From a virus, in the IMG/VR virus record IMGVR_UViG_3300045911_000062, positions 9,947 to 73,946 of that record: a DNA stretch of 64,000 nt. The stretch is one strand, 5' to 3'. The position numbers and the translations under genes were made by a program. The notes under the pieces are model-generated. The model ran no database searches and was not told the origin of the DNA. It saw only the letters and a list, made by a program, of their open reading frames with translations. Shown here piece by piece: positions 1 through 64,000 of the stretch (the stretch's first letter is position 1; each line of letters starts with the position of its first letter).

Positions 1-736
1 TTAAGTCTATATTAAAATCATATTGTTCAAAACTATTTATTATTTCATTTATAGTTGTATCTTTATTAATTTTTAAAGAATTGCAATGTTCCCTATTTAC
101 AGAAGAGTAATAATCATGAAATTTAAATCCATTACCGAGAACTTTATCAGAAAACTCTACCCATTTAGATTTTATTCCATATGCATCCGCTGCTATTAAG
201 CCGTGCAATGAACTTGATGCTATCATTTCACATGATAAAATCTGATCTACTACATTATTAATTCCAGATAATATATCTATTTTCAAAATTTCTTTTGATT
301 TGTTATAATTAAACCAATCATTATTAGCATCAACATAATGTGGAATAATTCCTAGTTTGTACTTCTTTTTTACTAATGGATTATAGTATTTTGGGTACAA
401 TAATGCAGGGTCTCCATATACTTCTGGACAATCTATTCCTTGTTTTAAAATGATATCTCTTGATAACTTCCCACGAACAGCACATATTTGTTTTGGAATT
501 GTTGATAATTTTCTAGAGCTTGAAAGAAAACCTGCTCCCCATATTATAGAACCGGAATCTGCTCTTTGTAAAATACTACCAATACAGATATATTTTTCTA
601 AATTATTTCCATGATTTATCCATACTACTTTTTTTCTAGAGATTTTTTCTATCAAGGTTTTATTAAGTAAATCCCCCCAATTATTTTTATCACTTCCATT
701 AATTGGATTGTACCAAAACACATTTATTGATGACAT
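1..736 (-). CDS. Polysaccharide pyruvyl transferase (ExoV-like), 3' end runs off the window
   Basis: Not in the ORF track. My translation from ATG at 736 gives MSSINVFWYNP..NNWGDLLN..IGSIL..IWGAG..AVRGKLSR..YGDPALL..LGIIPHYVD..SSSLHGLIAADAYGI..FKFHDYY, open to position 1. Clear paralog of 23086..23970. Confidence 0.88.
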   Translation of the reverse strand, partial: MSSINVFWYNPINGSDKNNWGDLLNKTLIEKISRKKVVWINHGNNLEKYICIGSILQRADSGSIIWGAGFLSSSRKLSTIPKQICAVRGKLSRDIILKQGIDCPEVYGDPALLYPKYYNPLVKKKYKLGIIPHYVDANNDWFNYNKSKEILKIDILSGINNVVDQILSCEMIASSSLHGLIAADAYGIKSKWVEFSDKVLGNGFKFHDYYSSVNREHCNSLKINKDTTINEIINSFEQYDFNIDL

Positions 737-924
737 TTATTAATACCTATATTATAATTGTTCGAATGAAAAATTAATTATATATTTTTATTTTTTGATA
801 TTTGTATTTTATATTTTACTAGAAATAAAACTATCGAAAGATTTCATGCATGTAGTTTTATACAAATTTATAACATATATAAATATTATATTTCGACAAA
901 AAATACTTTTAGTATTATTTATGG

Positions 925-953
925 TTGACATAATGGGAGTGTTCTTGTATATT
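925..953 (+). promoter_or_regulatory. Sigma70-type early promoter
   Basis: TTGACA (925-930), 17-nt spacer, TATATT (948-953), upstream of ATG at 981. Confidence 0.7.
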
Positions 954-980
954 ATTGGCATACAATTTATTGGATTTACA

Positions 981-1493
981 ATGAAAGCAAAAGATATAAA
1001 ATATAATGAAAAATGGGCAGTTGCAATAGATTTAGACGGAACATTATGCAATTTCGAAAAAAAAGTTTCAGAAATTAATAACATGGAATTTGATAAAATT
1101 CCAAAGAGAAAAATTTGGACTTCTATATCGGAATATGATAAAAACGTACAGCCTTTCTTTGAATCTTTAGAATTATTACCAGATGCCATGCAACTTTTTA
1201 ATTTCGTAAAGAATAATTTCATTAATTATTATATTTTATCTGCTTCTGGGCGTACACCAAAAAATGCTGCTGAACAAAAAAGAAATTGGTGTAAGAAACA
1301 TTTGGGACATGTAGTTGTTAAAATTGTTCAAAGTAGCGAACAAAAAAGTCAATATGCCACGCCTAACTCTATTTTAATTGATGATAGAGAAAAATCTATT
1401 AAACCGTGGGTTGACGCTGGTGGTATTGGTATACTACACGTTAATTCAGCACAATCAATTTCTAAATTGAAAGAAATTATAAATTTAAAATAA
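981..1493 (+). CDS. HAD-family 5'(3')-deoxyribonucleotidase
   Basis: Motifs AIDLDGTL, ILSASG and LIDDR..W..AGGIGILH. Start moved from 795 to ATG 981 because the upstream part is low-complexity and contains the promoter. Confidence 0.8.
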   Translation: MKAKDIKYNEKWAVAIDLDGTLCNFEKKVSEINNMEFDKIPKRKIWTSISEYDKNVQPFFESLELLPDAMQLFNFVKNNFINYYILSASGRTPKNAAEQKRNWCKKHLGHVVVKIVQSSEQKSQYATPNSILIDDREKSIKPWVDAGGIGILHVNSAQSISKLKEIINLK

Positions 1494-1495
1494 AT

Positions 1496-1738
1496 TTATT
1501 TTAACAAATTATTAATATCAATACCATTTATTTTTTTAACTAAAAGATTTGGTAATGTATAATTTACTACAAAACCAACATGATTTCCATCCGGTGGTAA
1601 ATAACTTCCGTAAACTGGAGGTATATCTCCATCTAGCAATTCTTTACCATTTATAGTCTTTTTTACTTCTGGATATGTTATATCAGGATAAACAATAAAT
1701 CCTACTCTATCACCGCTAGGAGGTACATATATGGTCAT
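1496..1738 (-). CDS. Small putative tail-associated protein with duplicated Y-x-PP-x-G-xx-VGF motif
   Basis: YVPPSGDRVGF and YLPPDGNHVGF; ATGA overlap with the upstream gene. Confidence 0.5.
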   Translation of the reverse strand: MTIYVPPSGDRVGFIVYPDITYPEVKKTINGKELLDGDIPPVYGSYLPPDGNHVGFVVNYTLPNLLVKKINGIDINNLLK

Positions 1739-2082
1739 ACGGGCGTTATCCTAGTATGTATTGAATCGTTTTCACCGTTTATACCACGACATATGACAAA
1801 ATATTCTCTATCTGGTAATCCTTCAAAACTATACGTACCATCGATTGGTGATGAAATGGTTCTAGCTACGTGTACGTTTGTTTCTTTGTCAAAAATATCT
1901 ATTACTCTTGATACTGGTGCATTGCCTAAAACCACTTTACTAGGATTATCAGCAGCAATTCTTTTATTTCCAGGCGGAATGCTATTAGTTATTGAAAATG
2001 GGTATATAGGAAATATGTTTGTAGTTATAACATTAACTCCTTCTGAAATTGAAATAGTAGGCATTGCATCATAATGTGGCAT
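1735..2082 (-). CDS. Putative virion protein with small beta-sandwich (carboxypeptidase-regulatory-like) domain
   Basis: VARTISSPIDGTYSFEGLP..EYFVI pattern; structural operon context. Confidence 0.5.
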   Translation of the reverse strand: MPHYDAMPTISISEGVNVITTNIFPIYPFSITNSIPPGNKRIAADNPSKVVLGNAPVSRVIDIFDKETNVHVARTISSPIDGTYSFEGLPDREYFVICRGINGENDSIHTRITPV

Positions 2083-2085
2083 ATT

Positions 2086-3003
2086 TTATTCCCACCTTAT
2101 AGCTAAAGAATGTAAAGTAGAATTATGTATAGAAGCATTTCCAGGTGCTCCCATCACCCCTGAACCATTAGCACCTAATGCCAAATATGTTATTGGTGTT
2201 ACACCAACCGGGGTCGCTGTGAATGTACTAGAATAACCTATTTCAGTCGTATAATAACTTAAAAAGTTTGGAATGCAAGTAACTGCCCGTTGCATACCAA
2301 AATGACGCATGACTTGAGCTTGACCGTTTACCAAAGTAGGGCCACTTCCTGGGAAGAAACATGTAGACATACCATCATTAGTTACAGAATTTAAATTAGT
2401 ATTTATTGTAAATCTTTGTATAGGATGATTTGTTTGTGAGTCAGAATAATAAACATAAAATCCTCCAGGTATTGGTGTCCCTGATGAATCTGTAAATCTG
2501 CTAATAGCGAAAAAGGAAAAACCTAATTCAATGGTATTCCAATGATCTCTTTGGCTATATTTTTTATAACATAGTGCTAAATATCCAGGTAAATAACATA
2601 AAAATGATGTTTTAGGATCTGTATTTGATTTTATTGGATTAAAACTAGATATAGTTAATCTTGGAGTGACATTTCCAGTTATTGTACCAGACCCATTTGT
2701 TCCGGTACCAACAGTTATGTACATAAATGGAACTCTATTATCACCACCACTATTTTCATTTGATATTTCCAATTTAAAGTATATTGGATCAGTTGAATGC
2801 AGAAAATCATTAATATATCTTATTTCATAAGCTGTAGTCGAAGTATTCGGTGGTAAAGTAGAAGTTAACCAATTTACTTGTCCTGTATCTGTAGTTTTTG
2901 GAATACCTATATTTGTTAGATAATCTGATAACTCTGAATGGGTATTTCTCCAACCATTATCATTTGCATGATTTAAAGGTGTTGTCCATAATTCTGTTGC
3001 CAT
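2086..3003 (-). CDS. Putative virion/tail fibre-associated protein
   Basis: G/T/N-rich (TDTGQVNW, VGTGTNGSGTITG); ends LAIRWE; late operon. Confidence 0.5.
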   Translation of the reverse strand: MATELWTTPLNHANDNGWRNTHSELSDYLTNIGIPKTTDTGQVNWLTSTLPPNTSTTAYEIRYINDFLHSTDPIYFKLEISNENSGGDNRVPFMYITVGTGTNGSGTITGNVTPRLTISSFNPIKSNTDPKTSFLCYLPGYLALCYKKYSQRDHWNTIELGFSFFAISRFTDSSGTPIPGGFYVYYSDSQTNHPIQRFTINTNLNSVTNDGMSTCFFPGSGPTLVNGQAQVMRHFGMQRAVTCIPNFLSYYTTEIGYSSTFTATPVGVTPITYLALGANGSGVMGAPGNASIHNSTLHSLAIRWE

Positions 3004-3019
3004 TTTTTATCCTTTTTAA

Positions 3020-3556
3020 TTAAATATGTGTATAATAGTCATTACTAATATTAACAAAAACTTCGTGTGGCGTACTAGCAAATCCTATACGCCTAGTAAC
3101 TGAGTTGCTAGCTGTTGGTGCTGTCTGAGTCATTTGTCCTGGCGTCTCCGACATCATCACCGGCCCAGACACTGTAAAAATTGGAAATAATGAATCTGCC
3201 CTTATATTACCAATATATAATATAATGGTATTATCATTCGCATTGCCTCCGCTTACACAAACTCCTACTTTGACATCACCAGACGTAGAAGCATCACTAG
3301 CATCTGCTTTATACCATTTACTATCTACTCCATTTAGATATATAACTTCTCCAAATAAAACAGACTCACCTAATATTCCAGTTTCATAAAATATTCCACC
3401 CCAACTATTATTATCTAAAGGTTTAATACAATTAGTAAAAGTTTTAATTTGTGATGTAGATATTTTAACATCGGAAGCAGATTGTACGCCAGCTAATTCT
3501 TCGCTTCCAGTAAGTGGACTTGCTGGGGTAAAATCTACTATTCTCGTATCTGGCAT
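3020..3556 (-). CDS. Putative tail fibre/decoration protein
   Basis: N-terminal fibre-type motif (RIVDFTPASPLTGSEELAGVQ) plus GEVIYL..WYKADAS..G..TAPT..RRIGFA domain; late promoter at 3578-3585. Confidence 0.55.
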   Translation of the reverse strand: MPDTRIVDFTPASPLTGSEELAGVQSASDVKISTSQIKTFTNCIKPLDNNSWGGIFYETGILGESVLFGEVIYLNGVDSKWYKADASDASTSGDVKVGVCVSGGNANDNTIILYIGNIRADSLFPIFTVSGPVMMSETPGQMTQTAPTASNSVTRRIGFASTPHEVFVNISNDYYTHI

Positions 3557-3638
3557 TTACATATCCTCATCATTTTGTATTTATTTATTACTACTTCTCT
3601 CATTTTTGTTTTAACTTTAATATAATCTAAATAAATCA

Positions 3639-4922
3639 TTAGTTAAGTAATATTTTACCACCATCGACACGTAATATGTAACCCCCATTATGCATCAGCA
3701 ACGCGGGATTACTAGGTTCAGACGATGGTGTAGGTGTAGGTGTAGGCGTAGGTGTAGGTGTAGGCGTAGGTGGTTCTATGGTATTTACCGTTATATTTAA
3801 CACTTCCCCTACATTCATATGTATATTATATGGTTTAGGAACTGAACATTCTTCAAAACCATCAAAACCAGCCCCAAATTTATACCCATATAATCTTATT
3901 TCACCATTCCCAGATAACGGAGCGGAGATACTTTCAGCAAATGTTAATATTGTTGTATTTGTTTCTGGATTGTATGAATGATTACTAATTTTATATTCAG
4001 TTAAATTAAACGTATCAGGATTATAGAACCATACTCGTCTTGGGGCTATTAAACCAGTTCGCAGTTGAATTGAACCGTGTATATTTTCTGAAACATGATT
4101 AAATACATTATTATTTTTTATTTTTATAATAGTATCAGTACCATTATAAGTTACTGTTTTTACTTGATATACACCGTTATTTTTATTTGGACTTTTAACT
4201 TCGATATAGCCAGATATTGAGGTGGTATCTACCTGTTCGCTTACAATGATTTCTGTTCTGTTCGATTCTGGTATGTATCTAACTAAAGTTACAGCATAAA
4301 CGCCGTCATTATAACGGCTGCCAGACACCCTAAAATGCATCTTACTTTTTATTTCTGAAACTTTATTTCCAGAAATAAAAAAGCTATTGGGCGTATTATG
4401 AACTATATCAAAAGTGAAAAAGGGGACTACTAAAAATAATTTATGTATATTGAACGTATTTAAATGGTTCCCTCGCAAAATTATTGTATCATGAGATGGA
4501 ATATTATGAATTTGAATTCTTTTATCAAATGTAAAATTGTTTATTAAATCAGGATCTCCAGATAATTCTACCGTATCTGATGTTTCATTTATTGAAATAA
4601 TAGGAGCAGAAACTAAAAGATCAGAATTGTCAAATATTAATCCATATCCACCGATACATTCAAAAAGATCGCAACACTCTACTGCATCAAAACCACATTC
4701 TTCGTCCCATATTAAACCAAATCCAACAGGTCCGCATAATGCTAAATTTTTCTTAATTATGTCGATATTGTGATTTTCTGTAATACCTACAGAAATGTAT
4801 TCATTTATCCTATATTTTTCGATGACTTCCAACAGCTTAGTATGATACGGTTTTACTTCTAAAAAATAGCGTATCAGTGCATCTATAGGTTTTGATATTC
4901 CGGGCCTTAGTTCACAAGACAT
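3639..4922 (-). CDS. Virion structural protein (baseplate wedge-like N-terminus) with Pro-Thr tract
   Basis: N-terminal YFLEVKPYHTK motif, Cys-rich segment, C-terminal EPPTPTPTPTPTPTPTPSS; late promoter at 4945-4952. Confidence 0.6.
   Translation of the reverse strand: MSCELRPGISKPIDALIRYFLEVKPYHTKLLEVIEKYRINEYISVGITENHNIDIIKKNLALCGPVGFGLIWDEECGFDAVECCDLFECIGGYGLIFDNSDLLVSAPIISINETSDTVELSGDPDLINNFTFDKRIQIHNIPSHDTIILRGNHLNTFNIHKLFLVVPFFTFDIVHNTPNSFFISGNKVSEIKSKMHFRVSGSRYNDGVYAVTLVRYIPESNRTEIIVSEQVDTTSISGYIEVKSPNKNNGVYQVKTVTYNGTDTIIKIKNNNVFNHVSENIHGSIQLRTGLIAPRRVWFYNPDTFNLTEYKISNHSYNPETNTTILTFAESISAPLSGNGEIRLYGYKFGAGFDGFEECSVPKPYNIHMNVGEVLNITVNTIEPPTPTPTPTPTPTPTPSSEPSNPALLMHNGGYILRVDGGKILLN
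3727..3773 (-). repeat. 6-bp tandem repeat (GGYGTA) encoding (PT)n
   Basis: ggtgtaggtgtaggtgtaggcgta... seen directly. Confidence 0.9.
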
Positions 4923-4952
4923 TCCAAATCCAAAGTTATAGATTTATTTATG

Positions 4953-5165
4953 CTATGCGGATTTGCTATTTAAAGAATTGTTTGGAATTGTTTTGTTATT
5001 GTGCAACATAGAATATAAAACTTCCAAAGATTGGCGAGTTGCAATAGTTACAACCCGTAACTCGTAATCAGTAATATCTTCTATTTTTGTAGAGTACAAA
5101 AAATTTAAAGTTTGTTCTAATGAGTTTACATTAAAAAATTCATGTTCAATAATTTTATCATTCAT
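4953..5165 (-). CDS. Hypothetical protein
   Basis: Likely start ATG 5165 (MNDKIIEH), overlapping the end of the upstream gene. Confidence 0.5.
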   Translation of the reverse strand: MNDKIIEHEFFNVNSLEQTLNFLYSTKIEDITDYELRVVTIATRQSLEVLYSMLHNNKTIPNNSLNSKSA

Positions 5166-5358
5166 ATTGAATATTATTTTGTTTATTTTTGTTTTCGTCA
5201 ATCTTTGATTTGCTACCATCAATTACATGTTTTACTTTTTCTAAAAACTCAGAACTAAAAGATTTATTTAGTAATATTTTATTTTTACGAGAATAAGACG
5301 CAGAATGTGATAAAAATTCAATGTACTCATTTATTGATGCCTCATCAATTTTTTTCAT
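5158..5358 (-). CDS. Hypothetical protein
   Basis: 66-aa ORF tiling with neighbours. Confidence 0.5.
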   Translation of the reverse strand: MKKIDEASINEYIEFLSHSASYSRKNKILLNKSFSSEFLEKVKHVIDGSKSKIDENKNKQNNIQYE

Positions 5359-5400
5359 ATTTTCTGTTATCCTAAACTACATGTTATAACCTATATTTAG

Positions 5401-6396
5401 TTATTTTCTAATTTTAATTTGAAATTCTACATTTGAACCGGAATATATCGAATCTGTAATCAATTTTATAGTATATGGTCTTCCATTTTTCTTAACACAT
5501 TCTGTAATATCTTTAACATCATCATCAAATTTAGGTATAGAAATACTCCAATTATGTTTTATTGCAAACTCTAACAATTTATCAGATGATCCCTTACGAT
5601 CTGGAACAATAATTTTTTGTTTTTTACATCTAACTAATAAATGTTCTTGTTCTGATGTAAGATAATTTTCCATAACAGCTACTCCATTAATATGAAAAGC
5701 ATCAAAAAAGCCCTCTGTTATGAACAAACGATTTGTTGTATTATCAAATAACCTATCAATAAAGTACATTGCTCCTAATTTTGGTTTATCAACTGACACA
5801 TATTTTCTTTGAGATTCTATCAATGCTCTAGACTGATAATAAATCATTTTTGATTCTTTAAATGCCGGTATTATTAATCTATTTTTTAGATATAATGCTT
5901 TAGCATTTTCATCGGGAGAAACAGATGATTTCCCTGTAGAAAGATAAAACGAATATTTTTCATGATCTATGCATTTTTCTTGTTTCAAGAAATTTATAGC
6001 TATATTATAAAATGGATGCGATTTAGCATTTTTAAGTTCAACAAAATAATCTGGAATATCAATATAAGAAAATTTAGGTTTTTCTTTAGGTTTATTTGAT
6101 ATTTTATCTGATAATAATAAACGAAGATATAAAATTTTATTCAAAGGAATACCAAATGCTTCTAAAATAGTCTTTACATCTTTACTCATTGCATATGGTG
6201 GTTCTAATCTTCCCTTTATGCCACAGTTGAAACAATGATAAGAAGCGGAATCATTATTCAACAACCATCCGCCTCTAGGTCCTTTAGTCCTACTTCCGTC
6301 TCCGCATACTTCACAAAAGACTTTCTGCCAACCAGCAGCAGTTGGGTTTTTTATGTTTATATGTTCTCTTATGATATCTTCTAAAGTTTCATTCAT
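5401..6396 (-). CDS. DNA primase (T4 gp61-like)
   Basis: Zn finger CEVCGD..YHCFNCG; RLIIP, YQSR; TOPRIM motif ITEGFFDA..PDR..KDI. Confidence 0.9.
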   Translation of the reverse strand: MNETLEDIIREHINIKNPTAAGWQKVFCEVCGDGSRTKGPRGGWLLNNDSASYHCFNCGIKGRLEPPYAMSKDVKTILEAFGIPLNKILYLRLLLSDKISNKPKEKPKFSYIDIPDYFVELKNAKSHPFYNIAINFLKQEKCIDHEKYSFYLSTGKSSVSPDENAKALYLKNRLIIPAFKESKMIYYQSRALIESQRKYVSVDKPKLGAMYFIDRLFDNTTNRLFITEGFFDAFHINGVAVMENYLTSEQEHLLVRCKKQKIIVPDRKGSSDKLLEFAIKHNWSISIPKFDDDVKDITECVKKNGRPYTIKLITDSIYSGSNVEFQIKIRK

Positions 6397-6402
6397 CTTA
6401 GT

Positions 6403-6432
6403 ATTATACAGTTAGATGAATAGAAGGGTCAA
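6403..6432 (-). promoter_or_regulatory. Sigma70-type promoter of primase
   Basis: Minus strand TTGACC (6432-6427), 18-nt spacer, TATAAT (6408-6403). Confidence 0.6.
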
Positions 6433-7115
6433 GTTTTCTTTTTGTTCTGTAGTTTTTTTGTGGCAGGATTTTTCTTTTCTGATACTGGTGATTTTTTTTC
6501 TTGTACTTTCTCTTCGTCTTTTGATTTTAATTCACTATTATTTTGTAAACGTCGGAGGACTTCATCACTGTCTAGCCATATATCTTTACCTTCTAATACA
6601 TCTTTAATTTCTGTTTCAGATAAAAATCCTCCGTAAATATCGCGAGTGAGCTTTTGAAACCAATCACTAACATGATTTATTCTAGAAACAATTTCATTTC
6701 CTTTACCAAAATTGCCCTCAGAATAACTATGAATCATAAAACTACAATTTTTATTGACAATAAATTCATGCCCTGCCAAAAATATTAAAGTTGCTGCTGA
6801 ATATACTTTTCCATCCATACATGTAATAACTGTTGCTCGCGATGTTCGTATGGCATTTATTATTTGAATAGTGACATATAAATCACCGCCCGGGCAATTC
6901 AGATATATTATTATTTTATCATGTGCTTCCGCAGTTTTTAACACATGAATCAATTCTTGAAATTGCTTATAGTCTTGTATTTCATCGCTAATATAAAAAT
7001 GATAGATATTTACTGATATGACTTGCGTATAGCATTTTATTAAATTATTATCTTGGGGCTGTGTAATTAATTGTTCGGTTTCTACTTGCTTTAAAGGCTG
7101 ATAGTGTTTGATCAT
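6429..7115 (-). CDS. ClpP-like serine protease
   Basis: IYLNCPGGD, YSAATLIFLAG (Ser), FMIH (His), KDIWL (Asp). Confidence 0.85.
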   Translation of the reverse strand: MIKHYQPLKQVETEQLITQPQDNNLIKCYTQVISVNIYHFYISDEIQDYKQFQELIHVLKTAEAHDKIIIYLNCPGGDLYVTIQIINAIRTSRATVITCMDGKVYSAATLIFLAGHEFIVNKNCSFMIHSYSEGNFGKGNEIVSRINHVSDWFQKLTRDIYGGFLSETEIKDVLEGKDIWLDSDEVLRRLQNNSELKSKDEEKVQEKKSPVSEKKNPATKKLQNKKKT

Positions 7116-7141
7116 CTATTTTTAATCCCATATCGTAAAAG

Positions 7142-7149
7142 TATTTATA
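7142..7149 (-). promoter_or_regulatory. T4-type late promoter TATAAATA
   Basis: Exact TATAAATA on the minus strand just upstream of the ClpP-like start. Confidence 0.65.
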
Positions 7150-7276
7150 TCCAGTTTTAAAACTACATATTTTACTAACTGTTATAGTTAAAACGCAGAA
7201 CGCCATTTTTATTGATGCCTCTCCATATATTTTTATATGAAAAATTATGTTTATTATGTAATTTTTATTATTAATT

Positions 7277-8398
7277 TTATGTTAATAGATTTGAAAACAT
7301 GCCATCTCTAATATCATGTTTTACTCCACCAACAACATATGAAGATATCTCTACTTCTTGTGGAGCTACTTGTACGTTACTGCCAATTAAATATTTGTCA
7401 GTCCATGTTATTGGATTTTTAACTGGATAATCATTTTTTATGCCTATAGTACGCATTCTCTTTCCTGCGATATGTTTAACATATTCACATAGAATAGGTT
7501 TTGTTAATCCTAACATTGGTCCATCTTTAAACAAATAATCTGCCCATTCAGTTTCTTGTTTTACACAATCAATATACATTTTTTCTATAATTGGTAAACT
7601 TTCTACAAACAATTCTGCCATTTCTGGATCATCTTCTCCATTTGCCCATTTTTTTAAAATATTTTGGGTAAATGCTAAGTGTAAGTTTTCATCTCTTGCG
7701 ATAAAAGTGATAATCTTTGCATTACCCTCCATCAAACCTCTTTCCGCAAAGGCAAAAGAGCACGCAAATGATGCATAAAAACGCACTCCTTCTAATACAT
7801 TAACAGATGCCATACATAATAGTAATTTTCTTTTTAACTCTCTAAGAGAAATATTAACTAATCCATCATCTTTAGTATTATGCCGACCTTCTCCAAAAAC
7901 CTGATATAATAATGAATATTTCATGAAGTCATCATAATAAGAAGTTACGCTATCTGCCCTATTTAAAATATTAAAATCTGTCATTATTTGATTAAGAACT
8001 TCGGTCGGATTAGAAAAAACATTTTGTATTATCCATGAATATGAAAAGCTATGTAATGACTCAAACATAGACCATAGCGTTATCATAGATTCTATTTCTG
8101 GATTTGAAACATGCGGCATAAAAGACTGTGGACTTCTGCTTTGAACAGAGTCCAAGAAAGTTTGAAACAACAAATTTTTTATAAAAATATGTTGTTCATT
8201 TTGTGGTAAATGTTTAAAATCTTTACTGTCCTTAGATAGATCTATCTCATCAGGCTTCCAAAAAAAACCTAACTGTTTTATATACAATTGTTTAAATATT
8301 TCAAATCTTTGAACATCAAATCTTGAAACATTAGGCGTTTCACCGAAAAACATATATTCTTTTGTGAAATCTATATTATTCTTATTAAATGACTTCAT
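7277..8398 (-). CDS. nrdB: Ribonucleotide reductase class Ia beta subunit
   Basis: FFWKPDEIDL, LDSVQ, FESLHSFSY (radical Tyr), LEGVRFY, RDENLH, APQEVE. Confidence 0.97.
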   Translation of the reverse strand: MKSFNKNNIDFTKEYMFFGETPNVSRFDVQRFEIFKQLYIKQLGFFWKPDEIDLSKDSKDFKHLPQNEQHIFIKNLLFQTFLDSVQSRSPQSFMPHVSNPEIESMITLWSMFESLHSFSYSWIIQNVFSNPTEVLNQIMTDFNILNRADSVTSYYDDFMKYSLLYQVFGEGRHNTKDDGLVNISLRELKRKLLLCMASVNVLEGVRFYASFACSFAFAERGLMEGNAKIITFIARDENLHLAFTQNILKKWANGEDDPEMAELFVESLPIIEKMYIDCVKQETEWADYLFKDGPMLGLTKPILCEYVKHIAGKRMRTIGIKNDYPVKNPITWTDKYLIGSNVQVAPQEVEISSYVVGGVKHDIRDGMFSNLLT

Positions 8399-8413
8399 TT
8401 TTATATTACTCCT

Positions 8414-10732
8414 TTAAATTGTACATGAATCACATTCTTCTTTTACTTCTGTATGTGTTTCTAAATTTTTAACATTTTCTGAATGGTTTTCGACCATATC
8501 AACATCCTTTTGATCATTAGTATTATGATAGTAAAGAGTGCGAATTCCATAATAATTACACTTTAATAAATCGCCAAGCAATACAGACATTGGAATTTCT
8601 GCATTATCATAATTTGCAGGATTATAACTAAGATTAGTAGATAATGATTGACATATAAATTTTTGCATCACAGCAGCGGTATGAATTATACCGTCCATAT
8701 TTTTCATTTCCCAAAGCAGGTCATACTTATTTTTTAATCTCCCTATCTCCGGAACAACTTGTTTTGATATATTGGATTTATTACCTTTAACAGTTATTAA
8801 TGATCTTACTGCTTCTTGGCCGTTAGTCGCATTCATTATTTTTGACGAAGATTCTGCAGGCATATTTGCTAAAATTGTAGCATTTCGTATTCCATACTTC
8901 TTGATTTCGCCTCTCAACCACTCCCAATCTAATTTATACGATGGAGTAATTAATTTATCAACATTTTTATTATACCTGTCTATAGGTAGTATACCACGAG
9001 CATATTTTGTCTTTTCGTGTTCTCTGCACGGACCTTTTAGTTTTGCTAATTCCATTGATGCCTTTATGCCGTAAAAAGACAAAGCCTCAAATGTGTCATG
9101 TAACAAATGTAAGGCCGCAGTGTCATTAAATCTGACTCCATTTTTAGCCAAATAGTATGCTAAATTTACAACACCAATTCCTAATGGTCTATAATCTAAA
9201 GTTGCTTCTCTGGCGGCTGGAAGCATGTATTCTTGATAGTCCAACAAATTATCAAGTTTTGATACAGCATTCCACATTATTTTTTCTAAATCATCTAAAT
9301 TTCTAATGTTTCCTAAATTTATGGCTGAAAGAGTGCATAACGCAACCCTACCATTATCGTCATCTACTGAATTTAACTGCTGTGTAGGTAATAATATTTC
9401 TGCACATAAATTACTTGTTCTAATTGGTACGTCAAACGGTACATAATTATTGACATTATCAACATTAAAAATATAAATTCTTCCAGTATCCTTTCTTTCC
9501 ATCATTAATTTTGTAAATAATTCTGAAGCTGGTATTGATAATTTACGAATATTTTCGTCTTTTTCATATTTTTCGTATAATTCTATAAATTTGTTTTTAT
9601 CTGCGAAAAATGCTTCACGTAATCCTGGAGTTTCTTTCTCCGAAGGTGAAAAAAGAGTTATGTTTTCTCCTTTAATAAATTTATTATAAAAATAGTTGTT
9701 TATTTGTATTCCATAGTCTAGTTTTCTAACTCTATTATCTTGTGTTCCTTTATTATTTTTCAATACCAAAATATCCTGAATCTCTAAGTGCCAGATTGCA
9801 GTATAAAGAGTAAGGGAAGCTCCTCTAATTCCTCCTTGAGAACAAGATTTTAGAGCAGACTCAAACATTCTGTAAAACGGAACTACGCCAGTGTGACGTA
9901 TTTCCCCGTTACCTACTTTAGATCCCTCGGCTCTTATGGCAGATGCTTCTAAACCTATTCCTGCCCGTTTGGATGCATATTTTACTATCGCACCAGTAGA
10001 AGCAATAATACTATCTAACGAGTCCCCACATTCTATAAGCACGCAGCTTGAAAATTGGCGAGTAGGTGTTCTCACCCCAGCCATTATAGGGGTAGGTAAG
10101 CTTATATTCCAATTTGATATGTCATTGTAATAACTTTTTACAGCTTTTAATGATTTTTCTCTAGAGCATAAGACTGCGGCCACTAATATGTAAGTAAATT
10201 GAGGGGTTTCCAGTGGAACTATTTCATTAAGTGACCTATCTCGAACAGCATATTTTGTGACATATTCACTTACACCTATATGAGTCATTTCTAAGTCTCT
10301 GTCATGGTCTATAAAATTTTCAATTTTATTCCATTCTTCTTCACTATACATTTCCAAAAGATCTTTAGTATAATATCCATCATTAATCATTCTAACAATA
10401 AACGGATATAATTTAGGCGGTTCCATTCCGCCCCATGCCATTTTACGCATATCATAATTCAGCAATCTTCCCGCAACGTATTGATAATTGGGACTGTTTT
10501 CGGTTATTAAATCAGAAGCAGCTTTAGTTAAAGCTCTATGAATTTCTGTTGTAGTAATACCATTAAAAAAAGATAAACGTGCCTGCATTACTATGTCAGA
10601 TACTGAAACACCAGCTATTCCGTCACAAGCTAAATGTACCATTTTATGTATTTTTTCTATATTAAGATCTTCTGTAGTGCCATTTCTTTTTATGACTTGA
10701 ATTGAATTAAAATTTGATACATTATCTTTCAT
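8414..10732 (-). CDS. nrdA: Ribonucleotide reductase class Ia alpha subunit with ATP cone
   Basis: VIKRNG ATP cone, PTPIMAG, QFSSCVL, SNLCAEI, C-terminal CDSC. Confidence 0.97.
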   Translation of the reverse strand: MKDNVSNFNSIQVIKRNGTTEDLNIEKIHKMVHLACDGIAGVSVSDIVMQARLSFFNGITTTEIHRALTKAASDLITENSPNYQYVAGRLLNYDMRKMAWGGMEPPKLYPFIVRMINDGYYTKDLLEMYSEEEWNKIENFIDHDRDLEMTHIGVSEYVTKYAVRDRSLNEIVPLETPQFTYILVAAVLCSREKSLKAVKSYYNDISNWNISLPTPIMAGVRTPTRQFSSCVLIECGDSLDSIIASTGAIVKYASKRAGIGLEASAIRAEGSKVGNGEIRHTGVVPFYRMFESALKSCSQGGIRGASLTLYTAIWHLEIQDILVLKNNKGTQDNRVRKLDYGIQINNYFYNKFIKGENITLFSPSEKETPGLREAFFADKNKFIELYEKYEKDENIRKLSIPASELFTKLMMERKDTGRIYIFNVDNVNNYVPFDVPIRTSNLCAEILLPTQQLNSVDDDNGRVALCTLSAINLGNIRNLDDLEKIMWNAVSKLDNLLDYQEYMLPAAREATLDYRPLGIGVVNLAYYLAKNGVRFNDTAALHLLHDTFEALSFYGIKASMELAKLKGPCREHEKTKYARGILPIDRYNKNVDKLITPSYKLDWEWLRGEIKKYGIRNATILANMPAESSSKIMNATNGQEAVRSLITVKGNKSNISKQVVPEIGRLKNKYDLLWEMKNMDGIIHTAAVMQKFICQSLSTNLSYNPANYDNAEIPMSVLLGDLLKCNYYGIRTLYYHNTNDQKDVDMVENHSENVKNLETHTEVKEECDSCTI

Positions 10733-10816
10733 ATTTTTTTCGTCCTTGGCTTCTAATTTAATGTAGATTTATTTAGATGATTTTGCGAAATTATATATAT
10801 ATTGTAATTTTATCAA

Positions 10817-11359
10817 TTAGTTATAGATTATTTTTTTATAATCTTCAATAGATGGAAATAATGAACATTTTATAGCATAAAAATATGGTATGTTATATAT
10901 TAATATCTCTTTTTTGTTTAAGAGTGCTTCACTTAAACTTTCATCAGTATAATCATTTTCCAGTATAGTAGTTAATAAACTTACTGCATGTTGTTCTGCT
11001 ACTATATCCAATATTTCAGCTAATGCATTTTGATACGTCTTTGATGTGTTCTTATCATTTTTACTATAAAGAATTTTATAACCATTAATTGGAAAAACAT
11101 AATAGTTTTCGTGATTAGGCAATATAATTTCATCAACATTGCAAAATATGGCTTTTGACAAAATTTTTTTTGTTTGATTTTGGAAAGCAGAATTAAATGC
11201 ACTTTCAAATGAATTATCGTGAATTTTTCTATGTCTGGCTTTAACCTTTATAAAGCCATCCTTACCGCTTAATAAGGATTTGTATAATGGAATACCATTA
11301 GAATTTACAATAAATTCTGAACATTCTTTTTTGATCGTTGGAAACAGCATTTTAGTCAT
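10817..11359 (-). CDS. Hypothetical phage protein
   Basis: 180-aa ORF with normal composition. Confidence 0.6.
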   Translation of the reverse strand: MTKMLFPTIKKECSEFIVNSNGIPLYKSLLSGKDGFIKVKARHRKIHDNSFESAFNSAFQNQTKKILSKAIFCNVDEIILPNHENYYVFPINGYKILYSKNDKNTSKTYQNALAEILDIVAEQHAVSLLTTILENDYTDESLSEALLNKKEILIYNIPYFYAIKCSLFPSIEDYKKIIYN

Positions 11360-11370
11360 ATAAATAAATA
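11359..11370 (+). promoter_or_regulatory. Late promoter upstream of glycosylation cluster 1
   Basis: TATAAATAAATA ahead of ATG 11395. Confidence 0.6.
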
Positions 11371-11394
11371 TCGTATTAGAAGCAGCATTATAGC

Positions 11395-12036
11395 ATGATT
11401 AGAAAAACACTTCAAGACTTTTATGATAAGGTATCAGGCAGAACAGTTTATGTCATTGCCGGTGGGTCAACAGTAAAAACACAAAATTTAAACCTTTTAA
11501 ATGGAAAATTAGTAGTATGCCTTAACAATTCATATTCTATTTATCCCGATGCATTGGCATTATATTGGGCAGATGAAACATGGGTGAATAACCATATAGA
11601 AGGTGTAAAAAATCATCCAGCTAAATTTAGATTTCATAGTAAATTCCATGTCTCTGATAAGTATTTAAATAGTGAAAAACATCTTGGAATTGGAAATTCA
11701 ACTATATTAAGACGTACTGGTGATAAAGGAATAGATCCAGATTTAAATAATGTTAGGGGCAACAATAGTGGAGCACATATATTAAATTTATTGTATAATT
11801 GTAAAGTTAGAAGAATAATATTATTAGGATATGATATGAAAATTATTGATGGTAAATCACATTGGCACGGTGGACACAGCTTATCAATAAAACCAGAAGT
11901 ATACTGCAATCTTTTTATACCTTCAATTCAATCTATGGCAGATTTTTTTAAGCGTGCAAATATAGAAGTTATAAACACGTCACCAAATACAGATTTAAAA
12001 TGCTTTCCTAGAATGAAACTTGAGGATGTCGTATGA
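11395..12036 (+). CDS. Putative glycosyltransferase, Maf/DUF115/sialyltransferase-like fold
   Basis: VIAGGST..CLNN..WAD..NNSGA..LNL..IILLGYDM..HWHG pattern. Confidence 0.6.
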   Translation: MIRKTLQDFYDKVSGRTVYVIAGGSTVKTQNLNLLNGKLVVCLNNSYSIYPDALALYWADETWVNNHIEGVKNHPAKFRFHSKFHVSDKYLNSEKHLGIGNSTILRRTGDKGIDPDLNNVRGNNSGAHILNLLYNCKVRRIILLGYDMKIIDGKSHWHGGHSLSIKPEVYCNLFIPSIQSMADFFKRANIEVINTSPNTDLKCFPRMKLEDVV

Positions 12037-12602
12037 CACAACCTATTATAGTTACAGCTTTCAGTTCAAATGAATACTATATTAAATGCGCAGAAAAATT
12101 TAAAAAAATGTTTCATAGAAATTGTAACAATTTATTAATTATGGAACAATTTAATGATTGTGGAGACTGGCATTCTAATACTAGAAAAAAACCATCAATA
12201 ATACTAAAAAATCTATGCGAACAAAAACAAACAATTATGTGGATAGATGTTGATGCAGAAATATACAATCCTATAGAACTAGATGTTCCAAATGATATTG
12301 ATATGATGGCTGTTAGGCAAGAGTGGGGACCAAGAAGAACCTGGTGTGTAGGTACTATTTTATTTAATTATACACAAAATTCTATAGATTTTTTAACGGA
12401 ATGGTGTAATGTATGTAATTCAAATAAAGGAACAGATGAAGCTAATCTTGAAATTGTTTGGCAAAAGAATTGGAAAAATAAATTAAAAACACAACTATTA
12501 CCTAGAAAATTTTTTATGGTAAACAAGTTACACGAAAAACAAAAAGATACTGTAATACTACACTATTCTTCTGGAAACGCTAGAAAAAAGGAAAAAATAT
12601 GA
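12033..12602 (+). CDS. Nucleotide-diphospho-sugar transferase (GT-A)
   Basis: KP..I..L..MWIDVDA (DxD), GTILFN..FL..W, DE, ILHY. Confidence 0.7.
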   Translation: MTQPIIVTAFSSNEYYIKCAEKFKKMFHRNCNNLLIMEQFNDCGDWHSNTRKKPSIILKNLCEQKQTIMWIDVDAEIYNPIELDVPNDIDMMAVRQEWGPRRTWCVGTILFNYTQNSIDFLTEWCNVCNSNKGTDEANLEIVWQKNWKNKLKTQLLPRKFFMVNKLHEKQKDTVILHYSSGNARKKEKI

Positions 12603-13273
12603 ACGGAGTGTCTTGGGGAGTTGTAAGTTGTCAACACGACAGTATAGTAATTGTTTGTAGTGGAAGAAGTTTAAAATCATTTGACATGAATTTATTATCT
12701 GGTATTGGACACATTATATGTGTCAATAATTCTTATATTGGTGTTCCCATTTATGATGCATGGTTTACCCTCGATCCATGGGGATTGTCTGGTGGACAGT
12801 TACCAAAAAAAGGAAATCCAAAATTATACGCAGCAGTTCCACAAGACTTTGGGACGCCACACGCAAAAATTCAAAGTCACAGGATAAATGCACCAAAAAA
12901 TATAACGTATTTACATAGGTTAATATCCCATAATAATCCAACTGTATCAAGTGAAACTGCTTATAGATTAGGTTTGAGTGAAGACCCCGGTTGTATAAAT
13001 ACTGGCAACTCTGGTTTTGGTGCTCTAAATCTTGCATACCACATGAAACCAAAAAAAATTTTGATATTAGGCATGGATGGAGATATAGGATATTATTATT
13101 CCGGATCAGAAAAGAATAGATCATTGAAATTTTTACCACTAATGATGGAATCTACGGTTGATCAGTTAAAAAAAGCAAATATAACAGTAATAAATGGCAG
13201 TTTAAACAGTAGTATAACTTGTTTTCAAAAATATACTCCAGAAGAATCAGTAAAAATATTCAAGGATATTTAA
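12599..13273 (+). CDS. Putative glycosyltransferase, Maf/DUF115-like; paralog of 11395..12036
   Basis: IVCSGRSL..CVNN..FTLDP..GNSGFGALNLAY..ILILGMD. Confidence 0.6.
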   Translation: MNGVSWGVVSCQHDSIVIVCSGRSLKSFDMNLLSGIGHIICVNNSYIGVPIYDAWFTLDPWGLSGGQLPKKGNPKLYAAVPQDFGTPHAKIQSHRINAPKNITYLHRLISHNNPTVSSETAYRLGLSEDPGCINTGNSGFGALNLAYHMKPKKILILGMDGDIGYYYSGSEKNRSLKFLPLMMESTVDQLKKANITVINGSLNSSITCFQKYTPEESVKIFKDI

Positions 13274-13276
13274 AAA

Positions 13277-14614
13277 ATGCTTGACACTATAATTAAATCT
13301 ATAAATGACACTAAAGACATAAATGGCAATATAGTTTTTTTCAGAGTGTATAAAGGTGATATAATTATACGTTTAGCAAAATTGGATATTACAGAAAAGA
13401 ATTTTTTGATCATACATAATTCTACTGGCTTAGAGCAACCTACCATTTTTGATTTTGAAAAAGATAATAAGACTTGCTTATACAACAAGGGAAGGTTTTC
13501 ATTTTCTAGGAAAAATCTTATAAATCGTCTAAATTCTAACATAAAAAACTATAAAAATAAATTCACAATAAATGATTTTCGTGATATAAAAACTGCAATA
13601 AAAAATTTAAAAAATATATCGCCATCTATTTGTGTTATAGATCTAATCCAATATGAGCCTACAAAAGAATGTTTAGAGTTTTGTTTTAAAATACTACCAA
13701 TAAATGGTAATATTATTATAACAAATTACGTTGAAACGAATAATAATCTAAGTTCAAAAGCCGTTAATGAATTTCTTTATAAAAATAATGACAATATATG
13801 TAAAACAATCAATAGTATAGAAAAAACAATAACATTAACAAAAAAAGAAGAATCTACACAAGACATAATAGAAATATTTCAATACAAAACGGAATCATAT
13901 AATAATGAATCAGACTTAATACAAACATTTCCATACAAAATGGAAACATATAAAAATGAACCAGACTTAATAATATCATGTGTGTTGCGTACAGGAGGAC
14001 CAGTTTATAATTACAACTATGTTAATGCTCTAGCTAATTCTATTAAAAAAAATGTAAAAATACCACACGAATTTGTATGTCTTACCGACGATCATACCGG
14101 ATTTAATTCTAATGTGGACTCAATTATAAAATTAAAACACGATTTTAAAAAATGGTGGTGTAAAATAGAATTATTTAGACCTGATATATTTAAAAACAAA
14201 AGAGTATTTTTCTTAGATTTGGACACAGTTATTTTAGAAAATATTGATAATATAGTTAGTAAGAAATTTAATTTTTGTGGACTAAGAGATTTTTATAAAA
14301 ATGATACGCTTGGAAGCGGTTTAATGTCATGGACATCAGGCGGTTATCACCATATTTATGAAAAATTTTTAAGAAATTCACAAGCAATTATGAATTACAC
14401 GCCAGAAGGCGATCAACAATGGATCAATCAAAATGTTGATGGCATAACATATTTTCAAGATGTTTTCGGATCTGAAATTGTTTCTTATAAAAAACATTGT
14501 ATTAAAAATAAAATATTTAATATGCCTAAAAATGCAAAAATAATATGCTTTCACGGAGTACCAAAGCCACATGAAATTAACTATCCACAAATAAGGGATC
14601 ATTGGCTGCCTTGA
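13277..14614 (+). CDS. Degenerate TylF-like methyltransferase domain fused to GT-A (GT8-like) glycosyltransferase
   Basis: C-terminal YVNAL..FVCLTD..WWCKIELF..FFLDLDTVI..GDQQWI..FHGVPKPH; N-terminal YEPTKECLE..KAVNEF. Confidence 0.72.
   Translation: MLDTIIKSINDTKDINGNIVFFRVYKGDIIIRLAKLDITEKNFLIIHNSTGLEQPTIFDFEKDNKTCLYNKGRFSFSRKNLINRLNSNIKNYKNKFTINDFRDIKTAIKNLKNISPSICVIDLIQYEPTKECLEFCFKILPINGNIIITNYVETNNNLSSKAVNEFLYKNNDNICKTINSIEKTITLTKKEESTQDIIEIFQYKTESYNNESDLIQTFPYKMETYKNEPDLIISCVLRTGGPVYNYNYVNALANSIKKNVKIPHEFVCLTDDHTGFNSNVDSIIKLKHDFKKWWCKIELFRPDIFKNKRVFFLDLDTVILENIDNIVSKKFNFCGLRDFYKNDTLGSGLMSWTSGGYHHIYEKFLRNSQAIMNYTPEGDQQWINQNVDGITYFQDVFGSEIVSYKKHCIKNKIFNMPKNAKIICFHGVPKPHEINYPQIRDHWLP
13874..13975 (+). 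repeat. Imperfect 51-bp tandem duplication (17 aa) in the interdomain linker
   Basis: IFQYKTESYNNESDLIQ / TFPYKMETYKNEPDLII. Confidence 0.85.
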
Positions 14615-14642
14615 ATAAATAAATCTATAAATTAGAATTGTA

Positions 14643-15689
14643 ATGTCAACTATAAAATATAAATGTAATACATGTAAAAGAGAAGTTGAATTGTTAGAAA
14701 ATCAAAACGGGTTAACCGTAATTGGTAGATGCGTGTTGACTAATGGTTGCTTTGGAAAACTGCAACCTATTGCGAGAAACCCATACAATATAAGAGAAAC
14801 GTATGATTATTATGACAATGACCTTTCTGAATTATATGAATTCAATTCTAGAAACAAATTTTTTAACCATCATCAGATTAATAAAAATACAATATGGAGA
14901 ATTAAACACAATTTAAATAATCATCCATTTGTAGTAGTATTTGTTAATACTGGTAACGGAATAAAAAAACTAGATAAATCAAACTATTCTATTAATTATA
15001 TAGATTCTAATAACTTAATTGTTAATTTAGATAATGCATCTGGCGTAGCTCATTGTATAGCAAGAACTTCACAACATGACATTATAAAATATTCAGAACC
15101 AACAGAACAAATGACCCAAGTTACAGTTGGTGGAACATTCACATTTGCTATTCCAAAATTACTTACAAAAATTGATACTCCCACACCAACACCAACTCCA
15201 TCGTTGCCATTAGATTTACAATTTATTGGCGATATAGAATTGGAAATAGGGATAACAAAGCCTAATGAAGAGGAAGTTATTTGTTTTGAAAAAATACCAA
15301 CAACCCAGATAGCTTCTCCATGGGTTGGCATAAATGAAATACTCATACGAAACCGTAGAAATTATTACGTCAAAATGAAAAACATTTTACAATTTACTAC
15401 TTTCGATAATGCAAATTTAACTTTTTCTGATATACCTGATGGAACAAAAATTCGATTCATCAGAATCAATTATGGTACTGGAATACGTCAAAGCATACCG
15501 TCACGAGGAGCATTTGTTCTATTAAGTACCTATCCACACAAAATTCATGATAAAACGTTAGACAAAATTCTTGATTTAGGTGAAATAGTAGATACACAAT
15601 ATTGGTATATGACATATAATGGGGGAGAAGTTTATATTAATACTAATGCTATCGAATCCACATATCCGCATATAAGGAAGGTTTCATGA
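14643..15689 (+). CDS. Putative virion protein (Cys-containing N-terminus, WxIxHNL domain, TPTPTPTPS tract)
   Basis: CNTC..C..C, WRIKHNLNNHPFV, DTPTPTPTPS; late motif AATAAATA at 14614-14621. Confidence 0.55.
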   Translation: MSTIKYKCNTCKREVELLENQNGLTVIGRCVLTNGCFGKLQPIARNPYNIRETYDYYDNDLSELYEFNSRNKFFNHHQINKNTIWRIKHNLNNHPFVVVFVNTGNGIKKLDKSNYSINYIDSNNLIVNLDNASGVAHCIARTSQHDIIKYSEPTEQMTQVTVGGTFTFAIPKLLTKIDTPTPTPTPSLPLDLQFIGDIELEIGITKPNEEEVICFEKIPTTQIASPWVGINEILIRNRRNYYVKMKNILQFTTFDNANLTFSDIPDGTKIRFIRINYGTGIRQSIPSRGAFVLLSTYPHKIHDKTLDKILDLGEIVDTQYWYMTYNGGEVYINTNAIESTYPHIRKVS

Positions 15690-16645
15690 TAATAAAAACA
15701 AACTTTTCTAACGGATTGATATATTCTTGGGATGGAATAAATAATCCACTAAAATATTCTAATGGATATGTTTCTATTAAAAATACAAAAAAATTAATAT
15801 CTTGTACTATGTCACATGGTATTAGAAATTATTATATAGAGTTAAAAGATAAAAATAATGCTTGGCACATCAATTCATCAGAAAAAACTTGGTTATTAGT
15901 ACAATTAAATAATTTTACAGGTGAATTACAATATATTACCACAACCATAAACCCAGAAAACAAATTTGGAACAACTCTACCTAATCAAATTAATATAGGA
16001 GAAATGTTTTTTAATTTAACAAATAATAGAATGTTTCAATGGAATGGTTACAATTGGGTTAATATAATTCAAATAATAGTTGGAACGTGTCAAAATGGTG
16101 TTGTTAATATTTCACATACCGGAACTCAAGTAGGATCAACAAAACCTTCATTTTGTAGCACAATATTACAGTCTAGAAATGGTATTCCACTGAGAATACA
16201 AGATGGTGAATATTATTCATTTATGACTCAAATGGATTATAAAGATAATGTTAACTCGTGGAAAACTTCTACAAACATACTTTTAAGTAATTCCATATAT
16301 TACGGAGTCGCCTCTGAAAATATTCCACATCTTTCTTTGTTAAGTATTGATAATAACGGTAATATAGTTAAAGCAAATAACATTAATAAAGTAGCATTTG
16401 CTATATCTATGGGGAATTTTTCAATCGGTCAGGTAGTAAAATATATAACTCGTGGTGAAATTGTTGACAATTCTTGGATATTTGGCCCTGATGAAATCAA
16501 CAAAAATTTATTTTGTGATGAAAACGGTCGGCTTACTACACATCTTGCTAAATCTAATATCATTCAAAAAATTGGTACAATAATAGGAAGAGATATTATA
16601 GATTTTTACCCGCAAGAGCCAATTTATTTAAATCCTAATTTTTAA
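15686..16645 (+). CDS. Putative virion structural protein
   Basis: GEMFFNLTNNRMFQWNG motif and a C-terminal domain resembling those of 3020..3556 and 49982..51838. Confidence 0.5.
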   Translation: MIIKTNFSNGLIYSWDGINNPLKYSNGYVSIKNTKKLISCTMSHGIRNYYIELKDKNNAWHINSSEKTWLLVQLNNFTGELQYITTTINPENKFGTTLPNQINIGEMFFNLTNNRMFQWNGYNWVNIIQIIVGTCQNGVVNISHTGTQVGSTKPSFCSTILQSRNGIPLRIQDGEYYSFMTQMDYKDNVNSWKTSTNILLSNSIYYGVASENIPHLSLLSIDNNGNIVKANNINKVAFAISMGNFSIGQVVKYITRGEIVDNSWIFGPDEINKNLFCDENGRLTTHLAKSNIIQKIGTIIGRDIIDFYPQEPIYLNPNF

Positions 16646-16705
16646 CAATTTACGTTTTGAATAAAACTTCATATATAAATACTTATTATACTAGAGAAAT
16701 TTAAA

Positions 16706-17491
16706 ATGAAATTTTACGGTGACATAGAATTAATAAACGGAAAAATTTTAGGTTTGCATGTAGAAAATGTTGAATCTATTTCTCTTTCAGAAATTGATAG
16801 CAATAGGTTATTGTCATTTAACGGTAAATTATATTTTAATAATGGTACTGGTTATAAACTAATACAATTCTCAGATACTGATCAAGAATCTCCATTAATA
16901 ACAACACTTGGTCCATGGATTAACGATGATTTATCATTTAACTCTACGTTATTCAATGAATTTAATAATGTGTCTGGATTAACATCTGAAAATTCTTTGT
17001 TCGATGTTTTGAACCAGCTTGATACTGCTATATCAAATGTGACTCAAAATTCTATATCAGATTTACAAGATGTTATGTTAAATAGTCCAGATTTTGGAGA
17101 TATTTTAATTTTTACTTCAAACACTTTTGTGAATATAAGCTTAGAAAATGCTATAAAAAATTATGGAAATCTACGTATAGCATCTTCAATGCAAGACTAT
17201 GAAACGTCTGGCGTTTTGCTGAACAATGATTTATTATATTGGAATTCCAACACTAATAAATTTTCAAACAAACGTTGTTTTTATAGATTTTCGTCTCAAA
17301 CATCTCAAAGTGAATATGTGTTAACACATAATTTAGGAGTGAAATACTGTTTTGTTGAAATATTTGATAAACTAACAAGTAAAAAGATAAGTTCAAATAA
17401 TTATGAAGTAAAATATGTTAATGAAAATCAAGTGGAAATAATTTTAAATAACCAGACTGCTGCGGAAATTATAGTATTCTCTTTATCGTAA
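16706..17491 (+). CDS. Putative tail fibre-associated protein
   Basis: ISDLQDV..GDILIF, LLYWNS, THNLG motifs; TATAAATA at 16674-16681. Confidence 0.55.
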   Translation: MKFYGDIELINGKILGLHVENVESISLSEIDSNRLLSFNGKLYFNNGTGYKLIQFSDTDQESPLITTLGPWINDDLSFNSTLFNEFNNVSGLTSENSLFDVLNQLDTAISNVTQNSISDLQDVMLNSPDFGDILIFTSNTFVNISLENAIKNYGNLRIASSMQDYETSGVLLNNDLLYWNSNTNKFSNKRCFYRFSSQTSQSEYVLTHNLGVKYCFVEIFDKLTSKKISSNNYEVKYVNENQVEIILNNQTAAEIIVFSLS

Positions 17492-17504
17492 ATATTGAAC
17501 AAAT

Positions 17505-17795
17505 ATGTTTAACAATTTAAGAAAATTAAAATTTAATAAAAATGATTTATTATATAGCGCAGATGCAATATTAGTTTCTAATGACATCATACAATATTCA
17601 TTCTCATCACCATCTTTAGAATGGGTTATAAATCATAATTATAATACTAAAAATGTAATAGTTCAAACATTTGACTCCAATAATGAACAAATAATGCCAT
17701 CTTCAATTTCAATAAATGAAAATACAATAAACATAACATTTTCTAATCAAGTTTCAGGATTTGCAAATATTATGTTTATCAATGTAAAATTATAA
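17505..17795 (+). CDS. Small virion protein (WxIxHN domain)
   Basis: WVINHNYNTKNVIVQTFD..ITFSNQVSGFA. Confidence 0.55.
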   Translation: MFNNLRKLKFNKNDLLYSADAILVSNDIIQYSFSSPSLEWVINHNYNTKNVIVQTFDSNNEQIMPSSISINENTINITFSNQVSGFANIMFINVKL

Positions 17796-17826
17796 AAAAA
17801 TTAAAAAATTATAAAAACATTATATA

Positions 17827-18051
17827 TTATTTTATATAAAATTTACTAGAGTCTTTACATTCTACAGAATGTACTTTTCCAGTAATAGAAATGTTAAGTC
17901 TTTTTAAATTTTCATGGCTCTCGCATATTTTTTGTGCTTTTTCATAATATTCAGGGTTTAGTGGATATTTTATTGATATTCCAATAAGAATTCCTAATAT
18001 TGCTCCCAATAGAAAACTAGATAATATTATATTAATTATTTTTATATTCAT
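17827..18051 (-). CDS. Small membrane-anchored protein
   Basis: N-terminal hydrophobic helix, two Cys. Confidence 0.55.
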   Translation of the reverse strand: MNIKIINIILSSFLLGAILGILIGISIKYPLNPEYYEKAQKICESHENLKRLNISITGKVHSVECKDSSKFYIK

Positions 18052-18053
18052 TA

Positions 18054-18926
18054 TTACTCCGAAAATGGAAATACAATTTTTGGATGATGTTGATAATCAA
18101 TCATTTTAAAACAATCTACAGTAACCCAAGTTTCCAAATCTTCTAAAGAATTGATTCTGTCATCTATCCATATTGATGGCGCAGAAAATGGTTGTCTTGT
18201 TATTTGATGCATAATTCCATCCATTTGATCTTGGTATATGTGAACATTCCACGAGAAATGACAGAATTTACCGGGAGACAGACCTGTTATTTTACACATT
18301 AATAAAAGTAATAAAGAATACGAAGCAATATTGTAAGGAGCACCTAAAGGCACGTCCATGCTACGTTGAATCATACATAAATTCAATGTCGAACCCTGTA
18401 AACCGAACATATACAATAAATGGCACGGTGGAAGTGCCATAGCATCTAACTCTCCCGGATTCCAGTGAGTTACTATTAATCTACGATCGTCATTACGTTT
18501 ATCCAAACGCTCCACAATACATTTTAACTGATCAATTGATCTATTATCATTTGCCTTCCAATCTCTTGCCTGAGCACCATAGATGCGGCCTAAATCATCT
18601 TCTCCTTTCCTATTAGGGTTTTGTAACCATGATTGAGTTTTGTTAGCATTGGCATCCCAAATTTTACATCCTAATTTTCTAAAATCTGCGGCGTTGGTAC
18701 AGCCACGTATGAATCCTAACAATTCAGCAGCAATAGGTCTGATATCCATTTGTTTAGTAGTCAAAAGTGGAAATTTTCCTTTACTTAAATCGTATTCTCG
18801 GTAATCTCCAAATATTGTTGCGCATCGTTTATTAGTTCTTTCGTTTTTTTGTATGAAACCGTTATTAATAATTTTTTTACAAAGTTCTATATAATTATTA
18901 TCAAAATCATTAATTATTTGACTCAT
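18054..18926 (-). CDS. thyA: Thymidylate synthase
   Basis: FPLLTTK, LGRIYGAQ, RRLIV..WNP, MALPPCH, QRSMD..LGAPYNIASY, HIY. Confidence 0.95.
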   Translation of the reverse strand: MSQIINDFDNNYIELCKKIINNGFIQKNERTNKRCATIFGDYREYDLSKGKFPLLTTKQMDIRPIAAELLGFIRGCTNAADFRKLGCKIWDANANKTQSWLQNPNRKGEDDLGRIYGAQARDWKANDNRSIDQLKCIVERLDKRNDDRRLIVTHWNPGELDAMALPPCHLLYMFGLQGSTLNLCMIQRSMDVPLGAPYNIASYSLLLLLMCKITGLSPGKFCHFSWNVHIYQDQMDGIMHQITRQPFSAPSIWIDDRINSLEDLETWVTVDCFKMIDYQHHPKIVFPFSE

Positions 18927-18927
18927 T

Positions 18928-19302
18928 TTAATTTTCCCATATTAATTGCATTTTTAAAGTATTTACGGCGTCAATTATTTTTCCGCATTTATTTATACAA
19001 AACCAGTTATCTGTTCTAATGCCAATTTCCATGTCGATATAGACTGGAGTATTACCAGATGTCAATTCTACATTATATGCGATTTTATTCACTGTCTCTG
19101 GATTTATTCCACCAGCATATCTAGTATAGAAACCATCAAACGGTTTATTTATCTGATGGATTTCTTTACCAATGCCACCAGAACTGTCATATAGTAGACG
19201 AATTGCCACACCAAATTCTAACCGAATTGATGACTCGCTGGCAAGTTTTTCTAACTGTTTCATGTCGGTTCTTTGATCTATCCCCATGAAATTTTCTATC
19301 AA
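18928..19302 (-). CDS. Shortened TrpF/PRAI-like barrel protein, possibly a pseudogene
   Basis: LLYDSSGGIG, YAGGINPETV, YIDMEIGIR motifs in only 124 aa. Confidence 0.5.
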   Translation of the reverse strand: MIENFMGIDQRTDMKQLEKLASESSIRLEFGVAIRLLYDSSGGIGKEIHQINKPFDGFYTRYAGGINPETVNKIAYNVELTSGNTPVYIDMEIGIRTDNWFCINKCGKIIDAVNTLKMQLIWEN

Positions 19303-19309
19303 TCATCTA

Positions 19310-20179
19310 CTATATCTCCGTTAATTTTCTAATCTGTTCTAATCTATCTTTATATGCTAAAATTTCATGATTGACTTCGTTGATCCTTCCGTACCGAATT
19401 TCGAAACATTGAATCAATAATGTGCGCAAATATGTCCAATCTGGAGCGTATGGGATTTTAGAATCCACATATAATTTTTGCAATGCTATCTCTTTATCTT
19501 TGAACCACGCTTTTAACTCGTCTAGTGTATACATTCCATTGCGAACAGATTTTAGGATATCGCCGTTTTTTTCTAAATCCAGATCTCTGTCTGTAAGAAT
19601 TTGTTCACATTCTAGGCAAAGTCGAACAAGATGACTTGCATATTTTGTATCGTATCCAAACCTATCAACCAATTCTCTTCGTTTACCAATAGGCTCTTTA
19701 TTTTCCATCTTTTTAAATTTTGAATGCGCATACCCAAGAAATTTTTGGACGCTTCCTTTGTGTAAAAATTGTCGTCTAGCTGACCTCAGATGTTTTCCAA
19801 CCTGATCTTCATATAGTACACACCGTTGGGGTAAAAACAAAACATCCACGATGTTTGGATTATTTTCTGCGGCTAGATTGAAGAATTTGACAATGGAAAT
19901 GATATTAACATCATACTCTTTTTCATTATGATGAATGTGATGTTGATTTAACGTTTCAAAAAACTCTGGAGATGGACCAAATCCGCGAACATAGCCAGTC
20001 CTATGGGGAAATGCCATATCTAACGGCAGCATACAAATACCATAAATGTCTAAATCGCTGGTATCGTTAGACGCTGCATATGCAAACGATCCAGTTATGC
20101 CCTCAAAAACAATATCAGACATAAAATCTTTAGACAAATTTAGTTTTCCCGCTTTATGTAAAGCTTTTATAGCACTCAT
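19310..20179 (-). CDS. DNA polymerase beta-superfamily nucleotidyltransferase (RlaP-like)
   Basis: GSFAYA..SDLDIYG, NPNIVDVLF, YDTKYASHLVRL. Likely start ATG 20179, right after the upstream stop. Confidence 0.8.
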   Translation of the reverse strand: MSAIKALHKAGKLNLSKDFMSDIVFEGITGSFAYAASNDTSDLDIYGICMLPLDMAFPHRTGYVRGFGPSPEFFETLNQHHIHHNEKEYDVNIISIVKFFNLAAENNPNIVDVLFLPQRCVLYEDQVGKHLRSARRQFLHKGSVQKFLGYAHSKFKKMENKEPIGKRRELVDRFGYDTKYASHLVRLCLECEQILTDRDLDLEKNGDILKSVRNGMYTLDELKAWFKDKEIALQKLYVDSKIPYAPDWTYLRTLLIQCFEIRYGRINEVNHEILAYKDRLEQIRKLTEI

Positions 20180-20180
20180 T

Positions 20181-21773
20181 TCATTTTTTCCATGACCAAA
20201 CAGAACTACCGCAGTCCCAGATGCGATCATACCCGTTATTTTTCATGTTTTCCACTTCTGTGAGATTTGGATCAAAAAATGGCAATATATTTTTTAGTTT
20301 ATGTTTTTGAAATTTTACTCTCGACAATAATGAATCATAATCACTAGTATACCAATAAGCTGGTTTAGTATAATGTGAAAACGTCATACCTATTTTTTTA
20401 TAAACATTTCCAGAAAATAAATGTCTGTGACAATAACTTATGATAGATTCTGGATGGTGTTTTTTTATGAAATTTGAAAATAATTTACTGGCACCGCCTA
20501 TTACGCAGGTATTCAATAAACAACAATATCTTAACAACTCAAACTGATAATTTTTATTATATCTAGCATTACCAAATGACATCAAACATATTAGTTTATT
20601 TTCGGTATTAAATAAACCATAACAAATATTACTTTTTACATATCCCTGAAAATGGTTATGATTTAGAAATTGTTTTTCTAATTTTTTATCAACTCTTTTT
20701 AATATTAATTTTCTAGCGAATTGCCTTTCACAGTTATTCAAATTTGAAAGTATTATTGATTTGTAAATATCTTTTTTCTTTTTCCACTCATGTTCGAATA
20801 TATGTAGTAACTTTACATGTTTTCTTTCACATTCAACAGTTTTATTTAAATGGTAGTCTTTTGATACCCCAGCATTTTCAGAATGCCAGTATAAACCATT
20901 ATATTCTATTGCTAAAGAATGCGACGGAATTAAAATATCTACTTCTGTTGATATAAAATTTTTGTTTCGTTGTTGTATTAATTCTGGTGGTATTATTTTA
21001 CATAATTCATTATAGACATCTATCTCACCAGAAGAAAAATAATGAACTTTAGGTTTTATGCCAAGTTTATGTAATGATCTGACCCATAATGATTCACTAC
21101 CCCCATATGTTTTCACAATAAGCGGTATAGGCATTTTATCATTGATTTCTTTTATTCTGATCGGATCATTAATAATTGATATTATCTCATCTGATAAATG
21201 TATCTGCGTTGGGGACGTCCTACCATATTTCTCTATATTGTTACTGATAACTCTTTGTTTTATTATTTCTGATTGCATAGGATACATAACCCCATAATTT
21301 TTAATCAGCGTTTCCATTTGTTTTTGTCGTATTTCATCATTCTGCGATGGCGCTTTTACACCATAACGCACTCTCATAGTATTTTCAATTTTTTGTTGGA
21401 TGTCTTTATTGTGGGACACATTTTCCACACCATATTTTTCTAAATTGGTCTTTTTAATTTTTTCTTTTACTTCTTGAGTTGCAAAGACATTTTCCACACC
21501 ATATTTTTCTAAATTGGTCTTTTTAATTTTTTCTTTTACTTCTTTCGAGTGGAATTGGCTCTCCACTCCATATTTTTCTAAAAATGTTAATTTTGTTTTC
21601 TCTCTTGATTTTTTAGAATTATGATACCCCCTACATTTCCAACAACAATAATGATTCCAATTGTTTGATCGTTTATTAAATTCTACTTTGTTGTCGCACC
21701 TATCACTCTCGCATTTTGGCGGTCCATTCTTTAGTAGCTCTTCCCTTATCAGTTGTTTTTCTTTTTTAAGCAT
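20181..21773 (-). mobile_element. Free-standing homing-endonuclease-like gene (KYG repeats, Vsr/DUF559-like nuclease, GNAT/Mom-like domain)
   Basis: KKTNLEKYGVEN repeats; EVDI..AIEYNGLYWHS..LLHIFEHEW; NHNHFQG..ELLRYC..VIGGASKLF..IISY..RIWDCG. Confidence 0.75.
21418..21544 (-). repeat. 58-bp exact direct repeat, 69-bp period (EVKEKIKKTNLEKYGVENV)
   Basis: 21418-21475 is identical to 21487-21544. Confidence 0.85.
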
Positions 21774-21876
21774 ATTTTTATTCCTTTGGTAATGGCGCTA
21801 CTTATATTTAACATAGACACAAAATAAAATCAAAAAATTCTACATATAAATATGTAAAGAATTACGGAAATTTTAA

Positions 21877-23064
21877 ATGAAACAATCAATGGGCGTTAAC
21901 ATAACAACAAAAATTAATATTTTCTATTCAGATACAAAAGAATTAATACACACTGGATCTAATGCTATACATCCGCAAAATATGGCTAGAATTTTAGCCA
22001 GAGCACTAGCTAATGAACCAAATTCTATAATATATAGAATTGCATACGGTAATGGTGGATCATTCACCGATTCCGCAGGTAACACCGTGTTTAAGCCGCC
22101 CAATACTGGTGCAGAAGACGGTTGGCAATCAAGACTATACAACGAAACATACTCGGAAGTTGTCGATGAAAACAGTGTATTTTTTGGTACAGACCCAGGA
22201 TCAGCAGATTCATCAAACGTTCGTATAGGCGGTGGTGATGATGCGAGTTCAGATTCGCCCGGTGGCGGAACAAGAAGCACTGAAGTAGGACTTAAATCCA
22301 ATATTACAATAATATCAATTTTAAATGAAAACGAACCATCTGGTCAAGTTTTAACCGACGACCTTGGAGTTATAGAGGAAGCGCATGAAAAATGTTTTCT
22401 ATTCGATGAAATTGGGCTTTACAGTCCTGGAAAACCGGCCAGAAGTACGAATGGATATAGTAATGTTGATGTAGGCAATAAAAGATCTACAACTAATTCA
22501 AATTTAAGTGTTAACACTACATACACTATGGGAATAACTGTAGACGGCACGTTTTATAATTGTGAAATAACAACTCCTGCATCGGGAACTGGTACGTCTG
22601 GAGAGTTAACATATGGTGATATATGTGAAGGTATTAATGACGGGTCTTGGATTTCATCCGGTTCACAAATAAATGATTATGTTTATTTTTATATAACAGA
22701 CGACTCCAGTGGAACATATCCTTCAATAACAAATAAACAAAGCTATGGATATTTAACTATTCAAAGTAAAACTACTGGAATAAATTCTTCCATCGTTCTA
22801 ACATGTGAAACGGCATCTACGGATTTTTTCAACGCGATAACAAATGGAGTATGTGCAAATTGCAACATTGAACCAGTTAATGGACAAAATGCTGGGGTGC
22901 AAAACGATCCTATAAATCCCGAAAATGAGAGGGAGCGTTTGTTAACACATTTCATTTTTAGTCCGATTTTAAAGTCTGCTAATCGTTCTATAACTGTAGA
23001 ATATATATTGACAATATCTGTCGGCGAAACAAGTGATGCAGAGATAAATCAAGTTATTAACTAA
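21877..23064 (+). CDS. Virion structural protein (baseplate/tail)
   Basis: NAIHPQNM, IAYGNGG, FDEIGLY, LLTHFIFSPILKS; TATAAATA at 21845-21852. Confidence 0.65.
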   Translation: MKQSMGVNITTKINIFYSDTKELIHTGSNAIHPQNMARILARALANEPNSIIYRIAYGNGGSFTDSAGNTVFKPPNTGAEDGWQSRLYNETYSEVVDENSVFFGTDPGSADSSNVRIGGGDDASSDSPGGGTRSTEVGLKSNITIISILNENEPSGQVLTDDLGVIEEAHEKCFLFDEIGLYSPGKPARSTNGYSNVDVGNKRSTTNSNLSVNTTYTMGITVDGTFYNCEITTPASGTGTSGELTYGDICEGINDGSWISSGSQINDYVYFYITDDSSGTYPSITNKQSYGYLTIQSKTTGINSSIVLTCETASTDFFNAITNGVCANCNIEPVNGQNAGVQNDPINPENERERLLTHFIFSPILKSANRSITVEYILTISVGETSDAEINQVIN

Positions 23065-23085
23065 ACAGATATAAAATAAAAATAT

Positions 23086-23970
23086 TTATTGAGAAAATTC
23101 TAAAGAGAAATCTTTCCAATAATCTCTAGCTCTAATTGGAATTTTTTGATCATTTATTTTTAAATAAAATTGTGGATCTTCATCGTCTTCATAAAAACAA
23201 TCCGGCAATTGTTTATTCCACGGCATATTATTTTCTAATGTTTCTAGACAAAGAGTTGGTATATAATTATCTATAGTTATATTTTGCGTTTTAATCATTT
23301 TTATTGGTTCAATGTCATTTACACCTACACTAGCAAAGTAGTCTCTAAACTTTATTCCATCTCCCCATAACTTATCAGAAAAATGTAACCATAAACATGG
23401 AACTTGATATGCATGTGATGTTATTATTCCATGTAAACTTGAAGATATTATTTTTTCACAACTAAGAATATCATCTATAAATCTTTCCATTTTCTTAGCT
23501 GTTGGTGTTGTAGTATTTAAAATTATAGTATCGCGAAAATGCTCTTCATGTTGTTTAACAAAACTTACCATATCATGATATTCTATTTGATGTGGTATTA
23601 TGCCAAGCTTATATTTCTTTTTTATATTTTTATTATTATACATAGATGGTAATAATAATGCTGGATCTCCATATACCACTTCTCCAACATCAATTCCAGA
23701 TTCTTCCAAAACTTTTTTCGTCAACGGACCCCTAACAACATTATAAACTAATCCGTGTCTAAGTTTTTGTGTTCTAGATATAACACCATTTCCAAAAACA
23801 TGAGTATTTTTCGACAAATGATGAGTTAATGTACTACCTACTAATGTTATTTTGTTTTCTATCTCATGATGGCAATAATGAAATGGTATGTTTTTTTTAA
23901 ATAAAATGTACTGATTTAGGGCATCACCGAAATTATTGGAAGGTATGAAATTAATTTTAAGTCTTTTCAT
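23086..23970 (-). CDS. Polysaccharide pyruvyl transferase (ExoV-like)
   Basis: NFGDALN, VRGPLT, GDPALL, LGIIPH, SSSLHG, KFRDY. Confidence 0.88.
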   Translation of the reverse strand: MKRLKINFIPSNNFGDALNQYILFKKNIPFHYCHHEIENKITLVGSTLTHHLSKNTHVFGNGVISRTQKLRHGLVYNVVRGPLTKKVLEESGIDVGEVVYGDPALLLPSMYNNKNIKKKYKLGIIPHQIEYHDMVSFVKQHEEHFRDTIILNTTTPTAKKMERFIDDILSCEKIISSSLHGIITSHAYQVPCLWLHFSDKLWGDGIKFRDYFASVGVNDIEPIKMIKTQNITIDNYIPTLCLETLENNMPWNKQLPDCFYEDDEDPQFYLKINDQKIPIRARDYWKDFSLEFSQ

Positions 23971-24877
23971 TTTTTATAAACTTTTCAAAATAATCACTAA
24001 ATGCTACTTTATTCGGGTTATGTAAGTGACCCCAATCTCTATGATAGAACGAATCAAACATTATAGTTTTAAATAAATTTTTATTTTCGTGTGATATGGT
24101 TGAATATATTGATTCTTCAGAAAATAATTCTTTATCATTTATTATATCTACAATTTTTGATACACATAAACAGCAAAAAATATCCATAAATTCTTTTCTT
24201 CCGCCGAAGAACCCGCCTATCATAGAATCTGTACGCATATTCGTGTCTATATGATAGAACCGTTTTGGCAGTGGTCTATTGTTGGGTATTGTATGACATA
24301 TGGATATGATTTTATTTTCTATGTCATTTAAAATATTTTGTATTAAATTTTTATTAAAAATTCCAACAGACTTATTAGGATTATTTTTAACATCATGAAA
24401 ATATTCATGTGGAAATAATAGACTACTAGACAAACCAGCATCAATCCAAAACAAATAATCAACAGTAATATTAACTGAATTCATTACGTGACGTATCATT
24501 TCAGTTTTACCCCACATGATATGACAATTTCTATCTATCCAAAATCTACTTTTTAAATATGGATCAGATTTTTCAATTTTAATTTGAAAAATACTGTTAG
24601 AAAACCAAAAATCAGTTAAATCTTTTTTTATTACAAATATATTATTATACTCTTTGAATTCATTACATATCTGATGAAATGTATCACTAGAAGTAAAACA
24701 ATATATTGGATAACCTATATTTGATATGCTTTTTAAAGATTCTCTATAATATTTTTCTCTATCTGGTCTTCCGCCAAATGGCGTTCCATGATAACCATCA
24801 TAAATACAAGTTACAAATATGACATTATTATAGTTCTTTTTATTTTTTTTCACAGCATAACCATGCACATTTTTCAA
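23957..24877 (-). CDS. HtrL/YibB-like putative glycosyltransferase
   Basis: FVTCIY, K..M, FWIDAGL, IGGFFGG, SEESI; similar to the middle domain of 25445..27790. Confidence 0.65.
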   Translation of the reverse strand: MKNVHGYAVKKNKKNYNNVIFVTCIYDGYHGTPFGGRPDREKYYRESLKSISNIGYPIYCFTSSDTFHQICNEFKEYNNIFVIKKDLTDFWFSNSIFQIKIEKSDPYLKSRFWIDRNCHIMWGKTEMIRHVMNSVNITVDYLFWIDAGLSSSLLFPHEYFHDVKNNPNKSVGIFNKNLIQNILNDIENKIISICHTIPNNRPLPKRFYHIDTNMRTDSMIGGFFGGRKEFMDIFCCLCVSKIVDIINDKELFSEESIYSTISHENKNLFKTIMFDSFYHRDWGHLHNPNKVAFSDYFEKFIKNEKT

Positions 24878-25403
24878 AGTCTATATTTGAGTATTTTTTT
24901 AAATTTTTTAATGATTCTAATACATCGGAATCTATTATTTCACACCAATCCCAATATGTATCTTTAATATTGTTTAAAAAATGTTCCTCATTTATAGCAT
25001 AATCGTGTGCCATAATAAAATCGCCAGAGTTTATTATCCTAGAAAAATAATTAAATTCCTTTTTTTTATCGCCACCGTCACATAAAATCAAAGTTTTTCC
25101 ACTTGATATTTTATCATTGATAATATCTAATGCATCTTTAGAGAATACGTCTAATATTATTCTTCCTTTTAAATTTTCGTCTCCTACCCTATCAACAATA
25201 TCAAAAGATAAAAAATTATAATTATATTCTATAGATTTTTCATATAAAAACAAACAAAATCCACCATATGCAGTTCCAATTTCTATAACATTTTTAAAAT
25301 TTTGTTCTTTTAAAAAAACATCAAAAGATGCAAATGTTATATTATTTTGCATAGCTTTAAAGTTTTTATATACAAAAAATCCAGTTTTATTAAAGTAATC
25401 CAT
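24840..25403 (-). CDS. Class I SAM-dependent O-methyltransferase (CmcI/rhamnosyl O-methyltransferase-like)
   Basis: VIEIGTAYGG, SFDI, LILCDGG, IMAHDY; TATAAATA at 25424-25431. Confidence 0.7.
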   Translation of the reverse strand: MDYFNKTGFFVYKNFKAMQNNITFASFDVFLKEQNFKNVIEIGTAYGGFCLFLYEKSIEYNYNFLSFDIVDRVGDENLKGRIILDVFSKDALDIINDKISSGKTLILCDGGDKKKEFNYFSRIINSGDFIMAHDYAINEEHFLNNIKDTYWDWCEIIDSDVLESLKNLKKYSNIDFEKCAWLCCEKK

Positions 25404-25444
25404 TTTCTTTATTGTTTATATAATATTTATATATTAACTTTGAG

Positions 25445-27790
25445 TTAATTTTCCCTTCGTTCGTGAGGTTTATAATGTTTAATTCTATTATGTAATATTG
25501 GAGATGCTAATAAAACTGCTGGCCTCAAATTACCTTCTTTAGTCATCTGGTACATATAAGACATCCATGTTTGTTCATATGGATGAACCCATTTTGTATC
25601 AATAAACATTTTCTTATTACCTTTTTTAGAAACTATCATTGGCCAGTTTGCATAATAAATTTCACCGTCAATATATGTTAATCCATCCAAATTTCTTATA
25701 TTTTTGAAAATCGTCAACGGTGAATTGGGATCTAGACCTTGAATTGGTAATTTATCATAATCTGGCCAATCTCTACTCCTTATATGTTGCGGAACGTTAT
25801 ACCATGAACATTGTTTATCATTGTCCAAGAACACTTCTGTAAAAGTTAATTTTAGAAAATCAAATTCATCTTTTAGCATTATTCTATGCACTAAATTATA
25901 AAGATTTGGAATATATTTTCTAAATCCATTCCTACAAAATTGTGATGAAAACTCTGGAGGGTTAATCGTCATATCATCTTCAAAGAAAAACATAAAATCT
26001 GCTTCAGAATCATGAAAATGTTCAGCGGCTCTTTGTCTTCCACCACATATACCAGTATTTCCGTTCATATCTATGTATTCAAATTTATACTCATTAGCAA
26101 TCTTTTTATTTTGTTTTTTTGCTTTTACGTCTGTTGAATTGTCTATAAGAACTAAATGTGGCCTTTTTAACCATTCTGGTGTTTTTTCCATAGATTTAAT
26201 AGTATGCTGTAATTGTTCTGGAAAATTGAATGTTAATATATACAGATTTGTCTTGTACTTTTCTACATCTTTATCGGTATATATTTTTATATTTTTAATT
26301 TTCTTTTTTTCTGTTTCAACAATTTTAACATTACCGTCGATAATAGCCTGTGTAAATTTAACAATTAAACCATTCCCATCCAATTCAAATCTTCTATAAA
26401 TGTCAGGCTGATTATATGCCATGATCGTAAATATACTTTCCTCAGTCCCCATATAACCATCATTTAATGTTTTATTTAAAATAGAATAATATGTTGCATT
26501 CGCATCATTTATTTGTTTTTTATGTCCACCAAATAGCCCACCTCTACAAACATATTCTACTTTTTTTCCAGCGTAAATATTAATTTTATTAAATTCAAAT
26601 CCATGAATTTCGGTATTAGCTTCATATGGATAACTAAGAAACAAAAATGGATTTGCATACTCTGGTAATTTGTCGAGTACATTATTATCTACTAAATGAG
26701 AATATGAAACAGTATTTGTAATACCAGCGTCTAACCAGAAAAAATATTCAGTATCAAATGGATTCCAAATAGTCGCATCATTTAGCATAAACATTTTTGA
26801 TTGTACTATTGGGTTGTACCACTCTAAACTGGCTTGTGGCGATTCAGATAACCATCCTGCTAAATTTCTCCATTTAGGATTATTGCGTATTTTTTGTGTA
26901 ACATCCCAAAAAGGTGAATATAATTTTTTTATATCTTCTAATTCATATATTTTTACATAAGTGTTGCGTCTGTCTCTTTTTTCCCAAACTAAATATTCCA
27001 AATCTTTTGGAATATAAATAAAAAGATTTTGTGGAATATCTAAAAAATTTTTAAAGTTTTCTATATAATGTTCAAATGGTCTGCCGACTCTGTTAATGTT
27101 CCACAATCCTGTAACTATAGTCATGTTTTTATTAACATTAATGCTATTTTTATATTTCATATTAACAAAATCCTCAAATTGTTCAACTCGACCAATTTTT
27201 AAATTATTTTTTCGAACTATTAATAAATTATATGTATAAAAATATTCATGATTATCAATAATATTAAAAATTTCATGTCGATAATCTACTAAAACATTAC
27301 TAGAATCTGCATTGCCACCTATATCTTCAATTATATAGTATCCATCATTTTTTACTTTGTTAAACAAATTTATAAATGTTTTATACTGACCTTCTGAAGT
27401 ATGTAAGCCATCATCTATTATAATATCAAATGTTAGTCCATTTAAATTATCTTCACAGCTTTGTTTATCCAAAGAACTAAACAAAAATGTTTTTATTCTA
27501 TCTTCAGAAATCATACAATCTTCTGCTATGTCAACGCCATATATATTTGCATTTTTAAAGTATTCTTTCCAGGCTCGTAAACAAGCTGCTGGCTTATAGT
27601 GTGGGTAAAAATTAGTCACTCCTACAAATGTAGATTCAATATTTGGATCTAAAGTACCTAAGCCAACCTCCAATATGTCTATACTATTATCTCTAATTTT
27701 TTCAAACAATGCAGAGTATTTTTTAGTATATCCAGAAAGAAATTTATCACTACCATTTTTAATTATTATATCATCTAAGTTCATGGCCAA
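25445..27790 (-). CDS. Three-domain glycan enzyme: SAM methyltransferase, HtrL-like GT, GT2-like GT
   Basis: LEVGLG..YGVDI..FDIIIDDGLH..YIIED; IVTGLW..SKMFML..FWLDAG..GGLFGG..GTEESI; LIDNS..NTGICGGRQ..FFEDD. Confidence 0.75.
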   Translation of the reverse strand: MAMNLDDIIIKNGSDKFLSGYTKKYSALFEKIRDNSIDILEVGLGTLDPNIESTFVGVTNFYPHYKPAACLRAWKEYFKNANIYGVDIAEDCMISEDRIKTFLFSSLDKQSCEDNLNGLTFDIIIDDGLHTSEGQYKTFINLFNKVKNDGYYIIEDIGGNADSSNVLVDYRHEIFNIIDNHEYFYTYNLLIVRKNNLKIGRVEQFEDFVNMKYKNSINVNKNMTIVTGLWNINRVGRPFEHYIENFKNFLDIPQNLFIYIPKDLEYLVWEKRDRRNTYVKIYELEDIKKLYSPFWDVTQKIRNNPKWRNLAGWLSESPQASLEWYNPIVQSKMFMLNDATIWNPFDTEYFFWLDAGITNTVSYSHLVDNNVLDKLPEYANPFLFLSYPYEANTEIHGFEFNKINIYAGKKVEYVCRGGLFGGHKKQINDANATYYSILNKTLNDGYMGTEESIFTIMAYNQPDIYRRFELDGNGLIVKFTQAIIDGNVKIVETEKKKIKNIKIYTDKDVEKYKTNLYILTFNFPEQLQHTIKSMEKTPEWLKRPHLVLIDNSTDVKAKKQNKKIANEYKFEYIDMNGNTGICGGRQRAAEHFHDSEADFMFFFEDDMTINPPEFSSQFCRNGFRKYIPNLYNLVHRIMLKDEFDFLKLTFTEVFLDNDKQCSWYNVPQHIRSRDWPDYDKLPIQGLDPNSPLTIFKNIRNLDGLTYIDGEIYYANWPMIVSKKGNKKMFIDTKWVHPYEQTWMSYMYQMTKEGNLRPAVLLASPILHNRIKHYKPHERREN

Positions 27791-27829
27791 TACTTTAAAA
27801 AAATAATAATATTAGTGCATTAGTAAATT

Positions 27830-30520
27830 TCACAAACCTATCTCCACTCTTTCGGCCCATCCTCTTTCTGGTGAATGTCCCCAAAAAACTAATCTATTTG
27901 GTTTTTCATTAATAATAAACATTTCTTCATAGTGAATAGTACCATCTCCATTCAAAAATCTTTTTAGATTTTGTCCATCAATGTATTTTGTATGAATTGG
28001 TTTCCCTTCTTTGTCATCAAAAGCTACTAATATAAAATTATAATCGTTTGCTGGTAATTGTTTTCTATCTATATTAACTAGATGGTAAAATGATTTGTGG
28101 AATGATTCTTCCCATTCTCGTTCAGATTTATATGTGTATGGATTTGGCGGAAAATTATTTTCCATTGTCCATTTCTGGAAAGCACGTTTTTTGAAATGTA
28201 TTCCAGCATATTTCTCATAATCACGTAAAGATCTTACTTTTCCTAATGTATATGGTCCTAGATCGTGACCATTATTTTCTGTTTGTAGTAATTGCCTAAT
28301 ACGAGATCTGGCTATATCTTGTTGCTTCCACCATCTGTTATCTCCTCGTTTATGATGATCGTCCCAAACTAAAATTCCAGACCGCTCCTCACGCATTGTT
28401 GCATGCCATATAACTACCCTGTGAGGATGAAATAAATCATATCCATGAGTATAGCTTCTGACTGTTAAATTTATCTCTTCTCCACTAAAAAATATATTAG
28501 GATCATGACGAACATCTCTAGCCCATTTATTAGGTCCAAAAGCAAAATGACCGCTTAAGAATCTTGCTGGATATGGCTTAGTAAGACTCTTCCAATTTTT
28601 AACAGCAGTCGGCCTAATAAAAATAGTTCCGAATGGATAAAAACATGCTGCTTCTGATAACCACGGCTCTTGTACTCTATCTGCCGGATCATTTTTTGGA
28701 TTATAATATGGCAAATAACCACATATTAAAGGATTATATCCTTCATTCTTTAATTCGTAGTACCAAGACAAAAGTGTAATATCCCAATCTTCTTTAAATC
28801 TATGGTGAGAATCTAATTGTAAAACAAATTCTTCATCTTCAAGTAAAGTATCATTTATTAAAGCTCTTGCATATCCCAATCCTTTAGCTTCTAAGTAATT
28901 AATATCTATTATTTTAAATCTGGAATCAGTTCTAAATTCATCTAAATTATCAAACCCATCATCTGGATTGAATTGCCTACATATTCCAAAAATTATTCTA
29001 TCTGGATATTTTGCATTCTTTAGAGCATCCTTTATAGTAGGAACTAACTCTGGCTCTCTATATGCTGGTAGATGAACCAATATTCTATCAGATTTTATAT
29101 GTTCATCTATTGATTTTATAATTTGTATTTTATTCTCATCTTGTTTATACTTTACATCAATATTAAAATTTATAGTAGGCACTTTTTCTTCAATTTTGTT
29201 TTTTTCGTATATGTTTCCTTCTATAATAGATTGCCAACCATGCTCTTTTGAATGAGGCCATACGATCCACTTATAAGGTTTTTTATCATAATAAAAAGAT
29301 CTCCAAATTTTACAATAACCATCTGGATCATTTTTCATTCTTTTTATTTCTTCGGGGTCTATATCTTGACGATGAATCTCTTTGCCATCTTCATCCTTAA
29401 ATGCTACAACTAAACAGGTATAATCATCATATGGCAACTGATTAAATTGAATATCTATGCAATGTTTAAAAAAGTTTAAAAATGAATTATTATAATCTTC
29501 TTCATTATCAAACTGTGGATTCGGAGCATAATTATTTTCTAAAGTGTATCTTTGAACTTTTTTATCACTAAACCTTATTCCCGAATATTTTTCATAATCT
29601 TTTAAAGTCCTTTCTGGTCCAAAACCATACTTACCAAACTCTTCAGGGTTATAAATTTCACCGTCCATACTAAACAATTTTCTACAACGCAAATGTGCAT
29701 TAGAATTTAGTTTATGCCAATTTGAATAATCATCCCAATGTTTCTTCAACCCCCTTCTTGTATAGAAATGCCAAGCGACCACTTTATGAAGATGATATAA
29801 ATCATACCCCCATGTAAAAGCACGTACTGCAATAGAATGCTCTTCTCCATGGAAATATAATTCTGGATCGTGTTGAACCTCTACAGCAAATTCACCCTGA
29901 GTAAATGCAAAATGTGCAGAATAAAATCTTGCTGCAACTGGTTCGGTTCTAGACTCATAATCATCTATCGTTGCTGGTAAAAAATGCACTATACCTTCTG
30001 GACTAAATCTATCAAAATTCATTTTCCATGGTGCTTTGAGCCTGCTATCAGGATCATTATCAGGATCATATGATGGTAAATAACAAGTTATTAATGGTTT
30101 TTTTGATTTTTTCTTCAATGATTCATATTCATTTATTAAAATACTATCCCATTTTTCTACAAATCTATGATGAGAATCTAATTGAAGTGTATATTTTTCC
30201 CCATTATATTCCTGTTGAATCCTATTTCTCGCCCAGCATGCGCCCTTAGATTCAGTATATGGGACGTCTAATAAAAGTATAGACGCCCCATCTTTACTTA
30301 GTAAGTATTTGTCGAAATCTTTATCGATTTCAGAAAACACCTGCTCTATAATAAAGTTATTATCTAAAAAATTTTCTACTGATTCATCGTCTGAATGTTG
30401 CCAATTTACACAAATCTTTAAATTTTGTGGGTATTCAGCATTTTTTATAATATCTATTAATGTAGGTATTAATTCGTTATCTCTATAAGATGCAATCTGT
30501 ACAAAAATTGTATTTTCCAT
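27830..30520 (-). CDS. Tandem double-domain GT60-type (Skp1 Gnt1-like) polypeptide GlcNAc-transferase
   Basis: Two copies of IFVQIASYRD/ILVHLPAYRE..SKGACWAR/AKGLGYAR..LQLDSHHRF..WD..ARF.S.HFAF..HDP..F.GEE..R..T.GYDL.H. Confidence 0.85.
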   Translation of the reverse strand: MENTIFVQIASYRDNELIPTLIDIIKNAEYPQNLKICVNWQHSDDESVENFLDNNFIIEQVFSEIDKDFDKYLLSKDGASILLLDVPYTESKGACWARNRIQQEYNGEKYTLQLDSHHRFVEKWDSILINEYESLKKKSKKPLITCYLPSYDPDNDPDSRLKAPWKMNFDRFSPEGIVHFLPATIDDYESRTEPVAARFYSAHFAFTQGEFAVEVQHDPELYFHGEEHSIAVRAFTWGYDLYHLHKVVAWHFYTRRGLKKHWDDYSNWHKLNSNAHLRCRKLFSMDGEIYNPEEFGKYGFGPERTLKDYEKYSGIRFSDKKVQRYTLENNYAPNPQFDNEEDYNNSFLNFFKHCIDIQFNQLPYDDYTCLVVAFKDEDGKEIHRQDIDPEEIKRMKNDPDGYCKIWRSFYYDKKPYKWIVWPHSKEHGWQSIIEGNIYEKNKIEEKVPTINFNIDVKYKQDENKIQIIKSIDEHIKSDRILVHLPAYREPELVPTIKDALKNAKYPDRIIFGICRQFNPDDGFDNLDEFRTDSRFKIIDINYLEAKGLGYARALINDTLLEDEEFVLQLDSHHRFKEDWDITLLSWYYELKNEGYNPLICGYLPYYNPKNDPADRVQEPWLSEAACFYPFGTIFIRPTAVKNWKSLTKPYPARFLSGHFAFGPNKWARDVRHDPNIFFSGEEINLTVRSYTHGYDLFHPHRVVIWHATMREERSGILVWDDHHKRGDNRWWKQQDIARSRIRQLLQTENNGHDLGPYTLGKVRSLRDYEKYAGIHFKKRAFQKWTMENNFPPNPYTYKSEREWEESFHKSFYHLVNIDRKQLPANDYNFILVAFDDKEGKPIHTKYIDGQNLKRFLNGDGTIHYEEMFIINEKPNRLVFWGHSPERGWAERVEIGL

Positions 30521-30577
30521 TATTCACCTAGCATAAAAAAGGGGGTTAAAAATTTCACTTATATTTTTATTTCTTTA

Positions 30578-31024
30578 TTATGATGAGACTGAACTTTGTT
30601 TAGATTTTGTTGTAGTAGCTTCTACTTTAGGAGCTTCTACTTTAGGAGCTTCTTGCCCAGAAACAGCCATAGATAAAGACATTTGATTATGTGATACACC
30701 AAATCCATGTCCTGGGAGAGATGTTTTCCCATTAGTATGTAATACTCGTACTAATTGATGATATAAAACCAATGCGTTCTGCCCATTTGGTAAAGTTACT
30801 TGACTTAATAAATCCCATAGCTCATAACGATGAGCATCGCGACGTTTAAGTATTTTTACAAAACGCTCCTTATCAATTTTATCTAAATGCAATGTCTTGA
30901 TAAAATAAATATCACCATTTGATGGATCTTCACGCATAACTAACACTTCTTGCATCACTCCGTCTATCAATATTCTACGTAAGTGATTGTATACTGGTGC
31001 TGTTTTTTGTGTAACTCTTGACAT
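30578..31024 (-). CDS. Hypothetical phage protein
   Basis: AAGGAG RBS; late motif at 31053-31060; short EAPKV repeat at the C-terminus. Confidence 0.65.
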   Translation of the reverse strand: MSRVTQKTAPVYNHLRRILIDGVMQEVLVMREDPSNGDIYFIKTLHLDKIDKERFVKILKRRDAHRYELWDLLSQVTLPNGQNALVLYHQLVRVLHTNGKTSLPGHGFGVSHNQMSLSMAVSGQEAPKVEAPKVEATTTKSKQSSVSS

Positions 31025-31076
31025 AATTTCATTTCTCCTTTAGAATTTGAATTATTTATGACAGGAAAAAAATATC

Positions 31077-31484
31077 GTGCCGAAAAGAGCTATGTTAGTC
31101 CCATATATGAAATGGGAAGAAAAAATATATTTTTTATGCATGAGACCATCCAACTCAAAATATGGTGGAACGCATTATCAATTCTGTAAAGGTAGGATAG
31201 ATGATGGTGAAACATCTAAATCCGCTGCTATAAGAGAGGCTACAGAAGAGCTTGGCATCAATCCAAACTATGCATCACCATTGGTTTTTGTAAATCGGGT
31301 AATGAATGGTACATGCGATCTATACATATGTGAATATAATTATAATTCATATCCAGAAACTACGGAAGAAACGTTACACACTGCTTTCTTGTCTGAAGAA
31401 GAATTTATGTTAATAGGTCGCGATTGGCAAAAGCCAATCGCAAAAATGATATCAAATTTTATAAATCAACAGAAACTAATTTAG
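31077..31484 (+). CDS. NUDIX hydrolase
   Basis: Nudix box GRIDDGETSKSAAIREATEELG. Confidence 0.9.
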   Translation: MPKRAMLVPYMKWEEKIYFLCMRPSNSKYGGTHYQFCKGRIDDGETSKSAAIREATEELGINPNYASPLVFVNRVMNGTCDLYICEYNYNSYPETTEETLHTAFLSEEEFMLIGRDWQKPIAKMISNFINQQKLI

Positions 31485-32394
31485 TATCTAGATCCATTAT
31501 TAAGCTATATACGTTGTATAATTCATAATCTCCCTGTTCCCCACCCCAATACTCTTGACCATATCTAGAAACAATAATTTTATAATTAAAACCATCTTCA
31601 TATTCATAAATTTTAATTAGTTTGAATTGGTGATACCTAGCATACTCAAGAATTTTTTCCAGTTTAACATTAGTTATATCAATCTTAAATACATTATGTG
31701 GCATGTTGTAATATTTTGCAATAAACAAATATTTTGTAGAACTTATTTCTTCAATTATTCTGTCTAAATGATCGTACCCAAGAAATTGTTTCCAAGAAAT
31801 CCAATTTTTTCTGTAATGTAAGTCTGGCCTTCTTGGTATGCCTTTTGGACATTTTCCGTTTTTACAAAGTTCCTTCCAATCTTCGTATCGTTTCAGTCCT
31901 AACTTTCTAACAACTGCAACAGCATCGTCATATTTCATATATTTTCTATTTTTTGCTTGTTGTATAATAGAAAGATTATTTGTTCCTAAATAATAGTTCC
32001 ATCCCTTCCAATAATGTTTATAAATTTGATCTGGATTTCTTGGTATTTTTGAAGGTCTGTTGAATTTATACCATTTTATATACTGTTTTATAGAACCTAT
32101 GTTTTCTTCCAATATAATAGCCCTAGCCTTTTCGTATGGTAATGATGTTCTTTTTCTCCCTGGTTTCTTTTTTAGATGTTCTGGAATTCTTTTGTACACC
32201 CTTTTTTTGGGAGGTACTTTTAAATGGTCTGGTTTTTTTGGTCGGCCACGCGGCCTGCCAGTTGGCACATAGGGGGTTCTTCCTTTCTTATTAGGATTAG
32301 GCGGCCTTCCTACTGGTCGTTTAACAACCTTTTTTTCAATTTCTGTAATAGGCATATCATTACCTATTTCGATAACATCTTCTTTATCTAACAT
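31459..32394 (-). CDS. DNA-binding protein with AT-hooks and phage integrase-repeat-like units
   Basis: RPVGRPP, GRPRGRPKK, KPGRKR; two Y..A..IPR.P..Y..W..W...LG units. Confidence 0.65.
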   Translation of the reverse strand: MLDKEDVIEIGNDMPITEIEKKVVKRPVGRPPNPNKKGRTPYVPTGRPRGRPKKPDHLKVPPKKRVYKRIPEHLKKKPGRKRTSLPYEKARAIILEENIGSIKQYIKWYKFNRPSKIPRNPDQIYKHYWKGWNYYLGTNNLSIIQQAKNRKYMKYDDAVAVVRKLGLKRYEDWKELCKNGKCPKGIPRRPDLHYRKNWISWKQFLGYDHLDRIIEEISSTKYLFIAKYYNMPHNVFKIDITNVKLEKILEYARYHQFKLIKIYEYEDGFNYKIIVSRYGQEYWGGEQGDYELYNVYSLIMDLDTKLVSVDL

Positions 32395-32430
32395 ATCCCC
32401 ATCTTTTTGTTTTTCTCATAAATATATTGC

Positions 32431-32889
32431 ATGGATATTAGAAAATTATCACTACATTTAGCTGAATCTGTTGATGCGTGGAGAGTTGTTCCCCGCATGA
32501 TATTAGTTTGCTATGCTTGGCTAGTAAATCAACTATATTTATGGTATACAAAAATACCGACATATGTGCAAGAGAAATGTGATGCTGCCATTCTACAAAT
32601 ATTCACAGAAGCAGGAATGGAATTGGAAAAAGCTCAAAAACTTGCATGTACGGTTATAGATGTGGTCGGAGGGCCGACCCCTGCACAATCTGCGTTCGTG
32701 ACTACAATCATTGGGTTATCAACTGGTATATTTGGTCTATATGCGTCTACGGGACGAAAATGGGATAAAAGTGAATCACAAATAAACATAGTCCCATACG
32801 CTCCACCTACTGATGTTCCTTCAGAACAACCTATTGTTAAAAACAAAAAATCTTATAATGATCAAGAAGATACTGGACCAAAACCATAA
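32431..32889 (+). CDS. Two-TM membrane protein (holin candidate)
   Basis: Hydrophobic segments WRVVPRMILVCYAWLV and FVTTIIGLSTGIFGLY; CATAAATA at 32417-32424. Confidence 0.5.
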   Translation: MDIRKLSLHLAESVDAWRVVPRMILVCYAWLVNQLYLWYTKIPTYVQEKCDAAILQIFTEAGMELEKAQKLACTVIDVVGGPTPAQSAFVTTIIGLSTGIFGLYASTGRKWDKSESQINIVPYAPPTDVPSEQPIVKNKKSYNDQEDTGPKP

Positions 32890-32890
32890 A

Positions 32891-33823
32891 TTACTTTTTG
32901 CCAAGTAATAAGCCAGTAAAGTTAGATAAATTTTCTGAAATGTTTTTTAAGCCCGCATGATTACAAAATTTCATAAATTCTATCATGTTGTAACGTGATC
33001 TATCTGTTTTCTTAACAGTTTGACGTATTAGCTCTTTTATTTCATCAGGCTGAGAATCGAGATCCATTAATAAGATATTTTCATTGAATAAATCAACAGT
33101 TTTGAAATTTTTCTTTTTTAAATCACCATTTTCATCAAAATATTCAACTTCAAAAGTATGTTGTAAAATATTTTCTAACGTATAATCATCGGTATACGCT
33201 TTTTTAATTTTATCTGAACGCAAACGTGGATATGATGACATAACATTATCACCAGCATCTCCACGGAAACATTTTTGAAACATGAAATAATCTACATCAA
33301 AATCATATTCCTCAAGTGTTTTGGGTTTATCTTTAATAGGATCATAAACAATAACATTATCATATTTTAATAATTGAAGTAAATCATTATCACCGGATAA
33401 TATTATATGTGTATCATCTGGATATTCAGCAACAAACCCTGCTATTATATCATCTGCTTCTAATTTTTCTTTTTCTAATACTAGAATTCCAGTTTTTTCT
33501 TTAAGAATAGATTTAAAGTATTTAATGTGATCATCGAATATTTTTAATTCATTTATTTGATTTTCTGTTAAATTTTTTCTACGATTTGCTTTGTACTTTT
33601 TAATAGTAATACACTTATCACTAGAAGTATACTCTTTCCTCCAAGAAAAACTATCAAATACACATACAACATTATCTGGAAAAAACTTCTTAAAGTACAT
33701 ATTCATGGATGTTAATGCTTTATGTAGCCCTAATGCAATCATAGTTTCTGCATCAAGATCTTCACGTATAGAAAAAAATGTTCTATATAATAAATGATGT
33801 GTATCAAATATTAAATGTTTCAT
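32891..33823 (-). CDS. RNase H / 5'-3' flap exonuclease (T4 Rnh-like)
   Basis: LIFD, VFD, YKANR, LEADDII, SGDNDLLQL, GDAGDNV. Confidence 0.9.
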   Translation of the reverse strand: MKHLIFDTHHLLYRTFFSIREDLDAETMIALGLHKALTSMNMYFKKFFPDNVVCVFDSFSWRKEYTSSDKCITIKKYKANRRKNLTENQINELKIFDDHIKYFKSILKEKTGILVLEKEKLEADDIIAGFVAEYPDDTHIILSGDNDLLQLLKYDNVIVYDPIKDKPKTLEEYDFDVDYFMFQKCFRGDAGDNVMSSYPRLRSDKIKKAYTDDYTLENILQHTFEVEYFDENGDLKKKNFKTVDLFNENILLMDLDSQPDEIKELIRQTVKKTDRSRYNMIEFMKFCNHAGLKNISENLSNFTGLLLGKK

Positions 33824-34335
33824 TGATTAGCTAATTCTTTTAACCATAATTCTACCACTTGTGATTCATCTTCTGCAGTAAATCCATTTTTCCTAAGCAT
33901 AGAAATAAAAGAATCATTCCAATCTAGAGACAATTTAAATTTGCCGTCATTATCATCCCACATATCACCAACTATGCTTACCCATGGCTCTTTAGACTTT
34001 TTTTTATGTTCAATAACGATATCATTAGTTTTATCTAATATTTCTGATATTTTTTGCTTTCCGTCATCAGTAGTCGTTAACCTGACTAATATTTTATCTA
34101 TTATATTTAATATTAAATCGTCCTTATTTACTATCTTTTCTATTAAAGAATTATATATAGAGTCCACAAACTCATTCTTTTTCTGTGATATGAGATCATC
34201 ATATTCGCTTACCGACTGAATATTTTCTAAAAGTTCTGCTATGTAAGCACCTTTATTTTTTGCAATACTATCTGCAAGATCTTTTATAAATTTATTGTCT
34301 TTTAGAAGTTTTTCTTTATTTAAAAGCATATTCAT
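33820..34335 (-). CDS. Hypothetical protein in the replication operon
   Basis: EPWVSIV..LDWNDSFI..L..NGF; ATGA coupling to the RNase H gene. Confidence 0.6.
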   Translation of the reverse strand: MNMLLNKEKLLKDNKFIKDLADSIAKNKGAYIAELLENIQSVSEYDDLISQKKNEFVDSIYNSLIEKIVNKDDLILNIIDKILVRLTTTDDGKQKISEILDKTNDIVIEHKKKSKEPWVSIVGDMWDDNDGKFKLSLDWNDSFISMLRKNGFTAEDESQVVELWLKELANQ

Positions 34336-34339
34336 CCCT

Positions 34340-35053
34340 TTATAATTCTGCTATTGTATATACGGTAATGCCTTTTGATTGCGTTATCATAAATCCACGT
34401 TTTGTTATTTTTACATTCCTATAATTCGCTAACACTGCATCACGGATAAGTCTGGATATCTTCTTTGTGGAATAAACAAAATTAAATTCATCAACACTAC
34501 CATCATCATTCCATGTGATTTTGGATTCCGTTTCGTGTTCTAACACATCTCTATTTTCATCTTCAACTTTTAATAATAATCCAGGTGTAGATTTCTTTCC
34601 TATTAAGGAAATCGTTTTTGTATCCATCGCGGTAGTAACTCTATTAAGAACTGTTAAAGTTTCGGCATCCATATCGAATGAAAACCAAACTGGATCATTT
34701 ACCCTGACTGGAAATTTTACTTTTTCAGGATCTATACATCTAAATTCGATTTTTGTTCTTTTACTTTTAAATGTAAGTTTTGTTATTTTCTTTCCATCAT
34801 CATCGTAAAAGACATCATAATGTGACAGGTTATCAACCATTGCTAAACGTTTTTTTAACGAATCTAATCTAGAAACAGCCAATGGAGGAAAAGAAAATTT
34901 CTCAGGCATCTCTTGTAATATAAATATTCCAACTTCTGAAGAATACCCACCTATTCTGTTTTCTTTAAATGATATATCAGTAATCTCATTCGAATGAGCT
35001 ATATCGATTGTTTTTCTAATAAGTTCTATATCTTGTTGTGATAGTTTATTCAT
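34340..35053 (-). CDS. Probable sliding clamp (gp45-like)
   Basis: 237 aa, immediately downstream of PolB, clamp-like alternating alpha/beta pattern; mainly size and context. Confidence 0.55.
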   Translation of the reverse strand: MNKLSQQDIELIRKTIDIAHSNEITDISFKENRIGGYSSEVGIFILQEMPEKFSFPPLAVSRLDSLKKRLAMVDNLSHYDVFYDDDGKKITKLTFKSKRTKIEFRCIDPEKVKFPVRVNDPVWFSFDMDAETLTVLNRVTTAMDTKTISLIGKKSTPGLLLKVEDENRDVLEHETESKITWNDDGSVDEFNFVYSTKKISRLIRDAVLANYRNVKITKRGFMITQSKGITVYTIAEL

Positions 35054-37666
35054 TTATTCAAATTCCACTAAGTCTTGTACTAACAATGTTTTTCGTGTTG
35101 GTAACTCTTCACCAATTGCATCTAATAAAGGTTTACATACTTGATCTATCACGCGAACAATCTGTTCGTCTCTATCTATTAGAGGTTCAATCTGTTCTGT
35201 GAACCATTTTGGTATGTTTTTTAAATCTACTGGAATGGCAATTGATTTAAAGTTTCCAATTTTCTTTTTGAGATAAAAAGTTTTTATTCTCATTCCAGAC
35301 AATATTTTCATAGATTCTTTATCATTATTGGCTTCCAAACATTTATTCCAATGTATTGCGGCCATTGCATGCCCTGTAATTGTAACACCCTTTTGTCCGT
35401 TTTGATAGTATTGAATATATTCATCTAATTTGTTAACACGTTTGGGGAGTCCTAATCTATCAAGATCTAATTTTTCTGCATTTAATAATTTTTCCCTCTG
35501 TTCCAAAATAGAAAGGCCCACAGACTTCCAAGGCTCTCCTTTTAAGAATCTTTCAAAATGTTGAGACAACATTTTACGAATTAACTTAGGAGTATTAGTC
35601 TTTTTAATTTGTAACCCTTTTGTTACCATTTTATCAACTTTAATGCCATCTTTTTCCACTATGTGCATCATATAATTTTTCTTACCTTTCGTAAAAATAC
35701 ATCGGTCAGAAATAGTTTCTTGAGAAACTTTAAATATATTTAAATAATCTTCACTTAATAGAAAATGTTCTTGTGAAAAGGAATTAAAAGAACTATTAAT
35801 AAAATCTGCAATATCTTTCGCCTTTTTTGAACATGCTTCATAATTATTTTCTAAGGTTTTGAAAAGATTAGAGTCTGTATCGCCAGCTATAACATACTCA
35901 TTAGGATATACATATTTCCCATCTAAAAACTTAGATATAGATTTTGCCATGTGATATAATATCTGTCTGCCAGTCTTAGTCGTAGATTCTGCCATTCTTA
36001 CATCGAAGAATCTAAAAAACCTATTTCCACATGCGCCATAAGTCGAGTTCAATTTTAATTTGAACACTTTCTGCATAAGATCATATAATTTATGTTCGTC
36101 TTGATATTTTTTAGCAGTATTAGGATCTGTAGATTCCAGTTCTAGGAATTTTTTCTCAAATTCTTCCGACTTATTTTTAAACTGTTTTCTCTTACTAAAC
36201 CATTCCTTTAATAAGGATGGAATTATCCCCTTTTTATCTAAGTTAAAAACTGTACCATACCCACTTATAGAACAATTCATCTCTCTTAATAAAGAATTCC
36301 ATTCCTTACCAGTCAAAAATTCTACACTACCGTCTTCAAATATGAATGATAATTTTTTATCAGTTTTTTGTATAACATTCTCATATGCTATATCGGTATC
36401 AGTAAACTGTCCAACCAATGTATCAAAACTTATATTAACAGACATCATTGATGATGGATATAATGAATTTACATCGATTGAACCAACCCATTCGTGCAAA
36501 CCAACAATAGGATTGAGAACGAATGCACCACCAAACTTTTTATCAGAGGTCTCTCCATCTATTTCTTTATCATTTACAACAATATTTAAAGTATGATGGC
36601 AATAATTTATTATTGCCATCTCCGTTAAACGTATAGTTCCTAAAACATCATTCAATAGACCTGTATCCATATGATACATTAAAATTGCTAATTTAATGTA
36701 GCCAAATTTTTCCTCAAAACCTTTCAAAATTTCACAGTCTCTAATATTATATCTTAGAAAAAAGTTAAAGTCATTTTTATACAAATCTGCTAAACTTCCT
36801 TCGTATTCTAATTTTGGTAAATCAGGAAGTTTCTCTTCTGCGACAGCCTCTAAAGCAAAAGAGTCACGTTCTCCTGGCTCAAATTTAATCATTACTAACA
36901 TCAAATCTATAAGACACCTACCAGAAGTTACTAATACTGGGTTTACCTTTCCTAAAGTATCTTGCTTATCTTTTAAATATGGTTTTCTGGCTTTATCAAA
37001 AGATAATTTATTAACTATTTCTTCACCACATACCATTTTCAAACGTTGATATATGTATATGTCATCGAAACCTTCGCTATTCCATCCAGATAATATATCA
37101 ACGTCTTCTAATTCATCAATAAATGATAATAATAATTCTTTCTCCGTATAAAAAAGTCTTATTTCTGCTAATTGCAATACTTCTTTTGAAACATGTTTCA
37201 TTTTGAAATTTTTATCTGGAGGAACAGCTAATACAAGCATCTTTCCTGTATGTACTGAATATAAAGATATTGCATTAATTGGTGCGTATGGTTCATTGTA
37301 TATGTCTGGCATGCCCCTCGTTTTGTCGTAGTCTATTTCTATATCATAGAATGCTACATTAAGGTTTGTAGTAGATTTATTATTAAAATAATGCTGTGAC
37401 AATACTTTATATTCTAAAGGGATATCAGACTCCCATAATTTTTTTCCTTGCGCTTTTAATTTTTTTGCAGAATCGTAATAATCATTATAATTGTCAAACT
37501 CTAATTTTGCTAGTTTTGTTCCTTTATAGTCACGATATTTTCCATTAGGATCTTCCAAATAGAAATATAAAGGGGAAGGATATTCTTTAATAATCCTTCC
37601 CTGATCTGTTCTCTCCCACACCTTTACGTGGGATCTATCATAACTTGCTTGTGCAGAAATATACAT
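35054..37666 (-). CDS. Family B DNA polymerase (gp43-like)
   Basis: Exo motifs YDIE, GWNSEGFD, YNIRD; Pol motifs DVNSLYPS, KLKLNSTYG, GDTDS, KGL. Confidence 0.96.
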   Translation of the reverse strand: MYISAQASYDRSHVKVWERTDQGRIIKEYPSPLYFYLEDPNGKYRDYKGTKLAKLEFDNYNDYYDSAKKLKAQGKKLWESDIPLEYKVLSQHYFNNKSTTNLNVAFYDIEIDYDKTRGMPDIYNEPYAPINAISLYSVHTGKMLVLAVPPDKNFKMKHVSKEVLQLAEIRLFYTEKELLLSFIDELEDVDILSGWNSEGFDDIYIYQRLKMVCGEEIVNKLSFDKARKPYLKDKQDTLGKVNPVLVTSGRCLIDLMLVMIKFEPGERDSFALEAVAEEKLPDLPKLEYEGSLADLYKNDFNFFLRYNIRDCEILKGFEEKFGYIKLAILMYHMDTGLLNDVLGTIRLTEMAIINYCHHTLNIVVNDKEIDGETSDKKFGGAFVLNPIVGLHEWVGSIDVNSLYPSSMMSVNISFDTLVGQFTDTDIAYENVIQKTDKKLSFIFEDGSVEFLTGKEWNSLLREMNCSISGYGTVFNLDKKGIIPSLLKEWFSKRKQFKNKSEEFEKKFLELESTDPNTAKKYQDEHKLYDLMQKVFKLKLNSTYGACGNRFFRFFDVRMAESTTKTGRQILYHMAKSISKFLDGKYVYPNEYVIAGDTDSNLFKTLENNYEACSKKAKDIADFINSSFNSFSQEHFLLSEDYLNIFKVSQETISDRCIFTKGKKNYMMHIVEKDGIKVDKMVTKGLQIKKTNTPKLIRKMLSQHFERFLKGEPWKSVGLSILEQREKLLNAEKLDLDRLGLPKRVNKLDEYIQYYQNGQKGVTITGHAMAAIHWNKCLEANNDKESMKILSGMRIKTFYLKKKIGNFKSIAIPVDLKNIPKWFTEQIEPLIDRDEQIVRVIDQVCKPLLDAIGEELPTRKTLLVQDLVEFE

Positions 37667-37677
37667 TTAAAATGCCG

Positions 37678-37986
37678 TCACTCCGTTTCGCTTACAGACT
37701 CTTTAAATAGTCTAGTATATACTTCTCCAAAGATTGTATTCTCATGATCAAGGTCATCAAAATTTTGCTTATTAAAAGTTACAGCCATTTTCTTTGCAAC
37801 AGCTTTTGGAATCTTAAATCCAACTTCGATGTCTTCGCATCTGTCAGATATTTTTTCTCGGGTATCTTTAATAACTTCTATTAAGCCTGAAATTTCAAAT
37901 AATATATTTCTTAATGCTTTAATATCTTCTTCTTTAGTTGGCATTACAAAAGTATCTACTACTTTTTCTTTCTTTGGTCTTGGCAT
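37678..37986 (-). CDS. dsDNA-binding protein (T4 DsbA/GapR-like)
   Basis: Helical 102 aa, EIS..I....E.I....IPK....KMA..F.KQNF; GAGGA RBS. Confidence 0.6.
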   Translation of the reverse strand: MPRPKKEKVVDTFVMPTKEEDIKALRNILFEISGLIEVIKDTREKISDRCEDIEVGFKIPKAVAKKMAVTFNKQNFDDLDHENTIFGEVYTRLFKESVSETE

Positions 37987-38012
37987 TTTGATAAATCCTC
38001 TATTGTCCAGTC

Positions 38013-38041
38013 ATGATAAACCGATTCAGAAGAAATATCAA
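38013..38041 (-). promoter_or_regulatory. Sigma70-type promoter of the replication operon
   Basis: Minus strand TTGATA (38041-38036), 17-nt spacer, TATCAT (38018-38013). Confidence 0.55.
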
Positions 38042-38046
38042 CCACC

Positions 38047-38373
38047 TCAATACAAAGAATACCACATCCCAACAAAGTTATGTTTATTATATTTTATTTT
38101 AAAAACATTAACGTTATTAAACGAATCAAAAGATAGCATTAGATAACAATCTAGTAGCTCCAAACTATAATTATTATAATGAATTAATATTTCGTCAAAT
38201 TTATTTGTTATTTCAAATTGATAGGTATGGTTTTTATCTAATAAAATTAATTCATATAAAGTTATAAAATTAGTATCTGCATCTTTCGTTATTAATTTTT
38301 CCTCTTTTATATCTGCATGAATTTCATATATTTTTTTATTTTGTGTTAATATTATTTTTGCTGGTTTTTTCAT
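38047..38373 (-). CDS. Hypothetical protein
   Basis: 108-aa ORF tiling with neighbours. Confidence 0.5.
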   Translation of the reverse strand: MKKPAKIILTQNKKIYEIHADIKEEKLITKDADTNFITLYELILLDKNHTYQFEITNKFDEILIHYNNYSLELLDCYLMLSFDSFNNVNVFKIKYNKHNFVGMWYSLY

Positions 38374-38376
38374 AAT

Positions 38377-39015
38377 TTATTCGAACCATTTTGAATAGTC
38401 GCCTGGAAATTTATTTTTATCATATACATATGGTTTAGTTGCTGCTATATAAAATCTAACCTGATGTAAATCTCCATATAAAATATCACTAGTACAGTTT
38501 ATGAAATGTTCTTCCCCAGGAAAAACAACCAAAGTACCGCGTTTGGGATTGATAGAAAAATTATGATTTAAAAATTGTAATTTACCGCCCATTACTTCAT
38601 AATATGGATCTAAGGGTTTTTTATCTCTATAATCCTTCAAAAATAAAACTGCGCAAAAATCCTTTGAATTAATTCTGTACCAACTTTTTTTTCCGTTTGT
38701 AGCAACAAATACGCTATTTTCACAACGTTGTTTATTATTTTTACAGCCCTGTGGGTAATATTCTATTTCAAATGGATGCATACCTTTATACTCAAAATCA
38801 TAATATTTTTCTAATTCTGGTATAAGAATGTCATTTATAGATTCTGAAAGTCTCAATTCTGCTAACCTATTAAATCGTACACTCATTATAGGGTTATTGT
38901 TTTCATCTCTGTCTGGTACTTCTATAATACATGAATCTACTATTTCTTCACACAATAACGGTGAAACAAAATCTTCAAATAATAAAATTGGTGACTTAAA
39001 CATAAAAAACCTCAT
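38377..39015 (-). CDS. 2OG-Fe(II) oxygenase-fold (prolyl hydroxylase-like) protein with degenerate metal site
   Basis: EDFVSPLLCEEI, YYPQG, AVLFLKD, GGKLQF, PKRGTLVVFP. Confidence 0.75.
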   Translation of the reverse strand: MRFFMFKSPILLFEDFVSPLLCEEIVDSCIIEVPDRDENNNPIMSVRFNRLAELRLSESINDILIPELEKYYDFEYKGMHPFEIEYYPQGCKNNKQRCENSVFVATNGKKSWYRINSKDFCAVLFLKDYRDKKPLDPYYEVMGGKLQFLNHNFSINPKRGTLVVFPGEEHFINCTSDILYGDLHQVRFYIAATKPYVYDKNKFPGDYSKWFE

Positions 39016-39039
39016 ATTTTGTACAGGATATTTATGAGA

Positions 39040-39357
39040 TTATTTTTCGTTTAGTTTTCCCTTGAGAAAATCATTGAATTTTACTAAACGCCTAGAAAAT
39101 GGTTTTGCTTTAGTCCTTTTGGATTTTCTGATTTTTTGCGCTTTCTTATGTCTTGCAAAGATTTTTCCTTGTCTAACTCTTTTAGGGTCTTTTCTTATGC
39201 CACATTTACTAGCATCGGAGACCAATCTTCCTTGCTTATCTCCAGACATACATCTAAATTGTCTTTTAATATTATTACCAATACGTTTAAATTGTCTTGT
39301 GATTCTAGGACTTTCTTCCAAGAAATCAAAAAAATAATTAAAAATATTCTGAGACAT
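39040..39357 (-). CDS. Small basic protein, putative prohead core/internal protein
   Basis: FLEE N-terminus followed by a very K/R-rich body. Confidence 0.5.
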   Translation of the reverse strand: MSQNIFNYFFDFLEESPRITRQFKRIGNNIKRQFRCMSGDKQGRLVSDASKCGIRKDPKRVRQGKIFARHKKAQKIRKSKRTKAKPFSRRLVKFNDFLKGKLNEK

Positions 39358-39359
39358 AA

Positions 39360-40874
39360 TTAGCGCATACTTCCAAGTCTTCCTGATCCTGCTGTTTTTT
39401 GTGGCAATTGAGCTACTGCATTATTTTTTTGTTGATTCTGTTGATTCTGATTTTGTTTGACTAAATTTTTTTCATTAGCCAATTCTTGCTCTTTTGCTGC
39501 AATTGCCTGCTGCTGTTGTGCTTTCTCCGCGTCCAATGTCTGTTTTAATCTTACCCCCCGCATTCTTGCCATCAACTCTTGCATTGCTGCGCGCCTTGCC
39601 GCAGTTTTATATTTTTTAGTTGCTGGATCGTCTGTTGGCAGAATTTTATATTCCATATCTAATTGACGTCTTGCAGCCATTACCGACTGCATATTATCTG
39701 TTACAGAAATTTCTGTGAGAATTTTATCTAATGCATCCACGCTATTTACTGCTTCTGATGTAAAATTATTTAATTTTTTAACCTGGAATTTTGCTAAATC
39801 TGCTAACTTTCTAGCTTCTTTTTCTTTTTGTTTCTGTTTAGCTATTTCTTGTTCCATGGAAATTAATTCTTTTTGTTGTTCAATTGATGCCGAAGCAGCC
39901 TTAGCTGAATATTCAGCTTGTAACGCTCTAGCTTTTTCTGCCTCTGCTTCCGCTTGTGCTTTTTTAGCTTCTGCATCAGATTGTAACATTTTTAAAATGG
40001 CGCTCAGTAATTCTTCCGTTCCTTTAGGCGCTGATTTACTTGAAAAGTCTTCTACACTTTCGTCATCTGATAAATCTTCTTCTTTGTTTGAAAATTCATT
40101 ATTTTTATATTCATCATCAATATTATCATCTGATAAATCTAAATCACCAATACCAAACTCATCTTTATCCGTGTCACTATCTGATGTATCATAATCTTCA
40201 TACCCTAAATCGTTATCTAAATCTGTGTTACCAACATCAGTGTCTGGTTCACGCATGTCTATACCTGGAGCTTTATAAACAGTATTCTTTGGTATAGTTG
40301 GGAATTCCACATCAATAATCTCAAACTCGTCTTTAAGCCTAAACAATACTTCAGCCATTGAAGGTGCATTTCTATTTGTAATTTTATCAAAATTTGAATC
40401 AAATTGTAAATTTTTATGAATTTCTGCTGATAATCTATCTTCAAAATCTTTAGCCACTCTGGCCTTGACAGTGATTTTCATCAAATTGCCTTGATCATCC
40501 TCCACACCATAAGTTACAGTTTCTTCATCAGTTGCACCAGTCTGTAAATATCTTAAGCGCGATGATACATCGTTCAAATCTACTGATTCTCCTAAACCAA
40601 AAAATTTTTTAATCTTGCTTTTCATGGATTTCTTTTTCTTCAATTTTTCTTTAGCAAGTTTTAAATTTTCTTTTGATTTAGGATCTACGTACATTTTTAT
40701 CCTGTCTTGCCTACGTTCTTCTTGCGCAGCTTTAGAAGAACTAATCCATTCACGTCTGCTTGCATCTCCACGTATGTCGTGACGTCTTATTTCCCCGCCA
40801 GCACTAGGATTAACGGCAATAGAATTTGAACTTGTGATAGCCATTTCTTTTATAATTTTTTCTAATATAGACAT
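39360..40874 (-). CDS. Putative internal head/scaffold-like protein
   Basis: Acidic D/E tract, Ala/Glu/Lys coiled coil, Q/N tail; late motif at 40895-40902. Confidence 0.55.
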   Translation of the reverse strand: MSILEKIIKEMAITSSNSIAVNPSAGGEIRRHDIRGDASRREWISSSKAAQEERRQDRIKMYVDPKSKENLKLAKEKLKKKKSMKSKIKKFFGLGESVDLNDVSSRLRYLQTGATDEETVTYGVEDDQGNLMKITVKARVAKDFEDRLSAEIHKNLQFDSNFDKITNRNAPSMAEVLFRLKDEFEIIDVEFPTIPKNTVYKAPGIDMREPDTDVGNTDLDNDLGYEDYDTSDSDTDKDEFGIGDLDLSDDNIDDEYKNNEFSNKEEDLSDDESVEDFSSKSAPKGTEELLSAILKMLQSDAEAKKAQAEAEAEKARALQAEYSAKAASASIEQQKELISMEQEIAKQKQKEKEARKLADLAKFQVKKLNNFTSEAVNSVDALDKILTEISVTDNMQSVMAARRQLDMEYKILPTDDPATKKYKTAARRAAMQELMARMRGVRLKQTLDAEKAQQQQAIAAKEQELANEKNLVKQNQNQQNQQKNNAVAQLPQKTAGSGRLGSMR

Positions 40875-40900
40875 GAAAAATCCTTTATTTTATATATTTA

Positions 40901-41344
40901 TCAGCGCATTATATTTTTTTCTATAGCAAATCTATATTCAATGCCTCTTGATGCACACCACTTACGCGCAGCTTCAGCCTTTATCATATTAATCATATAA
41001 GTATAATTTTCAACAATTGCTGTTTTTCGTTTTTTAGACTTGCTTTTATTTATAAATTTTTCAGGTTTTACTTCTAATAAAACTTTTTTTATTTCCTTGT
41101 CTTTGTTGATAAACTCAACATAAATGTCTGGGTAATATATTGATGGTTTATAAGTACCATCAGGATATGGTTTCATATATGGTATTTTTATTATTTCAGA
41201 ACCCCATCTTAGTACAAATGCATTGTTATCACAAAATACAAAAGCATTATATTCTAAATTAGACCTATAAATTATTTTATCTGGATCACCAATGTATTTG
41301 TCTAAATTTTTTGGAAAAAATTTTCCTTCGTTAGCTTTTTTCAT
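40901..41344 (-). CDS. Head completion nuclease (T4 gp4-like, TnsA-type fold)
   Basis: GKFFPKN..KYIGD...IIYRS.LE..CD.N..V..WGSE..IPY..YYPD..EVKP..K..AA..WC. Confidence 0.88.
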   Translation of the reverse strand: MKKANEGKFFPKNLDKYIGDPDKIIYRSNLEYNAFVFCDNNAFVLRWGSEIIKIPYMKPYPDGTYKPSIYYPDIYVEFINKDKEIKKVLLEVKPEKFINKSKSKKRKTAIVENYTYMINMIKAEAARKWCASRGIEYRFAIEKNIMR

Positions 41345-41351
41345 TAAATTT

Positions 41352-42266
41352 TTATCTTACGTTATCATATGTACTAGGTGGTGAATCTTTATGAATAACA
41401 AAAACGCTATCATAATTAAATGTCAAATCAACAGTTGTTACCGTACTTTGTGACATATCTAAATCGTCCATATTGACAGAAACGATTTTTGGATTAAGAT
41501 ATGTATAAACAGTAGTTTTTCTTGATGGGTTGTTAATTCCAGGTTCAGTTACAAAATATTCATGATATATTTTAATATATCTTATTATACCGTGTCTAGC
41601 TTCTAGTTCGCCCAAAGATGCAGTATGCGGCTCGGTTGTTGCATTTACAGATGGAAAAATCGGTGTACCATCTGGATTAAAACCAATTGGTGAAGCTGCC
41701 GTACCAGAAGAAGGAGATGAAGACATTCCATATATTCCATAACGATCCATCGTATTAGCCCTACTTTCTGTGGTATAATTAAAAACTGGACTCAATATTT
41801 GAAAATATTTATCAAAAATATCGTGCGCCCTATTTGAAGAATCGTCATAAAACACTAAATTTATAGTACCATAATCAACATTAGTAGCTACATTAGTTCT
41901 AAAATTATAAAAATTAGCTTTAACATAGTTAACTGTTGGCGCTGGTCTTGTGACTTTTAATACTGAAAATTTGTTTATGTGTGGGTCTTCATGACCGGGA
42001 TGTTTAATTATATCATCTCTTATATTTGGATTATTATCTCTAAAAGCAAATTCAACAGTAAAATTAAATTTTAATTTTGGCGATTCACCATTAGCCATAC
42101 CATCAGGAATTATAGCTGGCCTTAAATCATCATCATTCAACGAAACACCAAGTTCTTGTAATGTAGAATAAAATTCTTGTGTGTTATAATTTAATTGCCA
42201 AGTTGGATTGAATAATTTAACTCTTCTAGGTCCAGAAGAAGAAGGAGGAGGTGGTGGTATAATCAT
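41352..42266 (-). CDS. Tail tube-like baseplate/tube initiator protein (gp48/gp54-like)
   Basis: PKLKFNFTVEF, YGTINLVFYDD, NPKIVS...DDLD, LTFNYD; resembles the tube fold. Confidence 0.65.
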   Translation of the reverse strand: MIIPPPPPSSSGPRRVKLFNPTWQLNYNTQEFYSTLQELGVSLNDDDLRPAIIPDGMANGESPKLKFNFTVEFAFRDNNPNIRDDIIKHPGHEDPHINKFSVLKVTRPAPTVNYVKANFYNFRTNVATNVDYGTINLVFYDDSSNRAHDIFDKYFQILSPVFNYTTESRANTMDRYGIYGMSSSPSSGTAASPIGFNPDGTPIFPSVNATTEPHTASLGELEARHGIIRYIKIYHEYFVTEPGINNPSRKTTVYTYLNPKIVSVNMDDLDMSQSTVTTVDLTFNYDSVFVIHKDSPPSTYDNVR

Positions 42267-42805
42267 ACTACTTGCCTATAATTTACACAAATTTTAATAA
42301 CTCGTTTACATTTTATTTTTATAAAATTAGATAATGCATCTTTATCAAATGATCCAGATTTAACAAGTTTAAATATTTTAGTCAAAAAAGTTACAAAATC
42401 ATTATATTCAGTTTTGTTTATTCTTCGCAATAAATCATAATACTGCCTCATATTCAATGTATCTACAACTAAAATAGCTCCACTAATTTCATTAGCAAGT
42501 TTAAACTGATCTGGAGTATGAACAAATGAATAAATGTTAAATTTCTGCATCCCTGTGTATGATGAACCATTTATGACCATTGTTATAGCTTTTAAAGTTT
42601 CTATACCTTTTGAAATAGGACCATTAGTTATATCTTGTAAATATGGAAATGCTCGATCAATTTCTGCTTGTTTTGTAATTGGATCGTTTGGTTGAAAATT
42701 TGTAGAACTAACAAATGTATTATCTCTAATTTTTTTAATTAGTTGTTGAACTTCAGTAAATTCTTGTCTATCAAAAGCTTCTATTACCTCTTTAACAGTT
42801 CCCAT
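42263..42805 (-). CDS. Hypothetical late protein
   Basis: Late motif at 42833-42840; ATGA overlap with the downstream gene. Confidence 0.55.
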   Translation of the reverse strand: MGTVKEVIEAFDRQEFTEVQQLIKKIRDNTFVSSTNFQPNDPITKQAEIDRAFPYLQDITNGPISKGIETLKAITMVINGSSYTGMQKFNIYSFVHTPDQFKLANEISGAILVVDTLNMRQYYDLLRRINKTEYNDFVTFLTKIFKLVKSGSFDKDALSNFIKIKCKRVIKICVNYRQVV

Positions 42806-42844
42806 AATAGCCCATAGTTTGTTTATATATTTTATTTATGATAA

Positions 42845-42874
42845 AAACAAAGGGACCAATTGGTCCCTTTGTTT
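42845..42874. terminator. Intrinsic terminator after the tail tube gene
   Basis: Perfect palindrome AAACAAAGGGACCAATTGGTCCCTTTGTTT. Confidence 0.85.
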
Positions 42875-42899
42875 AATACAATGCACTTGAAAAATAGGT

Positions 42900-43520
42900 T
42901 TAACTGATACTGTTGCCAAGTGGTGCTGGACCGCCTGTAGCCATACCTTCCTTACCAGTGATTAACTGACGTGCATGATCAAAACGAAAAGATACTACTA
43001 ATTTCATTGCTTCTGATACACTATAATCCTTTTCACCATATTCAATAGATTTAATAAAGCATCCCTCTAAAGCCCATGATTCCAGAGGGTCAATATCACC
43101 ATCAAGCATTTGTGAAATCATAGAAAATTTATATTGCTGACCTGCATATGCTGAGTTTAAAACTCTACCAGAACCGGGTGCAATAATAGCTTGCTGCTTC
43201 TCAAGCTGCTCTTGGAAAATCTGTGTCACACGACCACCAACATCAGCTTCAAATTGATAAGTAACTGGTTGCCAATTATGTTTTCCGGCGATCCATGCAC
43301 GTGAATTATAGCGATGTAGTTCAATATCATCAAATTCTAATTTAGGTCTTTCACCTTGAACAGCTTGTAAAGTCAAAATCTCACTCTCTGACCCAGAGGT
43401 TTGAATATTTCCGCGTGGGCCACCAATTCCATAAAAAAATACCCTCCATTTATGTTTAACAATTGGATGGATAATTCCACCAGCATTTGGTAGTACGCCC
43501 ATATCTGTTATTAATGCCAT
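42900..43520 (-). CDS. Tail tube protein (gp19-like)
   Basis: RPKLEF..YNSRAWIAGKHNWQPVT, YKF, ESWALEGCF, FRFDHA; AAGGAG RBS; late motif at 43556-43563. Confidence 0.88.
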   Translation of the reverse strand: MALITDMGVLPNAGGIIHPIVKHKWRVFFYGIGGPRGNIQTSGSESEILTLQAVQGERPKLEFDDIELHRYNSRAWIAGKHNWQPVTYQFEADVGGRVTQIFQEQLEKQQAIIAPGSGRVLNSAYAGQQYKFSMISQMLDGDIDPLESWALEGCFIKSIEYGEKDYSVSEAMKLVVSFRFDHARQLITGKEGMATGGPAPLGNSIS

Positions 43521-43633
43521 GACTTAGCTCCTTAAACATGTACAATAGTTATATGTATTTATTATAAATGTACAATAAATCCTAATTTTTTTTAGATAAT
43601 ATCAATAAATATATCAAACAGGAACTATAAAAA

Positions 43634-44362
43634 ATGAAACGATTTATATCTTTTTTATTAGAAAAAACTAATGCCTATCAAGAAGAAGCAATATTGGTAT
43701 TGCACAAGATTTACGGCGGTTTAGATACTGCTCATATAGAAAAAAAATCTAACTTTTGTGAATTAAATATTGGGCAGGTTATAAAAGATAAAAACTATAA
43801 AACATTAAATTTGGCATTTCGTTCTGGTCCTGATAATGTGCGGTTAGCCACGAAAAAAGATGAATTTTATATAGTAGTTGATTTTCCTGATTATAACCAT
43901 GAAATTACTAGAGCAGAATTATTAAAAAAGATAGAAGATAAAAAAACGGCTATTAAAATAAAAGATATTATTATACGTTTTTTAACAGAAATAAGAGATG
44001 AATTTGATGAAAAAAATAAAGAAACTGCCCATGAAATACTAAATAAAGACGATCATGAAGTTGATAAGAGATATGATGAATTAATGAAAGCATATTCTCA
44101 AAAATTGAAAGAATATAAATCTGCTATTGAAAACTTGGATAAAATTGCTGATTCAACTGCTAACATTGCGAAGCAAACATCTATTAATATGGCTAAAGAG
44201 ACTATAAAAAAAGAATATTTAGGTGATAATTTTAAAAAATTTCTATCTATTTTGACAAAATTACCACAGGGTAGATTTATATCTAATCTTGAAAGTGATA
44301 TGAAGAAAAAGATATTGGCAAGGCTAGAAAATTTTTATGATCATTACACTGAAACGAATTAA
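43634..44362 (+). CDS. Hypothetical late protein, possible internal head protein
   Basis: MKRFISFLLE N-terminus; late motif at 43604-43611. Confidence 0.55.
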   Translation: MKRFISFLLEKTNAYQEEAILVLHKIYGGLDTAHIEKKSNFCELNIGQVIKDKNYKTLNLAFRSGPDNVRLATKKDEFYIVVDFPDYNHEITRAELLKKIEDKKTAIKIKDIIIRFLTEIRDEFDEKNKETAHEILNKDDHEVDKRYDELMKAYSQKLKEYKSAIENLDKIADSTANIAKQTSINMAKETIKKEYLGDNFKKFLSILTKLPQGRFISNLESDMKKKILARLENFYDHYTETN

Positions 44363-44429
44363 TGTTAATAACTAAAATAATTTAAACGAAAAGAAAAAAT
44401 AATATTAAAATTATAAATTAAAACATAAT

Positions 44430-45986
44430 TTAGTCATTGACATTATGATTTATCCATTCCCATTTACTAGAACCATAATCGTAAATATGGTAAAAGCCAT
44501 CCAAAAATCTTAATTCTTTTTCTGTCATGTTCTTTGGTTCTCCATCTTTCTTTCTCATACTAAACCTGTGAATTCTTTTAAGTTCATTCGGCTTAAAATA
44601 CCAATAATTTGGTACAGTTTGTCTAATAAAAGAAAAACCAAGTTTTCCATAAACATTACCATTTGACCATCTTGAATCAGCATATGTTATAACTTTATCT
44701 GGATTAAACTGTTTTAAAAAATACTTGAAAATTTTACTAGCGCCTCCAACAACAGAGACATCAATTCTATTACAAAATCTAGTTATTTCCCATTCTAAAT
44801 TTTTTCTAGAAATATTCACTTTAGAAAATGACATAGCAGATAATAGTTCTTCTTTGTAAAATAAACCGTATCTGACCTGTGAATTGCCGTATCCCTGTAT
44901 ATGATTTTCTTCAAAAAATTTTTTAGCAGTTAAAATATCTAATTCTTTTATTATACATTTTCTAGCACCGATTTTTATACTGCTCCCAAATATATTATTC
45001 AATTTGGATACAACTATTTGTTTTTTGTTAATCCATTCATCTTCAAAAATACAAATTATCTTTATTCCTTCACTTCTAAGTTTTATATATTTTTCAAAAT
45101 CTTTTATTTTAGATTTATTATTATAAGATAAAACTTCTACAGAATGCCAATACAAACCATTATATTCTATTCCAAGATTTTTAGATGGAATATATATGTC
45201 TATAATGCCATGCACAGTTCTATAGTTTAAAATTGCATCTGAAGATAACTCTTTAACTAAATTATATACTTCTTTTTGTGCTTTGCTTGTTAAAAAAGTT
45301 CTTGGAAAACATACTGGACAAAGTTTTTCGTGAAATTTACAATCATTAAAATATTGTTTTGTAAAACTAAACTGTGTTTTACAAATTTTACAACATAACT
45401 GTAATTGAGTATTACTTATGTCATTAATAAGTTCTAAATTAGATTTTTGAATTTTTTCAATAATGCTTATATGACTTTTTTCAATTATTTTTTGCCTATA
45501 TTTTTTAAATAATTCAGCGAATAATTTTATGTTTTCAAAAGAGTGTTTTTTACCTCTAAACGATGGTACAGGAGAAATCCCTTTATTAATTTTTGTCTTT
45601 TGTGCCTTTTTAAATCTTTCAGCTAATTCTTTTTTGTTGTTTTCTGAATATTTTTTAATCGAATTGGAAATTTTAGATTTGGTCTCTTCACTTAAACTAT
45701 TGTATTCTCTACGTTTCAGTTGGCTAGAATTATATTTTTGTTCTCTCAAAATGTAAGACTGTTTTTGAGCATCTGTCAATTTTATTTTTTTATTTTTGTT
45801 CCAAGGAATTTTTTTAGAATTTGTTTTTTTAAAATGTTCTGATTTTTTCTTTCTATATTCATCGGTTGATAAACTATTTACCCCAAAAAGTTTTTTATAA
45901 TCAACAGGAAGAATACCATGCTTCTTTAAATGTGATGGATGAATTACTGATTTAAATTGTGATTTACATATTTGGCAAGTTATCAT
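44430..45986 (-). mobile_element. Free-standing homing-endonuclease-like gene (Zn finger/NUMOD-like, Vsr-like nuclease, GNAT/Mom-like domain)
   Basis: CQIC..HLKKH, PWNK, LSEETKSKIS, GIEYNGLYWHS, IFEDEW, NHIQG, EITRFC, GGASKIF, ITYADSRWS. Likely start ATG 45986, since GTG 46019 lies inside the terminator. Confidence 0.75.
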
Positions 45987-46003
45987 AGTAAGAATATACA
46001 ACA

Positions 46004-46036
46004 AAAAAGGCAAGGACACAAGTTCCTTGCCTTTTT
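46004..46036. terminator. Intrinsic (bidirectional) terminator after the tail sheath gene
   Basis: AAAAA GGCAAGGA cacaagt TCCTTGCC TTTTT. Confidence 0.85.
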
Positions 46037-46057
46037 ATAATAGTTTATATTATTTAT

Positions 46058-48301
46058 TTATCGGTTTGATAGTGAAAAACGAGTTCTACCAGTTCCAATA
46101 TTAGCTCCAGTACGGACTACCCTTACCTTTACATAAATGAATTCTACAGCCTTCACTGGTTTGATAGCGATGTCTACATGAAGCTCATTGTTATCTATAG
46201 TTTCTGGCGTATTATTTGTTTCATCAACTAAAACTGCAAAGTCATACAAACCTCTACGGTCAACCAAAGTGCTCAAAAAACCATCGCATGCTGATTTAAC
46301 TAAATCCCATGTGATACTATCGTTAGGCTCGAAAAGGAATGAAAATAATCCCTTCCTTAATTGTCTCTTGATAAACTTACATAGTCTTGAAACATTTATT
46401 CTATCAAGAGCAGAAGGAGTACCCTGACCAGTCTTTTGACCCATTACCAAAATTCCTCGTCCTGGTATATAAGCTAAAGGATTAATATTCTTAGGTGACT
46501 CATATAATTCATCTCTTGTTCCAGTATCACAATATTCTTGAACAAAAGTGGTTGGACCGCCTAAAGTTCCAGATACATATCCAATATCTTGCAAGAACCC
46601 GCACTGACCGCGGTTAACACCTGCAGGTGGCCACCAAACATCCCTCTGTTGGTCATTATAAGCAAAAACTCGCAATGCCGCAGATGCTGCCGTAGTCATA
46701 ATATTTCTACCGTCTATATTAGATGATAAACCATGTGGAAAATATGCTGCACCATGCCAATTTTCATTTCTATTCTGTCCTGACGTTGCCCATGCTGCAA
46801 TAGAGCCAGGACCTGTTGCTGGTTTGTCAAAAGGAGTTTCATCTAAAATAAACACCTCTTCTAATTGATCCTGCATTAAACGATATAATGCTGAAGCAAC
46901 TTTATTTCCGTGAAAACCTGGAGCCAAAACTATATTGTATTCTAACCATTCTGAACGTGATCCATTATTAGGGTTATTAATAGCTGCAACTATTGCTCTT
47001 TCAATTTCATTATATCGTTCTGCATTATTAGAACCCAAAGATGTAAAAAATACGAATTCTTTTGTATTATCAAAATCTCCAGCGGCTGCTAATAATAATC
47101 CTTCTGCTTCATCAGCAGTAAATTCTGTAGGTTCTACAGATCCTGAATTCCATTGATCGATTAAACCATAAAGGCCAACGTAACCGCCTACTATTTGATT
47201 ATCACCACCTATAATTGTATCATATGAATCATCATATATGTTTAATGTTGATGGGCCTTTTCCGTTGATAGGTGCTGCAATCCTATCGAATAAGCTTAAA
47301 GATGCGAACAATGGTAATGAACCAGAAATTCCGTCAGATATTACTACGCTAGAAGTTGGGCCTTCCCATGTACTGGTTATTCTTATAGCGCCTTGAATCA
47401 ATTCACACGTAGCATAATTATTCAATTGAGAATTTATAGCATCTACTAAATCTCCAAATGTAATAATATCACTACCGCTAAAAGATAGATTAATTGTTGT
47501 TGATTCAGCATTATTGTCATTATTATAATCACCAACTATGTATATACTTGCACGATATTCTTCGTCTTCGTCTAGACCTGCAAAATCTCCCAAAGTAATA
47601 AATCCGTTATAAGTTTCTGTTAATACATCTTGATATGCTGGTCTAGCTGTTAAATTACTTAACAAAAATTCATCACGAAATGATGATGTTCTACCATCAT
47701 TTACTGGATTTTCATCAGGGAGATCTTTTGCCTCTCTACTAAAGTTGTACATATTAAATACATCTTTCAATGCTTCATTTAATAGTACCTTTAAAGTATC
47801 GCCATCAACTGATGTTTTATAAAATTGGTCTGCTGGATATAAATTATTAACAGAATTATATTCTTGTAACCAATTAGACACTAATTCATTTAAATAATCC
47901 GCTGCAATCTGAATTTTACGAGTCCATAATGCTTTGATATCTTGTATATTATCATTCAAATTTACATTTGCACGAATTACATACGCTCTATTACCTATTT
48001 CTAAGTATTTATTTAATGCATCCAAACCATATTCATTACGAGCATCGCCATGATGATTTGCATCTGAAGCTGAACGTAAATATTTTGGAATACCATATAA
48101 CTGCAATGATTGGCGTAAGCTAGTAACAGTTCTCAGAACATTATGTTCGTATGTTCCAACAGCAGGCGAAACCCCATCTGGTTGTAGTTTTTCATCTTCT
48201 GTTGCAATAAAAATAAGTGGAAAGCTCGCTGCACGACCTGGAATATAAAAAGACTCGTCTACGATGGTTACGTCTACGCCTGGGCTAATTAATTGTGCCA
48301 T
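46058..48301 (-). CDS. Contractile tail sheath protein (gp18-like)
   Basis: LISPGVDVTIVDES, WWPPAGVNRG, INPL, GQKT, SALDRINVSRL, FEPND, IKPVKAVEFI. Confidence 0.95.
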   Translation of the reverse strand: MAQLISPGVDVTIVDESFYIPGRAASFPLIFIATEDEKLQPDGVSPAVGTYEHNVLRTVTSLRQSLQLYGIPKYLRSASDANHHGDARNEYGLDALNKYLEIGNRAYVIRANVNLNDNIQDIKALWTRKIQIAADYLNELVSNWLQEYNSVNNLYPADQFYKTSVDGDTLKVLLNEALKDVFNMYNFSREAKDLPDENPVNDGRTSSFRDEFLLSNLTARPAYQDVLTETYNGFITLGDFAGLDEDEEYRASIYIVGDYNNDNNAESTTINLSFSGSDIITFGDLVDAINSQLNNYATCELIQGAIRITSTWEGPTSSVVISDGISGSLPLFASLSLFDRIAAPINGKGPSTLNIYDDSYDTIIGGDNQIVGGYVGLYGLIDQWNSGSVEPTEFTADEAEGLLLAAAGDFDNTKEFVFFTSLGSNNAERYNEIERAIVAAINNPNNGSRSEWLEYNIVLAPGFHGNKVASALYRLMQDQLEEVFILDETPFDKPATGPGSIAAWATSGQNRNENWHGAAYFPHGLSSNIDGRNIMTTAASAALRVFAYNDQQRDVWWPPAGVNRGQCGFLQDIGYVSGTLGGPTTFVQEYCDTGTRDELYESPKNINPLAYIPGRGILVMGQKTGQGTPSALDRINVSRLCKFIKRQLRKGLFSFLFEPNDSITWDLVKSACDGFLSTLVDRRGLYDFAVLVDETNNTPETIDNNELHVDIAIKPVKAVEFIYVKVRVVRTGANIGTGRTRFSLSNR

Positions 48302-48368
48302 CTGTTATCTCCTTAAAATAAAATAAGATGTTACAGATATTTATTATGAATGCAAAAATATTATTAAA

Positions 48369-49157
48369 TTAATTTGGTGGAATGTCCATATCATCAATAT
48401 CATATAAAACTTTATATGGAGGATCTGACCTATTTACTTCTCTGACTTTTTCATTGACATCTTCTGTATTTTTAATAGCTTCTAATCTTAACTTAACAGC
48501 CTTAATAAAATTAGTTTTAATATTTACGGGTGGAACTAAATAAAACCACACCAAAAAATTTAGATTAGTTACTATTATTCTTTTATCTGACAATTTTGGA
48601 TAATTTGTATTAAACTCAATAGATTTTAATTGAACTTGAGTTATTCTCACAAAATCGTGTATGTCATCGCTAGTTTGAATTTGTAAAGTTGGATCAAATA
48701 TCATTAAAATTTGTTCTAATATTTGAAAATGTTCATGTTCATTACTAGTGTATATGCTAAGTTCCATCATTCCATCATAAGGAACGGGAACCTGCTTATA
48801 AATTACTTTTAAATCGTCTGGTAGTGCTCCACCTCTTGGCAGATTAGTAGTACGCTCTTGAGCACCTATTCCCTTTAATCTTTCTGTTGCTAAATCAATA
48901 CCAGCCATATTAACTGATATAACTGGTAAACTTAACGGCTTATTTTGCGTATTCTCTGATATAATTGCATCTACTATTCTACTAGAATTTCCATATCTAA
49001 CTGGAACTTCTACAAAATCATTAGATGAATCAACATTTGAATTTTTTCCGACTTTTACTTTTAACCCGGAAAAAATTGCCATAAATTGAATTATATAACG
49101 CCTTAACTGTGCGTCATAAAAATAAGTATCCAAGTCTTTTTTAAAGTCATTATTCAT
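48369..49157 (-). CDS. Tail sheath stabiliser/terminator (gp15-like)
   Basis: YFYDAQLRRYIIQF..IFS, VPVRYG, LPVIS, PVPYD, QILEQIL..FDP. Confidence 0.85.
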   Translation of the reverse strand: MNNDFKKDLDTYFYDAQLRRYIIQFMAIFSGLKVKVGKNSNVDSSNDFVEVPVRYGNSSRIVDAIISENTQNKPLSLPVISVNMAGIDLATERLKGIGAQERTTNLPRGGALPDDLKVIYKQVPVPYDGMMELSIYTSNEHEHFQILEQILMIFDPTLQIQTSDDIHDFVRITQVQLKSIEFNTNYPKLSDKRIIVTNLNFLVWFYLVPPVNIKTNFIKAVKLRLEAIKNTEDVNEKVREVNRSDPPYKVLYDIDDMDIPPN

Positions 49158-49170
49158 TATTTTAAAATTA

Positions 49171-49896
49171 TTATTTAGTTATTGTATTATTTATAATTAT
49201 ACCAAGCAAAATAGTCTCATTCCATACATGAGTAGAAATTGTTGCATAAAATTCTATATTAGATCTAATTATATGTTCAATATAATTAGCATAATCACCA
49301 TCGTCTACTGAATCAGAATTGCTCAAGGATTTATTGACATATTGATTATCAGTTAAATCAAACCAAGAGATAGCATTCAATGCTTCCGGCAAACTACCAC
49401 TTTCTGATAGTATAACACATAGTGTAATTCATGGTGTAATTGATGGTGTAATAGATGGTGTAATTGATGGTGTAATAGATGGTGTAATAGATGGTGTAAT
49501 AGATGGTGTAATAGATGGTGTAATAGATGGTGTAATAGATGGTGTAATAGATGGTGTAATAGATGGTGTAATAGATGGTGTAATAGATGGTGTAATAGAT
49601 GGAGTATTACTGACTATTACAAATTGTTTTGAATTTTCAATAAAATATATGTTAAGAAGTCCAATAACATTATTTGAAAAATTAAAATTTATATATGTAT
49701 CATTATATGTTATATTGTTAGGATATATTTGTTGGCCATTTATATCTAAAATATTAAAATAAAAATTTGTTCCGTAATTTCTTACTGATACAGAATTACC
49801 ATTAAACTTTATAGATCGCCATTTATCATTATCTGGTGCCTGACCAGAATGTAATATTATATTTCCAGTTAGTATATCTAAAAAACAATTTGACAT
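49171..49896 (-). CDS. Virion-type protein with (SITP)14 tract, interrupted by one in-frame TGA at 49429-49431
   Basis: ORFs 49429..49896 and 49171..49392 are in the same frame; the junction reads ..SITP*ITLCVILSESGSLPEALN..; late motif at 49920-49927. Confidence 0.65.
49432..49599 (-). repeat. 12-bp tandem repeat x14 (TCW ATT ACA CCA = SITP)
   Basis: gatggtgtaatw units counted directly. Confidence 0.95.
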
Positions 49897-49981
49897 TCAA
49901 TTTAATTTTTTTATTTACTTATTTATGCTATTGAAAATTCTTTTTAATTCATGCTTATTACTATAAATATTATTTTTATAA

Positions 49982-51838
49982 TCAAAATGATGATGGTGTT
50001 GGCGTTACATCTGGTGTAATTGTTGGGGTTGGTGTCGGTGTCAATGTAATATTTGGATCAATATCAATAGAGTTCAATTCACCAAATGCAATTGTTTGAA
50101 TATCTTCATTAGATGGATCTATAAAATCGACTAAAGAAAAAGAAGAAATAGTATTACCATCAAATTCAAATGCATAACCGTTTGAATTTAATGGGAAATA
50201 AATTCTATGACGACCTGAACGCCCGGAAACATGCATAGAAGATGCATATGATCCCATATCATATAGTGGATTAAAAAGTTCATTTCCTAAATGATCAGTC
50301 ATAATAAATCCACTTGAATAAATTTGAAGGTTATAATCTGATGTGTCAACTAAATATGTCACATAGCCTGTAATGGTATCCATTTTAACATCTAATAAAT
50401 TTGAAATTGTATAAGAGTTATTTAATGATATGGTTCCAAAACTATCTACAGAAAAATAATTTCCAATATGATCTACACCTGTGTATACATATGCAAAAAC
50501 AGTGTTATTATAATATTGAATATATTCTATTTCATCATCAAAAGTATATGTATCAACTAAAGTAAATGTATTTGTTATATTATCAAACGTGTATGTATGA
50601 AAACTATAATTTTCACATATTACATAATAATCTCCAACTTTACCTATATTTCTACAATGCATATTTGTATTAGAAATTAAATTTAAATGATTATTTGTTA
50701 TAGTAAATATTAACAAACCTGGAGGTGTTAAATTCTCTGGCGGTATTCCTTCCGTAAAACCCTGTCCCGCTGGCACGAATAGATATTCAGTTCCATCAAT
50801 ATAAGTAAATAAAACATCCCTAGTAAAAAGAAAACAAGAACCATTCCATGGATATGGTTCTACTATTGCATCATAATATGAAGTTATAAACAATGAAGAA
50901 CCATATCTAACCAACATTAAAATTGAATCATACCTGACCAAAACTGCATGATTATTATGAATGGCGGATAGTATTGTATAAGTTTCAGTGTTAAAAACTA
51001 AATCTGGAAAATCATAATTATATGCAATTATATTTAAATCTGACATATCATACGACACATATGAAGATGCATCGACGTTTGATTGTAACATAAATTCTTC
51101 TTCAACAACAAGTATTGGCGTATTTGATGGTGTAATAGATGGTGTAATAGATGGTGTAATAGATGGTGTAATAGATGGTGTAATAGATGGTGTAATAGAT
51201 GGTGTAATTGATGGTGTAATTGATGGTGTAATTGATGGTGTAATTGATGGTGTAATTGATGGTGTAATTGATGGTGTAATTGATGGTGTAATTGATGGTG
51301 TAATTGATGGTGTAATTGATGGTGTAATTGATGGTGTAATAGATGGTGTAATAGATGGTGTAATTGATGGTGTAATTGATGGTGTAATTGATGGTGTAAT
51401 TGATGGTGTAATAGATGGTGCTACATATTCTATATTAATGTAATCTTTTATGTCTACAAAAATTAAATTGGCATCCATAACAAAACCAACTTTTTGCATT
51501 ATCCCTTTATTTGGTACAACAGTAGTTAATTCTCCGCTTTTACCTAAAAAAAGTGGAGTCATTGGGGGTGCAGAAAATATATTTTCACCAAAATCTATAA
51601 CGCCAAATCTAATATATTTAATAAGTTCTTGTGGAGAAGAATTTTGTATTGCTACTCCATGACATTCTAAAAAATTTGCTGTTGATGCCAATTTTACTAA
51701 ATTATCACCATACGATACATTTACACAATAAAATTTTGGTATATATTCTATTGCAGACCCTTCGAGATGTTGACATTCAAATTTAGTGCTACGTAGATAA
51801 TTATCTATAATTGATATTTTTTTATCTGGGTCAATCAT
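49982..51838 (-). CDS. Putative virion surface protein: small N-domain, (SITP)24 stalk, beta-rich domain, TP tail
   Basis: Likely ATG 51838 behind late motif 51860-51867; ends TLTPTPTPTITPDVTPTPSSF. Confidence 0.65.
   Translation of the reverse strand: MIDPDKKISIIDNYLRSTKFECQHLEGSAIEYIPKFYCVNVSYGDNLVKLASTANFLECHGVAIQNSSPQELIKYIRFGVIDFGENIFSAPPMTPLFLGKSGELTTVVPNKGIMQKVGFVMDANLIFVDIKDYINIEYVAPSITPSITPSITPSITPSITPSITPSITPSITPSITPSITPSITPSITPSITPSITPSITPSITPSITPSITPSITPSITPSITPSITPSITPSITPSNTPILVVEEEFMLQSNVDASSYVSYDMSDLNIIAYNYDFPDLVFNTETYTILSAIHNNHAVLVRYDSILMLVRYGSSLFITSYYDAIVEPYPWNGSCFLFTRDVLFTYIDGTEYLFVPAGQGFTEGIPPENLTPPGLLIFTITNNHLNLISNTNMHCRNIGKVGDYYVICENYSFHTYTFDNITNTFTLVDTYTFDDEIEYIQYYNNTVFAYVYTGVDHIGNYFSVDSFGTISLNNSYTISNLLDVKMDTITGYVTYLVDTSDYNLQIYSSGFIMTDHLGNELFNPLYDMGSYASSMHVSGRSGRHRIYFPLNSNGYAFEFDGNTISSFSLVDFIDPSNEDIQTIAFGELNSIDIDPNITLTPTPTPTITPDVTPTPSSF
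51128..51415 (-). repeat. 12-bp tandem repeat x24 (SITP), same unit as 49432..49599
   Basis: 288 nt of gatggtgtaatw units, with blocks of TCT and TCA variants. Confidence 0.95.
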
Positions 51839-51862
51839 TTGAAAATCCAAAGATGTTAGTAT

Positions 51863-54800
51863 TTATGACGGACATGATCCATTTTCAAAATTTTGTAATC
51901 TTATAACACCAATAGATGGAGAAGATACATTAATAGTAGACTGTAATGCTACCCATGATGTTTTAAATATATCAGAATGATGTTTTTTATGCGTCATAGC
52001 TGCATGCAATAATTCAAAAAATATTTTATTGACTTCTTCTGTTGTAAAATTGTTATATATTGCATACATAGTAGTTATAATATTACTTTCACTATTCAAA
52101 TTATTATTTTTTAAAAACTCATTAATATCTACATTATTATACTTTATATTTGGGTCGTTTAACATGCTATTGACAATATATTTTGCTAATTCTCCATCCA
52201 TAAATACCTGTTCTTCACCTAGACCATAACGAGTATCACTATTATAAATGTTGTCATAAACTGTCCTATTTAATGATGGTAATAATTTTGTTTCATCAAC
52301 AGTTCCTGAAACAATTCTTTTTCCTATCATACTTTCTATGACTCTATCCCATAAAAACATATCTATTTTAGCTAATTGCTTTTCACGAATTAATTTCCAT
52401 TCCCAATGTACATTTTTTAGATATAAAGGAGAATATAATGAATTTGGTGAAGGCAATTCGTCACGTAACGTAAAATCTCTTGTAAATCGTAGAGCATATC
52501 TAGAATCATCTTTTATCGTATTTTCTAACCCTTTAACTACCAATTGTGTATATCTATAAGGAAGTTCATATTCATCTTCATCATAAACAATACCATAAAC
52601 TAAGCCATAACCGAACTCTGGCGTTCTCAACCCTTGCAATATCATATGTGGTTCTGGTATAAAACGTAATTGATTTTGAGCCTCTTTCAGATTTATTAAG
52701 GAGTCTCCAGTCAGAGCTATTTTATTCTCTTTATTTTTTACCCAAAAATAGTAAACTTTATATTCTTTTTTGCTCAATGGATCTAGTTTAGTTACATAAG
52801 AATGTGGGTATACTTTTTTGTAAATTCCTCCAGCATCTAACTCATCTTGTGTAGGCATGCGCGCTTCAAATACAAGTGTCACAATATCTTGTGGTTTAGG
52901 TTTAGAAATTTGATTTTCCAATAATGCACCATAACAATAATCATGTAAAGAATATAAATCTAAATCTAAAGTTCCTACATAAAAACCATTAATATATACT
53001 TTTGCATCCGTATGAATTAGATTTTCTACTATAGTATCTGGCTCTACTAATTTTACTGTAAATTCGAATATTTCATCTTTATGTTCCACCCAAATTGGTG
53101 GCATTCCAGTTTCTTCTTCTATATTTCTATATATTTTATAATAAGCCTCACCTGTACGTTTATCATTCTGTAATAAATTTTTATTTTTCAAATCTTTAGC
53201 AACTGCTAATCCCCATTCTTCAGGATGAACCAAAGATTCTGTCCATTGATACATAACTATTTCACCAAAATCGGCCATGCGCCCCCAATTAAAGATACGA
53301 TAGTTAATATCTGGAAATATTTTAGAATCATAATATGGTATGTAATACATTTTAGACGTATCTAACCATACTATTCCCTCTTTATTCTTCAACCAAACAG
53401 TCTCATTGGCACTTGTATCCTCAAAATTATAAATGGCTTTATCATTGTCTGATTGTATATCTATCACGAAATTGGGTATATGATAATGATGACCTATAGC
53501 TGGGTGCCATATTGGTATTCTTTTCATCACCACATCAGATTTTTTATCTAATAAAGTAGCAGGATTTTGAGCATCATAATTATATGATAAAGTTGTTACT
53601 GTTATGTTAGTCTTTCCTGATATGTCATAAAATTCTATTGCACCTGTGTTTATTAAATTATAATCATACCCCTCAGATAATTGTTTATTAGTTTGTGTTT
53701 CACTGTCATAGTATGTAACTATTACTTTGTCGGATTTTAACGGTAACTTAAAAATATATCTTCCATTTATTACTTTGATTGGAACTGTATTATTAAAATT
53801 AACTATGTTTATTTCATTTTTTGTAGTTTTAGCATATTTTGTATGTATTTCTAATTCATTTTCTATATTATATGATATTGATGTTACTTGCACATCAAAG
53901 TAAAAAGAAGGTTTTGGTGATAGCATGTATAACTGATCTGGTTGATTCCACCATCTGTGTAAATCTGTCAAACGAACAGGCTCAAATGTATCATTTAATG
54001 ATCCACCATCTGGAGTTACAAATTCAACCCTCATTTCTTTTGTTGATGCATCTCTTGCAAACAATTTTAATTCTGGATATATTTTTTCTTTATTATCGCC
54101 GAAGCAAGCTATTCTATAGGCCCAAAATTCATCAACGCCTGCGTCTAAAAATTTTGGCTGATTCACATAAGAATCTATTGCCATATTAGTACCTTTATTT
54201 TGAATCATTCCTCTCCAAAATAAAAATTGTGTTTTATCATTTATTTGTAAATCATCCATGTAATCTTTTGGTCCATCATAACCAATAGATTTTCTAGATC
54301 GCTCGACTATTGATCTATTTTCTGAAGAATTATAAGTATCAAAAAGATACCGGAGACTTTCTACTGAATGTTCTATATTATCAACTAATTTACCGCTTTG
54401 TAATACATAACCGCCAACATTGGGTCTGAGAGTAAAATCGGGAGTTCTACTATACTCCATATAGAATCTTGGTGTTTTCAATCCTAAAAATTTATCAAAT
54501 ATCAATGAGTTATCAACAGATAAATCATTAAAACTTAATATATGCTCATAACCATCTAAAAATAATTTGAAACCACCAATTTCTTTAATATCATTATTTA
54601 AAGTAACACTAGTTGATACTATATCATTTGAGTTTATTTTATTATATGAAAACTCTTTACTATTTTTTTCTATAATATCTTCCACTAATCTTATTTTTGT
54701 TTCTTTATCATTTCTATATACTAAAATTTCTCGATTATTCAGCAATTCTCCAAATGTGTCATATACTTTTGGTGTTTCTGCAAAAAAATAATCAGTTCTA

Positions 54801-57800
54801 TTAAAAATGTCACTTATAATTCCTTGTGGATGCTGTATAAAAATGTTATGTTTACAAGGATTCAAAACCAAAGATGGATAATTAGTTATATTATTTGTAG
54901 TTCTAATATAAAATTTTCCAACTCCAGAATCTGTTATATTAATGGCTTTTCCATTTAAAGCATCATATGTTGATAATGCCAACTGAATTCTATTACTAGA
55001 AGTTGTTCTGATTACATAATATGGAATATATTCAGATAATGGATTATTAAATGGTGTAGGCAAAACTGTATTATTTTCTTTTACAAATAATATCTCTGTT
55101 CCATTAGGCCAATTAACATACGCACCATTCTGAATTTCTAAAGTATTGTCAGTTACATTAGGTCGAACCTCAAATCTTAATGTATCTTCTTGTTTTATTG
55201 CTCTAACTTGATATGCCCATGATATAAATTTTTCTATAAAAAATTGCCAATCATTGGTTCTGTCATAAATATTATCTTTGTTATCTGCATCTTTATTTGA
55301 AAATATAATACCATCATCAAATAATTTATCATTATAACCTATCAAAAAGTTTACAGCATCTTGAATACCGGATGTTTGATATGGAAGAACTTCTGTAACA
55401 ATTTTTCTCTTATCACTTTCGTAGACCCTCCAAGGATAATTAGTTATAGCGCCACTAAGAGCTTTGAAAGTTCTAGATAATTTTCCTATAACGTGGGAGC
55501 CAGAACCTAATGATAATACTGATAGATAGCTTCCGTTTTGTGCGCCTTTCTGAGAGTTAGATAACCTAAAAGAATAATCATCTACTTTAACAAAATAATA
55601 TGGAGTAAATGGGTCTAAAGGATTTGGTAATATTCCATTTGTTTCTACAAAAAGTTCTGTTCCATCAATCCATTCATTTGGTAATGTCCTTGAATTTCCT
55701 GGTATTACATATCCATCTACAATATCATTCGAAACTGGAACATTATTAGAAACAAAAATTGTTGTCATTTGTGTTTGTACGTCAAAATGTGAATTTAACA
55801 CATTGTATATGCCATTAAATTGTGAACTACCATCAATGGTGAATTGAGAACCTGGGGGAAAGTCTCTCATCAAATTTTTATATATTTTAAATGACTTAAG
55901 GAATTCGTATTCGGTTTTATCTGCTGGTCTTATACTTGAAAATCCTGTAATTGAAGAGAACAAACCCAAATCTGTTATATCAATAGCAGAATTAATATCA
56001 GTAGATAAACTTTGAATTCGTATATCACCGTAATATATACTAGCCACGGCATGTGATGATAATTGTAAATTTAATTCTGTCAGTAATTGTGATATGGTTT
56101 GAGCTTTATAACCTTTTATAGTTATAGGAATTGTGATAGATCCGTCTACTACAACCTTGCAATTATAATTAAAATTTGAATTTGACAATCCTGTCTGATA
56201 AGAATTATATATTTTTTGTGAAAAATCTATATCTTGATAACCTACTGGTATTACTATAGAAGCAGCCATTAATTTATATTTGCTTATAACAAATAAATTA
56301 TTATCTAGATCAACATAAAAATCAAACGCTTGTGGTCTATAAACATCTACAGTATCACTATTTCCTAAAGAGGAAAATTCAGTAGTCCATCCAATTCCGT
56401 TATCTCTGTTTTTACTATACTTTGATGGAACTGAAAGTAGTGTAGCACTTAAACCAGTCATTTCTTTTTTATCAAAAGAAGTTCTTTTGTATATGTCTAA
56501 AGAAAAATCTTTATCTGTTATATCAAAATTATAGTTGAATACTTCTAAATTATCAGTATCAATCATACCAGAAAATAAGTATGATAGCTTTTGTTTCCAA
56601 TTATTCCATGTATCTTTAAACGATGATATATTACCATCAATTGAATTATATCTATTAAAAAATATATACCATTGATTAATACCATGTGATTTGTAAATTT
56701 TATTATCAACTAATTCCCCATGGAATAATGTAATTTTATGATTTCTTACTTTATGTAAACGCTTGTCTATTTGTAAGCAATCTATAACATTAAATTCAGA
56801 ATCAAATACAGAATTAAAAAATGTTATAGGATCTAATTTATATGCCACAGTCATTAAATCATAATTATGCCATATAGAATGTTTCCAAACCCATTCATAT
56901 GTTCCATTTTGACCAAATTCGTAATCTAAATTAGGAGTGTTAACACTATAATTAGAATTTACATCAAATATAGTTCTTATATTATTGCTTGTTGTATTAG
57001 AACTATTCCAATACGGTGGTAGCAATTCATCTGGAAGATAACCGTCATCTGTCGGTGTATCTAAAATATTAACTGGTAAAAATAAAAATACATCTTCTAT
57101 ATCACCTATGGAACCGGTTGCTATATTGCCATCTGGTAATAATTTACCAGATGGTACTATACCATTTAAAATATTTAACCACATTAATCCATTCCATTTC
57201 CTAGAAATCAAAGGATTAGTATTTAAATATGTATCATCCCACCAAGATGGTTTATCGGTATAGCCCTGTAAAATCCACGGTTGTTCATGTGGATAGGCAG
57301 TTCCATATACATATTCATATAGAGCCTGCCAACAACCAAATGTCATTGGGTCTGGTAAAGAAGTTTTCGGGTGTTCTGGTATAGGACTATAAAAATAATT
57401 CCATGTGAACGGATCATGACTCTTAAATGTATTTGAAATAGAAAATGGAAAATCTATACCGTATCTAGATATAAATTTCATAAACTGTTGTTTATAATTT
57501 TTATAAAATAAATTATTATTAAAAATTACATTAAAGTCATATCTGTTTGTATAATCTTTACAATCGTTATATAATTTATTTTCAATATTTAACATTAATT
57601 CTGCCAGAACTTCAATCGGGTCAATTTGAAACCACTGAAGTGAATTTGATGTTTTGTATATCTTTCTAGTTTTTAATTGAAGATCAGTTCGTATTAATAT
57701 CTCTCCAACAGTCGTTGGTGGTGGCAACGGGTCATTGTGATTATTAACATTCTGAGTATTTGTAAATTGTAGTGCTTGTATTATTTGTTCTAATTCTGCA

Positions 57801-60800
57801 TTTGTAAATATAATCTGAGACATATGTCCAGTATGATGAGTCAAACATAAATTTCCATTTTCATTTTTAAATAAATGTGGGACAACTTTTTTGAATATCC
57901 CCATACTAGTAGCAGATGATATGAAATTTTTAATTCCAGTATTTAAAGAATCTCCATACAGTTCATCAAATAAATCATTATTTTCGAAAACGTCTATTGT
58001 TTGAGAAATTATATTATTTAAAAAGCCATCATAAGTTAAATTTGCATTAGAATTTATATTAGAAACTAATAAGTCTCTGTATATTTCTTTTATATAATTC
58101 AATAACATATTATACTGAGATGCTGCCATATCAATAATTTCTGGAGGTGTGCCAGTATTACTGAATAAAGCTGAAATCAATGAATCTAACCCGCCATTAT
58201 GTTCTTTTATGGTTCCACCTAAAATTTTATTTGGATTTGTTTGTAAATAATATTTGCTTTTATTTTTAGAAAAATATACGATATCTTTTTGTTGTTTTTC
58301 TATACAACTACTAGCATGTCTGAATATATCACGTAATGATATATATTTTCTATTTTCGTGTTCTATATTATAAAACCATGAATCGGTAATGTCCCATTGA
58401 TCTCCTATTTTTTGTGGTACTGATAACTCGTTATTATTACCATGATGCCAGACAGTATGAAAATTTCCATGTCTTTTATATGCATAAATGTTTTGATTTT
58501 CACTATTTAATTTATTTTCAAAAACAAAATCTTTTAATGTATAATCATATTTTATTCTCTTGAGAATGTATGGATTAACCGGCATATCAGATTGTTCAAC
58601 ATACTTAAATATTTCTGATGCAGAATCATTTTCAGTTGTATCATCGTTGAAAATTTTAAAAAATGGATAAGAATTTCTAGAAAATCTCTTTTGTTCAATT
58701 TTTCTTAATCTTGTTAGATTATATTTTTCTTTTATTATTAAATTTGTATTTACTGAATCGGGCGTATTTATTAATACGTCTCTTCTACCTACATCTTCTA
58801 AGAAATATTCACCTACTTCTATTCTTATAGTGTCACTTTCAGATATAGATATAGAATCATCAAACTTTATTCCACCAACATAATCAACATTTATCTGACT
58901 AACTAAATCTGAAAAATTTCCATATTGTCTAATACCGTTTATATAAACTCTTATATCACCCTCTTGATAATCATCATATAATACTACATTTTGCAAAATG
59001 TTATCAAATATTATTTGCGGTCCTTGAACTAGTGATGTATATTTAAATTCTTGTGCAGAAAGGTATACATTAGAAGAGTAATCAGTAGATACGAACGAAT
59101 AAAAATATTCATCTAACATCGGATTTTTAGTCCAATTTAAACTAGATGGTTTTATATCCTTTATGCCTTTAAATCTCCATTGGTGTTTATCATAAACAAA
59201 TTGATCACCAAAACTAGTAAATTTTGGTGATATTCTTCCGCCAATTGGAAAATCTGAAATATCTACTAATGCTTGTTCAAGTGTTATTTTTGTAACATAT
59301 CTATTACTAATTACTATTTTTAAATATTCAACATTAGATACTTTATAAAAACCATTATTTTTTTCAAAACCTGACAAAAGTATTTCAGTACCAACTGATA
59401 TACCATCTAATAAGTTACCATATTTTTCATTAAATATTATTGTATAATAATCATCAAAATAAAACTCATTACCATCCACTAAAGAAATATCATGTAATTC
59501 AAATAAAGTAGGTTGTATATCTGTTTGTACATAACTAGAATTATCATTAACTCTGTAATCCCATTCATGTGTTGCTAATGATGTATCTGACATCTCCAAA
59601 CAATCATCAAATTCAATTATAGGAATTTGAGCGCGAGTTTTATCTGTCATATCCTTTATTTGATCTTTGTGGACCCAATAATTAGATAATGACCAATCAT
59701 CTAATTGTTTACAAACGTTAAAATTTTTATATACTGTTATGCCCGTTAATAAAGACGCATTCTTAAGTACAGTATTCCAAATAACGCCATTAAATTGTTG
59801 AATTTCATCAATAGAATTAACATACCGTAATCTATTAACAATATCTTGCGACGAGACATTTAATATATTGTTATTTCTACTTATATAATATTCTATACCT
59901 GTTTCGTTAAACATTATTTTGTTTAAACGTAATGCCGTATCATATACTTCTTTAATTTCATATTGACCGATCTGAGTCCCAGACGTAATATGTAAAATAT
60001 CACCAGCAATGATACCAGACGTAATAAAATTAATTGTTGTATCTTTTAAAGTATCTTGCCCTAAAGTAGATTCACCATTTTCACCTGAAAATATTAATAT
60101 TTTATTACACCAATAATATTTAACATCTTCTATATCCCATAAATTTTCTGAATATAAAAATTCATCTTGTGAATTTGCTAAAACTTCACCGTATAATAAA
60201 AAAATTAATGGCGAACAATTTAATACGCTAACTGAATCAGTTAACGTATGATGGCCTGACATAATATTAATTTTTGTAACATTTAAAATAGGATCGAATG
60301 AACTAGATTCAACTAATAATAAAACATCACATCCATCTGATATAGAAAATACATATCCCTTTTTAAATATGGTAGTTAAATCACCACTTACAGTTATTGT
60401 TGAGTCACTTACTGTGACATCATATATCATAATATTAGAAATTGTTTTAACTGGATAATCTGGTATGTCATCTAATATGTTTATCGTTGTTCTCTGGCTT
60501 CCGCTATTATAATAGCAAGAAAATACTTTAGATATTATATGATCACCATGATCAGATTCAATTATTATATAATCACCAGTAGAAAACTTACTAGTATGAT
60601 TACCTTTGATCTCTACAGAATTTATTGTTGTATTGTAAATATCATATTGTTTTGTTATTTCTAACAAACTACTGATAGCAGATTGAAATCTAGCTTTACT
60701 ACGTGTAAGATTATTTTTTATTGTTATATAATCTGGTTCTGTTGATGTAGAATTCCAGAAATAATCTCTATAATTTATTAGTTTATCAAAATCGATGGGA

Positions 60801-61165
60801 GGATTCCAATTAAATTGTAACAATTTACCCCAATCATCAAAAGAATTAATATCAATTCCAGTTAATTCTAATTTCTTTAAAAACTCTTGAAAAGATAAAA
60901 ATTTTTTAACTGTACCAACAGAATGCTGAATAATTGGTTGCAATTGATTTTGTTTTCTAAACTCATCAACTTCTGCTATATTTGGAATAGCATTTGGATT
61001 TGTATCAACATCTCCTACATTTCCAATATAACGTACTGTTTCTGGCTTAGTTAAATATCGATTGAATAAATTCTCATTTATACAATCAAGTAATTTTGAT
61101 TTATTAACTTTTGGTATTAAATCATTTAAATTAGTACGCTTCTTTGAATAATCAGAACTATTCAC
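51863..61165 (-). CDS. Giant (3100 aa) virion structural protein, probable baseplate wedge component
   Basis: Follows the gp6-like gene; QLQP, WNPPIDFDKLINYRDYFW, EFWAYRIACFG, YYFWVKNK, FKTSW; late motif at 61189-61196. Confidence 0.75.
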   Translation of the reverse strand: MNSSDYSKKRTNLNDLIPKVNKSKLLDCINENLFNRYLTKPETVRYIGNVGDVDTNPNAIPNIAEVDEFRKQNQLQPIIQHSVGTVKKFLSFQEFLKKLELTGIDINSFDDWGKLLQFNWNPPIDFDKLINYRDYFWNSTSTEPDYITIKNNLTRSKARFQSAISSLLEITKQYDIYNTTINSVEIKGNHTSKFSTGDYIIIESDHGDHIISKVFSCYYNSGSQRTTINILDDIPDYPVKTISNIMIYDVTVSDSTITVSGDLTTIFKKGYVFSISDGCDVLLLVESSSFDPILNVTKINIMSGHHTLTDSVSVLNCSPLIFLLYGEVLANSQDEFLYSENLWDIEDVKYYWCNKILIFSGENGESTLGQDTLKDTTINFITSGIIAGDILHITSGTQIGQYEIKEVYDTALRLNKIMFNETGIEYYISRNNNILNVSSQDIVNRLRYVNSIDEIQQFNGVIWNTVLKNASLLTGITVYKNFNVCKQLDDWSLSNYWVHKDQIKDMTDKTRAQIPIIEFDDCLEMSDTSLATHEWDYRVNDNSSYVQTDIQPTLFELHDISLVDGNEFYFDDYYTIIFNEKYGNLLDGISVGTEILLSGFEKNNGFYKVSNVEYLKIVISNRYVTKITLEQALVDISDFPIGGRISPKFTSFGDQFVYDKHQWRFKGIKDIKPSSLNWTKNPMLDEYFYSFVSTDYSSNVYLSAQEFKYTSLVQGPQIIFDNILQNVVLYDDYQEGDIRVYINGIRQYGNFSDLVSQINVDYVGGIKFDDSISISESDTIRIEVGEYFLEDVGRRDVLINTPDSVNTNLIIKEKYNLTRLRKIEQKRFSRNSYPFFKIFNDDTTENDSASEIFKYVEQSDMPVNPYILKRIKYDYTLKDFVFENKLNSENQNIYAYKRHGNFHTVWHHGNNNELSVPQKIGDQWDITDSWFYNIEHENRKYISLRDIFRHASSCIEKQQKDIVYFSKNKSKYYLQTNPNKILGGTIKEHNGGLDSLISALFSNTGTPPEIIDMAASQYNMLLNYIKEIYRDLLVSNINSNANLTYDGFLNNIISQTIDVFENNDLFDELYGDSLNTGIKNFISSATSMGIFKKVVPHLFKNENGNLCLTHHTGHMSQIIFTNAELEQIIQALQFTNTQNVNNHNDPLPPPTTVGEILIRTDLQLKTRKIYKTSNSLQWFQIDPIEVLAELMLNIENKLYNDCKDYTNRYDFNVIFNNNLFYKNYKQQFMKFISRYGIDFPFSISNTFKSHDPFTWNYFYSPIPEHPKTSLPDPMTFGCWQALYEYVYGTAYPHEQPWILQGYTDKPSWWDDTYLNTNPLISRKWNGLMWLNILNGIVPSGKLLPDGNIATGSIGDIEDVFLFLPVNILDTPTDDGYLPDELLPPYWNSSNTTSNNIRTIFDVNSNYSVNTPNLDYEFGQNGTYEWVWKHSIWHNYDLMTVAYKLDPITFFNSVFDSEFNVIDCLQIDKRLHKVRNHKITLFHGELVDNKIYKSHGINQWYIFFNRYNSIDGNISSFKDTWNNWKQKLSYLFSGMIDTDNLEVFNYNFDITDKDFSLDIYKRTSFDKKEMTGLSATLLSVPSKYSKNRDNGIGWTTEFSSLGNSDTVDVYRPQAFDFYVDLDNNLFVISKYKLMAASIVIPVGYQDIDFSQKIYNSYQTGLSNSNFNYNCKVVVDGSITIPITIKGYKAQTISQLLTELNLQLSSHAVASIYYGDIRIQSLSTDINSAIDITDLGLFSSITGFSSIRPADKTEYEFLKSFKIYKNLMRDFPPGSQFTIDGSSQFNGIYNVLNSHFDVQTQMTTIFVSNNVPVSNDIVDGYVIPGNSRTLPNEWIDGTELFVETNGILPNPLDPFTPYYFVKVDDYSFRLSNSQKGAQNGSYLSVLSLGSGSHVIGKLSRTFKALSGAITNYPWRVYESDKRKIVTEVLPYQTSGIQDAVNFLIGYNDKLFDDGIIFSNKDADNKDNIYDRTNDWQFFIEKFISWAYQVRAIKQEDTLRFEVRPNVTDNTLEIQNGAYVNWPNGTEILFVKENNTVLPTPFNNPLSEYIPYYVIRTTSSNRIQLALSTYDALNGKAINITDSGVGKFYIRTTNNITNYPSLVLNPCKHNIFIQHPQGIISDIFNRTDYFFAETPKVYDTFGELLNNREILVYRNDKETKIRLVEDIIEKNSKEFSYNKINSNDIVSTSVTLNNDIKEIGGFKLFLDGYEHILSFNDLSVDNSLIFDKFLGLKTPRFYMEYSRTPDFTLRPNVGGYVLQSGKLVDNIEHSVESLRYLFDTYNSSENRSIVERSRKSIGYDGPKDYMDDLQINDKTQFLFWRGMIQNKGTNMAIDSYVNQPKFLDAGVDEFWAYRIACFGDNKEKIYPELKLFARDASTKEMRVEFVTPDGGSLNDTFEPVRLTDLHRWWNQPDQLYMLSPKPSFYFDVQVTSISYNIENELEIHTKYAKTTKNEINIVNFNNTVPIKVINGRYIFKLPLKSDKVIVTYYDSETQTNKQLSEGYDYNLINTGAIEFYDISGKTNITVTTLSYNYDAQNPATLLDKKSDVVMKRIPIWHPAIGHHYHIPNFVIDIQSDNDKAIYNFEDTSANETVWLKNKEGIVWLDTSKMYYIPYYDSKIFPDINYRIFNWGRMADFGEIVMYQWTESLVHPEEWGLAVAKDLKNKNLLQNDKRTGEAYYKIYRNIEEETGMPPIWVEHKDEIFEFTVKLVEPDTIVENLIHTDAKVYINGFYVGTLDLDLYSLHDYCYGALLENQISKPKPQDIVTLVFEARMPTQDELDAGGIYKKVYPHSYVTKLDPLSKKEYKVYYFWVKNKENKIALTGDSLINLKEAQNQLRFIPEPHMILQGLRTPEFGYGLVYGIVYDEDEYELPYRYTQLVVKGLENTIKDDSRYALRFTRDFTLRDELPSPNSLYSPLYLKNVHWEWKLIREKQLAKIDMFLWDRVIESMIGKRIVSGTVDETKLLPSLNRTVYDNIYNSDTRYGLGEEQVFMDGELAKYIVNSMLNDPNIKYNNVDINEFLKNNNLNSESNIITTMYAIYNNFTTEEVNKIFFELLHAAMTHKKHHSDIFKTSWVALQSTINVSSPSIGVIRLQNFENGSCPS

Positions 61166-61223
61166 AAGTTTTCCTTAATCTGTATTCGTATTTATTATTA
61201 AACAATTGGTTAAAAAATAGGCA

Positions 61224-64000
61224 TTATAATGTTTGTTTTAAAATTTTCGGATTTAATGATTCTACTATTTCAATATCATTTACGCTTATAGATGGTTGAA
61301 TTATTTCATCATCTTTACAAAATACTTGTAATAAATCGCCGAAAATGTGTGTAGGGCTAGTTGGAACTAAAACAACAGAATCTAATTCAACCGGCAAAGT
61401 ATTATGTATGTAAGAAGCTAATACTGTGAAATTGAAAGTCTGACCGAATTCCCATTTATTTATATTAAAAAATGACTTTACAGCATCTACTATTATAGTT
61501 TTTATCTGATTATTTGTGAGCGATCTATTATTAATAGAACGTATTACTTTTATTTTTGCTTTTAACGAATCATGCGCATGTTTGCCTATAATAATTTTTA
61601 CTTTTCCTGGATGAATTATAACAGAATCGGAAATCATTTTATTCCCTAACAGATTTTTATAATCATTTCTTAGTTGAAATGTGTTAGGAGGTTCAGGTTT
61701 AGATTCTATTCTATCATTTAACCATAAATTAACTGCATTATAATATCCTCTTGTCATAATGAATAAATCTATAATGTTTGAAGGTGCCGGATCTATCAAA
61801 TGGTATCTAGGAGTTCTATGTAACCATAAGAAATTTATGTATTCTCTACCTATTTCCCTTTTCCAAAAACCAGTTTCATTTTGCAAATCCTGTTGATATT
61901 GTGCTAAATTTTCAGGAGTTGCTGGCTTCCAAACCCATTCACAATTATGACATTCTCTTTGGAAATAAACATAATTTCCTGATTTTATTAAATATGGAAG
62001 TGTAACTTCATCTGGAATACCGTCCCCATCGTCATCATTAGGAACAATTATGAGATCATGTATGCTTTCTAAACCTGAATTTACACCAACATCAATTATA
62101 TCTTGTTTGATAACTCTGAATGTATAATTTCTATTTAAAGAACATCCATTTGATCCAATATTTGCACTTAAAATTACAATCTCATCGTAATTCGTTTTTA
62201 AAGTATCATACGTTACAACTTTTCTATTGTCATTAGAAATCCAGAATTTTACTTCGTTGCTGTGAACAACTAAATTTTTAGTTTTATATACTAAAACCCA
62301 CTCATTGGTATTTGCCGTTAAATGTATTGATGCAGTTTCTGAATAGCTTATATCATTTGTAAATGACCATAAATTTGTATGAACATCATATACAAAATAT
62401 AATGTTCCTGGTTTATTGTTTATTAATATTAATAATTTTTCTCTTAATAATATAGTTTCTGCATCTGTAAAATTTTTACGTAATGCATTTGGCGGAACTT
62501 CATCAAGTATTTGTTTTATAAAAAACTCTTCAGTATCAAAGATAGGAACTATATAATTATTAATTAATGCTGTAATAGTTTCTGCACTATTTCCACCTTC
62601 TTCCGGTAAATCACCAGAAGATATTACTTGTTGCTTTTGACCAGTTCTAAAATATACAACTAAATCATCACCAAATAATTTTACATTTTCATAAAAATTT
62701 CTAGGATCTTGCCAATATACATATTTTGAATCACCTGCAAATGTTCTGTTTAATGCCTTCATTTTCAAAATAGAATTATCTTGTAATAAGAATTCATTAT
62801 AATCTTTATTATTGACCATTCTATCTTGTGTATAATAAACAGATGGCGCTATTCTCCTAATATTTTCAATGCTTTCGCTTGGCGCAGCATTTTGTATAGG
62901 ATCTACTAAAGAAAATAATACAGTTAACGTTTGTAATTTATTATTTTTATCTCTATAACTGAATGATGCAGAAACATTCTGAATAGCGCTAACTGGTATT
63001 ACATATTCAGCATTAATAGAAGTTCTAAACCAAACCTCAAACAAACCGCTTGGTATTGCAGCAAAATTACCGTCGCCAAATATAATTCTGAATCTATCCC
63101 TGTCTAATGTTTCAATTTCGTATTTGTTTCTATTTGGATTAGTGTTAAATACAATATTTTGTGAATTAGCTAAGTCTACTTGTTCCCATTCACCAATTCT
63201 GTGGTTATTATTAAGTTCATTTCCTACTATAATTTGTTCAGTAATAGGATCTATATTATTAACCCACACATCAGTATTATTACAATTATCTACCAAAATA
63301 TCAATAGTTTGATTAGGTGTTATACCATCAAATGAAAATGTTTCACGTTGAAGCTGACCTTGTTTTGTATACATGAAAAAGCCGGTATGATCTGAACTAT
63401 CACCTAAACCATCACTTAAAAATAATAAATTAAACTTTTGATTTTTTTCTGGTCTTTTTTCATATGGACCATTTTCATTCAATTCACAACTAACTAACTC
63501 AAAAGGATAAGATTCATTAGATACGGAAGTAGAATATGATATAACATTATTGAATAATGGTTCATTATTCAATGAATATAATTCAAATAATATATCTTGA
63601 ACCTGAACCCTATCAGATTGTAAAACCGATCCAAATGGTTGTTCAAATGTAGAATTTAATATTGTTAAAAACTTTTCTTTCCAATTTAAATCTACAGGGT
63701 CATTCCAGTTAACATATTTGTTCGATAGATCTATTCCATTAGAATCAAATATTCTTTCGGTTGTAGAAATTGATTTTATTTTAACTAATCCTCTACCTGG
63801 AATATTTCTATAAGCTTTATATGATAAAAATTTAGCTAATCTTAATATAGATTCTTTTCTATTAGCATCTGTTATAAAATTTTCATGAGCATTTAAATCG
63901 AAACGATAAGCTAGAAGTTCGCAAATATATGCGAAAGTTTCAATAACCATAATAAATTCTGAACTTTCAATATAATCATTAAAATCTTCAGTATGGTATA
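61224..64000 (-). CDS. Baseplate wedge subunit (gp6-like), 5' end runs off the window
   Basis: Frame is open to the window end (..YHTEDFNDYIESSEFIMVIE..); ENFITDANRKESILRLA, FGDGNF, ESIENIR..AP..YYTQDRMV..DY. Confidence 0.88.
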   Translation of the reverse strand, partial: YHTEDFNDYIESSEFIMVIETFAYICELLAYRFDLNAHENFITDANRKESILRLAKFLSYKAYRNIPGRGLVKIKSISTTERIFDSNGIDLSNKYVNWNDPVDLNWKEKFLTILNSTFEQPFGSVLQSDRVQVQDILFELYSLNNEPLFNNVISYSTSVSNESYPFELVSCELNENGPYEKRPEKNQKFNLLFLSDGLGDSSDHTGFFMYTKQGQLQRETFSFDGITPNQTIDILVDNCNNTDVWVNNIDPITEQIIVGNELNNNHRIGEWEQVDLANSQNIVFNTNPNRNKYEIETLDRDRFRIIFGDGNFAAIPSGLFEVWFRTSINAEYVIPVSAIQNVSASFSYRDKNNKLQTLTVLFSLVDPIQNAAPSESIENIRRIAPSVYYTQDRMVNNKDYNEFLLQDNSILKMKALNRTFAGDSKYVYWQDPRNFYENVKLFGDDLVVYFRTGQKQQVISSGDLPEEGGNSAETITALINNYIVPIFDTEEFFIKQILDEVPPNALRKNFTDAETILLREKLLILINNKPGTLYFVYDVHTNLWSFTNDISYSETASIHLTANTNEWVLVYKTKNLVVHSNEVKFWISNDNRKVVTYDTLKTNYDEIVILSANIGSNGCSLNRNYTFRVIKQDIIDVGVNSGLESIHDLIIVPNDDDGDGIPDEVTLPYLIKSGNYVYFQRECHNCEWVWKPATPENLAQYQQDLQNETGFWKREIGREYINFLWLHRTPRYHLIDPAPSNIIDLFIMTRGYYNAVNLWLNDRIESKPEPPNTFQLRNDYKNLLGNKMISDSVIIHPGKVKIIIGKHAHDSLKAKIKVIRSINNRSLTNNQIKTIIVDAVKSFFNINKWEFGQTFNFTVLASYIHNTLPVELDSVVLVPTSPTHIFGDLLQVFCKDDEIIQPSISVNDIEIVESLNPKILKQTL

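Follow-up and report, generated by a model that had tools for sequence, protein, structure and literature searches.

A GT60 glycosyltransferase cassette and its proposed Ser/Thr-Pro acceptor stalks in an XacN1-like jumbo phage

The DNA analysed here, part of the genome of a giant T4-type phage from a hot-spring mat, carries genes for soluble glycan-building enzymes, including a conserved cassette with a tandem GT60 transferase, as well as several fibre-like proteins with Ser/Thr-Pro tracts. GT60 genes and such tracts were found to co-occur, and in places to adjoin, in several phage lineages. Since GT60 and the stalks occur together across very different phages, the phage probably coats its own appendages with sugar, as far as sequence can tell. 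The more specific reading, namely that it O-glycosylates its own Ser/Thr-Pro stalks by means of the GT60 cassette, we place slightly on the probable side. The window, by which we mean the whole stretch of DNA analysed, comprises 64 kb of a 74-kb contig (GC 29%). The phage is an XacN1-like jumbo myophage, its polymerase being 43% identical to that of XacN1, with conserved synteny. The 74-kb contig holds no complete NDP-sugar pathway and no capsid gene, and genes for thymidylate synthase, RNR and nucleotide metabolism lie near the transferase genes.

The GT60 operon and other sugar enzymes

The double GT60 transferase announced in the preliminary description is real. The 896-aa protein encoded at 27830..30520 (- strand) matches PF11397 in three stretches (E 1.6e-117, 393 bits), and its DSH motif is intact in both halves, with LQLDSHHRF at residues 111-119 and 566-574. 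It has at least 182 relatives in IMG/VR; its XacN1 orthologue, ORF334, contains one domain only. Those characterised GT60 members that PMC6939170 cites act on polypeptides, either on the hydroxyproline of Skp1 or as the T. cruzi polypeptide alpha-GlcNAc transferase, and we propose the tandem enzyme as the initiating polypeptide HexNAc-transferase.

The GT60 operon shows no terminator-like site on the - strand from 31024 to 23086. At its head lies a 148-aa gene (30578..31024) with an XacN1 orthologue and CATAAATA at -36. The GT60 gene is followed by that of a 781-aa protein (25445..27790), matched by Pfam and TIGR02192, whose HtrL_YibB score exceeds the Pfam cut-off (46.6 bits), while its GT2 match (22.1 bits) and its weak N-terminal Methyltransf_31 match (16 bits) fall below it. 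This protein is 39% identical to XacN1 ORF330 and is proposed to be an elongating enzyme. Further - strand genes encode a putative SAM-dependent O-methyltransferase of 187 aa (24840..25403; RMNT_CmcI E 0.005, under cut-off), which is the first gene after a TATAAATA motif at -28, a 306-aa protein (23957..24877) homologous to XacN1 ORF332 and with zero matches in Pfam or NCBIfam, and a polysaccharide pyruvyltransferase (23086..23970; PF04230 E 7.5e-13, over cut-off). Homologues of the 187-aa and 306-aa proteins are present at 27/80 and 22/80 GT60 loci, respectively.

A second group of enzymes is located on the + strand, where four overlapping late genes encoding 213, 189, 224 and 445 aa (11395..14614; TATAAATA at -36) stand immediately 5' of a TP-tract fibre gene. 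The 189-aa product (12033..12602) matches Nucleotid_trans with 23.4 bits, and the 445-aa product (13277..14614) is a glycosyltransferase with a DLDTV motif (PHROG E 8e-41). The orthologue of the latter directly precedes that of the fibre gene, P0003, in XacN1 (beside the first copy), Xoo-sp13, RAS14 and the genome G001. This order is kept in every relative examined, and in Xoo-sp13 it lies within the tail module. A second pyruvyltransferase (2..736, - strand; PS_pyruv_trans, over cut-off) begins beyond the window edge, and the same contig encodes, just outside the window, a DegT aminotransferase, a GT-D-like protein and a 642-aa protein that shows a weak match of GT1-like type. The two pyruvyltransferases of the preliminary description thus both stand, and its count of other GT or GT-like domains, about seven, is approximately correct, with about half of them resting on sub-threshold matches; the methyltransferases that it listed do have matches, all of them weak and below Pfam cut-offs.

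The motif NATAAATA is found 14-44 nt 5' of 21 of the 53 starts, about 1 being expected from its overall density. The preliminary description had noticed a shared late motif ahead of enzyme and acceptor genes; among the 21 starts are indeed those of all four acceptor genes and of the leading gene in each enzyme operon, so that enzyme and acceptor operons alike open at T4-late-type promoter motifs.

Repeat-bearing proteins and their virion context

All four repeat tracts described earlier, (SITP)24, (SITP)14, (PT)8 and TPTPTPTPS, are present. The longest belongs to P0001 (622 aa; 49982..51850, - strand), which consists of an anchor module of ~145 aa, (SITP)24, a beta-rich head of ~350 aa and a TP tail. 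The structure model of the anchor module was of poor quality. The G001 orthologue has an equal module, but TVTP repeats. The (SITP)14 tract is at the end of a 155-aa protein (49171..49896, - strand) that is cut by a TGA at 49429-49431, after which 86 codons continue in frame. This TGA replaces a TCA serine codon and is seen at a depth of ~38 with no variant in a Logan contig, which may derive from the source sample; TGA serves as the ordinary stop of 15/53 genes. TRF resolved the two SITP tracts into 12-nt units (25.4 and 15.4 copies, 97% match).

The (PT)8 tract occurs in P0002 (427 aa; 3639..4922, - strand; CATAAATA at -30), between a conserved beta-rich domain of ~395 aa and a short C-terminal motif. 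Fold comparison of P0002 gave generic beta-barrel matches only. Its family comprises 72 representatives at E<=1e-30, with orthologues in XacN1, Xoo-sp13, RAS14 and G001, and in ~35/42 members a TP tract occupies the identical junction, followed by variable domains. P0003 (348 aa; 14643..15689, + strand) is fibre-like, with an internal TPTPTPTPS; in its orthologues the TP tracts are long and distal domains are present. One of these orthologues, Xoosp13_332, is annotated as 'GTA host specificity protein' and is encoded two genes from the sheath stabiliser. In both families, the orthologues hold the tract at an unchanged junction ahead of variable distal domains. Next to P0003, a 319-aa protein (15686..16645, + strand; phrog_4368) has a C-terminal part that alignments identify as a paralogue of the SITP protein anchor module, and its G001 orthologue (L268) runs on into a TVTP tract.

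The SITP genes are embedded in structural genes. P0001 is encoded between gp15/sheath and a baseplate-associated giant protein of 3100 aa; the tail sheath and gp15-type sheath stabiliser (PF17482, PF16724) are at 46058..49157, and the giant protein and a baseplate wedge subunit at 51863..63950 (phrog_10646, E 9e-261), both on the - strand, the latter pair in synteny with XacN1 ORF324/325. Neither the giant protein nor the wedge subunit has a TP tract. Given these neighbours (tail sheath, gp15, tube and baseplate wedge), the four tract proteins are presumably part of the virion.

GT60 and TP tracts across phages

The co-occurrence predicted in the preliminary description was observed: (TPxx)n tracts are encoded in 21/25 GT60-positive phage genomes and in 0/12 phages of T4-like or jumbo type that lack GT60 (Fisher p = 1e-6, with no correction for relatedness), the latter being cultured phages from other habitats, several of them larger than 340 kb. 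The (TPxx)3TP coding pattern was detected in 18 of 22 large GT60-positive IMG/VR genomes and counted 19 times in XacN1, 12 times in Xoo-sp13 and 23 times in RAS14, with 0 occurrences of the reversed pattern in all genomes. The GT60-positive genomes fall in several deeply divergent lineages. Among them, G001 alone has a sheath or polymerase close to that of this phage; in the other groups the sheath is ~30-41% identical across the part of the C-terminus that aligns, or undetected, and a P0002 orthologue was found in 0/15 other GT60-positive genomes searched. The GT60-HtrL/GT2 cassette is conserved: at 66/80 loci, the gene for a homologue of residues ~220-781 of the HtrL/GT2 protein lies less than 9 kb from GT60 and on its strand, and adjoins it (gap <100 nt or overlap) at 32/80. 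At five loci (L044, L048, L054, L080 and L081), a TP-tract ORF lies immediately 5' of GT60 on the same strand.

Conversely, of ~30 contigs picked solely because they encode a TP tract, 7 carry PF11397. GT60 is absent from at least five near-complete phage genomes that encode TP tracts, and four GT60-positive genomes lack the (TPxx)3TP pattern, two of which are at least 95% complete. The O-glycosylation reading as a whole is supported in part, by the recurrent GT60/[ST]xTP link, the cassette, the adjacency and the position of the tracts, together with the soluble enzymes, the late motifs and the Schiff-positive virion proteins of XacN1, and weakened by tracts that occur without GT60.

These exceptions favour an alternative that we regard as possible but rather unlikely, in which the TP and SITP tracts are plain unmodified linkers, flexible or extended, that join an anchor to a variable distal domain. 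The glycosyltransferases would then have some other target, for instance another phage product or, during infection, a component of the host envelope (pili, S-layer, capsule or LPS core). Pro/Thr linkers are common as unmodified spacers. A host-envelope target is conceivable because HtrL, from which HtrL_YibB takes its name, is tied to LPS-core loci in E. coli; pyruvyltransferases and DegT are, moreover, typical of polysaccharide pathways. However, no membrane segment was found in any of the enzymes or acceptors, which are all soluble, and no flippase, polymerase, initiating phosphoglycosyl transferase or membrane-anchored enzyme was found. Furthermore, the promoter motifs are late, not early, and unmodified linkers would leave the multi-lineage association and the adjacency of GT60 and tract genes unexplained. 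XacN1 virions also contain glycoproteins, visible as at least two Schiff-positive bands, for which the phage glycosyltransferases were proposed as makers (Yoshikawa et al. 2018, PMC5852040).

Other targets, related systems and the proposed pathway

The XacN1 authors recognised only two glycosyltransferases, did not assign the bands to proteins and did not tie GT60 to Thr/Pro tracts (PMC5852040). Like the present phage, XacN1 encodes GT60, HtrL/GT2 and the 306-aa protein, many TP-tract proteins, and P0002 and P0003 orthologues; where the present phage has the tandem GT60, pyruvyltransferases and other enzymes, however, XacN1 has a one-domain GT60 and a carbamoyltransferase. The unassigned bands would also suit glycosylation of virion proteins at non-tract sites, such as capsid or decoration proteins encoded outside the window, with tracts and GT60 both being mere traits of fibre-rich jumbo phages. 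This we consider improbable. Virion glycosylation has reportedly been described in mycobacteriophages Che8, Corndog and Myrna by Freeman et al. (2023). There, as proposed here, phage glycosyl- and methyltransferases act in the cytoplasm on structural proteins of the phage itself, but with a different initiating enzyme family and host phylum, and the glycans are attached to the C-terminal tails of the subunits that form the capsid and tail tube (PMC12619734), whereas the candidate acceptors here are repeat stalks inside fibre-like proteins. The capsid gene being off the contig leaves room for such a site; yet the tube, sheath, gp15, wedge and giant protein of the window have no Ser/Thr-rich tails, the twelve GT60-negative phages, several of them large, contain zero tracts, GT60 abuts tract genes at five loci, and the characterised GT60 members that PMC6939170 cites work on polypeptide hydroxyls. 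Glycosylation of phage DNA bases in the style of T-even glucosyltransferases is barely credible: although this is a T4-type phage with nucleotide-metabolism genes close by, and phage glycosyltransferases are often DNA-modifying, the promoter motifs are late, no base-hypermodification genes stand beside the cassette, and we know of no role in DNA modification for the GT60, GT-D, HtrL or pyruvyltransferase families.

O-glycosylation of the stalks has parallels elsewhere. The phage GT60 resembles the PF11397 alpha-GlcNAc-transferases (Dictyostelium and Toxoplasma Gnt1, acting on Skp1 hydroxyproline, and the T. cruzi mucin initiator) in its strong full-length match and DxH motif, and it is soluble like cytoplasmic Gnt1. 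Thr/Pro-rich tracts, the proposed acceptors, are also found in trypanosome proteins, such as gp72 with PTVTPTP. It differs in its viral/prokaryotic setting and tandem duplication, and its activity is predicted from the family. No prolyl hydroxylase was found in the relatives, and the phage's own contig gave a 14-bit match only, so a Thr/Ser rather than a hydroxyproline linkage is expected. As the enzyme is GT60 and not GT27, the label 'mucin-type' applies by analogy only. Maf/MptE-like matches (E 0.02-0.04) were not significant. Gram-positive serine-rich-repeat adhesins, glycosylated by GtfA/B and the GT-D enzyme dGT1, provide a parallel for stepwise cytoplasmic O-glycosylation of long Ser/Thr repeat stalks, with GlcNAc added first, and the phage contig has a GT-D-like gene; in contrast, the phage has no GtfA/GtfB pair or accessory Sec system, its repeat unit is [ST]xTP instead of SASx, and its initiator is GT60 rather than GT4. 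Among giant viruses, glycans are found on the chlorovirus capsid and in Mimivirus fibril polysaccharides, which contain pyruvylated GlcNAc and methylated sugars. Features that the phage would share are virus-encoded, host-independent glycan synthesis, aminotransferase, methyl- and pyruvyltransferase steps, and coated surface fibres, whereas giant viruses have eukaryotic hosts, use different GT families and make nucleotide sugars by pathways of their own, unlike this tailed phage with GT60.

For the stalk pathway, we infer the following acceptor, sugar, order of steps, virion location and benefit; shielding, spacing or adhesion, the roles suggested in the preliminary description, are possible uses. 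The soluble enzymes would be made late, in the host cytoplasm, along with the tail and fibre proteins. The double GT60 would transfer a HexNAc, by family analogy GlcNAc from host UDP-GlcNAc, to Thr/Ser hydroxyls of the extended [ST]-x-T-P tracts, which in several fibre-like proteins would connect a conserved domain that anchors the protein in the virion with a distal domain that varies. Extension of the chain may then fall to the HtrL/GT2 protein and the GT-D-like, GT77-like and 445-aa glycosyltransferases, the DegT aminotransferase supplying an amino sugar, and the pyruvyltransferases, probably with the methyltransferases, may cap it. The virion would thereby gain mucin-like stalks that are stiff and resist proteases.

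The GT60 transferase and its companion genes

The 896-aa product of the gene at 27830-30520 (-) was found to match the GT60 family (PF11397) with an E-value of 1.6e-117 and 393 bits against a curated cut-off of 21. Three stretches are matched in all, and residues 4-317 span profile positions 1-350 of 352, i.e. the full catalytic domain; the second half (residues 477-892) also aligns by tblastn to the GT60 protein of the jumbo myophage XacN1. The preliminary description of a double GT60 enzyme is borne out by two catalytic repeats, each containing LQLDSHHRF. Within this sequence lies one DxH/DxD-type motif per half (D115-S-H117 and D570-S-H572), the DSH of which we take, by comparison with GT27 and GT60, to be the GT-A catalytic motif that binds the metal and the nucleotide sugar. 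A PDB sequence search with the protein returned no match.

Those characterized GT60 members that PMC6939170 cites modify polypeptides, the examples being Skp1 hydroxyproline and the polypeptide alpha-GlcNAc transferase of T. cruzi, and by analogy the window enzyme is proposed as a candidate polypeptide HexNAc-transferase. In contrast to animal ppGalNAc-Ts, which combine a GT27 catalytic domain with a C-terminal ricin-type lectin domain, it showed neither domain in Pfam, where PF11397 was the only match. The term mucin-type, as first applied to this system, therefore holds as a functional analogy with the animal pathway and not as family membership. The Skp1-type pathway (Gnt1) acts on hydroxyproline and needs a partner prolyl 4-hydroxylase, which was found above threshold neither on the window's contig nor in the relatives searched: PF13640 is absent from XacN1, Xoo-sp13, RAS14 and the IMG/VR genomes G001 and G002. 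This makes a Thr/Ser linkage likelier than a hydroxyproline linkage. A 212-aa ORF at 38377-39015 (-) gave a sub-threshold match to the same 2OG-Fe(II) oxygenase family (14 bits) which, if real, could matter for hydroxyproline-linked glycosylation.

Five more genes follow the GT60 gene on the same strand, and no terminator-like site was found between the genes of this group. They include genes for a 781-aa protein with HtrL_YibB and GT2-like parts (25445-27790, -), a CmcI-like methyltransferase, a 306-aa protein of no known family and a pyruvyltransferase identified by Pfam. A second late operon (11395-14614) contributes a 445-aa glycosyltransferase recognized by PHROG as well as a Nucleotid_trans protein, and a second pyruvyltransferase gene is cut by the window's left edge. 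Beyond this edge, the contig carries a DegT aminotransferase gene, a gene whose 642-aa product weakly resembles GT1 (Glyco_trans_1_4, 15 bits only) and, at contig positions 9179-9934, a GT-D (DUF1792-like) gene (PF22882, E 6e-11), the GT-D component being shared with the glycosylation of serine-rich-repeat proteins by GtfA/B and GT-D. For the GT4 pair GtfA/GtfB that initiates this glycosylation, the 15-bit match was all that the search yielded. As the methyltransferase, GT2 and Maf-like calls fall below curated thresholds, they are treated as weak. With regard to the enzyme set first described, several glycosyltransferases above cut-off and the pyruvyltransferases were thus recovered, and the methyltransferases only at sub-threshold level. 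Next to this glycan island and upstream of the window, contig bases 2868-6125 encode a metallopeptidase/VWA protein (DUF2201), a MoxR-like AAA ATPase and a macro-domain protein.

The window runs from base 9947 to base 73946 of a viral contig of 73,946 bases with a GC content of 25-35% and an estimated completeness of 21% (CheckV), and its DNA was found in hot-spring and microbial-mat metagenomes. The contig encodes a T4-type family-B DNA polymerase, RNase H, ribonucleotide reductase and thymidylate synthase, together with a tail sheath, a gp15-type sheath stabilizer, a baseplate wedge subunit and two tail-tube paralogues (phrog_4542) of 304 and 206 aa (41352-42266 and 42900-43520, both -). Beside the wedge gene lies that of a 3100-aa protein (51863-61165, -) without Pfam match or TP tract (a Thr/Pro repeat such as (TPxx)n or [ST]xTP), which is the orthologue of XacN1 ORF325 (3313 aa). 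Among cultured phages, it is most closely related to three jumbo myophages, Xanthomonas XacN1 and Xoo-sp13 and Stenotrophomonas CM1/RAS14; their polymerases are 41-44% identical to that of the window, and gene order is conserved. The 307-kb genome G001 is closer, with 86% identity in the sheath and 82% in GT60; its 'direct terminal repeats' (bases 3-205 and 306597-306757), on which its complete status is based, are TVTP-coding tandem repeats, and the call may be an assembly artefact of this repeat. TGA ends 15 of the 53 window genes, for which reason TGA recoding was rejected and the standard genetic code is used. Two endonuclease genes were also observed among the structural genes: a 529-aa HNH/homing endonuclease (44430-46019, -; phrog_3339, E 1.8e-81) just downstream of the sheath gene and a 147-aa protein with a TnsA-like N-terminal domain (40901-41344, -; PF08722, E 9.5e-15) adjoining a tail-tube paralogue.

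A T4-type late -10 element (TATAAATA-like) was recognized as NATAAATA just 5' of late genes; it lies 14-44 nt upstream of 21 of the 53 gene starts, where about one would be expected. That a common late motif precedes both enzyme and candidate acceptor genes was confirmed, as NATAAATA stands ahead of all four tract genes and at the heads of both enzyme operons.

Architecture of the tract proteins

All four Ser/Thr-Pro tracts were present exactly as first described: (SITP)24 in a 622-aa protein (49982-51850, -), (SITP)14 in the product of a shorter gene (49171-49896, -), (PT)8 in a 427-aa protein (3639-4922, -) and TPTPTPTPS in a 348-aa fibre-like protein (14643-15689, +). In its last SITP unit, the shorter gene has a TGA at 49429-49431 where the repeat unit has TCA, which ends the protein at 155 aa and leaves 86 further codons in frame. 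The same TGA was found without variant at a depth of about 38 in a Logan contig from a run that is possibly the source sample; it may represent a nonsense allele, serve as a readthrough site or act as a repeat-mediated switch.

The family of the 427-aa protein comprises 72 representatives (E<=1e-30) of 377 to 2340 aa, all with an N-terminal domain of about 395 aa. In about 35 of 42 evaluable members, a TP tract directly follows this domain and leads into unrelated distal domains, which are propeller-like, LamG-like, Cys-rich or, in Xoo-sp13, RCC1-like. The model of the conserved domain reached a pLDDT of 70 (85-95 for residues 100-340); Foldseek returned no match for it, and VIA-align only matches to beta-barrels of about 80 residues with Z-scores of 9-10 (a tail-tube insertion, tailspike N-domains, EF-Tu domain 2). 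These matches are too generic to locate the protein in the virion.

Orthologues of the 348-aa protein keep the short internal tract, to which those of cultured phages add distal domains and long tracts; in Xoo-sp13, the orthologue bears the annotation 'GTA host specificity protein'. The gene for the 445-aa glycosyltransferase immediately precedes that of the 348-aa protein's orthologue in every relative examined, the order in Xoo-sp13 being ribonucleotide reductase, small genes, the glycosyltransferase, the tract protein, one gene, sheath stabilizer and sheath. The gene of the 622-aa protein lies between that of the giant baseplate-associated protein and gp15. Its product has a module of about 130 aa in common with two other contig proteins and with G001 proteins that run on into TVTP repeats. 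An AlphaFold model of this anchor module built from five sequences was poor (pLDDT 48), and no homologues were found by word-index protein search or by tblastn against cultured phages. Receptor-binding or decoration fibres are typically built as an anchor, a stalk and a variable head, and we infer that the tract proteins are located in the virion. No TP tract was detected in the tube, sheath, gp15, wedge or giant proteins. A motif, LLxxNGxYxLxxxGxxILL (or MLMEDDSPMLMEDDS in G001), was observed to recur right before or after TP tracts, at the C-terminus of the 427-aa protein (3639-3700) and in three other loci (L261, L082, L084).

The most extreme tract protein was found in genome G005 (locus G005:C1:25500-42500, ORF 5180-13999, -). 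It has 2940 aa, of which 72% are Pro, Thr and Ser, with 580 [ST]xTP units between an N-terminal domain of about 70 aa and a Cys-rich C-terminal domain. In the products of neighbouring genes, TP tracts also stand between small Cys-rich domains.

Co-occurrence, adjacency and possible transfer

Whole genomes were searched for the coding pattern (TPxx)3TP, with the reversed pattern as control. The cultured GT60-positive phages XacN1, Xoo-sp13 and RAS14 gave 19, 12 and 23 matches, respectively, and 18 of 22 GT60-positive IMG/VR genomes of at least 129 kb had the pattern (10 of 12 when at least 90% complete). It was found in none of 12 GT60-negative phages (RsoM2USA, SCTP-2 and ten further T4-like or jumbo phages, about 3.8 Mb), and the control gave zero everywhere. 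The co-occurrence of GT60 with repeat genes that had been predicted was therefore observed, in 21 of 25 positive versus 0 of 12 negative genomes (Fisher p = 1e-6, uncorrected for relatedness). As a sister-group control, RsoM2USA-like contigs were not usable, the sampling comprising 17 small contigs only. Sequence comparison places the GT60-positive phages in more than one clade: a close sheath or polymerase was found in G001 only, in the remaining groups the sheath is either about 30-41% identical across its aligned C-terminal region or has no homologue that could be detected, and the 15 other GT60-positive genomes searched contained no orthologue of the 427-aa protein. In the reverse test, 36 contigs of at least 30 kb were picked solely for a six-unit tract, and PF11397 was present in 8 of them, or in 7 of about 30 after a strand check. 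The need for this check emerged from G027 (108 kb, no detectable homologue of the window polymerase), which was rejected as an independent case because its 'TP' match, 700 bp from a distant GT60, arises from the antisense strand of a fibre/Hint protein's (GV)n linker. In this locus (G027:C1:18000-36000, ORFs 7304-8323 and 8333-10540, -), the distant GT60-like gene, with a DAH motif, lies directly downstream of that of the 735-aa fibre-like protein, which has (GV)n linkers and a Hint-like C-terminus. A scan of genome contigs for the same pairing in bacteria gave only four MAG contigs, which are probably phage.

In 66 of 80 IMG/VR loci, a homologue of the HtrL/GT2 portion of the 781-aa protein is encoded on the GT60 strand no more than 10 kb away, and it adjoins GT60 (gap below 100 nt or overlap) in 32 of the 66. 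The 187-aa methyltransferase-like gene was found in 27 of the 80 and the 306-aa gene in 22, and the polymerase neighbourhood of the window recurs only in the locus from G001. The core recurs in XacN1 as GT60 (ORF334), ORF332 and ORF330, the last at 39% identity. A TP-tract ORF lies within the fetched flank of GT60 in eleven loci and ends directly before it on the same strand in five (L044, L048, L054, L080, L081). The GT60-adjacent tract proteins of L015, L029, L048, L054 and L081 have a common N-terminal domain of about 250 aa in which the motifs GFCLFF, GGxPGxGLGY and IGFDxTGxFG recall L-type lectins, a resemblance that Pfam did not confirm. The tandem GT60 is 72-74% identical between the window phage and the G002-G005 group, but the sheaths are only 30-37% identical, which suggests that the glyco-cassette has passed horizontally from one phage lineage to another.

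Proposed glycosylation of fibre stalks

To our knowledge, virion glycosylation by phage-encoded enzymes has been documented only for a few mycobacteriophages and is hinted at for XacN1. Phage virion glycosylation itself is already known, and the proposed GT60-on-TP-tract version would be the new part; a full-text literature search for GT60 and phage returned nothing relevant. At least two proteins of the XacN1 virion are Schiff-positive, and ORF328 and ORF334 were proposed as makers, with no link drawn between GT60 and tracts (PMC5852040). PTVTPTP-type tracts are predicted glycosylation sites in a trypanosome glycoprotein (PMC3630849).

The best reading, in which we have moderate confidence, is a cytoplasmic stepwise O-glycosylation of fibre stalks. 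The chain would be started on the stalk tracts by GT60, elongated by HtrL/GT2 and the other transferases, and capped with pyruvyl and possibly methyl groups. This reading is favoured by the soluble enzymes, the lack of a recognizable flippase, the late motifs, the action of the characterized GT60 members on polypeptides and the Schiff-positive bands of XacN1 taken together. An unlikely alternative is that the tracts are bare linkers and that the host envelope is the target of the enzymes. Tracts without GT60 were observed in several near-complete phage genomes, and a TP tract alone is not predictive of the enzyme; no membrane segment was found in any enzyme or candidate acceptor, nor was a flippase, a polymerase or a lipid-carrier transferase encountered. 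It is improbable that virion proteins are glycosylated elsewhere than at the tracts. The window phage has phage-encoded glycosyltransferases, as mycobacteriophages do, with methyltransferases at sub-threshold level, but in mycobacteriophages the major capsid and tail-tube subunits carry the glycans on their C-terminal tails. No Ser/Thr/Pro-rich tail was found in either tube paralogue, the sheath or gp15, and the capsid gene is absent from the contig. Modification of DNA by the enzymes is very improbable.

Stalk O-glycosylation may tentatively be extended to a broader claim: a mobile two-gene core of GT60 and HtrL/GT2, with variable capping enzymes, would produce true mucin-like glycoproteins in many unrelated large phages, the extreme being the protein with 580 units. 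Prokaryotic viruses would then have their own counterpart of eukaryotic mucin-type O-glycosylation, which would operate in the bacterial cytoplasm and give virions a strain-specific fibre glycocalyx. As XacN1 is cultivable, the question is directly testable. If GT60 cassettes do glycosylate the Thr/Pro stalks, heavily O-glycosylated mucin-like appendages would be common among large environmental phages (IMG/VR contains at least 182 GT60 loci), with a bearing on host recognition, protease resistance, adhesion to mats and biofilms and the way in which antibodies recognize therapeutic jumbo phages. Bacterial glyco-engineering would be served by soluble polypeptide HexNAc-transferases that work in the cytoplasm on a simple repeat acceptor, and the otherwise protist-centred GT60 family would gain a new evolutionary setting.
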